A stretch of 38,576 nucleotides of DNA from IMG/VR virus record IMGVR_UViG_3300031802_000004, positions 1 to 38,576 of that record. One strand, written 5' to 3'. The notes beneath the pieces are model-generated. The model did not search any database, was not told where the DNA came from, and saw only the letters and a program-made list of their open reading frames with translations. Position 1 is the stretch's first letter, and every line of letters begins with the position of its first letter. Both the position numbers and the translations under genes were made by a program. This DNA comes from a virus (taxonomy: Duplodnaviria; Caudoviricetes). Below are positions 1 to 38,576 of the stretch, in pieces.

Positions 1-235
1 ATCCTTGTTTATAGTCAAAATTAAATTTCCTATATATAGGTATTAATTTATATAACATGTAACCATATAAATTTGAATCTATATCATTTAAAGGCAACGA
101 ACGCATACCGGGAAACACACTGTTTATTTTAGAATCATATGGATGTTCTTTACAGTCATAATATTTTGCTGTAGTTGCCCATTCGATGATACTATCGGGA
201 TCATCTAAAAAGTTATCTTCTATATATAAATTCAT
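1..235 (-). CDS. 2OG-Fe(II) oxygenase-like protein, runs off the window edge; tandem paralog of 232..762
   Basis: Not in ORF track. Hand translation from ATG at 235 gives MNLYIEDNFLDDPDSIIEW...FPGMRS...LYGYMLYKLIPIY, matching IIKDDFLDDP...FPGLRT...LFGYILYKIAPLY of the neighbour. ATGA overlap with the neighbour's stop. Confidence 0.75.
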   Translation of the reverse strand, partial: MNLYIEDNFLDDPDSIIEWATTAKYYDCKEHPYDSKINSVFPGMRSLPLNDIDSNLYGYMLYKLIPIYRKFNFDYKQG

Positions 236-762
236 ATATTTTTATTAAAGATAAACATATTCATTGTTAACCTACACTCGTTCCACGTGTCACCCCATGC
301 ACCGTTTTGTTGATGTGTTTGACTACCATCATACATTATAAGTCTATTAAATTTATTTTCAATATTTGTAATATCGATACGTGTTCCGGTCATTACGGGA
401 TCAATTGGTTCTGGATTTAAATATAATATTCCAGCAATGCAATGTTCTCCGTCATTATGTTCCCATGTATGTGTATCTTTTTTTATTTTATTAAAAGAAA
501 AAGTATACTTTGCATTTATATTATCTAATCCAAATTCATGTTTATATAATGGTGCTATTTTATATAATATATATCCAAATAATACTTGATCTATATTATG
601 TATATGATCGGTTCTTAATCCGGGAAAGCCACTAGTTGTAGGATCGTCCGATAAGTTTGGATGAGTGTGTTTACTATAAAAGTCAAAAGTACTTACTCGA
701 TCGAGTATCATATATGGATCATCTAAAAAATCATCTTTTATAATAAGTTTATTTTGGTTCAT
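232..762 (-). CDS. 2OG-Fe(II) oxygenase superfamily protein
   Basis: HxD (HND), AGILYLN, NRLIMYD, distal H and RLTMNMF motifs. Confidence 0.8.
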   Translation of the reverse strand: MNQNKLIIKDDFLDDPYMILDRVSTFDFYSKHTHPNLSDDPTTSGFPGLRTDHIHNIDQVLFGYILYKIAPLYKHEFGLDNINAKYTFSFNKIKKDTHTWEHNDGEHCIAGILYLNPEPIDPVMTGTRIDITNIENKFNRLIMYDGSQTHQQNGAWGDTWNECRLTMNMFIFNKNI

Positions 763-1282
763 TGTTTGGTTTTAATATGCCTATTAAATGTCTACCGAGG
801 AAAGAAGGCCGTTGATCCCACTCTGCCTGTACATTTTTTGTGATTTTTTCTGTTAAAGAAAAGCCTTGGTCCTTAAAGGAAAGTTCTCTTCCTCTAAATC
901 TAACTGTTATTTTAACTTTATTACCTGCGTCTAAAAATTTTTGTATTTTACTTAGTTTAATATTAAAGTCGTGTTCTTCAATTTGTGGCTTAAACACCAT
1001 TTCTTTTAATAGTACTCTTGTTTCACGAGATTTTTTAACATTTTCTTTATGCTTTTTCTTTTGTGCGTACTTGAGTTTACCTAAATCTATTATTTTACAT
1101 ACAGGAGGATCGGCATTGGGTGAAACACATACCAGATCTAAATTACTATTGGTTGCTTTGTCGCGAGCCTCTTTAGTAGGTATTATACCAAACTGTGCTC
1201 CGTCTGCTCCTATTAGGCGGACATAAGGAACACGAATTTCGTGGTTAGCCAATTGGCGTGACGACTTCTTTTTACTTGTCAT
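749..1282 (-). CDS. infC: translation initiation factor IF-3
   Basis: NHEIRVPYVRLIG, LDLVCVSPNADPPVCKIIDLGK, KVKITVRFRGRE; both domains present. Confidence 0.95.
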   Translation of the reverse strand: MTSKKKSSRQLANHEIRVPYVRLIGADGAQFGIIPTKEARDKATNSNLDLVCVSPNADPPVCKIIDLGKLKYAQKKKHKENVKKSRETRVLLKEMVFKPQIEEHDFNIKLSKIQKFLDAGNKVKITVRFRGRELSFKDQGFSLTEKITKNVQAEWDQRPSFLGRHLIGILKPNNEPK

Positions 1283-2531
1283 TCGTCACTGGTTTTTCTT
1301 CTTTGTCATATACTAATATTGGTTGACCATTATTATCCACTGTATCTCTTGTTACTATAATTTTGTTAATTCCTTTTTCCCGCATTGCAGGAAGATCAAA
1401 TTGTGTTTCTAATAACGCCTTTTCAACAACTGATCTTAAACCTCTTGCTCCTGTTTTATATTGTAAACAATTTTCTACTATTGCATCTAACGAATCAGGA
1501 TTAAATTCTAATTCAATACCATCTAATTTGAATAGATACTTAAACTGTAGTATAACACTATTTTTAGTTTCGGTCAATACTTGTAATAGTTGTTCTTTAT
1601 TTAATTCATGTAAGCCAACATGTATGGATAACCGCCCAATTAATTCAGGTATTAAACCAAACTTCATTAAATCATCTGGCATAAGTTGCGTTATTAATTC
1701 ATTTTTAGCAATATCAGATGTATTAATATCACTTCCGAATCCTATATTAGTATTAGGTGAAACCCGTTTTTTAATTATTTTTTCTATATCAATGAATGCG
1801 CCGCCCACTATAAACAATATATTAGTTGTATCTATTTCTGTTGCGGGTGCTTGTGGATGTTTTCTACCCGGGGATTGTCGTAAGTCTTGTGGTAAACGTA
1901 CTACAGTTCCTTCTATTAGTTTTAATAATGCTTGCTGTACACCTTCACCTGATACATCTCGTGTTATAGATGTGTTTTCACTCTTTCTACTTTTCTTATC
2001 TATCTCATCTATGTACACTATTCCGTGTTTTGCCGCTTCTATATCGCCGTCTGCTGACTGCAATAAACGTACAATAACATTTTCCACGTCGTCGCCTACG
2101 TAACCTGCTTCTGTTAATGTTGTTGCATCTGCTATTGCAAAAGGTACTTCTAAATATTTAGAAATAGTTTTTGCTAATAATGTCTTACCGCAACCGCTAG
2201 GTCCTAGTAATAGTATATTACTTTTCTCTAATTCAATTTCTGCAGAAGGATTTTTAATTCGTTTGTAATGATTATATATGGCTACGCCCAAAACTCTTTT
2301 AGCAGTGTCTTGACCTATTATATAGCAGTCTAAAAATTCTTTTAATTCACTTGGTATAACAGATTCTAATTCCTTTAAAGGTTTTTTAATTTCTTCTTTT
2401 ATTATGTCATGGCATAAGTTAATACATTCGTCACATATATAAACACCTGCACCGGCCACAAGTTTAACAACTTCTGTTCGTTTCTTACTACAAAAATTAC
2501 ATTCTAATTCTGAACCGTCTTCTTCAGCCAT
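1272..2531 (-). CDS. clpX: ATP-dependent Clp protease ATP-binding subunit ClpX
   Basis: C4 zinc domain (CNFC..CDEC), Walker A GPSGCGKT, GYVG pore loop, Walker B YIDEIDK, RDVSGEGVQQALL, RKH, IGF loop, GARGLR. Confidence 0.97.
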   Translation of the reverse strand: MAEEDGSELECNFCSKKRTEVVKLVAGAGVYICDECINLCHDIIKEEIKKPLKELESVIPSELKEFLDCYIIGQDTAKRVLGVAIYNHYKRIKNPSAEIELEKSNILLLGPSGCGKTLLAKTISKYLEVPFAIADATTLTEAGYVGDDVENVIVRLLQSADGDIEAAKHGIVYIDEIDKKSRKSENTSITRDVSGEGVQQALLKLIEGTVVRLPQDLRQSPGRKHPQAPATEIDTTNILFIVGGAFIDIEKIIKKRVSPNTNIGFGSDINTSDIAKNELITQLMPDDLMKFGLIPELIGRLSIHVGLHELNKEQLLQVLTETKNSVILQFKYLFKLDGIELEFNPDSLDAIVENCLQYKTGARGLRSVVEKALLETQFDLPAMREKGINKIIVTRDTVDNNGQPILVYDKEEKPVTNDK

Positions 2532-2946
2532 GTTTTGATTCCAGATCTAATGCTACTTTAAAAGTCGGTAAATCTTCTATAATAACAGTTTTACCTATAG
2601 TATTTAATATTTTTTGTATACTTATATTTTTTTTCTGATCACTATAAAACCATACATTTTCTTGTTTGCTTAAAGAAGCTGCAAATGTTAATTCCAAATT
2701 ATTAATTACATCTAAATTTGCTATAATTAAATCTGCATGATATATATTAGCAATAACCCATGGTATATCTGTATCGGATATAGGTTCTGGAGTAAAATAA
2801 TGTGTTATACTAGATGAACTATATACTTCATCTATTAGACCCTGTGCTTGTTGTCTCCATTCCGGTGACCCTCCTAAGAAATAAAATCTTAAACCTTGCA
2901 CCGGTAAATGTAAATCAGGTGGCGTTACATAGATTGTTTCACCCAT
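2524..2946 (-). CDS. hypothetical protein, possible nucleoside 2-deoxyribosyltransferase-like fold
   Basis: FLGGS..WRQ, W....ADLII and LEL pattern loosely resembles the NDT-like family. Confidence 0.45.
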   Translation of the reverse strand: MGETIYVTPPDLHLPVQGLRFYFLGGSPEWRQQAQGLIDEVYSSSSITHYFTPEPISDTDIPWVIANIYHADLIIANLDVINNLELTFAASLSKQENVWFYSDQKKNISIQKILNTIGKTVIIEDLPTFKVALDLESKHG

Positions 2947-3877
2947 TAACAGGTACTCCTAATATATCTTCTAACAATGCAACATTTTTATCTGCCAATG
3001 GTGTTATATCCTTAACTATTTCTTCTGCTTTAACATAATTTTCAAAGAAAATTGCAATTGGTTCAAGGTTAACTTTTTTATATCCACTCATATTTAATAT
3101 ATTATTCTGAACTAAAGTCTCATAACTTATTATAACATCAGGATTCAATAATTGCACTCTATTAATAAAATCTTTGTGCAATTGTATTTCTTGCTGTAGA
3201 TAATCAGCATTTATTAGTCTATTTGCTAATTTAGTTCGATCTATATAATTTTGTTGTTGACCGGATTGAATATTAAAAAGAGTTGGTGTATCTGCTAAAT
3301 TTGAAATTTCAATCCGAAGTTTACTTGCTAAACCAGCAAGTATATTGTTTCTTACTATTACTATAACAGTTGTATTCTTTCTATCTATCCATGTATCATA
3401 TTCGATATGTCCTGGAAAATATTTAAAATGGTAAGGATATATATCCTCGTCTAATAAATTTAATCTATATGATAATTCTATATTATAGAAGTTAGGTACA
3501 AATTTCCTTATTTTTTGCCATGGTTTTAGTCTACGACAAATTTTTTTATTTTTTATATAATACTCATGAAAATAAAAATCATCACTAGGCAATATATGTT
3601 CTAAATAAAATTCATTCATTTTATCATGATCATTATTTGATATCGTTGTATATAACATAGTAAGCCATTTTTGCCATCGCCAGGTGATGCTACCCGTGGC
3701 TGACAATTTTATAGGATGTAAAGATTTTTTCGTCCTTGGTATAAAAGCATCAAAATTATTTAAAAATTCATATGCAATACAATGTTTTTCAAACTCTGGT
3801 ATTTTATTATATATAACGTTACAAAAAGACGTTGTACCAGTTCGTGCTCGTGCAAACACTATAATATTTTTATCCAT
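2939..3877 (-). CDS. sulfotransferase-like P-loop protein
   Basis: N-terminal IIVFARARTGTT (5'-PSB-like), VIVRNNILAGLAS (3'-PB-like), ISYETL. Confidence 0.6.
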   Translation of the reverse strand: MDKNIIVFARARTGTTSFCNVIYNKIPEFEKHCIAYEFLNNFDAFIPRTKKSLHPIKLSATGSITWRWQKWLTMLYTTISNNDHDKMNEFYLEHILPSDDFYFHEYYIKNKKICRRLKPWQKIRKFVPNFYNIELSYRLNLLDEDIYPYHFKYFPGHIEYDTWIDRKNTTVIVIVRNNILAGLASKLRIEISNLADTPTLFNIQSGQQQNYIDRTKLANRLINADYLQQEIQLHKDFINRVQLLNPDVIISYETLVQNNILNMSGYKKVNLEPIAIFFENYVKAEEIVKDITPLADKNVALLEDILGVPVNG

Positions 3878-4256
3878 CTTTTTTCTTCATTGCTGGCATC
3901 CAACTAGTATCTTTCATATCCAAATCAAAGTCCGATAAAGAACCAAACTCATTGACCATCTCATGATATTTTTTCTCTAAATCCTCATTTTCAACACCAG
4001 ATGTTTCTAATTGTTTTTTTAATCCTTGAATTTGTGATTCTAATTGCTTTATTCTTAATTCGTAACTTTGAGTTTTTAAAGGATACATATTGGGCCCTTG
4101 TACTTCAACCACTTTTTCAACTTCTACTATTTTTTCTATAATAACTTCTTTTGGTTTTTTTTCTAATTCATCTAGAGCACTACTTAATAACTTTAATGTT
4201 TCGGCATACTTTTCCCATATATTATCTATGGATTCTTTAGTCCCCATGTCTCTCAT
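3870..4256 (-). CDS. hypothetical coiled-coil protein
   Basis: ORF overlapping both neighbours; shares the WEKYA..LDELEKKPKEV module with 4237..4461. Confidence 0.75.
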   Translation of the reverse strand: MRDMGTKESIDNIWEKYAETLKLLSSALDELEKKPKEVIIEKIVEVEKVVEVQGPNMYPLKTQSYELRIKQLESQIQGLKKQLETSGVENEDLEKKYHEMVNEFGSLSDFDLDMKDTSWMPAMKKKDG

Positions 4257-4461
4257 GTTTGCTTAATTTGTCTTGCACTTTTTTTTCTAAATCAGCAACG
4301 GCCTGTGGTGTAGTTAAATCAACATTTGCTTCTACTTCAACAATTACTTCTACTTCTTTTGGCTTTTTTTCTAATTCGTCTAAAGTATCGTTAAACATCT
4401 CTAAAATTTTAGCATACTTTTCCCATAAAGCATCAATGGCTACTTGTTTTTCATTTATCAT
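4237..4461 (-). CDS. small coiled-coil protein, mosaic of its two neighbours
   Basis: N-half resembles 3870..4256; C-half resembles the C-terminus of 4451..5935. Confidence 0.7.
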   Translation of the reverse strand: MINEKQVAIDALWEKYAKILEMFNDTLDELEKKPKEVEVIVEVEANVDLTTPQAVADLEKKVQDKLSKHERHGD

Positions 4462-5935
4462 CGTTTGATCCTTTTTTCTTTAACTTTTTTTGTAAACGTT
4501 TTTCCAAACTAGCAATAGCTTGTGGTGTAGTTAGATCGACATTTGCTTCTACTTCTTTTTCTACTAGTTTTTCTACTTCTACTGTTATTACTTTTTCTAT
4601 TATTACTGGATCATGATCGGTTAAGTTTTTTTTTTCTGATGTTACTTCGACACGGCCAGTTTCATCTACTTCTACTTTACCGGAACCAATTGGAGGAGTT
4701 TCTAATGGATTACGAGCACGACGATGTCTGCGATTCATGCCTGATGTGGCTGCCAATAACATCATAACAGCAAATGGATCAAATACAAATATAATAACAA
4801 CAATAACCCAACGTACTGCTTCTTCTAATACATTTTTATTTTGTGCTTTATCATCTGTAAATACAAACTCTGCGATATATTTAATTGGTCCAACGTCTGC
4901 TTCATATATACGATATTGTTTTTCGTATACGAACTTGTCTTCTGATAATACATCTATTTCTGTATAAGCCGCTTTAATAAGAGCGGTTTGTGTATCTACT
5001 AATTCATCAATATCGTCTGTATCTGTATATGTAACTGTAGCACGTATTTGTTCTATTGCTTGTGTAGCACTTGCTATTTCTTTCTCTGCTAATGTACGTA
5101 AACGTTTGATTTCCATTCTTGCCGCTTTAACTTCAGGACGGTCTGCATTACGTATTTCTTCTATTATGTTTAATAGTCTAAATTTTTCTGTGTTATTTGT
5201 TGCACTGAAATCACGTATTGCTTGTGAAGTTACTTCTCTTAATATACCGTCTGCATTAACACCAACTAATGCTTGTACTTTCTTTATTTCATCATTTGCA
5301 ATATGCTTTTCTAACTGTGCAATTCTAGCATCAACTATTGCTAATTGTTCTATATATGTTTTTGTTTGTGTTGCAATAAGTCTATCACTACGATTTATTA
5401 TCTCTTGTTGTTCATTGACTTCTGGTTGTCTACGATCATATGCCGAAGTAATTTGTGATTGTAGTTCAGCAATTCTTTCACTAGTGTTAGTGGATGTATC
5501 TACAACTTGATTTTGTGCATTGTTTATTTTGTTGTTTGCACGTTCTATAATATAGGTTTCACGTGCAATTAAGTCTGTTAATCGTACTATTTTTGCACCA
5601 ATTTCTTTACCGCCGGCGGCATGTTCTATATGTGCCTTGGATAGGAACCCAAAAATACCCATAGAAGTTATTAACATTAAGACTACAACAGCGACGGTCA
5701 GATAGTTCTTCATCCACCGTTTAGTATCTGGCAGGCGCCAAGATTGATGAAGCCATACAGCGGCAACCAACTTTCCTACCTCTAACGTTCCGCCCATTAT
5801 TGCAATTGCTATAGGACTAGCACTAAAAATGGCCATAAGGCCAATAATACTATACCATACTGCTACCGAACTAATCGATATTGCACTAAGAAACGTTAGG
5901 CTAATTAACAACATACCTTGGTAACGTACTTTCAT
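4451..5935 (-). CDS. membrane-anchored coiled-coil phage protein
   Basis: Three N-terminal TM segments (LEVGKLV, ITSMGIFGFLSKAH), long coiled coil, GPIKYIAE and a C-terminal TM (IIFVFDP). Confidence 0.8.
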   Translation of the reverse strand: MKVRYQGMLLISLTFLSAISISSVAVWYSIIGLMAIFSASPIAIAIMGGTLEVGKLVAAVWLHQSWRLPDTKRWMKNYLTVAVVVLMLITSMGIFGFLSKAHIEHAAGGKEIGAKIVRLTDLIARETYIIERANNKINNAQNQVVDTSTNTSERIAELQSQITSAYDRRQPEVNEQQEIINRSDRLIATQTKTYIEQLAIVDARIAQLEKHIANDEIKKVQALVGVNADGILREVTSQAIRDFSATNNTEKFRLLNIIEEIRNADRPEVKAARMEIKRLRTLAEKEIASATQAIEQIRATVTYTDTDDIDELVDTQTALIKAAYTEIDVLSEDKFVYEKQYRIYEADVGPIKYIAEFVFTDDKAQNKNVLEEAVRWVIVVIIFVFDPFAVMMLLAATSGMNRRHRRARNPLETPPIGSGKVEVDETGRVEVTSEKKNLTDHDPVIIEKVITVEVEKLVEKEVEANVDLTTPQAIASLEKRLQKKLKKKGSNDDK

Positions 5936-5958
5936 ATTAAATATTTATCTAAAAAGAG

Positions 5959-6035
5959 TGGTTGGTCCGGGTGGACTCGAACCACCGACCCCCGCATTAT
6001 CAGTGCGATGCTCTAACCAACTGAGCTACGGACCA
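5959..6035 (-). tRNA. tRNA-Ile(GAT)
   Basis: TGGTCCG/CGGACCA acceptor, anticodon loop CTGATAA, GGTTCGAGTCC, encoded CCA. Confidence 0.95.
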
Positions 6036-6040
6036 GAGAA

Positions 6041-6116
6041 TGGTAGGTCCTGAGGGATTTGAACCCCTGATTCTTGCGTGACAGGCAAGTGTGATAACCG
6101 CTTCACCAACGGACCG
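6041..6116 (-). tRNA. tRNA-Asp(GTC), atypical or chimeric 3' end
   Basis: Anticodon arm CTTGC-CTGTCAC-GCAAG. Acceptor CGGTCCG/AGGACCT is mismatched at 1:72 and 7:66. T stem AGGGG/CCCTC is mismatched. Discriminator is A. Confidence 0.85.
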
Positions 6117-6118
6117 AC

Positions 6119-6193
6119 TGGTGGGCCCTGGAAGATTCGAACTTCCGACTTCTGCCATGTAAAGACAGCATTCTACCACTGAATTAAGGGCCC
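6119..6193 (-). tRNA. tRNA-Val(TAC)
   Basis: GGGCCCT/AGGGCCC acceptor, loop TTTACAT, encoded CCA. Confidence 0.95.
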
Positions 6194-6702
6194 TAATTTG
6201 TTTTATACTCGCGCAAATATCTATTACGGTTGTGTGCTTTAATAGCCATACCACCTCTACCCTTCATGCCATAAGTATCCGTCTGTGTATGACAATTAGG
6301 ACATAACAATCGAACATTAGATAAGCTATTATTATCACTATTTCCATCTATATGATCTAATTGTAATGTTAGCATTTTTCCATTCCATTCATCGCCACAA
6401 CCACATTCACTACACACTTTTCCATATGACTCTGCTAAGTATTTCTTAATATTCTCAACGCGGCCGCTACCGTTCTCTATACGCAGTTTAGCAGTCTTCC
6501 ATTGATACGCAATAAAACACTTGTTATCACAATATATATTCGCACTTCGTTTTAATATATCCTCTCCGCAATTCTTACATTGCTTAATTGGTGTTTTCTT
6601 TCTGGACACACTATATCTACCTTGTGATTCTCCGTGTGTTCGCTTATGACCATTTAAGGCTCTATAATTAGAAAACTCCTTATTACATTTTTCACATTTC
6701 AT
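6193..6702 (-). CDS. free-standing HNH homing endonuclease with N-terminal zinc fingers
   Basis: C2H2 finger CEKC..H..TH; CSECG..LQLDHIDGNSDNNSLSNVRLLCPNCH; located inside a tRNA cluster. Confidence 0.92.
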   Translation of the reverse strand: MKCEKCNKEFSNYRALNGHKRTHGESQGRYSVSRKKTPIKQCKNCGEDILKRSANIYCDNKCFIAYQWKTAKLRIENGSGRVENIKKYLAESYGKVCSECGCGDEWNGKMLTLQLDHIDGNSDNNSLSNVRLLCPNCHTQTDTYGMKGRGGMAIKAHNRNRYLREYKTN

Positions 6703-6760
6703 TTTAGTTCATTCTCTGACTATATTTATTTATCTATCTACTCGTTATCTGAACTAAAAT
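6701..6760 (-). promoter_or_regulatory. 11-bp hairpin sequestering the HNH start, with a late-type promoter in its loop
   Basis: ATTTTAGTTCA (6701-6711) / TGAACTAAAAT (6750-6760); ATAAATAAATA on the minus strand at 6723-6733. Confidence 0.65.
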
Positions 6761-6761
6761 A

Positions 6762-6836
6762 TGGTGGAGCTGACAGGGGTCGAACCTGCGACATCCACCG
6801 TGCAAGGGTGGCGCTCTCCCGCTGAGCTAAGGACCT
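6762..6836 (-). tRNA. tRNA-Ala(TGC), atypical or chimeric 5' end
   Basis: Good D, anticodon (CCACC-CTTGCAC-GGTGG) and T arms and 3' CAGCTCCACCA, but the 5' strand AGGTCCT mismatches at 4 of 7 positions. Confidence 0.85.
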
Positions 6837-6853
6837 ATATATAGTAATTTTCA

Positions 6854-7150
6854 TTATAACACAAAGTTTATAATAAAACTACCACCGGATTTTTCTAGAA
6901 GACAACTTTTTAATTTAGGATTAGTAGAAACCCAATCCTCAAATTCTTCGCACATTTTTCCTTTACCGGTTATAACTCGTGCTTTTTTATACTGTAATCC
7001 GGAGCATGTATCTACAAATTCTTTAAATGTTTCCCACGCATTATGTATAGGAATACCGTGCAAATCTAATTCCGATGTCTCTTTTTCTTCGCGTACTTCT
7101 TCCCAGTATTGACGTTGTGCTTTAGAAAACCTAATCATTTGATCTATCAT
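6854..7150 (-). CDS. Smr/MutS2-domain endonuclease
   Basis: LDLHG (DxH), VITGKG (GxG), C-terminal GGSFII. Confidence 0.88.
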   Translation of the reverse strand: MIDQMIRFSKAQRQYWEEVREEKETSELDLHGIPIHNAWETFKEFVDTCSGLQYKKARVITGKGKMCEEFEDWVSTNPKLKSCLLEKSGGSFIINFVL

Positions 7151-7152
7151 GT

Positions 7153-7494
7153 CTAATATTTTTCTGCATGACCTTCTGATACTAATTTTTCATTAATATT
7201 TGTTTCGTTACCAGCGTCATCTACTACATATACAATACCTAGTATACGACCAAACTTTCCACGTTTGTTTAATATTGTTTCTATTACAAATTTGGTACCG
7301 ACCAATTCTATTAATCTGGTTTTAATTGCTAATCCTTTCGCACGGATAGCATCATCTTTATTTTTTGGATCAGGACATTTAATACCGAAAAGGCGTATTC
7401 GTTGTTTAACAAAAACACCAAATCCTAGATCTATATTAGCATCTATCGTACTGCCGTCTATAACCCTAATTAATTTAGCATTATACTTATACAT
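7153..7494 (-). CDS. thermonuclease (SNase)-like protein, possibly catalytically degenerate
   Basis: RVIDGSTID..IDLGF..RIRLFGI..GKFGRILG..NINEKLVSEGHA; start placed at the ATG at 7494 behind a late promoter. Confidence 0.8.
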   Translation of the reverse strand: MYKYNAKLIRVIDGSTIDANIDLGFGVFVKQRIRLFGIKCPDPKNKDDAIRAKGLAIKTRLIELVGTKFVIETILNKRGKFGRILGIVYVVDDAGNETNINEKLVSEGHAEKY

Positions 7495-7520
7495 AACTAT
7501 ATTTATTTGATATTCTATCA

Positions 7521-7550
7521 AACTAAAAGACGCCGAAGCGTCTTTTAGTT
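7521..7550 (-). terminator. intrinsic terminator, possibly bidirectional
   Basis: AACTAAAAGACGC-TTCG-GCGTCTTTTAGTT, a perfect 13-bp stem with a cUUCGg loop. Confidence 0.85.
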
Positions 7551-7572
7551 GTTTCGCGCAGAATTAATCTAC

Positions 7573-7827
7573 TTATTCTGGGCAAGCAAAGGTTATATAA
7601 CTTCCATGATCTTGTTTATCGGTTATAAGTTCTGCAAAAATACCAGCCTCATGAATAGCCTTTTTTGAATTTTCTATAAACTGTTTATCACGTGATAAAT
7701 TTACAGGGTACTCTCTATCATAACCATATGGTATTACTGTTATTGCACCGGGTTTTACTTCTATTATACAGTTCCACTTCTTTTTCATGTTATCAGATAT
7801 GTCTGATTCGAATTTGCTAGTAATCAT
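7573..7827 (-). CDS. hypothetical protein
   Basis: ORF between a sigma70-type promoter with AAGGA SD and a terminator. Confidence 0.7.
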   Translation of the reverse strand: MITSKFESDISDNMKKKWNCIIEVKPGAITVIPYGYDREYPVNLSRDKQFIENSKKAIHEAGIFAELITDKQDHGSYITFACPE

Positions 7828-7848
7828 AACTCATTTCCTTATAGTAGT

Positions 7849-7877
7849 AGTATACTATAAGAAAATATAAAAGTCAA
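7849..7877 (-). promoter_or_regulatory. sigma70-type promoter
   Basis: TTGACT-17 nt-TATACT. Confidence 0.7.
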
Positions 7878-8447
7878 TCATAATATCCAAGTCATTACAC
7901 TATATCTTGTACCTTTTGTTACTTCTTTAACTTCATGCGGATACATAAAATTTGAAGGAAAAACAACACAAGAACCTTGGGCAGGTTTCTTTTCAAACTC
8001 ACCATCACATAAAACAAAATTTCCACCTTCATAATTATCATTAAGAAATAATAAACTAGTAATATGCGGAAACCCATATTCTTGTCCGTGACTGTGTGCT
8101 ATATTATCTATATGTCGTTGCATCCATCCACCTTTTAAATATCTATTTAAACGAAAGGGAGTAGTCATATTAATATTAATATCAGGATAATAATCCCTAT
8201 ATGTTTCTATTGCTTCTGCAAATGCCCTCCATAAAGTACTATAATGACCTTCTGCTCTATTTTTAGTAATCCACCATTCGTCCATTTGTAAGTGTTGTCC
8301 TGGACTATCTTTAATAGTACCGTATCCAGAATTAAAATGACTAGGACCCCAGTCTGCAAATTCCTCGTAATAGTCTATTATTGCATTGCATTGATCTGGT
8401 TCCAAAATGTTTGGAAATAATTTAACGTAATCTAATCTTGTTGTCAT
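7878..8447 (-). CDS. prolyl-4-hydroxylase-like 2OG-Fe(II) oxygenase
   Basis: RHID, LFLNDNYEGG, FPSNFMYPHEVKEVTKGTRYS. Confidence 0.9.
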   Translation of the reverse strand: MTTRLDYVKLFPNILEPDQCNAIIDYYEEFADWGPSHFNSGYGTIKDSPGQHLQMDEWWITKNRAEGHYSTLWRAFAEAIETYRDYYPDININMTTPFRLNRYLKGGWMQRHIDNIAHSHGQEYGFPHITSLLFLNDNYEGGNFVLCDGEFEKKPAQGSCVVFPSNFMYPHEVKEVTKGTRYSVMTWIL

Positions 8448-9094
8448 AACTGTTTGGCTGTTTCTAAGTTATTAAGTTTCTCTCGCATTCGTTCTAACGT
8501 ACCTTCTATACCTAAATTATTAATTAATTGTTTATATGTATTTCTATATATAATTCCAAAGTTAATTCCATCTATTGAAAAATTATATATTTTCCATTTA
8601 CCATCTACAATGTATAAAAGAAACCTGGTATTTACTTTTGAAGTTGCAGATAAATGTAATATCATATGAACATTTGCTTGTGTACGATTAGTATTAAAAC
8701 TAGTCATACGAAATGTTATTGCCATTGTATCTTTATATTCTAATAGATATGCGGCATACATTGCGTTTAATGTAGTTTCGAATAAAAATGCAAATTCTTC
8801 TTGTTGCTCTGTAGTAAAATTACGCCAATTACGACCAAGTATTAATTTAGACATCTTAGGTACATCAACATGTGGCATTAATATTCGTTTAACTAATTCT
8901 TGCGGATCTACATTTTCATTTACTCGTAATTCCGATACTGCTCTATGCATAATTCCACTAATTAAAATTTTAGGATCTTCTTGTTGTGTTTCTCCGTATC
9001 GCCAGTCGTATTCTGTAGCAAAAACATTATATGTTATAAACATACTTAAACATACCATCCATACGCCCCAAAAAATCCAATCTCGTTTACTCAT
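8444..9094 (-). CDS. mlaC: MlaC/Ttg2D-family periplasmic phospholipid-binding protein
   Basis: Signal/TM N-terminus; DVPKMSKLILGRNWRNFTTEQQEEF..F...Y; WKIYNFSIDGI..YRNTY..GIEG. Confidence 0.8.
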   Translation of the reverse strand: MSKRDWIFWGVWMVCLSMFITYNVFATEYDWRYGETQQEDPKILISGIMHRAVSELRVNENVDPQELVKRILMPHVDVPKMSKLILGRNWRNFTTEQQEEFAFLFETTLNAMYAAYLLEYKDTMAITFRMTSFNTNRTQANVHMILHLSATSKVNTRFLLYIVDGKWKIYNFSIDGINFGIIYRNTYKQLINNLGIEGTLERMREKLNNLETAKQL

Positions 9095-9103
9095 ATATTT
9101 CTC

Positions 9104-9715
9104 CTACAATGTAACATTGTAATAATCTCCACGTAACATTACATTGAACGAAATATTTACCCGTTCTTTATCTGTTTCATTAAGGTCAACAGAATGTTGT
9201 AGCCAAGCAGGAAATATAATTAATGTGTCTTTTTTTGTTTTTTGATAATATGAACCTTGATTAAACGGATTAAATTCAACTTTTTTAGGATCGATAGATT
9301 GTTCTTCTGGACGCCAAAACATAATATTAGGAAACCCCTGATCCTCATTTAAATAAAATACGCCACTAAACATATTATTGTAATGTGAGTGATGTTTGAA
9401 ATGAGTATTAGGTTTTTGTATATTTCCCCACATTGAAGTAATTTCTATATGATATGTATAATACTGATATATATCAATAATTGAATGCATCATATCATAT
9501 ATTTTACGACATAACGGTTGCATTATTTCTTGCTTTTGTAAGTCATGATCTATTGTTTGTAAGTCGCGGCGTGATTGAATAAATTCTGTATTATCAAATG
9601 TATGAGGGGTTTCATAACAGCATTGTTTTATATATTCCTCTAATCCTAATTCATCTGTTAATCCAGGAAAAGCTTCTATAAAAATAGGAGTTTGAAATAT
9701 AGGTTGAACTATCAT
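9104..9715 (-). CDS. putative 2OG-Fe(II) oxygenase (TIGR02466-like)
   Basis: IFQTPI, SMWGN, HSH, SGVFYL, IIFPAWLQHSV, RVNISFN. Confidence 0.88.
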   Translation of the reverse strand: MIVQPIFQTPIFIEAFPGLTDELGLEEYIKQCCYETPHTFDNTEFIQSRRDLQTIDHDLQKQEIMQPLCRKIYDMMHSIIDIYQYYTYHIEITSMWGNIQKPNTHFKHHSHYNNMFSGVFYLNEDQGFPNIMFWRPEEQSIDPKKVEFNPFNQGSYYQKTKKDTLIIFPAWLQHSVDLNETDKERVNISFNVMLRGDYYNVTL

Positions 9716-9900
9716 GCCTTTACTCCTTTTAGTGTATCCATTTTATTAAACCCATTTTCGTCGTAAAATTTTGTGCCACATGCACAACTACAAAATGGAT
9801 GTTTAATAACACTATCTTTTATAAAATATCTTTCATCTAATAGATATATTATTGTATTAGTATCTACATCTTTTTCACATTGAGCGCATTGTACGATCAT
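9712..9900 (-). CDS. small zinc-binding protein (TRASH/YHS-like)
   Basis: CAQC...FCSCAC. Confidence 0.6.
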   Translation of the reverse strand: MIVQCAQCEKDVDTNTIIYLLDERYFIKDSVIKHPFCSCACGTKFYDENGFNKMDTLKGVKA

Positions 9901-9906
9901 ACTTAT

Positions 9907-9934
9907 ATTATACTATATTTTATATAATTGTCAA
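9907..9934 (-). promoter_or_regulatory. sigma70-type promoter, leaderless start
   Basis: TTGACA-16 nt-TATAAT-6 nt-ATG. Confidence 0.7.
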
Positions 9935-9935
9935 T

Positions 9936-10670
9936 TTAGAAAGGAATCTCTGACCATGCACCGAGTCGTCGTTTAACTTCTTTATACCCTGCTAATAAAT
10001 CACCTTTATCAAATCTAAATAGGTCTTTATCAAATGATGCACCAGTAACTGGATCCCATAAACGCATTGTATCAGGACATATTTCATCTGCTAGAACAAT
10101 GTCACCATTATGGTCTCTTCCAAATTCTAATTTAAAGTCTACTAATATAAAACCAATTGTATGGAAAATTGCTTTAAGATACTTATTAACATCTTCTGTC
10201 ATTGCAGTCATTGTATCTAAATCATCTTTAATTTGATGATCTAATGCTGTAATAGCATCATATGCAATAGGTGGGTCACCTAGACTATCGTCTTTAACAC
10301 AATATTCAATGATATGATGATGTAGTGATGTGCCATTTGAAATACCATAACGTTTACAGAATGTACCTGCGGCAACATTGCGAACAATTACTTCAATAGG
10401 AACTATTTCGACTTTATGAGCAACAATTTCTCTTTCACTAATTTTTTCTATGTGATGTGTGGGTACACCTAAGTCGCCCATTGCCCTTAATAGTACATCA
10501 CTTATCCAGCAATTGAGTTCCCCTTTACCTTCAAATTGACTTTTCTTTTCTGCGTTAAATGCAGTAGCATCATCTTTAAAGTATAGAATACATTGATTAC
10601 GAAAGTTCTCAATCGAATATATCTTTTTTGCTTTCCCTTCATATAACATTTTATCTTTTACGTATTTCAT
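9936..10670 (-). CDS. purC: SAICAR synthetase
   Basis: LYEGKAKKIY, FKDDATAFN, PIEVIVRNVAAG, LVDFKLEFG, LADEICPDTMRLWD, DKDLFR. Confidence 0.97.
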   Translation of the reverse strand: MKYVKDKMLYEGKAKKIYSIENFRNQCILYFKDDATAFNAEKKSQFEGKGELNCWISDVLLRAMGDLGVPTHHIEKISEREIVAHKVEIVPIEVIVRNVAAGTFCKRYGISNGTSLHHHIIEYCVKDDSLGDPPIAYDAITALDHQIKDDLDTMTAMTEDVNKYLKAIFHTIGFILVDFKLEFGRDHNGDIVLADEICPDTMRLWDPVTGASFDKDLFRFDKGDLLAGYKEVKRRLGAWSEIPF

Positions 10671-10682
10671 TTTAATTTCCTT

Positions 10683-10736
10683 TTATAAAAATGCGTGTAA
10701 TGCTAATACTAACATAACTAAACATAAAGCTTCCAT
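10683..10736 (-). CDS. 17-aa hydrophobic micropeptide MEALCLVMLVLALHAFL
   Basis: AAGGAG 6 nt before the ATG; fills the gap upstream of purC. Confidence 0.45.
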   Translation of the reverse strand: MEALCLVMLVLALHAFL

Positions 10737-10772
10737 TTCATTCTCCTTTAAATATGTGACTGGATACGTATT

Positions 10773-11276
10773 TCATTTTAATTTCCTTTTTTGTTTAAAA
10801 TGTTCCTTTGGTATTGTTTCTAACATTACAATTTTTATTCCTGCTTCTTTATATCTTTCTTTCGGATCACCAACTGTTGTTAGTTTAGATTCTTCTTCCC
10901 ATGTAATAGTTGTCATAGGATAAGAATAAATTTTTTCTACTATATCGTTTACTGTAATTGTATCACAATTTTCTACAATCCATTTATGAGTATTTGATAC
11001 AGGCAATTGGTGTTCATTGTGAGTTTTCTTATGAAACTCTGCCATAGATTTAGAATTATCTAAAACTGTTTTTGCCCCCGCCGAAAGACGTTTATTAGTT
11101 TCTTTCTGCCAACCAGAAGCAGCTCTCCCGGAATGTCCTTCTGGCAATATTAAAAGATTTCCTATTTGTCTTATTATAGCATCTGACAAGGGATCTTTTG
11201 AAAGATTTTCGTTAAGACTTTTTCTAGTTTTTATTTCTTCTAACAGTATAGTTGCTAATCTTTTTGTTCTGTTCAT
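10773..11276 (-). CDS. hypothetical protein (EHxxP motif)
   Basis: 167-aa ORF on the coding strand; HNEHQLPV loosely resembles HNH-like nucleases. Confidence 0.7.
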   Translation of the reverse strand: MNRTKRLATILLEEIKTRKSLNENLSKDPLSDAIIRQIGNLLILPEGHSGRAASGWQKETNKRLSAGAKTVLDNSKSMAEFHKKTHNEHQLPVSNTHKWIVENCDTITVNDIVEKIYSYPMTTITWEEESKLTTVGDPKERYKEAGIKIVMLETIPKEHFKQKRKLK

Positions 11277-11287
11277 TTATATATCAG

Positions 11288-11358
11288 AGCGGGTGATCGG
11301 AATCGAACCGACAGCATCAGCTTGGAAGGCTGAGGTATTACCACTATACGACACCCGC
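11288..11358 (-). tRNA. tRNA-Gly(TCC), no encoded CCA, overlaps the purF 3' end
   Basis: GCGGGTG/CACCCGC acceptor, U73, loop CTTCCAA. Confidence 0.93.
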
Positions 11359-12684
11359 TTTTTCTACTGGATAGTTTCCTGTAAAACATGCGTCACAACT
11401 CTTTTGATTACTTCCTAGTGCTTTATATATACCTTCCATACTAATATGTTTAAGCGATGTAGCACCTATATGGTCACATACTTCTTGCTCTGAATACTGC
11501 GATGCAATTAATTCTTTTTTTGTAGGAGTATCTAAGCCATAATAGCAAGGGTTTTTTACAGCAGGTGATGCTATTCTAACATGTATTTCTGTTACCCCCA
11601 CTTTGTTTAACATCTTAATAATTTTTTTAGCCGTTGTTCCTCGTACAATAGAATCATCTATTACTGTGACAGACTTTCCCTTCAGGCTTCTTAATGCATT
11701 ATGTTTTAACTTAACCCCCAAGTCTCGTATCTTTTGTTCGGGTTGAATAAATGTACGTCCTCTATAATGACTTCGTGTAATACCCATTTCAAAAGGGATA
11801 TCTGTTTCTAATGCATATCCTAATGCAGAAGGCACGCCAGAATCAGGTACAGGGATAACAATATCTGTTTTAACACTAGTTTCTTTTGCAAGTTCAATAC
11901 CAATACGTTTTCTTACATCATATACTACATGTTCTCCATATATGGAATCCGGCCTGGAAAAATATATGTGTTCAAATACACAAAACTTTGTAGGACGTTG
12001 AAGGAAAGGATAAGTTGAGGTAATGGTTTGTCCACTTACTATTAACACTTCTCCTGGATTTATATCTCGTTTATATTCTGCACCTATAATATCTAATGCA
12101 CAAGTTTCTGATGCAAATACATAACCGTCTCCTAATGTACCCATTACTAATGGTCTGAAACCATGCGGATCTCTTGCAACAAACATTTTATTATCACACA
12201 TTGCAATAATACTAAATGCACCTTCTACTCGTGTTAATGCATTTCGAAACTTATTAAATGCAGACTCTGGTTGCATTGCCATTAAGTGTAATATTACTTC
12301 TGTATCGCCTGTAGATTGAAATAAAGAACCTTTATTAACTAACTCTTGTTTTAATTTTACAAAATTTGTTATATCACCGTTGTGTACTAATGCAAATTCT
12401 CCAAAGTCAAAGTTTCCTTTAAGCGGTTGTATATTGGCTTGCCCTGAACCTCCGGTAGTAGAATAACGTACATGTCCTACTGCCATGGTTCCTGGCAATT
12501 GTTCTAATATGTTTTGGTCGCTAAATATCTCACCTATTCTACCAGTGTCGTGACAACTATATAATCTATTGTCCCATGATGCTATGCCGCCGCCTTCTTG
12601 TCCCCGATGTTGTAGAGCGTGAAGACCCAATGCGGTGTTAACCGATGCGTCGGTATTACCAAAAATGCCGAATATTCCGCACAT
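11344..12684 (-). CDS. purF: amidophosphoribosyltransferase (Fe-S type)
   Basis: MCGIFG (Cys nucleophile), LQHRGQE, GHVRYST, HNG, VPDSG, DDSIVRGTT, Fe-S Cys in FCVFE/PCYYG/CDAC. Confidence 0.97.
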   Translation of the reverse strand: MCGIFGIFGNTDASVNTALGLHALQHRGQEGGGIASWDNRLYSCHDTGRIGEIFSDQNILEQLPGTMAVGHVRYSTTGGSGQANIQPLKGNFDFGEFALVHNGDITNFVKLKQELVNKGSLFQSTGDTEVILHLMAMQPESAFNKFRNALTRVEGAFSIIAMCDNKMFVARDPHGFRPLVMGTLGDGYVFASETCALDIIGAEYKRDINPGEVLIVSGQTITSTYPFLQRPTKFCVFEHIYFSRPDSIYGEHVVYDVRKRIGIELAKETSVKTDIVIPVPDSGVPSALGYALETDIPFEMGITRSHYRGRTFIQPEQKIRDLGVKLKHNALRSLKGKSVTVIDDSIVRGTTAKKIIKMLNKVGVTEIHVRIASPAVKNPCYYGLDTPTKKELIASQYSEQEVCDHIGATSLKHISMEGIYKALGSNQKSCDACFTGNYPVEKAGVV

Positions 12685-12687
12685 TTA

Positions 12688-13533
12688 TTATCCTGTCATG
12701 CTTGCGAGCGCACTTATAGAAGGACTATGATCTGGTCCTGCTTGTTGTTTTGGGTCTTGTACAACTGGTCTGCCTTGTTGCTCGCGGCTTCCTCTTACTG
12801 ACGGATGAGCAAGAGGATAACCTGTGCCACCTGCTTGTCGTATTGTTTGCCACGCAATCGCCGCCGGCTTTTTTGGAGCCATGTTTAACCATTGTCGAAT
12901 GTTCTTTTCATTCTGATTATTTTGTATTTTTGCATTGTGTTGTGTTTTATTTTCTTCTTCTGAATTATCCATAACAAAAAAGTAACCTTGTCCAAATAAA
13001 TTTCTAAAACTTTCTACATTTTGTTCAATTTCAGCATGTGTTTTTGTAAGAATTTCGTGTGGTACTTTACGTCCACCTTTTGCATATCGACTTGCATTTC
13101 TTTCTATTGTTGTTTTTAAATCTGCAAAAACAAATACCATTATTGTATCATATCCTATAGATTCAAGGCGTCCTTTAATACCTTTAATTTTATCAAAGTC
13201 TTTAGCAGTACCATCAATAACTATTCCGCGTCGTTCTTGCAAGAAATTTCTTTTTCGAGTACCTGTTAATTTTTTTGCTTTTGTACGGATATCATCTCGC
13301 TGTTCTTGTTCTTCTGGCGGCATATCTTTACGAAGTCCTTCCTTATCCATTAACAGTTCGAATACTTTATCAGAATCAATTATCCTTAATCCTTCTCCCC
13401 CAAATAAATTTTGATGTACATGACCTTTACCAGATGCAGGTGTTCCTGCCATAAAAACTGCTTTAAAAATATTAGGCTCGTCTGTAAATGTACCTTCGGG
13501 TTTTTCTGTTAAGATAACTTCATTAATACGCAT
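12688..13533 (-). CDS. zeta-toxin/AAA_33-like P-loop kinase
   Basis: KAVFMAGTPASGKG, IDSD, IVIDGT, IERNASR...RKVP. Confidence 0.8.
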   Translation of the reverse strand: MRINEVILTEKPEGTFTDEPNIFKAVFMAGTPASGKGHVHQNLFGGEGLRIIDSDKVFELLMDKEGLRKDMPPEEQEQRDDIRTKAKKLTGTRKRNFLQERRGIVIDGTAKDFDKIKGIKGRLESIGYDTIMVFVFADLKTTIERNASRYAKGGRKVPHEILTKTHAEIEQNVESFRNLFGQGYFFVMDNSEEENKTQHNAKIQNNQNEKNIRQWLNMAPKKPAAIAWQTIRQAGGTGYPLAHPSVRGSREQQGRPVVQDPKQQAGPDHSPSISALASMTG

Positions 13534-13544
13534 ATAACTATTTA

Positions 13545-14066
13545 TTAAACATTCTTATAGAATATATGTGAACCTATTTGTTTTGTTTTTGACAGACGGG
13601 TCGCCCATTTTGGCGAAACATATGTAGCATGATAATGTGTTGCCCCGTCAATGGGATCCGAGTATTTGTTTAATACAAGAATTTCATATGTAAGAGTAGT
13701 TGCTATTTGCCAACTTTTAGATTCTTTAACAGGTTCATCTCTGAGACCGTCACAATACCAACTAAATTGACATGTATTGCGTTTAGGAAAAGAAGTACCT
13801 GTAAGAGTTGGGCCTTCTTTAACTACATTACATATTGTGTTAGGATACCTTTTATTTTTTAATCTGTTTAAAACAACAAAAGCAACTGCTACTTGTCCTT
13901 CTATATTTTCACTTCTTGCTTCCCAATATATATTTTGTGCCATACAGTAAAATTCTTGGGTAGACGCAACTTGATTGAGATTTAAAGGGGCAAATGCTTC
14001 CTTAATAGGATGAAACATAAACAACGATATAACAAACGCTAATAAATATTTTTTCATTCTTGCCAA
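13545..14066 (-). CDS. SleB/Hydrolase_2 cell-wall hydrolase
   Basis: CMAQNIYWEARSE, VAFVVLNR, CQFSW, GATHYHATYVSPKW, IGSHIFY. Confidence 0.92.
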   Translation of the reverse strand: MARMKKYLLAFVISLFMFHPIKEAFAPLNLNQVASTQEFYCMAQNIYWEARSENIEGQVAVAFVVLNRLKNKRYPNTICNVVKEGPTLTGTSFPKRNTCQFSWYCDGLRDEPVKESKSWQIATTLTYEILVLNKYSDPIDGATHYHATYVSPKWATRLSKTKQIGSHIFYKNV

Positions 14067-14296
14067 TGGTCGGGCCCTTTACGTATTTGGTAACGAAAGT
14101 TTTCATTACCAATTTTTTCGTTTAAATTGTTACGATGAATTTTTGCCTGTTCTTTACTATTAAAGTATATATCCTCTACAGCATTTTCACCTTTTCGACT
14201 AGTGTCTACTACTTTATATAATAGAGGCGTATCGGGCTCTACTTCTGGATCTACAAATACAAAAGCCATAGGCTCATATTCCTTCATTTCATTCAT
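14054..14296 (-). CDS. hypothetical protein
   Basis: ORF with AAGGA SD behind a consensus promoter. Confidence 0.65.
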   Translation of the reverse strand: MNEMKEYEPMAFVFVDPEVEPDTPLLYKVVDTSRKGENAVEDIYFNSKEQAKIHRNNLNEKIGNENFRYQIRKGPDHWQE

Positions 14297-14342
14297 ATTA
14301 GTATTTCCTTATATCCTTATATTAAACTAACATTATATATAC

Positions 14343-14371
14343 ATTATAACACCAAGAACTCTTGCTGTCAA
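14343..14371 (-). promoter_or_regulatory. consensus sigma70-type promoter
   Basis: TTGACA-17 nt-TATAAT with extended TG. Confidence 0.8.
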
Positions 14372-14382
14372 CCATTATATAA

Positions 14383-14469
14383 TGGTGCCCCGAGAGGGAC
14401 TTGAACCCCCACTCCCTTTCGAGAACTAGGACCTAAACCTAGCGTGTATACCAATTTCACCACCGGGGC
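14383..14469 (-). tRNA. tRNA-Leu(TAG)
   Basis: GCCCCGG/TCGGGGC acceptor, loop TTTAGGT, long variable arm, CCA. Confidence 0.95.
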
Positions 14470-14475
14470 TATTCA

Positions 14476-14742
14476 TTAACCTCCCATAGAATCATTAGAA
14501 TTCCACATTTTTTTTGCAGGATGAACCTTTCGTACCGTAGATCCTTTGGGCAATGTTTGTGCTGTATCTCTTGCTAAAAGGTCTATCTCATAAACAGGAG
14601 GATTGCACTTTCTAAACTTTCCTGTTTTAGACATTATTTTTGTAAACCCTAAAGACTTACTATTATACTCTCCTCCAAACACTTCCCAAATATGCGGATC
14701 TAAAAGTTTATATCCTCTACGATTGCATGTACTATAAAACAT
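14476..14742 (-). CDS. hypothetical protein
   Basis: ORF filling the gap on the coding strand. Confidence 0.55.
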   Translation of the reverse strand: MFYSTCNRRGYKLLDPHIWEVFGGEYNSKSLGFTKIMSKTGKFRKCNPPVYEIDLLARDTAQTLPKGSTVRKVHPAKKMWNSNDSMGG

Positions 14743-14743
14743 T

Positions 14744-15079
14744 TTAATTTATTATCCTTGGTTTACCATCGTGCCCTAATGCAACGTTTATAAAATCACC
14801 TTTTGCAACTATATCATCACCTACGTATACATCAACATGTACAGTAGCAGATGTTTTTCCTATTTTTAATACATAACCATAACAGGAAACCAAATCTCCT
14901 ACTTGTACTGCCTTTATGAACTCTATATTATTAGCGGCACGAGTAGCACTTTTGCCTTCAGGTGCAATATGTGCAGATGCTAAATCCATAAGACCCATAA
15001 GCCAACCGCCAAATATGTCTCCACGTGCATTAGTATCGCGAGGCATTGCAGATACTTGTATAACTAACTCACCTTTCAT
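14744..15079 (-). CDS. acyl-CoA thioesterase (YciA-like hot-dog fold)
   Basis: AMPRDTNARGDIFGGWLMGLMDLA, FIKAVQVGDLV, IGKTS. Confidence 0.9.
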   Translation of the reverse strand: MKGELVIQVSAMPRDTNARGDIFGGWLMGLMDLASAHIAPEGKSATRAANNIEFIKAVQVGDLVSCYGYVLKIGKTSATVHVDVYVGDDIVAKGDFINVALGHDGKPRIIN

Positions 15080-15680
15080 AAGTTTCCATTAATTGAAATT
15101 GATCTTCTGTCATTCCCATAATATCAAAGTTATAAGATATAATAGTTTTTCTGTTTGTTGATTCAATAGGCGGACATCTATGAATAGCAAAAGCAGGAAA
15201 GAAACAAATGTCTCCTTCCTTTACGTCAGGTACTAATATTTTTTCTCCCGACATTACTTCTGTTTTATTAGTTTCATCATCTGCTAGTTCTACATAGTAT
15301 GCGCCAGTAAAATTATGATCATGTATATGCCAATTATGAAAATTATTTTGTGTGTATTGTTGAAACCATAAGTCGTTAAATTTAATTCTATTTAAACCTA
15401 ACTGCTGTTGCACCATACTATTAAGTTTTTGATGTATTAACTCTAATATTAGGTTTACCCACGGTCTGTTTTTAAAATCTGTTGATTTATCCCAGTCTAA
15501 TTTATTAATAGGAGATTTTGATAATGTGTTTTGGGGTGCCGAATGTTGCTTATATTGAGGAGGCATCTCCATAGTTGTACTATCGGATTCTGCAATCAAA
15601 TCTAATAGTTCATCTTTTAATGCATGTAATTCCGGAAAAGGTTCCGATACATAGTATGTGTCAAGTAGTATTTTGGTCAT
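15069..15680 (-). CDS. putative 2OG-Fe(II) oxygenase
   Basis: WFQQY, HNWHIH, GAYY, EGDICFFP..HRCPP, KTIISYN. Confidence 0.82.
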   Translation of the reverse strand: MTKILLDTYYVSEPFPELHALKDELLDLIAESDSTTMEMPPQYKQHSAPQNTLSKSPINKLDWDKSTDFKNRPWVNLILELIHQKLNSMVQQQLGLNRIKFNDLWFQQYTQNNFHNWHIHDHNFTGAYYVELADDETNKTEVMSGEKILVPDVKEGDICFFPAFAIHRCPPIESTNRKTIISYNFDIMGMTEDQFQLMETYER

Positions 15681-16203
15681 TTAATAATTTTTTAATTATT
15701 GTTGGATATAATTTATGTTCTATTTTGTGTATTTTTCTTTCTAATGTTTCTAATGTATCTTTTTTTGTAACATTAACTGTTTTTTGTGCAATAATTTCGC
15801 CTTCGTCTATTTGTTCATTTACATAATGTATAGTAACACCTGTAACTTTAACACCATATTCCCATGCTCGTTTAATTGCATGAGCGCCTTTAAAGGCAGG
15901 TAACAATGAAGGATGTACGTTAACAATTTTATTACGCCATCTATATATAAACTGTTCTCCCAATATACGCATAAACCCGGCAAGAACAATTAATTTTATA
16001 TCTTTTGCTTCACATATTGCGGTTATTTCTTTTTCTAATATATGTGTTGCTTTATAAGAACTCCATGGTATTCTTGCGTTTTCTGCTCGTCGTAAACCTT
16101 GTGCTTCTGATGTGTTTGATATGACATGGGACACAGGTATGCCTGCATCTAATATTGCTTGTAAATTAGTACCTGATCCAGATATTAATACTACTATTGA
16201 CAT
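15661..16203 (-). CDS. purN: phosphoribosylglycinamide formyltransferase
   Basis: LISGSGTNLQA, LAGFMRIL, NVHPSLLPAFKG, GVTIHYV..IDEG, EHKLYP. Confidence 0.96.
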   Translation of the reverse strand: MSIVVLISGSGTNLQAILDAGIPVSHVISNTSEAQGLRRAENARIPWSSYKATHILEKEITAICEAKDIKLIVLAGFMRILGEQFIYRWRNKIVNVHPSLLPAFKGAHAIKRAWEYGVKVTGVTIHYVNEQIDEGEIIAQKTVNVTKKDTLETLERKIHKIEHKLYPTIIKKLLNDQNTT

Positions 16204-16208
16204 GCAAA

Positions 16209-16216
16209 TATTTATA
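16209..16216 (-). promoter_or_regulatory. T4-type late promoter
   Basis: TATAAATA 5 nt before the purN ATG. ATAAATA boxes also at 5942-5948, 7500-7506, 13539-13545, 19338-19345, 34678-34685 and 35888-35894. Confidence 0.65.
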
Positions 16217-16856
16217 TGCCTACGGTAATATTAATTACTATCCTCTTTTTGCTTTTTATAGGATTGCTTGATGCATGATATTGATCCCCGTCAAATATAA
16301 GTACACTATTTTTTTCAGGTGTGACTCTTTGTTTTATAGTTAAATCAGTAGGTACAGTTTGTCCTCGATCTTCATTACATTCATTAAAAATAAATGTATC
16401 TCCATCTGAATCATCTAGATAGTAAATTATATTTAAATAATTTCTAGTATGGCCATGATCTACATGTGGAAAATTATAATCATCTTTAGTATAATTCGGT
16501 GCCGGTAATAATAAATTTGCTTTACAACGAATAATGGCCTTATATTTTATATCACATTTATCATTAAGAAAATAATATATGGGTCTTACTTTGTCCCAAA
16601 ATGGAGAACGTTCATTACCTTGCCATTCGTTGTTGGATTGACCAAACACATCCATATTATTCCAAAAGACGTGAGTAAATTGGATAGAATCTTTATAAGA
16701 TTGAGTATAATTAGTTCTTTCAATTTGAAATTCTAAATCTGTAGTGCGCTCATTAAAAAACCATGGAAATTCTTTAGTCTCGCCAGGTGGTAAAAACATA
16801 CGATTTAGATCTAATACATAATCTTCTGATAAAAAGTTTTTTATTATTTTAATCAT
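16212..16856 (-). CDS. 2OG-Fe(II) oxygenase superfamily protein
   Basis: PHVD, IYYLDDSDGDT, FDGDQYHASSNP, RIVIN. Confidence 0.85.
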   Translation of the reverse strand: MIKIIKNFLSEDYVLDLNRMFLPPGETKEFPWFFNERTTDLEFQIERTNYTQSYKDSIQFTHVFWNNMDVFGQSNNEWQGNERSPFWDKVRPIYYFLNDKCDIKYKAIIRCKANLLLPAPNYTKDDYNFPHVDHGHTRNYLNIIYYLDDSDGDTFIFNECNEDRGQTVPTDLTIKQRVTPEKNSVLIFDGDQYHASSNPIKSKKRIVINITVGI

Positions 16857-16861
16857 AATCT

Positions 16862-16935
16862 TGGCTGGGACACAGGGATTCGAACCCCAACTGACAGAAT
16901 CAAAATCTGTAGTGCTACCGTTACACTATGTCCCA
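16862..16935 (-). tRNA. tRNA-Gln(TTG)
   Basis: TGGGACA/TGTCCCA acceptor, G73, loop TTTTGAT, CCA. Confidence 0.95.
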
Positions 16936-16937
16936 AT

Positions 16938-17567
16938 TTAAAATTGTTGAGGCCCATAGTCTCTATAATTAAAATGTATATTTGCCGACATAGATCTTCG
17001 GATCCCTTCTCCTTTAAAAGGCATAACAGTATGTGATAGCCAGCCTGGAAAAAAATAACAATCTCCTACTTTTGGTAATCTAACAAATCCTGTTTTTACA
17101 AACTTTTGTTGCCGGCCGTCGAGCCAGGTAATCAGTCCATCTATGTTTTCTTCAGTAATACAGTCAGGAACTTTTAAATATGCAATCATTGATATAAGAG
17201 AAGGTGCATGTTCATGTATAGGATTCCATTCATGTTCTACCATATCATTAATCCATGCGGAAGTAATTTCAAAAGAGTTAGGAACAAGTTCTCCTCTATC
17301 ATCTGTTAATCTAGACACATATTTTTCTATTTGATTATAGAACCATCCTTGAAGGTTCATATTTTGCCAAATTCCAGGCGCATCAGAAATAACTACTCTT
17401 TTTTCTAATTCAATATGTCCTACAAGATTTGGTCTATACTCTTTTTCTATAGAAAGTTTTTCATCATTTACTACTTCATCCATATATTCATTTAACTTGT
17501 CTATATATTCTGATGGTATATCAACACGCATAATTGTTGGACCAAACGGTGTAAAAAATTCTGTCAT
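16938..17567 (-). CDS. putative 2OG-Fe(II) oxygenase
   Basis: PFGPTI, SAWIN, EWNPIHEH, YLKVP, FFPGWLSHTVMPF, RRSMSAN. Confidence 0.85.
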   Translation of the reverse strand: MTEFFTPFGPTIMRVDIPSEYIDKLNEYMDEVVNDEKLSIEKEYRPNLVGHIELEKRVVISDAPGIWQNMNLQGWFYNQIEKYVSRLTDDRGELVPNSFEITSAWINDMVEHEWNPIHEHAPSLISMIAYLKVPDCITEENIDGLITWLDGRQQKFVKTGFVRLPKVGDCYFFPGWLSHTVMPFKGEGIRRSMSANIHFNYRDYGPQQF

Positions 17568-18475
17568 ATTACTTCTCCAATAACTTTTGCATCTTTAATA
17601 TGATCTAAAATTTTATCAGTTTCTTTTGCTACTAACAACATTCCCCATCCACAATTAAACGTGCTTTCAAATTCTGCTTTACTAAATTTAGTTTTCTTAT
17701 ATAGTTCTTGCCACTGTTCGGTATATTTAAACTTTAATTTATAACTAGTTCCTTTTGGAAGAACACGCGGCAAGTTACCATGTATACCTCCTCCGGTAAT
17801 ATGTGCTAATGCATTAATATGTTTTATTACCGGTAATACATCATGTATGTATATCCTAGTAGGAGTTAACATCTCTTCTGTGTATTCTTTATAAAGTTTT
17901 CTTATGAGACTAAATCCATTACTATGTAAGCCACTACTAGGTATTCCTATTATATGATCTCCTACTTTAACATTTTTAGGACGCACATCTTGTACATGTA
18001 CTAAACCAATTGCAAACCCTGCTAAATCAAAATTTGACTTTGTATATACTCCTGGCATTTCGGCAGTTTCGCCTCCTACCAATTGGCAGTCTGCTATTTC
18101 ACATCCTCGTTGTATTCCTTTAAGTATTTCTTTACTTTTCGTTAGTACTAATTTTCCTGTTGCATAATAATCTAAAAAAGCAAAAGGTGTTGCTCCATGA
18201 CATATAATATCATTGACACACATAGCAACTAAATCAATACCTATAGTGTCATACTTTTTTAATTGCTCTGCTACTAATATTTTAGTGCCTACACCATCTG
18301 TACCCATTACTAGTTTACAGCCGGTATGCCAATAAGGATTATTCCATGTAGTAAACTGTGGTAATGTTTTATCGATATCAATAATAGCACCGTAACCACT
18401 TATGCCTAAATGCTTAACTAACTTATCTGCTTTACTAACATCTACGCCTGCATTTTTATATGTTATCCTAGCCAC
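17564..18475 (-). CDS. purM: phosphoribosylformylglycinamidine cyclo-ligase (AIR synthetase)
   Basis: YKNAGVD, TDGVGTK, GIDLVAMCVND, GGETAEMPG, SSGLHSNGFSL, HITGGG, TFNCG. Confidence 0.97.
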   Translation of the reverse strand: MARITYKNAGVDVSKADKLVKHLGISGYGAIIDIDKTLPQFTTWNNPYWHTGCKLVMGTDGVGTKILVAEQLKKYDTIGIDLVAMCVNDIICHGATPFAFLDYYATGKLVLTKSKEILKGIQRGCEIADCQLVGGETAEMPGVYTKSNFDLAGFAIGLVHVQDVRPKNVKVGDHIIGIPSSGLHSNGFSLIRKLYKEYTEEMLTPTRIYIHDVLPVIKHINALAHITGGGIHGNLPRVLPKGTSYKLKFKYTEQWQELYKKTKFSKAEFESTFNCGWGMLLVAKETDKILDHIKDAKVIGEVI

Positions 18476-18669
18476 TTTTCCATTGTACCGCGTTTCGATT
18501 GTATTACTTTTTTACAATTTGCACAAAATGTATCTTTGTCGTTTATTTCGTCAGGGTAACCGGATGGAAAGTCTTTTTTAGTATACCATTTCCAAAATCG
18601 ATTATGCCTGTACATTACTGATCCACGTTGTAATATTTCTTTACACCGTCGACACTTTTTAACCGTCAC
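18463..18669 (-). CDS. small zinc-finger protein
   Basis: CRRC...FCANC; overlaps both neighbours. Confidence 0.6.
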   Translation of the reverse strand: MTVKKCRRCKEILQRGSVMYRHNRFWKWYTKKDFPSGYPDEINDKDTFCANCKKVIQSKRGTMEKWLG

Positions 18670-19277
18670 TGTTTTTTTTTAATTTTCTTTTTAGGGTTAG
18701 TAACTAACTTGTATATTTCTTTCCAATTTTTAACAAGAGGAATATCTCCTGCATAATCCATGTTGTGACCATGTTCCATAATTATACTATTGAGACCCAA
18801 TTTTGATCCAGTTTCTGCATTTGCAATTTTGTCTTCTATCCACCAACAGTTTGAATCCTTATAAGGTAAAAGTTCTTCGTCTTTGTCTTCCCCTGTTCCT
18901 AAACATACAATTTTTTCAAACGTTGTTTCGCCAAATAACTTATATAAGTTTCGTTGTCTTAAATTAATAGCATGTTGATTTGTACTTAAAGAAGTTATTG
19001 CGTGAAATACATAACCATGTTCTTCATGTAATTTTTTTACATAATACATTGCATCTCTAAGGGGAGGGAGGAATCCTATTGCGGCACTTTGATTAAAAAA
19101 GTTTATAAATCGTTTTCCTTCTTTTGGGTCTATACCAAATCGTTTGCCTACACAATATTTAAATTCATGCCCTTCAGCCGCCATTTGTCCATGTTCTTCC
19201 ATCCAGGTATGAAACGCGAATTCCCAATTTAACAGAACTCCATCTACATCTGTTAATATTACTTTGTCCGTTTTCAT
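18666..19277 (-). CDS. HAD-family 5'-nucleotidase-like protein (T4 30.2-like)
   Basis: ILTDVDGVLLNW, ITS, K, WIEDK..NA; start placed at MKTDK. Confidence 0.82.
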   Translation of the reverse strand: MKTDKVILTDVDGVLLNWEFAFHTWMEEHGQMAAEGHEFKYCVGKRFGIDPKEGKRFINFFNQSAAIGFLPPLRDAMYYVKKLHEEHGYVFHAITSLSTNQHAINLRQRNLYKLFGETTFEKIVCLGTGEDKDEELLPYKDSNCWWIEDKIANAETGSKLGLNSIIMEHGHNMDYAGDIPLVKNWKEIYKLVTNPKKKIKKKQ

Positions 19278-19362
19278 AAATTTATTTTGCAGTGAATATA
19301 GTTCTAGCGTCGATGTCATCAACACTATTTAAGATCATATTTATATCAATAATCAATGCGTA

Positions 19363-19560
19363 TTATGATCCATAATCATTCGAAACTTTCTTAGACCATC
19401 CTGGTCCTTTTAAAACAAAGGTTGATGTTGATACCATTTTTTTCAAAGACTTTTTACCACAATGTGGACAATATACTAAAGGATCTTCACTCAGTTTTTG
19501 TATACATTCTATTTCAAGTCCACAATTTTTTCTCTTACATTTATACTCGTAAGTTGGCAT
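19363..19560 (-). CDS. FmdB-family zinc ribbon protein
   Basis: MPTYEYKC..CG...CPHCG...FVLKGPGW. Confidence 0.88.
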   Translation of the reverse strand: MPTYEYKCKRKNCGLEIECIQKLSEDPLVYCPHCGKKSLKKMVSTSTFVLKGPGWSKKVSNDYGS

Positions 19561-19915
19561 TCCTTTCTCCTATTAAATCTAATATATTAGTAAAACCTTT
19601 TAAAGGCAATGCTGAACTATTAAATACTTTTCCTACTGCAAGAGGATTAATCATCATGAATAATTCAAAATTTCTACAAATATCTTGAAATTCCTCTATA
19701 GAAATTCCTGGATCTTTTATTGCATTACGAATATCTCTAAAAAATTGTGCAGTTTGTTCTGTAATAATTTTAGATTCCTCGTCCGCTTCTAAATCCATTA
19801 TAACTGCTTCTATACCTGATTTACTTATTTGTTCAATATATTTTTTAGGATCGGTTAATATAGCATCTACATAACCGTCATCTTCGTCTATATAATAAAT
19901 TCTATGTGTTGCCAT
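19541..19915 (-). CDS. hypothetical protein
   Basis: ORF starting 6 nt after tRNA-Glu. Confidence 0.7.
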   Translation of the reverse strand: MATHRIYYIDEDDGYVDAILTDPKKYIEQISKSGIEAVIMDLEADEESKIITEQTAQFFRDIRNAIKDPGISIEEFQDICRNFELFMMINPLAVGKVFNSSALPLKGFTNILDLIGERNANLRV

Positions 19916-19921
19916 ATTATG

Positions 19922-19996
19922 TGGTACTCCGACCCGGAATCGAACCGAGATTGTCGCCGTGAAAGGGCGATGTCCTAACCATTAGACGACCGGAGC
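19922..19996 (-). tRNA. tRNA-Glu(TTC)
   Basis: GCTCCGG/TCGGAGT acceptor, loop CTTTCAC, CCA. Confidence 0.95.
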
Positions 19997-20001
19997 ATGT
20001 A

Positions 20002-20190
20002 TTATCCATGTAATAGTTGTTGTGCGTGTGCTCGTATATCATCTATTAGATAATTAATCCTTTGTTGATGTGCTTCATTATCTTCTTCCCCTGCTTGCCA
20101 ATTAATAATTTCTTCCAACGTAATTGACTTTCTATGCATTACCCTTATAACTTTAATAAAGTCATCTATACTATGATATTTATAAGCCAT
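20002..20190 (-). CDS. hypothetical protein
   Basis: ORF overlapping the upstream gene. Confidence 0.65.
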   Translation of the reverse strand: MAYKYHSIDDFIKVIRVMHRKSITLEEIINWQAGEEDNEAHQQRINYLIDDIRAHAQQLLHG

Positions 20191-20497
20191 TATTTAATTC
20201 AGGGAATATTTCTTTGATGATATCTGTTGCGCGGTTTATATCATCTTCACTATATACACTTCTAACTCGTGATCTAGGTGCGTCTTTTCCTCTATCGATT
20301 ACTTCGTTTTTTGCTAATGTAAATACCTGCCGTTTATTAAGGGTTTCTAAATAATTAACAGGATTAAAAGAGTCTGCAGCTGCATTAGCAAATGCTAATG
20401 CACTTAATGAATAGAGCACTATATCATCCAAACACATTGGTACTATTAATTTGGCTGTTATCCGCTTAATGCCGTCCTCACATGCGTGACTTCTCAT
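20180..20497 (-). CDS. hypothetical protein
   Basis: ORF behind a sigma70-type promoter. Confidence 0.7.
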   Translation of the reverse strand: MRSHACEDGIKRITAKLIVPMCLDDIVLYSLSALAFANAAADSFNPVNYLETLNKRQVFTLAKNEVIDRGKDAPRSRVRSVYSEDDINRATDIIKEIFPELNNGL

Positions 20498-20506
20498 AAC
20501 ATATTA

Positions 20507-20535
20507 ATAATACTATCATATGAAGGATTTGTCAA
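20507..20535 (-). promoter_or_regulatory. sigma70-type promoter
   Basis: TTGACA-17 nt-TATTAT. Confidence 0.7.
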
Positions 20536-20552
20536 CCAAAGCGTCTTGCCAT

Positions 20553-20772
20553 AAAAAAAGGGGGATTTTTGTTAACAAGGATTATCCCGAACCCCGAACT
20601 AGCGATTTATGCCGCTAGTTTATACTCATAAACGTCGTTGTTGGCGTTTAATAGGTTGTGTATCTCTTTACTGCTTTCCTTGCCCTGTCGAATCTATTTC
20701 GCCCCCATGTGGTGGAGGCGGCCGGTACTGCCCCGGCGTCCAAAACCTCTACTTGCAGTACGTCATCAATAC
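20553..20772 (-). ncRNA. ssrA: permuted two-piece tmRNA (alphaproteobacterial type), tag (A)ANNDVYEYKLAA
   Basis: Order is T arm GCCGG-GGCAGTA-CCGGC, CGCCTCC-A-CCA (ends 20710), CAT spacer, then GGGGGCG-AAATAGATTCGAC (starts 20706). G3:U70 pair. Tag ORF 20645-20607 ends LAA-TAA. 3' U-tract. 5' end approximate. Confidence 0.92.
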
Positions 20773-20852
20773 AATATTACTTATGATCTATGTATTAAAT
20801 CGCCCGTATATAGCGTCTAAAACGCTCACTGTGCGTTTCTTTAGTTAAATAT

Positions 20853-21269
20853 GTGTACAAGTACCCATTACGTTCGGGGGAGAAAATGGCATTGCCTTCT
20901 TACTTAACAATAAGGCACGTAGAATTAAAACCAGGTCCTATACCCACGAAAATTTGGATCTTATGTGCATCTAAGGACATACAACATAAAAAAATGGTAG
21001 GTCCTGCATTCGTATCTCACCCCCATATTCATGTAGGTAAAAGACCCGGCTATGCTGGCGAAGGCTCTTGGATAACAACAACATTGGGTGAACTTCTTAC
21101 TGAATCTGACAATCCTAATTGTCAATTATGGGATGTTATGTTATCTGGCGGATGGGATTGGGGATTACGATATGAGAATGCTTGGTGTAGATGTTTGAAT
21201 ATAATTTGTCCAATAATAATAGGAGAACCGTTAACGGTAAAGTTAGGTGATATCGAAAAAAGAGATTAA
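20853..21269 (+). CDS. hypothetical protein (likely start MALPS at 20887)
   Basis: GGAG SD before the ATG; no competing long minus-strand ORF. Confidence 0.65.
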   Translation: MYKYPLRSGEKMALPSYLTIRHVELKPGPIPTKIWILCASKDIQHKKMVGPAFVSHPHIHVGKRPGYAGEGSWITTTLGELLTESDNPNCQLWDVMLSGGWDWGLRYENAWCRCLNIICPIIIGEPLTVKLGDIEKRD

Positions 21270-21429
21270 AGAACAAATAAAACGAGTAGAACTTGATATC
21301 GAATATATTAAGGCGTACGATAAAAACCTTAGTAAGTATGGTAACCAATTACTACAAGAAAAAATAATTATGTTAGATAATTTACAATACGTTGAAAGTA
21401 GATTAGATGAACCATGTGGTATGCGTTAA
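21247..21429 (+). CDS. small hypothetical coiled-coil protein
   Basis: Overlaps the previous ORF and ends exactly at the convergent gene. Confidence 0.5.
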   Translation: MISKKEIKEQIKRVELDIEYIKAYDKNLSKYGNQLLQEKIIMLDNLQYVESRLDEPCGMR

Positions 21430-23577
21430 TTAAGGATCTAATCCATAATTTACAGTTTCACTTGCTGGTTGATATCGTAAATGTATCGTCCAATTAATTT
21501 GTTTGCCTGTTTCTCCATAAACTTTAAACACCAAATTATTAGTTAAAACTTCTACCGAAACATCCCACTGTGTAGCATTGTTTTGATAAACTGTTTTTGC
21601 AGCTGGTCCTACTAATCCTACTGTACCTAAAGTATTATCTACAAGACCTTCTAACTTAAATGCGTTGCGTTCAACAGTTCCGCCCGTTCTTCTTGCTAAA
21701 AATGTTGCTGTAAAGAACCAACATTCATCTGTAGCAGGAGTAATAGTTTCTGAATAAATTCCATCTTGCGATGTATCCCATAATATAATAACAGCACCTG
21801 CAGCTGTTGTTAATGCTCTACTTTTAAGTAAATATTCATCTCCGCTAATAAAAATATCCAGTGACCTTTGTTCTATTCTAACACCGTCGCCTGCAACCAA
21901 GGTTCTAAGTTTAATATCATTGGTACTAGTTTCATCATATACTTTAGCACCAGATCCAATATTGGTATGAGTATTATCTTCAGTAGCAGTTAAGTAACCT
22001 GCAAGTGCATGATTGCCCCAACCATATGCTTCATTCCAATTAGCAACATTGGTTGCTGTTATAGTTCCAGCAATCGATGCTAAAAATACAGGATCTGCTT
22101 CATCTACAAATTCTAGTGCTGTACCGCCAGTATTACTTTTTACAAATTTACTAGCAGTAATAGTACTCGGTGTATCTGTTAAGTCCGTCCATGTATCCGC
22201 TATAGAATCTAAAAATGTTTGATGTAATCCTATTGTTAATGTTTTATACGGATCTCCATCTCCTGATTCAACTATAGTAACTTTGTTAGATTCTCCTACA
22301 ACTAATTCTAATACTGCTTTATTTGCTTCCTTCTTTAAAAGTCCTGTTCCATCTGATGGAGTTTCTATAACATTTTGTAAAAACAAATCTAACTCTGCTG
22401 TGGAAGAATCTATAATAATTGTACCAGTTGAACTGGATCCTCCGGCACCGGCTGCACCCGGAACAATACCTCCTCCAGGATTTGTGCCAGCAGTACTGCC
22501 ACCAGTAACACCTATTGTACCTCCTAAACTAGGAGCAATTACATTTGATTCAAATCCTCCTAATTCAGATATATCGGATGACCATATGCCATCCGATATG
22601 CCCGGTTTAGAAGAACCTGAAGATACATAATCATTATAAGTTCCGGATTCTTTTAAATCAAAAAATGTATCAGTAATTTCTCCAGCGGCATTTTCAATAG
22701 GAAGTTTACTAGCAACTATTGGATGACGTGTAGCTTGTTGTTCTAAATTTTTTATAATATCATTATTTGCAATTGCACCCCATGGATCATTTCCACTAGG
22801 CAATGCATAATCTTTAAGTTGGCTATGCGCTGAATAAAGATTAGATGCTGTTGTTGAGGCTGCCGAAACTGTAGCTGCGGCCGGATCTCCAGCATTTTCT
22901 GTTATCATCATCGCATTAACATCTGTATCCCATGAACTTAGGCTATTCATTATTACACTAGATACAACACCAGTTGCAATTATTGTAGGTAAGTCGTCAC
23001 TAATGTCTTTAAGAAGGCCGCTACTTAATCCACTAAAATTAAAACTGCCGTCTGAATTTAAACATAAACTTATATCTATATTACCTAAAGTATCAATATG
23101 ACTTTGTGCAGGACCGAATAATGAACCCAATGCTTTATCTAATAAAGCTCCAATATTTGGTGCTGTAACCGGGTTGTCACAAAAATTAACCATTGAATAT
23201 ATAGATGCTACTTGATTTATAATATTCTGCATCCTTGCTATAGTACTGTTTACACCTAAATGATCTAATAAACCACCAAGAGTATTTTTCATGGTGTTTA
23301 ATTGATCTTGTAGACCTTCAGGCATGCCTCCGGTACCAATAAGATTACCAAGAGCAATTTCTAAACAAAGCAATTGGCCTTCATATGGATTTCGAAGACC
23401 TCCTGCTAAAATTTGACATATTATATCTCTAATAGTATTAGGTAATTGAGCCTTATCAACCAGCCTAAGATTCCCATCAGCACTTGCTGCCACAACTCCT
23501 TGTATATCGGGTAATCGGGTATTAGCAATGCTTGATAATTTTCCAGCAGTTTTTTGTAAATTTTTAAGAGTAGCCAT
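21430..23577 (-). CDS. putative virion structural protein
   Basis: 715 aa; Gly/Thr-rich linker and tail-fibre-like motifs (LTDTPS, WNEAYGWGNHALAGYL, LRTLVAG); next to PAAR. Confidence 0.65.
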   Translation of the reverse strand: MATLKNLQKTAGKLSSIANTRLPDIQGVVAASADGNLRLVDKAQLPNTIRDIICQILAGGLRNPYEGQLLCLEIALGNLIGTGGMPEGLQDQLNTMKNTLGGLLDHLGVNSTIARMQNIINQVASIYSMVNFCDNPVTAPNIGALLDKALGSLFGPAQSHIDTLGNIDISLCLNSDGSFNFSGLSSGLLKDISDDLPTIIATGVVSSVIMNSLSSWDTDVNAMMITENAGDPAAATVSAASTTASNLYSAHSQLKDYALPSGNDPWGAIANNDIIKNLEQQATRHPIVASKLPIENAAGEITDTFFDLKESGTYNDYVSSGSSKPGISDGIWSSDISELGGFESNVIAPSLGGTIGVTGGSTAGTNPGGGIVPGAAGAGGSSSTGTIIIDSSTAELDLFLQNVIETPSDGTGLLKKEANKAVLELVVGESNKVTIVESGDGDPYKTLTIGLHQTFLDSIADTWTDLTDTPSTITASKFVKSNTGGTALEFVDEADPVFLASIAGTITATNVANWNEAYGWGNHALAGYLTATEDNTHTNIGSGAKVYDETSTNDIKLRTLVAGDGVRIEQRSLDIFISGDEYLLKSRALTTAAGAVIILWDTSQDGIYSETITPATDECWFFTATFLARRTGGTVERNAFKLEGLVDNTLGTVGLVGPAAKTVYQNNATQWDVSVEVLTNNLVFKVYGETGKQINWTIHLRYQPASETVNYGLDP

Positions 23578-23585
23578 TTAAGTTC

Positions 23586-23915
23586 CTATGTACTATCAAT
23601 TATTGCCATACCGTGGTTTACATCTCCTGCAAAAACATTAGGACTCCCACTTACTCTAGTATGTCCACATGTATCCGAATCCCCTTCACAATTAACAGGA
23701 ATCATATGAGCATATACTGTTTTTCTTCCTTCTGCGGTATCCCAAATACTGCTACAATGTATTGAAGGTAACGGGCACGGTGGATGTCCCGTGCCTATTG
23801 AACCATCAACTGAAACCAGAAGTCCATTTGCATATACACTTCCTTGAGGAATAGTTGTTATAGATCCCCCGGCGGAATTTGAATCGTTCATTCGATGTAC
23901 TCGTCTACCTGACAT
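23586..23915 (-). CDS. PAAR-domain spike tip protein
   Basis: HRMND..GG, SVYANG, GHPPCP..H, EGDSDTCGH..SGSPNVFAG. Confidence 0.85.
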   Translation of the reverse strand: MSGRRVHRMNDSNSAGGSITTIPQGSVYANGLLVSVDGSIGTGHPPCPLPSIHCSSIWDTAEGRKTVYAHMIPVNCEGDSDTCGHTRVSGSPNVFAGDVNHGMAIIDST

Positions 23916-23924
23916 ACTTATTTC

Positions 23925-24242
23925 CTATGTTATTATTTGGCTACTTGGTGTTGCTAATGATATTCCTGTTGTTGCTTGAACATAAGAATCTGCTAACACT
24001 TTATTAGGTGAAATAATCATAACAACTTTATCTTTGTTTAGTGTAACATTTGGAGTTGCTGAAATATCCAAAGATACCATCATAGGAATTAATCCTACAC
24101 CTTCTGGTCCCATTGCTAATGCTAACGGCTTTCTTAATGTTATTGTGTTGTCGTCATCTTCTACCCATTGGGCAAGTACTTCATCACCACTTACAAGTTT
24201 TAATGCAACAACATCATTTTTCTTACGTTTTTCTACTAACAT
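23925..24242 (-). CDS. Sm-like fold phage protein
   Basis: VVALKLVSGDEVLA..TITLRKPLAL..GLIP pattern common in T4-like phages. Confidence 0.6.
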   Translation of the reverse strand: MLVEKRKKNDVVALKLVSGDEVLAQWVEDDDNTITLRKPLALAMGPEGVGLIPMMVSLDISATPNVTLNKDKVVMIISPNKVLADSYVQATTGISLATPSSQIIT

Positions 24243-24419
24243 TTACATTGTACTCTTTTTTTCTTGTATTTCTTTCCTACGTGATTTTGTTAATTTGCCT
24301 AGTTCACCTAGTGCTTTGCGGGCTCTCGCCGCTGATGCTTTAACGCCTTTTTCTTCGAATTTGGCAGATTCATTCATATATGAATCGAATTGTGAAATAA
24401 TTTCATCATGTATTGACAT
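24243..24419 (-). CDS. histone H1-like (Hc1-family) small basic protein
   Basis: KFEEKGVKASAARARKALGELGKLTKSRRKEIQ; GGAG SD before the ATG at 24419. Confidence 0.75.
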   Translation of the reverse strand: MSIHDEIISQFDSYMNESAKFEEKGVKASAARARKALGELGKLTKSRRKEIQEKKSTM

Positions 24420-24452
24420 TTTTATTCTCCCTTTCAACCTAACTATTTATCG

Positions 24453-24481
24453 AAAAAAAGGGAGCCTTTATGACTCCCTTC
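24453..24481 (-). terminator. intrinsic terminator
   Basis: GGGAGTC-ATAAA-GGCTCCC-TTTTTTT. Confidence 0.85.
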
Positions 24482-24562
24482 AATTTATACGCCTAATAGC
24501 GTGTATTTTAAATAATCTACGTTATGTATAATCTATTTCTTTATTATTGTATTGTACAACTA

Positions 24563-24811
24563 TTATATTTCTCTATATGCCCTAGTCATTACAACATCAT
24601 CGGGCGATTCTATATTTATTTTAAATCTACTTGGTATGGTATCTATTTTGGCTTTCACCGAGCATAAGGAAGTGATCTATCCCTTAAATTTGTTTGTCAA
24701 TATTTCATTTCCTTTCTCCCTATTGTTTACTATTTTCTCTATAGGAAATAATGTTATATTTTTGTGTTTTAGTAACTGTATCCGCCAATGAATATAGTCT
24801 ATATATTTCAT
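24563..24811 (-). pseudogene. 44-aa ORF or decayed gene (in-frame TAG followed by 37 open codons)
   Basis: ATG 24811 MKYIDYIHWRIQ...NKFKG-TAG(24677)-ITSLCS...AYREI-TAA. Confidence 0.3.
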
Positions 24812-24813
24812 TA

Positions 24814-25065
24814 TTAGATATTATCTATTATATCTTCTATCTGGTCTTTTGTCAACCGAAGCAACGACGCGGCACCATCTTCTACTACCAATGTATTGCC
24901 TTGATAAATTTGTGGTACTGTTCTGTGTCCTTGTTCTAGTATCCAATCTTTTGATGCTTGATCTGTTGATATATCTACTTCTTTATAGGTTATATCGAGT
25001 TCTTGCAAATACTCTTTAACATTAGTGCAATGGTGGCACCGTGGTGAAGTATATATGGTTAACAT
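24814..25065 (-). CDS. glutaredoxin/NrdH-like redoxin
   Basis: IYTSPRCHHC, GHRTVPQIY. Confidence 0.9.
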   Translation of the reverse strand: MLTIYTSPRCHHCTNVKEYLQELDITYKEVDISTDQASKDWILEQGHRTVPQIYQGNTLVVEDGAASLLRLTKDQIEDIIDNI

Positions 25066-25256
25066 TAATCGATATCACATCCTTTATGTTTACCATAAAA
25101 CTTTTTAATTTTAAATCCGCCCCAGGCAATTAATACCAAATTAACTGCCATTGCTGTATAAAATATCCATGGATACTGTGAAAGCCACATCCCTAATGTT
25201 GTTCCGCCTAACCCAAAAACTACTACAAACCACGGTATCACACAAACTGGACACAT
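25065..25256 (-). CDS. small two-TM membrane protein with N-terminal CxxC
   Basis: MCPVC, two hydrophobic segments, C-terminal Cys; AGGAG SD. Confidence 0.7.
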   Translation of the reverse strand: MCPVCVIPWFVVVFGLGGTTLGMWLSQYPWIFYTAMAVNLVLIAWGGFKIKKFYGKHKGCDID

Positions 25257-25281
25257 ATACTATTCTCCTGGTTGATAGTAT

Positions 25282-27198
25282 TTATATTATTTCACATCCA
25301 GTGGGGGCTGAACAGGCCAATTCTTGAGCCCCAGTTGTCATGTCTTGTTCTTCATATTCACTTAACAATTCCCAACTTACCTCTTTGGGCATATCAGCTA
25401 TTAGTTTATCATATTCTTCTTTTGTACAGTCTTGATAAGGTGCTTGTCTGTATGAATGTTCTGTCATTGGTAAAAAAGAAACTCCCGACATTTGATCAAA
25501 ATGTTCCCATACCCATGAACCAACATTCATCCATTCGTGCTCTTGTACAGATACCGTAACAGACGGTTTATGTTCACACCAGTTATCTTGATATATTTTC
25601 CACAGTTCTAATTGTTCAATAGCAGACATATCTTTTCTATATACACCATTACGGGGTCCTTTAACAGGAAAAGAAAATACTAGTGTATGTTCGGGTTTTG
25701 TTACATCAGGTTCACACGGAAATCCTGCTTCTATCATCATTTTTGCCAATGGGTCTTTTTTATCTGCTCGTATTGTTCTAATATAATAAGGATTATGACG
25801 TGCATGTATACCAGAAGCACTGTCAACTAATTGTGATACTGTACCAGAAGGCTTAACACAAGTAATAGCGGCAGATTGATTAATACCTAATATTTTAGAC
25901 AATTCTTTATTTGTGTTTATAGATACTTGTTTTAATTGTTGTAATAAATTTTCTAAACCTTTTCCTTTGCCGTTAGTTAATTTACTATCCATAATTCCTG
26001 TTAAAGAAACACCAAGCAATCTTTCTTCATAACAACTTTCTGTCCACTTTCTACTAATGTATTTAAAATTAATTAAAGTAGATTGCCATGTACCTAATAT
26101 AGTTGCTAACTTTACTTTTTCTTTTAATGATTCTTCTGTATCATTTTCGCGGATAACAACTTCTGACAAATTGCAAAATTCACGTGACCGCAAAATTATT
26201 TCTGAACAAGGATTTGTACCAAAGTCATGTTCTGAATCTCGTCTACCACTTTTTCCTGCTTGTTCTTTTGCAGCTGCTCTATTAAAAATACCACGCTCAC
26301 CCGACTTAGATTCGTAAAGAGATTGCCATTCGTCCATAAAAATACCCATGTCGGGTCGTTCAGTATAACAAGCAGAATTATTAGCAAGTGCTCGTTGTAC
26401 ATTCCGTTCCCACCACTGTCCTGACTTTGCTAACCGCATTCTGTCATCACTTAAATTTGACAAACTAATTAACGCAGAACGTCGTACACCACCTACTACT
26501 ACTATCTCTGCAATTTTACAAACAATGTCATGACACTCTAATGATGTTAGTTTTCTGCCAGCTGCATTACGAAAAATATCTGATGTAAATCTAAATAAAT
26601 CTTCTAAAGGTTGTGGACCAGATGCCCTTCCTCCAAATGTTTTTAACGGAGAACCTGCAGACCGAACTCTACTTAAATCCCACTGAGGAATTTGTCCTGC
26701 ATACAATAGGTGAATTAATTCACGTAATGCTTTGGCCCAACCTAATTTACTATCTGAAATAATAAGAGTTGTATCTGTTTCAAAAAACTCTTCATTGACA
26801 ATAGGAAGTAAACTTACAAATTGACGTTCTACACTAAATCCTACACCAGTACCATTCATTAATACATAAAGAACTTCGTCAAATGCTCGTATAGAATCTA
26901 TTGCAATATACGAACAATTATAACCTGATACATTTTCTCGTTTTAATGCTTCTCCTGCTGTCATAAGACAACGCATTGAAGGCATTACTTCTAAATTTAA
27001 AACTGCATTTCTTAATGTATTTTTTGCTTGTGTAGAAACGTTAAAATTGCACTGCTCAGATAAATGTTCTTCAAAAAAATTAAAATATCTATCTACTGTT
27101 TCTGTCCATGTTTCTCGTCGTGTGTCTTCATATCTATATCGTGAATATCTCGAAAGATGAATAAATTGTTGATATAGAGTTGGTAGTTGGATACTCAT
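25282..27198 (-). CDS. nrdJ: class II (B12-dependent) ribonucleotide reductase
   Basis: PSMR, YNCS, GGVRRSALI, TNPCSEI, FCNLSEV, KPSGTVS, EHKPS, C-terminal LACSAPTGC; no small subunit adjacent. Confidence 0.93.
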   Translation of the reverse strand: MSIQLPTLYQQFIHLSRYSRYRYEDTRRETWTETVDRYFNFFEEHLSEQCNFNVSTQAKNTLRNAVLNLEVMPSMRCLMTAGEALKRENVSGYNCSYIAIDSIRAFDEVLYVLMNGTGVGFSVERQFVSLLPIVNEEFFETDTTLIISDSKLGWAKALRELIHLLYAGQIPQWDLSRVRSAGSPLKTFGGRASGPQPLEDLFRFTSDIFRNAAGRKLTSLECHDIVCKIAEIVVVGGVRRSALISLSNLSDDRMRLAKSGQWWERNVQRALANNSACYTERPDMGIFMDEWQSLYESKSGERGIFNRAAAKEQAGKSGRRDSEHDFGTNPCSEIILRSREFCNLSEVVIRENDTEESLKEKVKLATILGTWQSTLINFKYISRKWTESCYEERLLGVSLTGIMDSKLTNGKGKGLENLLQQLKQVSINTNKELSKILGINQSAAITCVKPSGTVSQLVDSASGIHARHNPYYIRTIRADKKDPLAKMMIEAGFPCEPDVTKPEHTLVFSFPVKGPRNGVYRKDMSAIEQLELWKIYQDNWCEHKPSVTVSVQEHEWMNVGSWVWEHFDQMSGVSFLPMTEHSYRQAPYQDCTKEEYDKLIADMPKEVSWELLSEYEEQDMTTGAQELACSAPTGCEII

Positions 27199-27238
27199 AA
27201 CTCTCCTTTAAATTTTTTTCAATATGAAAACTCTCCTT

Positions 27239-27259
27239 AAGTAATTTACTAAATTACTT
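27239..27259. promoter_or_regulatory. perfect palindrome upstream of nrdJ (operator-like)
   Basis: AAGTAATTTA-C-TAAATTACTT. Confidence 0.45.
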
Positions 27260-27931
27260 TTAACCTAGAGTGTTCCAAAGTTTTGCGTTATAATAAAATT
27301 TAGCAGTTGAAGACAATCCGTTACTATATTTTAATATAATATCATCACTGACTTTTACAACCGAAAATGTAATTCCTGTAGATGCTGTCTCAAGAAAATC
27401 GTTATCAAAAACTGGTGGATTCGTTCCATCATATAAAATTCGTATTGTACCTACAGCCATTACACCACTAGCATTCTTTATTGAAAAATTTACTACACAC
27501 GTATTAAATATCGTGCCATCAAAAAGAAAACCAGTATCTTCATCTGTAGCAGATGCATTAAATTGAAGCACTCGGGTATATTCTTCATTTTGTTCTACAT
27601 CAATTTCAGAGTTAAACCCTACTTTTATAGTATCGCCGATTGTTAATATGCCGGCGCCGAATGTTAAGGAAACTCCTGTAATTGTATAATCTGTTCCTGG
27701 ATTTTTAGGTGTATCATTTACAAGAACTTTTACTGTACTTCTAGCAACTCTAGCCTCTAATGTATATGTTAGAACAACTGGGTCTGGTACTGTAAAAGTT
27801 TGTAAGGGGTTACCTATGAATAATCGTTGTTTATCCGTTGCGTAACCGGGCTCCCCTTCATTGAGTAAGGGAAGATCTATCATATCTCCTCGTCGAAATA
27901 ATATACGAGAAATTTTAGTTGTTGCTGCCAT
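27260..27931 (-). CDS. putative virion/tail-associated protein
   Basis: RILFRRG..LPLLNEGEPGYATDKQRLFIGN N-terminal tail-fibre-type motif; beta-rich. Confidence 0.7.
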   Translation of the reverse strand: MAATTKISRILFRRGDMIDLPLLNEGEPGYATDKQRLFIGNPLQTFTVPDPVVLTYTLEARVARSTVKVLVNDTPKNPGTDYTITGVSLTFGAGILTIGDTIKVGFNSEIDVEQNEEYTRVLQFNASATDEDTGFLFDGTIFNTCVVNFSIKNASGVMAVGTIRILYDGTNPPVFDNDFLETASTGITFSVVKVSDDIILKYSNGLSSTAKFYYNAKLWNTLG

Positions 27932-27958
27932 GGTTAAATCCTGTTTTTGTTGTTATTG

Positions 27959-28654
27959 TTATTTATTGAGATTGTAGTACTCACTAACTTTTTCACCCCA
28001 TTTCTCAGCATAATTTTCGAACTCATTTTCATCAATAACATACTCCTGATACAACCCAGCACTTTCACCATCCCATGTAATCATCATTATTACTATATTT
28101 TCTATATGTGTATCATATAACGAATTATGGGCAAGTGCATATGCTACACCTTGTAAAAAATAGTCATCTACCCACTCTCGTTTCTTTGGTTTTTTAGTTG
28201 TTTTAAAATCTATTATTGTCTGTTTATTTTTCCATACGCCTACACAGTCTGTTGTTCCTGCATATAGATCAGGATAAAACAAAGATACTTCTGTCCCCCA
28301 TACTTCATCCAAATTCTTAAAACCTTGTTCAATAACTATATCTGCTAATTTTTCTGCTCGCTTATATATAATGTTAGATTTTGTTGTCGTTTCCTTTCCA
28401 TTTATATGATTTTCTAACATTGAATGAACAACCGTTCCTATATTGGCTGCTTCACTTGTTATTTTTTGTGCTTCTTGTATACCTATGCGTTTCCGCCATG
28501 CAGATAACGCCCTACGTGACTCTTGGGATTTTGTTGCATCTAATATTGTTGTTACACTAGGAACATTACCGGAGGGGGTAGAATATAATCTTTTGTTTTG
28601 TTTTGTTGTTCTTTTAAGAGAGGTATACGGATATAATTCGACTAATAATGACAT
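27959..28654 (-). CDS. PD-(D/E)XK exonuclease
   Basis: VPSVTTIL, GTVVH, EVSL, YAGTTD, IIDFKT, QGVAYALA. Confidence 0.9.
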   Translation of the reverse strand: MSLLVELYPYTSLKRTTKQNKRLYSTPSGNVPSVTTILDATKSQESRRALSAWRKRIGIQEAQKITSEAANIGTVVHSMLENHINGKETTTKSNIIYKRAEKLADIVIEQGFKNLDEVWGTEVSLFYPDLYAGTTDCVGVWKNKQTIIDFKTTKKPKKREWVDDYFLQGVAYALAHNSLYDTHIENIVIMMITWDGESAGLYQEYVIDENEFENYAEKWGEKVSEYYNLNK

Positions 28655-28660
28655 ATACTA

Positions 28661-28689
28661 ATTGTACATAACATACATGAAATTGTCAA
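28661..28689 (-). promoter_or_regulatory. sigma70-type promoter, leaderless start
   Basis: TTGACA-17 nt-TACAAT-6 nt-ATG. Confidence 0.75.
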
Positions 28690-28695
28690 GTTATT

Positions 28696-29556
28696 TTACC
28701 ATTCAATTACCCATTTAAATGTTATTGTAGTTGTACTGTTAACTTTTTGTGTTATAGAGTAAGCCAAGTCTTTAAAATGTTTACTAACTTGTGCCATTTG
28801 ATCAAGTTTTACTTTATCTGTAATAAGATTTTGCCAAGTTTTGTAATAATCTTGTGCAAGTAAATATTTTGTGGCATTTGTTGCACCGCCACCTGCAATT
28901 GTTACAGTTGGTATTGTTACATAACCGCCGCCGACGGCTGTTACTGTAAAAGTATCTATTCCACCTCCTGAAACTGTCACTGTTGCTGTTGCCTGTACAT
29001 TAGGAGAAGCAACCGTTGCTACTGGAGGTAATGTATAATTTGAACCAGCGCCTGTTAATGCATATCCTATTACTCGACCTATAGTATCTGTTGTAGCAAT
29101 AACAGAAGCACCTGCGCCTGTTGTATCACCGACTGCATTTGTCATTGTTACTATTGGTGCTGTAACTGAATCATAACCAGAACCATATGTTGCTGGTACA
29201 ATGTTACTCAATGCACCACCTGAAATTGAAGTAGTATTTGTTGCTGTTTCTCCATCTGGTGCAGCTATTGTTACAGTTGGAGCAGATGTATAACCAGTCC
29301 CCGCGGCTGCAACAGAAATTGCAGTTATTTTAAATAAATTGTTATAAGGTACAGCAGGATTTAAATTACTTGCAGTTCCAAGTCCGTCTATTTGAGTAGA
29401 CCACGTCATAACAGAGTTGCCGTCTACTTCAACAGATAGCAATCCTGCTTCAACAGCAGTTAATATTTCTGTTTCAATGTCACGAATTTCTGCGTGTATA
29501 ACAGAATCTATTCTTGCTTTTGTTCGTGCCTGACTGGCTGTTAACATTGCTACCAT
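28696..29556 (-). CDS. virion structural protein with GxGY..PTV repeats
   Basis: AGTGYTSAPTVTI, YGSGYDSVTAPIV, AGSNYTLPPVA, GGGYVTIPTVTI. Confidence 0.7.
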   Translation of the reverse strand: MVAMLTASQARTKARIDSVIHAEIRDIETEILTAVEAGLLSVEVDGNSVMTWSTQIDGLGTASNLNPAVPYNNLFKITAISVAAAGTGYTSAPTVTIAAPDGETATNTTSISGGALSNIVPATYGSGYDSVTAPIVTMTNAVGDTTGAGASVIATTDTIGRVIGYALTGAGSNYTLPPVATVASPNVQATATVTVSGGGIDTFTVTAVGGGYVTIPTVTIAGGGATNATKYLLAQDYYKTWQNLITDKVKLDQMAQVSKHFKDLAYSITQKVNSTTTITFKWVIEW

Positions 29557-29891
29557 TATTTAATTTCCTTCTTAAGTTGACGTTTAGCCATTTTACTTAT
29601 TGTTTTTTCTTCTTTATCTGCTACATCCGGCGATACATATCTTTCAGCATCTGTTGTTGCAATTTTAATCGTGTCTTGATTTGCCATTGCTACAACCGGA
29701 TGTCCTGATAAAATTTGTACTACTGTTACTAGGTCTACGCCTACATATCCCATACTTCTTAAGTCCATGACTACTTGATTTGTGTTTACTTCAGTTGTAC
29801 CTTCAGCAGACGCTGTGACGAGAAGATTAATTATCTCATCACGTAAATCATTTACATATTCACCGGCCTCAAAAAGTTCTGTTAATCTCAT
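29556..29891 (-). CDS. hypothetical protein
   Basis: ORF in a tightly packed operon; MRLTELFE N-terminus. Confidence 0.75.
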   Translation of the reverse strand: MRLTELFEAGEYVNDLRDEIINLLVTASAEGTTEVNTNQVVMDLRSMGYVGVDLVTVVQILSGHPVVAMANQDTIKIATTDAERYVSPDVADKEEKTISKMAKRQLKKEIK

Positions 29892-32392
29892 TTCATTGAT
29901 TTGATAATTTGACGTAAAACTTTATCGTTGTACTTGCCTTCTCTTAATGCAGTTTTTAAAGCACGTTTTGCTTTTTCTACGCTTTCTTTTTTAACTGCTC
30001 TACCCAATGATATATTTTCTGGTCCTGCAGCTGCGTCGGCTCCATCTAAACTAATTTCGTCGTCGCCTCCTAGTCCATCATCCATATCAGTGTCGCCCAT
30101 ATCCATAGACATATCATCTGTTCCCATGTCTGTAGACATAGCAGATTTGTCACCAGTTAAAACTAATACTGCATTTTGAACTTGCTCATGCGTTCCTTTA
30201 ATTCCTTCTAGTGCAGAACCTAATGCAGCTTCAACAGAACCATTGAATTGCTCGCCTGCTTCAGGACCATATTCTTCTTTAATCCTGTCTACTAGAGGCA
30301 TTAAATTTTCAACTTGCATTTTAGCCAAATCTTCTGCGATATCTTGTAGTTGTACTACCATATCCTTCGCAGCCAATGCTAATTCTGCTTGATCAAGATC
30401 TTGCTCTAAAAGTTTTTTCAAATTTTTAAAAGTTGCTTCTTCATTCATTACGTTTCCTCTACGTTTAATACTACTATTTAGTTTGCCGTATGGCCAAATG
30501 CCATATCCTCCAAGAGAACCAAACGTCTGCCCTCTTGGTTCGGGTCTATCTTTTGCACCAGTTCCTGAAGGACCTGGAATGGGAATTCCTGGTAACCATG
30601 GCAGTCTCTTTTTTCCGCCTTTCTTTCCCTTGCCGGTATTTGTTCTTGTCTGCGTTCCTACGTTAGTTCCTACGTTAGTTCTAGCTATAGTAGGAGCACC
30701 TGCAATTGTTGTTATTGTTCCAGTATTTGCTACATCTCTAGCTACATCTCTAGTTCCGGCGCCAGTTGTTATACCTGGAGTGGCAACTATACCGCCCGTA
30801 GCCGTAGGTTTAACGTCTATTCCATATCCTGGAGGGTGATGGCCATCGCGTGACTGTGGATCAATAGCTACTCCGGGCGGAGCATGATCCACATCAATTT
30901 GTGGTGTAACATGTTGTGGTGTAACATGTTGTGGTGTAACATGTTGTGGTGTAACATAAGGAGGCGATGCTGTTCGTCCTTTTGGCTCAGCCATCATTCC
31001 TTGATCATCATATTTAATATCAGCACTAGCAATAGCATTAGCGGCTGTTGCCGCGGCGGTTGCCTGTTGCGCGGCAATTTGTGCTTGCTGTGCGGTACTA
31101 TATTCGGCGCCCATATCAACACCAGTTACTGGTATTGCATCTGCCGCAGCTCTATCATCAAATCCCCGGGTGTCGGCTTGTTGATATCCCTGTGCCGCAA
31201 TAGCATCAGCGGCTGTTGCCGCGGCGGCTATTCTTGGGTCAGCAGTAGCTCCTGTGCCTCGCCCCTTATAGTCTACAGGATCGTCTAGTCCATATTTGTC
31301 ATCACCAACTGATTGATTTTTAATAGCATTAATAGTTGCCGCAACATCACTATCTAATGTTGCTTTGACTCGATCAGCTTGTGCGCTTGTATAATCGGCT
31401 CCTTTCATGTCTGGATGTGTTTTAATTATAGAGTCTACTGCGGCCGCTAATACTGTTTTTGCATTTTTTACTCCCGGCTCGTCACCAGCATCTATAGCTA
31501 TTTGTGCGGCTGTAGCGGCTGTGACGGCCGCTGTAGCTGCCGCGTCATCTGCTACTTTTTGTTGATGTTCTGGATCTCCTTTAATATAATCTTTCCAGCC
31601 ACCGTGAACGTTAGGATAAAGAGAAGTTGCTTGTATAAATGCTCCTTTTAATGCCAACTCACGTGCAATTTCAAAATTTGCCGCTGCCAAATCTTCATTT
31701 GGGTCACCAGCATCTGACGAATGTGTCATTAAACTTATAAAACTTACACCTTTAAGTACTGTCCTAGCAATAACTCCTGCTTTAGCACCACCTAGTACTT
31801 TAGTTAACCAACCTATACTGTCATCGGCCGCATTTACTACTGTAGTTCCAATATTCGCATATATTCCACTAGGAACTCCTGAAAATGCCGCTCGAGCAGC
31901 TGTTAATCCAGCCGTTGTTGTAATACCAGCAGAATTAATATTAAGTTCATTTGCAAAACGTTGTGCTAGTTCAGGGTTTTTTGTTAATATTTCTGTAATG
32001 TCTATAGATTTTCCGTCGTCTGTTTTATACATAAATTTTAAATCTTTACCATCTCCACTCGATGACATAAGTTTTCCTGATTCAGGATCTATTAATGTTG
32101 GTAATGTATATTTCTCTGTTTCTGTTTTTTCTTTAGATCTAGTAGGTGTGCGTCCTGGAACTTTGCGCTCAATTAACTGTTTTAAATATTGTTCAAATAA
32201 AACAACTCTATTATATTCTGCTAAATTAAAATTTCTATATAATTCTTGTTTTGCATCTTGTACTTGTTGAAGTGCTTTCTTAGCAGAATTACCGGATACT
32301 GGATCCTTTACCGTATAACCATAATTTTTTTCAAGAATATTTTTAATATCCGTATGTTCTTGTTCTTTATTTCTTAAGTTATTTAAAAGCAT
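29888..32392 (-). CDS. large putative virion/head-internal protein with low-complexity central region
   Basis: 834 aa; helical N- and C-terminal domains flanking Ala/Thr/Pro-rich repeats. Confidence 0.75.
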   Translation of the reverse strand: MLLNNLRNKEQEHTDIKNILEKNYGYTVKDPVSGNSAKKALQQVQDAKQELYRNFNLAEYNRVVLFEQYLKQLIERKVPGRTPTRSKEKTETEKYTLPTLIDPESGKLMSSSGDGKDLKFMYKTDDGKSIDITEILTKNPELAQRFANELNINSAGITTTAGLTAARAAFSGVPSGIYANIGTTVVNAADDSIGWLTKVLGGAKAGVIARTVLKGVSFISLMTHSSDAGDPNEDLAAANFEIARELALKGAFIQATSLYPNVHGGWKDYIKGDPEHQQKVADDAAATAAVTAATAAQIAIDAGDEPGVKNAKTVLAAAVDSIIKTHPDMKGADYTSAQADRVKATLDSDVAATINAIKNQSVGDDKYGLDDPVDYKGRGTGATADPRIAAAATAADAIAAQGYQQADTRGFDDRAAADAIPVTGVDMGAEYSTAQQAQIAAQQATAAATAANAIASADIKYDDQGMMAEPKGRTASPPYVTPQHVTPQHVTPQHVTPQIDVDHAPPGVAIDPQSRDGHHPPGYGIDVKPTATGGIVATPGITTGAGTRDVARDVANTGTITTIAGAPTIARTNVGTNVGTQTRTNTGKGKKGGKKRLPWLPGIPIPGPSGTGAKDRPEPRGQTFGSLGGYGIWPYGKLNSSIKRRGNVMNEEATFKNLKKLLEQDLDQAELALAAKDMVVQLQDIAEDLAKMQVENLMPLVDRIKEEYGPEAGEQFNGSVEAALGSALEGIKGTHEQVQNAVLVLTGDKSAMSTDMGTDDMSMDMGDTDMDDGLGGDDEISLDGADAAAGPENISLGRAVKKESVEKAKRALKTALREGKYNDKVLRQIIKSMK
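30899..30957. repeat. 15-bp coding tandem repeat, about 4 copies (VTPQH)
   Basis: TTGTGGTGTAACATG x3 plus one partial copy. Confidence 0.95.
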
Positions 32393-32396
32393 GTTA

Positions 32397-32963
32397 TTAC
32401 CTGAACATTTGTTTTCTTATTTCACGTCTAGTATGTATTACTTTACGTTTATTCTCTTCAAATTGTGTTTCGTACAATTCTACATCAAAAGAATCATTAT
32501 CTCTTTTAAGAAGAGTTTTATAATGCTTTGCTTCATTTAATTTACTACCATATGTGCCGTCTAGTTTATAAATGTCATTTGCTTCTATATCTTTATTTTT
32601 AAGAAGTGCATTAACAATTCCTACTGCACTTTCAAACAAGGATATATTATCATACAATGTTTCTTTATGTCTATTTTGAACTTTATATGATTTTGTACTC
32701 TTTTCAATTATTATTTCATAATCTAATATACCTACACCAGATTCAGTTTTATTTGTCATAGCAATAATATCGCTAGGAGTTTTATCTTTTCTAGCTTGCT
32801 TTGCTACTTTTTTTGTAGATTCGTTTAATCTACTTAATATAGTAGACATTGCCTTAACATCGGGGTTCGAAGACCCCGATGTCTTGGCAGCTTTTAATCC
32901 CTTGCCACTTAACTTAGACATCAAGTCTTTCATGGCTTTTGTATCTTCTGGTGTATGTCCCAT
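32397..32963 (-). CDS. hypothetical protein
   Basis: 188-aa ORF in operon; internal repeat KAMKDLMSKL/KAMSTILSRL. Confidence 0.75.
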   Translation of the reverse strand: MGHTPEDTKAMKDLMSKLSGKGLKAAKTSGSSNPDVKAMSTILSRLNESTKKVAKQARKDKTPSDIIAMTNKTESGVGILDYEIIIEKSTKSYKVQNRHKETLYDNISLFESAVGIVNALLKNKDIEANDIYKLDGTYGSKLNEAKHYKTLLKRDNDSFDVELYETQFEENKRKVIHTRREIRKQMFR

Positions 32964-32973
32964 ATTATTTTAC

Positions 32974-33117
32974 TTAGACTTCGGCTTCGCCGCTGCCTGG
33001 AATCATCGATGACATTTCCCACCAACCTATTGCGTCACCAAGAAATCCTACCACAATAACTCCTACTACTATGAGTAGAATTTTGTGTTTTTTACTCAAT
33101 TCGTTGAACTTTTTCAT
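32974..33117 (-). CDS. 47-aa single-TM membrane protein
   Basis: Not in ORF track. AAGGAG SD; MKKFNELSKKHKILLIVVGVIVVGFLGDAIGWWEMSSMIPGSGEAEV. Confidence 0.7.
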   Translation of the reverse strand: MKKFNELSKKHKILLIVVGVIVVGFLGDAIGWWEMSSMIPGSGEAEV

Positions 33118-33131
33118 ATCTTATATCTCCT

Positions 33132-33374
33132 TTATATAGTATAATCAATGTAAGTGGCAGTACTTGTATTCGCTCCAAACTTAATACTGTCACCGTCTTG
33201 TAGGCGCAATAATGCACCTTTACTAACTAGGTTTCTCGCAAGTTCATTTTCTCTTTCCGATAAATCTTCTTTATAAAGGAAACCATCCGTAGATTCGTTT
33301 ATTTTACTAATTAATTTATATTCTCTATTACCAACAGGCATAATAAGGCCGCCTTGTATTTCTATTATCCTCAT
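33132..33374 (-). CDS. hypothetical protein (winged-helix-like)
   Basis: DLSERENELARNLVSKGALLR. Confidence 0.7.
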   Translation of the reverse strand: MRIIEIQGGLIMPVGNREYKLISKINESTDGFLYKEDLSERENELARNLVSKGALLRLQDGDSIKFGANTSTATYIDYTI

Positions 33375-33946
33375 ACCAATCCTGCCGCTTTTAATAATTT
33401 ATCTATTCTATCTGATGTTTTTTTGTCTGCTGGTATAACTGTACCATCTGCTTTAGTAACTGAAGTAGTAGGTTGATTTTGAGGATTTCTAGATGCAACA
33501 CCGGTTGGTTGTTTACCCTGGACACCCTTGCCTGCAACTGCTCTCATTTCTTTTCTGCCACCAGCAATTGCACCTTTATCTGAAAATGCAGAAGAATATC
33601 CAGTAGTGCCTGTGGGTTGCGTAGGTATAGTTTCTCTAGACTGTTTTACATTATTACCTGGATTTCTACCTGTTGCATGAGTAGGTGATAATCTTTCATT
33701 TGCTTGTATATGAAGACCAGGAACATAAGGTCCTATAATATCTAATATAGTATTCATGTCATGTTCTTCAACTGCATCATTTAATGCCAATAAATCACTT
33801 AATCGTATATGTTTCATAGCAGATTCTATATCAGAAGAACTAATATCATAATCACTGTAGTTCTGTAATACAGAAGTTAATGTTTTTGCCACACTATGAT
33901 TTTCTTTTAATGATTCGAAAAAAATTGTCATTTTATTTTTTACCAA
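33371..33946 (-). CDS. hypothetical protein
   Basis: ORF in operon; ends RIDKLLKAAGL; true start may be MTIFF. Confidence 0.7.
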   Translation of the reverse strand: MVKNKMTIFFESLKENHSVAKTLTSVLQNYSDYDISSSDIESAMKHIRLSDLLALNDAVEEHDMNTILDIIGPYVPGLHIQANERLSPTHATGRNPGNNVKQSRETIPTQPTGTTGYSSAFSDKGAIAGGRKEMRAVAGKGVQGKQPTGVASRNPQNQPTTSVTKADGTVIPADKKTSDRIDKLLKAAGLV

Positions 33947-34229
33947 TTTTGTTAAGGCGAGCTACTCGTTTACTTGTAGGATTAACTCTCTTTGTTCGTT
34001 GAATTTTTCTTTGTATTCTACTACCCATTCTTGCTTTAGTCCGCTTAAGAGTAAAACGTTTTTTAATATCCAATGGTGCCGAACATTGACTCATATTTGC
34101 AACAATGCGACCCTTTCTACGACCAAATGTACATCTAAATTTACGTACAACTTTTTGTCCGCGGCGAGCCCAAACCATTTTGGTCTCGGCAATTAAAGGA
34201 TTTGGTTCAAAAAATTCATTCAGTTGCAT
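33933..34229 (-). CDS. highly basic hypothetical protein
   Basis: Arg/Lys-rich; WARRGQKVVRKFRCTFGRRKGR. Confidence 0.75.
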   Translation of the reverse strand: MQLNEFFEPNPLIAETKMVWARRGQKVVRKFRCTFGRRKGRIVANMSQCSAPLDIKKRFTLKRTKARMGSRIQRKIQRTKRVNPTSKRVARLNKIGKK

Positions 34230-34267
34230 TGGATAACCTTAATATTATATTATAATATTTAGCAAAA

Positions 34268-34534
34268 TTATCCCATTTGAATGAGCATCACTACGATAGT
34301 AGACAGTAGCCCTGCCATTATGGTCCCTGTCGCACCAATGACAACCTTGGTCATGCTTTGGTGAGATGAGGTAATTTTGTCTTTAAGTTCTAAGACAATA
34401 GTATATAAAGTATCTTGCCTGGTTTCTATCACTTTTAATTTTTCATGCATAGTATTATACCTCTCAGCACATAAATCTACGTGAGCTTCAAGCGATTCTT
34501 TTTCTATCCTATATACAGCCTTACCATTTGGCAT
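34268..34534 (-). CDS. coiled-coil protein with C-terminal TM (holin/XhlA-like topology)
   Basis: IEKESLEAHVDLCAERY, coiled coil, hydrophobic C-terminus; GAGGA SD. Confidence 0.7.
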   Translation of the reverse strand: MPNGKAVYRIEKESLEAHVDLCAERYNTMHEKLKVIETRQDTLYTIVLELKDKITSSHQSMTKVVIGATGTIMAGLLSTIVVMLIQMG

Positions 34535-34585
34535 AAATTAAATTCCTCTAGAACTACTTTTCAAATAAGTAGAATATCAGTTCGA

Positions 34586-34657
34586 GAGCCTGAGCGTGCC
34601 TAAAGTGAGCCTAAGTTAGTTATTAATGTGCCTGTATTAGCCTTTACAAATTTGTAA
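34586..34657 (-). repeat. phased AGGC repeat array plus 14-bp palindrome in an intergenic region
   Basis: GCCT at 34588, 34598, 34609, 34630, 34640; TTACAAATTTGTAA at 34644-34657. Confidence 0.6.
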
Positions 34658-34680
34658 CTTAATGTTTGTTACACTTGTAT

Positions 34681-35133
34681 TTATAGCTCTGTATTTTTAA
34701 TAATATAGGTATTTTTGTCATCTGCAGACACACAATCAAACGTAACACCGACTGTTGCTGATTCATCTAGGTTTTTGAATACAGGAACAGCATTAATATC
34801 TCCTACTAACCCATCTACACTTGTTTGATTAGCAAATTCTGTTGCAAATTTAGTAATCCATATAGAATGATTGCCTGCATGACCGGTTCCAAATTCATAA
34901 TTAGATAAATCTTGCCCAACTAGTTTCATGACAGAACTTATAAACGGTTGGCATCGAAGTCCTATTGTTTGTAATAGTACACTAAGATTTTGTGCTTGTT
35001 GGTATTCTTTACCTGACCCGGTTGTTATACCAGTATCTGTAACATCTATTAACGTATAAATGGTGAAAAATTCTGTATCACCATGGCTAGATTCGCCTGG
35101 TCGAAATATTCCACTAGGGGTGGGATTTGTCAT
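34681..35133 (-). CDS. hypothetical (putative virion) protein
   Basis: 150-aa ORF; YTLIDVTDTG..QAQNLSVLLQTIGLRCQP. Confidence 0.7.
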   Translation of the reverse strand: MTNPTPSGIFRPGESSHGDTEFFTIYTLIDVTDTGITTGSGKEYQQAQNLSVLLQTIGLRCQPFISSVMKLVGQDLSNYEFGTGHAGNHSIWITKFATEFANQTSVDGLVGDINAVPVFKNLDESATVGVTFDCVSADDKNTYIIKNTEL

Positions 35134-35135
35134 TT

Positions 35136-35882
35136 TTACCTATAGGTTCGTTTGCCTAATTGATATCCTACCGCATAACCAGCAACAGCTGCACCAATAG
35201 TTTTTAAGGCAACGCCGGCAATCTTTTTCATGCCGCTTTTTGTTTCAGGATTATTGGCATCATCTATACCTAAATTCTTATTTCTAGATAATGCATCTAG
35301 ATAAGGCATTAGTTCTGCCAATCTAGCATTTGTTCTGAAGTACATTAACAATCTTGTTACTGCTAAATGTTTTTCAGTTGTAGAAGTTTTATGCCAATTT
35401 TGAACTAATCGTCTGATACTTTTATAATTGCTTGTTTTAATATTTAATTTCTTTTCTAGTGTTAGAAAAAAGCGAGGAATAAATGCACCGTCTGTTTGTA
35501 AAGTGTTATTTGACATTTCTTTAAAGAATTTACGTAACATATGATATGGCATGTTTATGCGAGTTCTTGCAATAGCATTCTTTTCTGGAGTGCCACCTAT
35601 TAATGAATCAGATGTTCCACTATGATCGAATAATATATAAAATGCTAGATAAAGATCTGATCCTGATATTCTATAATGATCAAAAGAATTATAGCGGATA
35701 GTTTTATCTGCATAATCAATTGCGGCAGGAGCAGTATCATATTCAGAATATAGCATGTATAAAAGAAGGGTATTTAAAAAAGCAAAATTAGCAACATCAT
35801 CAATGCCAAGTTTACGTATAATATTTCTATTACGAAACATTCTAGCTTCTGTTATTTCTTTGTTTATAAATGTTAGTTCCAT
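35136..35882 (-). CDS. hypothetical protein
   Basis: 248-aa ORF with its own promoter(s) and hydrophobic C-terminus. Confidence 0.75.
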   Translation of the reverse strand: MELTFINKEITEARMFRNRNIIRKLGIDDVANFAFLNTLLLYMLYSEYDTAPAAIDYADKTIRYNSFDHYRISGSDLYLAFYILFDHSGTSDSLIGGTPEKNAIARTRINMPYHMLRKFFKEMSNNTLQTDGAFIPRFFLTLEKKLNIKTSNYKSIRRLVQNWHKTSTTEKHLAVTRLLMYFRTNARLAELMPYLDALSRNKNLGIDDANNPETKSGMKKIAGVALKTIGAAVAGYAVGYQLGKRTYR

Positions 35883-35892
35883 ATTAATATTT

Positions 35893-35921
35893 ATTATAAT
35901 ATATAATGTTCCTTATGTCAA
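35893..35921 (-). promoter_or_regulatory. consensus sigma70-type promoter overlapping a late-type box
   Basis: TTGACA-17 nt-TATAAT overlapping ATAAATA. Confidence 0.75.
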
Positions 35922-37310
35922 TTAACCAAATTTCTTATCTGGTGCAAAATTAGCAGAAGAAAATGTAAGTCTATCTACTAATTTAAGAGCATTACCTAAA
36001 TGATCAACTGCAACAAATCCTTCTGGTGCAGTTACTTCAACTGTACCGTCTGGGTGCATTAAAAATGCATCCATGCTTTTGATTTGATTTAATTTATTAA
36101 TTAATAGACTTTTAGCGGCAATGGTTCTTAAGTATAAACCATATATTCCTTCAAGTTGAGGTTTATGAGTTTGTACCCATTCAATTGCTGTATTCAAATA
36201 TTCTAACCTCTTTTGACCAGCTGGACCTTCGGGGCCTGTTTTTAATTTTGCAACTGCGGCATCTGTCCGATCTATTAATCTTTCAACAAAATCATCTACA
36301 AAACGTCCTGGATCTTCTTGAAAACTGCCGCCTCGTACATAACTATTCACATGTGCCTTTAATTCTTTTCCTACTTCTTCAATTGGACTGTTATTTAAAA
36401 TATCAAATGTTGCACTTGTTGCTTTATTAGCAAATACTACATTATCATTAATTGCTTTTAATATTGCTTTACTTTCTTGTGCTGTTAATGTTGCCGCTCC
36501 ACTATAATCTTTTATATAAGCATCATCTACCCAAACGTCCGGAGATCTACCTTTTAAGCTACTTACATCAATATTGAAATTAGCCTTCATGTCTGCTAAA
36601 TTGTCTCCCTCATACAATGTATGAAAAATAATACCTATTTTAGCACGTCTTATTTCATTTGCAAGGGCACTATCGTTGGGAACAGCATACATAATTAGTT
36701 GTGGTTTAAATGTCAAATAGTCGATGCCGTCAATTTCATATACATTTAACATGTCGGGTGTAAACAATATATCACCCTGCAATACTTCTTTTATGCCTAG
36801 TTTTCTAAGATGCTTATATGCAGCTCCTAGTTTATTTCTTAAACCTTCTTTACTATCAACTTTACCGTCTTTCATTGCATCCGGATGATTTTTCATGATG
36901 TGCCCAGGCTTCTTATTTAATTTTGGACTTTGTGCAAATACACCCTTTGTGCCAACAAAAAATTTACCATCACTAGGATCTGTTCCAGTAACTATAGCAG
37001 GAGAACCATCCCATTTAACTGTTACTTTTGTTGATTTTTTTGCATGGCCTTTTAACATAGAATGCAATCCGCGCATTATATTAATAGACTTTTGTACACC
37101 ATCATATCCAGCATTTAAAATTTCATCTTCTATATGTTCTATATGAACATTTTTTCCCTCTTTGTCTTCTTTTAATTCCTGATCTATTAAATCTTCTTTA
37201 CCATTTGTGGTTTTATGAAATCCTTTATCATCTGGTTGGGATAGACGAGAAGTTCTGTTATTTCTAGAATAACGTCGAGGATAACCTGAAGTAATATCTT
37301 CTATTCTCAT
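35922..37310 (-). CDS. conserved phage protein (DUF6267-like) with ligase/nucleotidyltransferase-like motifs
   Basis: HIEHIED, TVKWDGSPA, QGDILF, PEGFV, LKLVDR. Confidence 0.7.
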   Translation of the reverse strand: MRIEDITSGYPRRYSRNNRTSRLSQPDDKGFHKTTNGKEDLIDQELKEDKEGKNVHIEHIEDEILNAGYDGVQKSINIMRGLHSMLKGHAKKSTKVTVKWDGSPAIVTGTDPSDGKFFVGTKGVFAQSPKLNKKPGHIMKNHPDAMKDGKVDSKEGLRNKLGAAYKHLRKLGIKEVLQGDILFTPDMLNVYEIDGIDYLTFKPQLIMYAVPNDSALANEIRRAKIGIIFHTLYEGDNLADMKANFNIDVSSLKGRSPDVWVDDAYIKDYSGAATLTAQESKAILKAINDNVVFANKATSATFDILNNSPIEEVGKELKAHVNSYVRGGSFQEDPGRFVDDFVERLIDRTDAAVAKLKTGPEGPAGQKRLEYLNTAIEWVQTHKPQLEGIYGLYLRTIAAKSLLINKLNQIKSMDAFLMHPDGTVEVTAPEGFVAVDHLGNALKLVDRLTFSSANFAPDKKFG

Positions 37311-37792
37311 TATTTGTACGATTCCTTCTTCATACGAGTATGTTTTGTTTTTTCGTATTCTATTTCAGCATCATATTCTCTTTCCGCATGTGTTTTAACA
37401 AGCGGTGATGCTATGTCTGCCGCATACATTCCTGCTAATATAGAACCAATAAGATTTAATGCTGGCCCTATATCCATCCCCAATGTATCAGCAACCGGTT
37501 TACCAGCAAAAAATAGTATACCAACTGCGGCACCTATTAATTTTGGATGCTTTCTAAAAAATCCTGTAAACTTATGGATATCAGTTATTTTGATACCTGT
37601 TTTTTGTAAATCCCTTAATTCCTTCTCATAGGCTTTTTGTGCGGCTATGTCAGTTAGATGATGATCCTTTGCATACTTATTTGCTTTTTTAAAAAGATTC
37701 CTCACAATTTCGGCCTTTCTTTCTAAATCTGCTTCGAATAATGCATGTGAATCAAATACTGGATTTGTGTTAAAGATTTCATTTATTTTCAT
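37310..37792 (-). CDS. hypothetical membrane protein
   Basis: Start reassigned to MKINEIF; two hydrophobic segments. Confidence 0.7.
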   Translation of the reverse strand: MKINEIFNTNPVFDSHALFEADLERKAEIVRNLFKKANKYAKDHHLTDIAAQKAYEKELRDLQKTGIKITDIHKFTGFFRKHPKLIGAAVGILFFAGKPVADTLGMDIGPALNLIGSILAGMYAADIASPLVKTHAEREYDAEIEYEKTKHTRMKKESYK

Positions 37793-38576
37793 TCGCTTTC
37801 CAATTAGTGCCCGCCGTTCCTGCCCCTGTGTAAGTCCCGCCAGACCCGGGTGGCAAGAATGACCCTTTCCTGCGATTTTTTGTTGGTGTTTTCTTTCTCG
37901 GTACCGGGGTCGACTTCGGTAATTCGGGCGACATCTTCGGTGTCGTCTTTGTCGGCTGCTTCCTTGTCTGCGGTGCATATTGACCCGTGCTTAGAGGTAG
38001 AATTTCATACCTACCATATGGATCTTGTTGATTTACATGTATATACGACTTATTATTTGGTTTTCTCGTATCTAACCTATCAGGAAAAAGCCGACGCCGC
38101 TGAGCGGGGGTCAATCGTTGCCGATCAGGCGTACTTTGGGCACTTCTTTCACCCGTACTTCCCGAATAAATATCTCCCGGAGTATACTTACCACGTTCGC
38201 GTTTCGAAATATCCGTTGCCCGTTTCATACTCTGGCCCGCGGAATGCCGCTCACTATTATCTACAAGGTGTTGTACTTCATGCATAAAATCACCCAAGCT
38301 TGGGTTCGGACCAACACCTATTTCGTCAGTCCCTCTAGCCCACGCATCTGTCTCCGGTGGCATATTTATATCATGAGTAACAGTAGCATTGGCTATATGT
38401 GGGTAATTTTTATAAACCTCTGGTGCATGTAGAAAATCACCTAATCGCATACTCCCGCCTCGAGATATTCTATTAATAATTTTATCTTTATGATTTGAAA
38501 TTTCTTGCCGGGGGAGCCTATCGGCGGCCCAAAGAGTACCATGCTTGAGCCAAATATCTTCTCTACTTTCGCCTCG
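37779..38576 (-). CDS. LPD23-like zincin-motif protein, start lies beyond the window
   Basis: Frame is open to the edge (RGESREDIW..RQEIS); LGDFLHAPEVYKNYP, HEVQH, Y..STGE, R..LT..QRR..FP. Confidence 0.7.
   Translation of the reverse strand, partial: RGESREDIWLKHGTLWAADRLPRQEISNHKDKIINRISRGGSMRLGDFLHAPEVYKNYPHIANATVTHDINMPPETDAWARGTDEIGVGPNPSLGDFMHEVQHLVDNSERHSAGQSMKRATDISKRERGKYTPGDIYSGSTGERSAQSTPDRQRLTPAQRRRLFPDRLDTRKPNNKSYIHVNQQDPYGRYEILPLSTGQYAPQTRKQPTKTTPKMSPELPKSTPVPRKKTPTKNRRKGSFLPPGSGGTYTGAGTAGTNWKANENK

What the first reader, a model, noticed from the sequence alone, without database searches (positions are those of the whole stretch)
749..20772. Candidate phage-encoded ribosome-rescue and degradation axis: Smr nuclease, two-piece tmRNA, ClpX and IF3
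Seen: within 20 kb on one strand are an Smr protein with intact DxH and GxG motifs (6854..7150), a tmRNA whose tag ends in LAA, a full clpX, and infC overlapping clpX. Known: E. coli SmrB cuts mRNA on collided ribosomes, tmRNA tags the nascent chain on the resulting non-stop mRNA, ClpXP recognises C-terminal LAA, and IF3 keeps recycled subunits apart. Inference: the phage carries most steps of a pathway that could clear ribosomes from host or damaged mRNA and destroy the products. The genes are dispersed rather than in one operon, and smpB and clpP are not in this window.
Basis: partly seen in the sequence, partly recalled or inferred. Interest (0 to 1): 0.8.

Follow-up and report, generated by a model that had tools for sequence, protein, structure and literature searches.

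The report
Jumbo-phage translation and Clp gene block
A fragment of an uncultured seawater phage, likely a giant one, carries a ribosome-rescue RNA, a protein-unfolding motor, a translation-start factor and a shortened nuclease; they belong to a gene block shared with cultured giant phages and likely top up the host's translation and protein clean-up rather than form one dedicated rescue pathway.

Summary
All four genes are real and look functional. smr, clpX and infC are under purifying selection. ClpX keeps all six ssrA-reading residues. The two-piece tmRNA has alanine identity and a conserved LAA tag. They are not shown to be one pathway. They sit in a lineage-wide block of Atu_ph07/Phosso-like jumbo phages: tmRNA, then a variable region, then membrane gene-clpX-infC-rpsU-hsp20-clpS. 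Near-identical contigs show that this phage also carries bS21, Hsp20 and ClpS just off the window. In 49 relatives picked by ClpX: tmRNA 24, Smr 20, bS21 48, SmpB 0. Among the 35 IF3-bearing records, Smr and tmRNA assort independently (odds ratio 0.93). The window's Smr lacks SmrB's acidic ribosome hook. None of 22 phage Smr proteins pairs an intact hook with a His230-type ClpX. Most of the block (tmRNA, clpX beside IF3, S21, Hsp20) is published for Sinorhizobium phage AP-J-162. I found no paper on the phage Smr. This scan has already noted the same block on other DNA at least seven times. Verdict: new member of a known kind; the pathway reading is only partly supported.

The parts
749..1282 (-). 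infC, two-domain IF3 (177 aa); ATG start overlapping the clpX stop
   Evidence: PF05198+PF00707, TIGR00168 above cut-off, aligns over its length to solved IF3, dN/dS 0.12-0.13
1272..2531 (-). clpX, full length (419 aa): C4 zinc domain, Walker A/B, GYVG pore-1, TRDV pore-2, RKH loop with a 4-residue insertion before it, IGF loop
   Evidence: TIGR00382 and PRK05342 above cut-off; alignment to solved ClpX 8e91; six ssrA-contact residues per PMC7652416; dN/dS 0.10-0.13
4451..5935 (-). 494-aa membrane/coiled-coil phage protein of unknown family; the most constant upstream neighbour of clpX
   Evidence: present in 76 of 80 clpX loci; no Pfam, PHROG or NCBIfam hit; Atlas look-alikes are unnamed viral clusters
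6854..7150 (-). stand-alone Smr domain (98 aa): DxH and GxG intact; short N-terminal helix without the acidic --xxxa hook motif
   Evidence: PF01713; model pLDDT 85, helix 2-20; Foldseek hits MutS2 Smr (E 1e-5) and SmrB 7qgr (E 1.3e-3); dN/dS 0.19-0.35
7153..7521 (-). SNase-family nuclease directly upstream of smr (2-nt gap)
   Evidence: PF00565; in 28 of 83 loci; dN/dS 0.10-0.11
13545..14066 (-). SleB-type cell-wall hydrolase, a positional marker of the block
   Evidence: PF07486; in 38 of 83 loci
20558..20816 (-). permuted (two-piece) alphaproteobacterial-type tmRNA gene: acceptor piece to CCA at 20710, 3-nt intervening segment 20709-20707, coding piece from 20706, 7-bp acceptor stem with G3-U70 and A73, GGCAGUA T-loop
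   Evidence: Rfam RF04321 and RF01849; anatomy
20607..20645 (-). tag reading frame ANNDVYEYKLAA-stop, with the stop inside a hairpin
   Evidence: a natural variant in two runs shows 5 of 5 displayed tag changes synonymous
5959..6193 (-). tRNA-Val, tRNA-Asp, tRNA-Ile cluster between smr and the membrane gene; further tRNAs Gly 11287, Leu 14383, Gln 16862, Glu 19922
   Evidence: ARAGORN, Rfam

Best explanation
The four genes are part of a block shared across a lineage of aquatic and soil jumbo phages related to Atu_ph07 and Phosso (tmRNA, a variable tRNA/accessory region, then membrane gene-clpX-infC-rpsU-hsp20-clpS), which likely supplements the host's translation initiation, ribosome rescue and proteolysis as separately useful modules. 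Shown: gene identities, gene order, motif retention, purifying selection, co-occurrence counts. Inferred: (1) host RNase P, exonucleases and alanyl-tRNA synthetase mature and charge the tmRNA, and it works with host SmpB, adding rescue capacity when infection overloads or damages mRNA; (2) phage ClpX, with phage or host ClpP, degrades LAA-tagged and other proteins alongside ClpS and Hsp20; (3) IF3 and bS21 act on 30S initiation and subunit supply; (4) Smr is an accessory RNase whose cut products would reach tmRNA only through the ordinary cellular route, not through a coupled phage machine. The host is probably a marine alphaproteobacterium.
For: Block order and prevalence within 10 kb in 80 clpX loci: membrane gene 76, bS21 76, Hsp20 72, ClpS 72, IF3 62, Smr 23. 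Near-identical contigs L222/L223 carry bS21, Hsp20 and ClpS 1.1-2.3 kb past infC. tmRNA in 24 of 49 records, in 3 of 3 complete ones, and in 21 of 25 IF3-bearing records with at least 25 kb upstream. SmpB 0 of 49 plus 0 of 2 cultured. SspB 0 of 5, RRF 1 of 5 complete genomes. Smr and tmRNA independent among IF3-bearing records, OR 0.93. Smr is inverted relative to clpX in 12 of 20 records and lies about 40-113 kb away in 5 of 20. In the cultured-phage collection, 33 Escherichia records have IF3 but at most 1 has ClpX, and 15 Prevotella records have ClpX but at most 3 have IF3 (deduced from the tallies). Sampled alphaproteobacteria already hold a permuted tmRNA (147 of 151) and an Smr gene (90 of 101), so the phage duplicates host machinery.
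Against: The fixed position of the tmRNA (24 of 24), and the joint absence of IF3, Smr and tmRNA in a 16-row clpX subclade (0 of 13 records searched), also fit a functional link, though that is one evolutionary event and the records are fragments. All four genes co-occur in 3 of 5 complete genomes. Smr absences are unreliable in fragments because Smr can sit over 40 kb away, so the independence test is weak. Records were picked by ClpX and include near-copies. No expression or activity data exist. Host and genome size are inferred from relatives.
Confidence: 0.6

Rival explanations
1. A dedicated phage rescue-and-degrade axis: Smr would cut mRNA on collided ribosomes, phage tmRNA with host SmpB would tag the chains, phage ClpXP would destroy them, and IF3 (with bS21) would recycle subunits to phage mRNA.
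For: DxH/GxG kept in 113 and 105 of 116 Smr homologues. This phage's ClpX keeps all six ssrA contacts. All 25 related tmRNAs examined have a tag-like frame, 24 printed ending in Ala. All four genes in 3 of 5 complete genomes. The SmrB preprint says SmrB touches S21 on the stalled ribosome and that S21 and SMR genes are linked in several bacteria; bS21 is in 48 of 49 records.
Against: The SMR domain alone does not bind ribosomes in the SmrB preprint. Here the aromatic residue is 13 aa from DxH with no acidic pair, against 27-42 aa in 13 hooked phage Smr and 28-104 aa in 15 of 20 bacterial ones. All 13 hooked phage Smr go with a ClpX lacking the His230 equivalent, and all 9 hookless or degenerate ones go with RKH; H230A greatly raises KM for ssrA substrates. 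Independence of Smr and tmRNA, and no SmpB or SspB. 14 kb and many unrelated genes separate smr from the tmRNA.
Confidence: 0.17
2. The genes do unrelated jobs and are neighbours only by descent. Smr and the adjacent SNase would degrade host nucleic acid for the purine genes nearby, ClpX would serve replication or virion assembly, IF3/bS21 would serve initiation, and the tmRNA would be one more RNA in the tRNA region.
For: smr abuts the SNase gene here and lies within about 2.5 kb of one in several marine loci. purC, purF, purM, purN and a ribonucleotide reductase are in the window, guaC just outside it. PMC6102473 and PMC11242549 propose a replication role for ClpX, and PMC7824862 an assembly role. 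Permuted tmRNAs occur in marine T4-like phages, and none of the 47 tmRNA-pattern loci showed clpX, infC or smr in the flanks held.
Against: clpX-infC-rpsU-hsp20-clpS adjacency persists across 49-56% ClpX identity. The topoisomerase neighbours cited for the replication idea are not among the 45 commonest neighbour families in the 83 loci. The SmrB preprint favours RNA substrates for SMR domains.
Confidence: 0.18
3. Counter-defence: the tmRNA, tRNAs and Smr would mainly repair translation after host anti-phage RNases cut tRNAs or mRNAs.
For: PMC7824862 frames jumbo-phage tRNAs, PTH2 and IF3 this way. The tmRNA sits at the edge of a tRNA-rich variable region.
Against: Nothing in the window or relatives tests it; no host defence system is known. 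It does not explain ClpX, ClpS or Hsp20.
Confidence: 0.05

Closest known systems
Clp / IF3 / S21 / Hsp20 / tmRNA complement of Sinorhizobium phage AP-J-162 (PMC11242549), Agrobacterium phage Atu_ph07 (MF403008, PMC6102473) and Sinorhizobium phage Phosso (PV764938)
   Same: clpX directly followed by infC; Smr about 8-9 kb upstream in Atu_ph07 and Phosso; ClpP-family gene elsewhere; no SmpB; Phosso has a permuted tmRNA beside the PAAR gene, as the window does. The AP-J-162 paper lists tmRNA, clpX next to IF-3, S21 and Hsp20.
   Different: Marine. Smr is on the clpX strand and hookless. ClpX has RKH where both cultured phages have RKN. The tmRNA intervening segment is 3 nt against 410 nt in Phosso. 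Atu_ph07 has no tmRNA. The window adds purine genes, MlaC and many 2OG-Fe(II) oxygenases.
E. coli SmrB (YfcN), collision-triggered mRNA endonuclease (bioRxiv 10.1101/2021.08.16.456513; PDB 7qgn/7qgr)
   Same: Stand-alone SMR fold with DxH and GxG.
   Different: 98 vs 183 aa; no acidic --xxxa motif; linker about 13 vs 84 aa; shortened loop after GxG. Phage Smr proteins fall on one side of a branch against 20 alphaproteobacterial ones (SH-aLRT 88, not starred).
Alphaproteobacterial two-piece tmRNA (RF01849, RF04321) and the two-piece tmRNAs of marine phages such as Melnitz (PMC9004378)
   Same: Permuted gene, GGCRGUA T-loop, G3-U70, AN..AA tag.
   Different: Compact: model span 166 nt against a minimum of 181 among the over-cut-off matches in 151 sampled bacteria; 61 nt from G1 to the resume codon against 83-86 in most of 30 bacterial loci. 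The 3-nt intervening segment is not unique (3-6 nt in 4 of 30 bacterial loci).
Translation-gene repertoire of huge phages (PMC7162821) and group 2.2 jumbo phages (PMC7824862)
   Same: IF3, S21, tmRNA and ClpX in phages, with ribosome rescue already proposed.
   Different: 'Smr' has 0 occurrences in the main text of PMC7824862 (not searched in PMC7162821). Some huge phages carry SmpB; this lineage does not.

Membership tests
SmrB-type proteobacterial SMR nuclease | SMR fold | tested here: met
   PF01713 above cut-off; model pLDDT 85; Foldseek TM 0.68-0.70 to SmrB and MutS2 Smr
SmrB-type proteobacterial SMR nuclease | Catalytic DxH and GxG motifs | tested here: met
   D29-L-H31, G62-K-G64; D29, L30, H31, G62, G64 at 90% or more in 114 sequences
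SmrB-type proteobacterial SMR nuclease | N-terminal hook helix with --xxxa motif and a long linker | tested here: not met
   Helix 2-20 predicted, but W16 has no preceding acidic pair and is 13 aa from D29
SmrB-type proteobacterial SMR nuclease | Cleaves mRNA on collided ribosomes | not testable with these tools
   Needs a disome cleavage assay
Permuted (two-piece) tmRNA, alpha lineage | Acceptor piece-CCA, intervening segment, coding piece; Rfam above gathering score | tested here: met
   RF04321 97.8 vs 47; RF01849 74.4 vs 50; anatomy
Permuted (two-piece) tmRNA, alpha lineage | Alanine identity (G3-U70, A73) and a tag frame ending in Ala-Ala | tested here: met
   7 of 7 acceptor pairs including G3-U70; tag conserved by synonymous change
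Permuted (two-piece) tmRNA, alpha lineage | Processed into two pieces, charged and active with SmpB | not testable with these tools
   No RNA run holds the region searched; the cofactor would have to be the host's
ClpX (ssrA-reading) | Equivalog score, zinc domain, Walker motifs, IGF loop | tested here: met
ClpX (ssrA-reading) | Y153, V154, T199, V202, R228, H230 equivalents | tested here: met
   All six identical in the alignment to 8e91 (list from PMC7652416); 4-residue insertion before RKH, effect unknown
IF3 | Both domains, equivalog score | tested here: met
Self-contained phage trans-translation/ClpXP pathway | Own SmpB (and SspB) | tested here: not met
   SmpB 0 of 51 related records, SspB 0 of 5 complete genomes; this phage's own full genome is not held
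Self-contained phage trans-translation/ClpXP pathway | Parts gained and lost together | tested here: inconclusive
   Smr vs tmRNA: OR 3.0, p 0.08 over 49 records; OR 0.93, p 1.0 over 35 IF3-bearing ones; fragments and kinship limit the test
Atu_ph07/Phosso-like jumbo-phage block | clpX-infC-rpsU-hsp20-clpS order with upstream tmRNA | tested here: met
   Window plus L222/L223; relatives. Genome size and major structural genes of this phage were not tested

The most novel reading that the evidence does not exclude
Marine jumbo phages have rebuilt collision sensing: a hookless Smr docks on ribosomes that carry the phage's own bS21, cuts mRNA under stalled ribosomes, and hands them to a minimal phage tmRNA and an ssrA-reading phage ClpX, so the phage strips ribosomes off host messages and feeds them, through IF3, to its own.
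Probability: 0.1. Interest if true: 0.8.

Novelty: new member of a known kind. Interest (0 to 1): 0.3.

Why it matters
The block itself is largely published, so this fragment mainly extends it to a marine phage. Two points are useful. First, a phage-specific Smr family exists in hooked and hookless forms; I found no paper on it, though Phosso's GenBank record names the gene. Second, Phosso is cultured and has all four genes plus ClpP, RRF, bS21 and an unannotated permuted tmRNA. That makes the open question of what phage tmRNAs do directly testable in a laboratory Sinorhizobium host. If Smr proved ribosome-directed, it would be a phage-encoded collision sensor.

Tried and rejected
Single-protein scans of IMG/VR with Smr and IF3 found nothing; ClpX worked. 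The broad Smr alignment was too variable for a locus scan. Smr-bS21 complex prediction gave no verdict (score 0.00), which is no evidence either way. No RNA holder was listed for 700-7600; this says nothing on expression. The idea that the 3-nt intervening segment is unique was rejected (also L017 and G002/G008). The idea that one-piece tmRNA replaces the permuted form in the IF3-less subclade found no support: RF00023 gave 0 of 49 over cut-off, and the two best unexplained hits were tRNAs. Host assignment below class failed: PurF is at most 56% identical among 401 unnamed alphaproteobacterial genomes, and the tmRNA pattern hit three unrelated MAG contigs. Sigma-70 and terminator scans were at chance level. 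MFE folding of the tmRNA was only z -1.7. The careful ClpX tree did not finish; the quick tree leaves the window on a long, unplaced branch. Three structural or unknown window proteins gave no close cultured relative. The infC start-codon check was too crude to support a claim about autoregulation. clpP and smpB could not be sought in this phage's own longer contigs. Literature searches 'phage + Smr domain + jumbo' and 'phage-encoded tmRNA + trans-translation' returned 0 papers; 'phage + bS21 + ClpX' returned one unrelated review.


Full report
1. Observation. The held record is the window itself, a 38,576-nt virus contig found in seawater runs. infC (749-1282), clpX (1272-2531), smr (6854-7150) and a permuted tmRNA (20558-20816) are present on the minus strand, each above its family cut-off. 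Every window ORF with a family hit is on that strand (59 ORFs scanned), so co-orientation is uninformative. Between clpX and the tmRNA lie 32 ORFs, including purC, purF, purM, purN, MlaC, an HNH nuclease and several 2OG-Fe(II) oxygenases, plus 7 tRNAs. Right of the tmRNA are tail, PAAR and virion genes.

2. Do the parts look functional? ClpX aligns to solved ClpX with the six residues that PMC7652416 names for ssrA reading, an IGF loop, and a 4-residue insertion before RKH. IF3 has both domains. The tmRNA has a 7-pair acceptor stem with G3-U70, A73, encoded CCA, an alpha-type T-loop, a 3-nt intervening segment and the tag ANNDVYEYKLAA. A variant in two runs differs at 13 letters, 11 of them displayed. 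The 5 displayed in the tag are all synonymous (about 0.0004 by chance), and by my reading one is matched by a change that keeps the stop-codon hairpin; the 2 undisplayed differences could lie in the tag. Against relatives about 88% identical, dN/dS is 0.10-0.13 for clpX and infC and 0.19-0.35 for smr. The Smr model (pLDDT 85) matches MutS2 and SmrB SMR domains. Its N-terminal helix lacks the acidic motif and long linker; the SmrB preprint reports that the SMR domain alone does not bind ribosomes.

3. Context. Two metagenome contigs 99.99-100% identical over 11,282 nt extend the left end: infC, two oxygenase-like genes, bS21, Hsp20, ClpS, guaC (ClpS and Hsp20 score under the NCBIfam equivalog cut-offs but match my lineage profiles). 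Cultured Atu_ph07 and Phosso have clpX-infC with Smr 8-9 kb upstream on the other strand. The best 80 of 157 IMG/VR ClpX loci show, within 10 kb: membrane gene 76, bS21 76, Hsp20 72, ClpS 72, IF3 62, Smr 23.

4. Co-occurrence. I gave the 50 longest of those 80 contigs to whole-record searches; 49 were held. Permuted tmRNA 24 of 49; Smr 20 of 49; bS21 48 of 49; ClpP family 22 of 49 over cut-off, some of a weaker second type; SmpB 0 of 49. The tmRNA is always 4.9-26 kb upstream of clpX on its strand (24 of 24). Smr is within 6 kb upstream in 15 of 20, far away in 5, and inverted in 12. Smr vs tmRNA: 13 both, 11 tmRNA only, 7 Smr only, 18 neither (p 0.08). Among the 35 IF3-bearing records: 13/10/7/5 (OR 0.93, p 1.0). 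The overall trend comes from the 14 IF3-less records, 13 of which belong to one subclade. Five complete genomes: G002, G003 and Phosso have all four genes; G001 lacks IF3, Smr and bS21; Atu_ph07 lacks tmRNA; SspB 0 of 5, RRF 1 of 5. Limits: selection by ClpX, fragments, near-copies, no phylogenetic correction.

5. A pattern against a complete axis. Of 22 phage Smr proteins (21 relatives plus the window), 13 have the hook and all 13 belong to phages whose ClpX reads RKN or KKN at the RKH loop; the 9 hookless or degenerate ones all go with RKH. No examined phage has both canonical ends of the pathway. This reflects two clades, so it is about one event, and Asn at that site is untested (only H230A is).

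6. Mechanism. Best reading (0.6): an inherited supplement to host translation and proteostasis, with tmRNA relying on host SmpB and Smr as an accessory RNase. Sampled alphaproteobacteria already have both tmRNA (147 of 151) and Smr (90 of 101). Rivals: dedicated axis (0.17), unrelated jobs with Smr+SNase in salvage (0.18), counter-defence (0.05). All functional steps are inferred. The roles of RNase P, alanyl-tRNA synthetase, G3-U70, IF3 anti-association and the ClpX IGF loop are from my own knowledge, not from calls.

7. What is known. PMC11242549 (passages, Table 1) reports tmRNA, clpX beside IF-3, S21 and Hsp20 in AP-J-162. PMC6102473 (passages) reports seven Clp genes in Atu_ph07. PMC7824862 (passages) notes IF3 and ClpX in group 2.2 and ribosome rescue. 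PMC7162821 (passages) lists IF3, S21, tmRNA and SmpB in huge phages. PMC9004378 (passages) covers two-piece tmRNA in marine phages. PMC11915505: first fifth and passages. SmrB preprint: passages and one section. PMC7652416: passages. PMC9723584 and PMC10897456: listing and abstract start only. No supplements were read; those of PMC7162821, PMC7824862, PMC11242549 and PMC11915505 may already list the Smr or these tmRNAs. Not found in print: phage Smr (0 hits for 'Smr' in three main texts). Seven earlier notes of this scan describe the same block on other DNA; they gave me the AP-J-162 lead and the clade-wide loop check, and they are not independent support.

8. Verdict. Observation confirmed; interpretation partly supported. 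New member of a known kind; interest 0.3. Novel case (bS21-docked hookless Smr driving ribosome takeover): probability 0.1, interest 0.8 if true.

Noticed in passing
L003:1501-2103 (PV764938.1 349596-350198, minus): Phosso has a permuted tmRNA with a 410-nt intervening segment and tag ANDNVSTKVALAA; I did not fetch the annotation of most of that stretch, and none of it is listed in the part seen.
   Followed up: partly
window 6193-6835 (-): A tRNA-Ala(UGC)-like gene with a mispaired acceptor stem (6765-6835) whose 5' end matches the relatives' tRNA-Val, then an HNH nuclease and a different tRNA-Val. Relatives at 88% have other DNA here; likely an HNH insertion into a tRNA gene.
   Followed up: partly
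window 4451-5935 (-): Unnamed 494-aa membrane/coiled-coil protein is the most constant clpX neighbour (76 of 80 loci); also in XacN1, Mosig and other phages; no family.
   Followed up: partly
window 9936-18475 (-): Four purine biosynthesis genes (purC, purF, purN, purM) dispersed among tRNAs; guaC lies just past the window in L222.
   Followed up: no
window 8444-9094 (-): MlaC/HpnM-like periplasmic lipid-transport protein in a phage (PF05494, 109 bits); one run lacks cover over about 7.8-10.6 kb, so the stretch may be variable.
   Followed up: no
window 24243-24437 (-): Histone H1-like Hc1 match (PF07432, 41.8 bits) in a 64-aa ORF.
   Followed up: no
window 3870-5935 (-): The C-terminal stretch of the 494-aa gene is repeated at the start of the next two ORFs (4237-4461, 3870-4256), suggesting tandem partial duplication.
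   Followed up: no
window 16209, 19338, 20177, 25279, 34678, 38363 (-): All six TATAAATA sites are on the coding strand and five lie at gene boundaries, like T4 late promoters; the count is below chance (10 expected), and none precedes clpX, infC, smr or the tmRNA.
   Followed up: partly
L222:18963-20345 (+): 460-aa ORF that looks to me like an indoleamine 2,3-dioxygenase (recalled resemblance; no NCBIfam hit, Pfam not run), beside an FAD oxidoreductase and a lysozyme-like gene.
   Followed up: no
L108-L140 subset, Phosso, Atu_ph07: 18 of 80 IMG/VR ClpX proteins plus both cultured phages read RKN instead of RKH (one more KKN, one RRH), yet many of these phages keep a tmRNA with an Ala-Ala tag.
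   Followed up: partly
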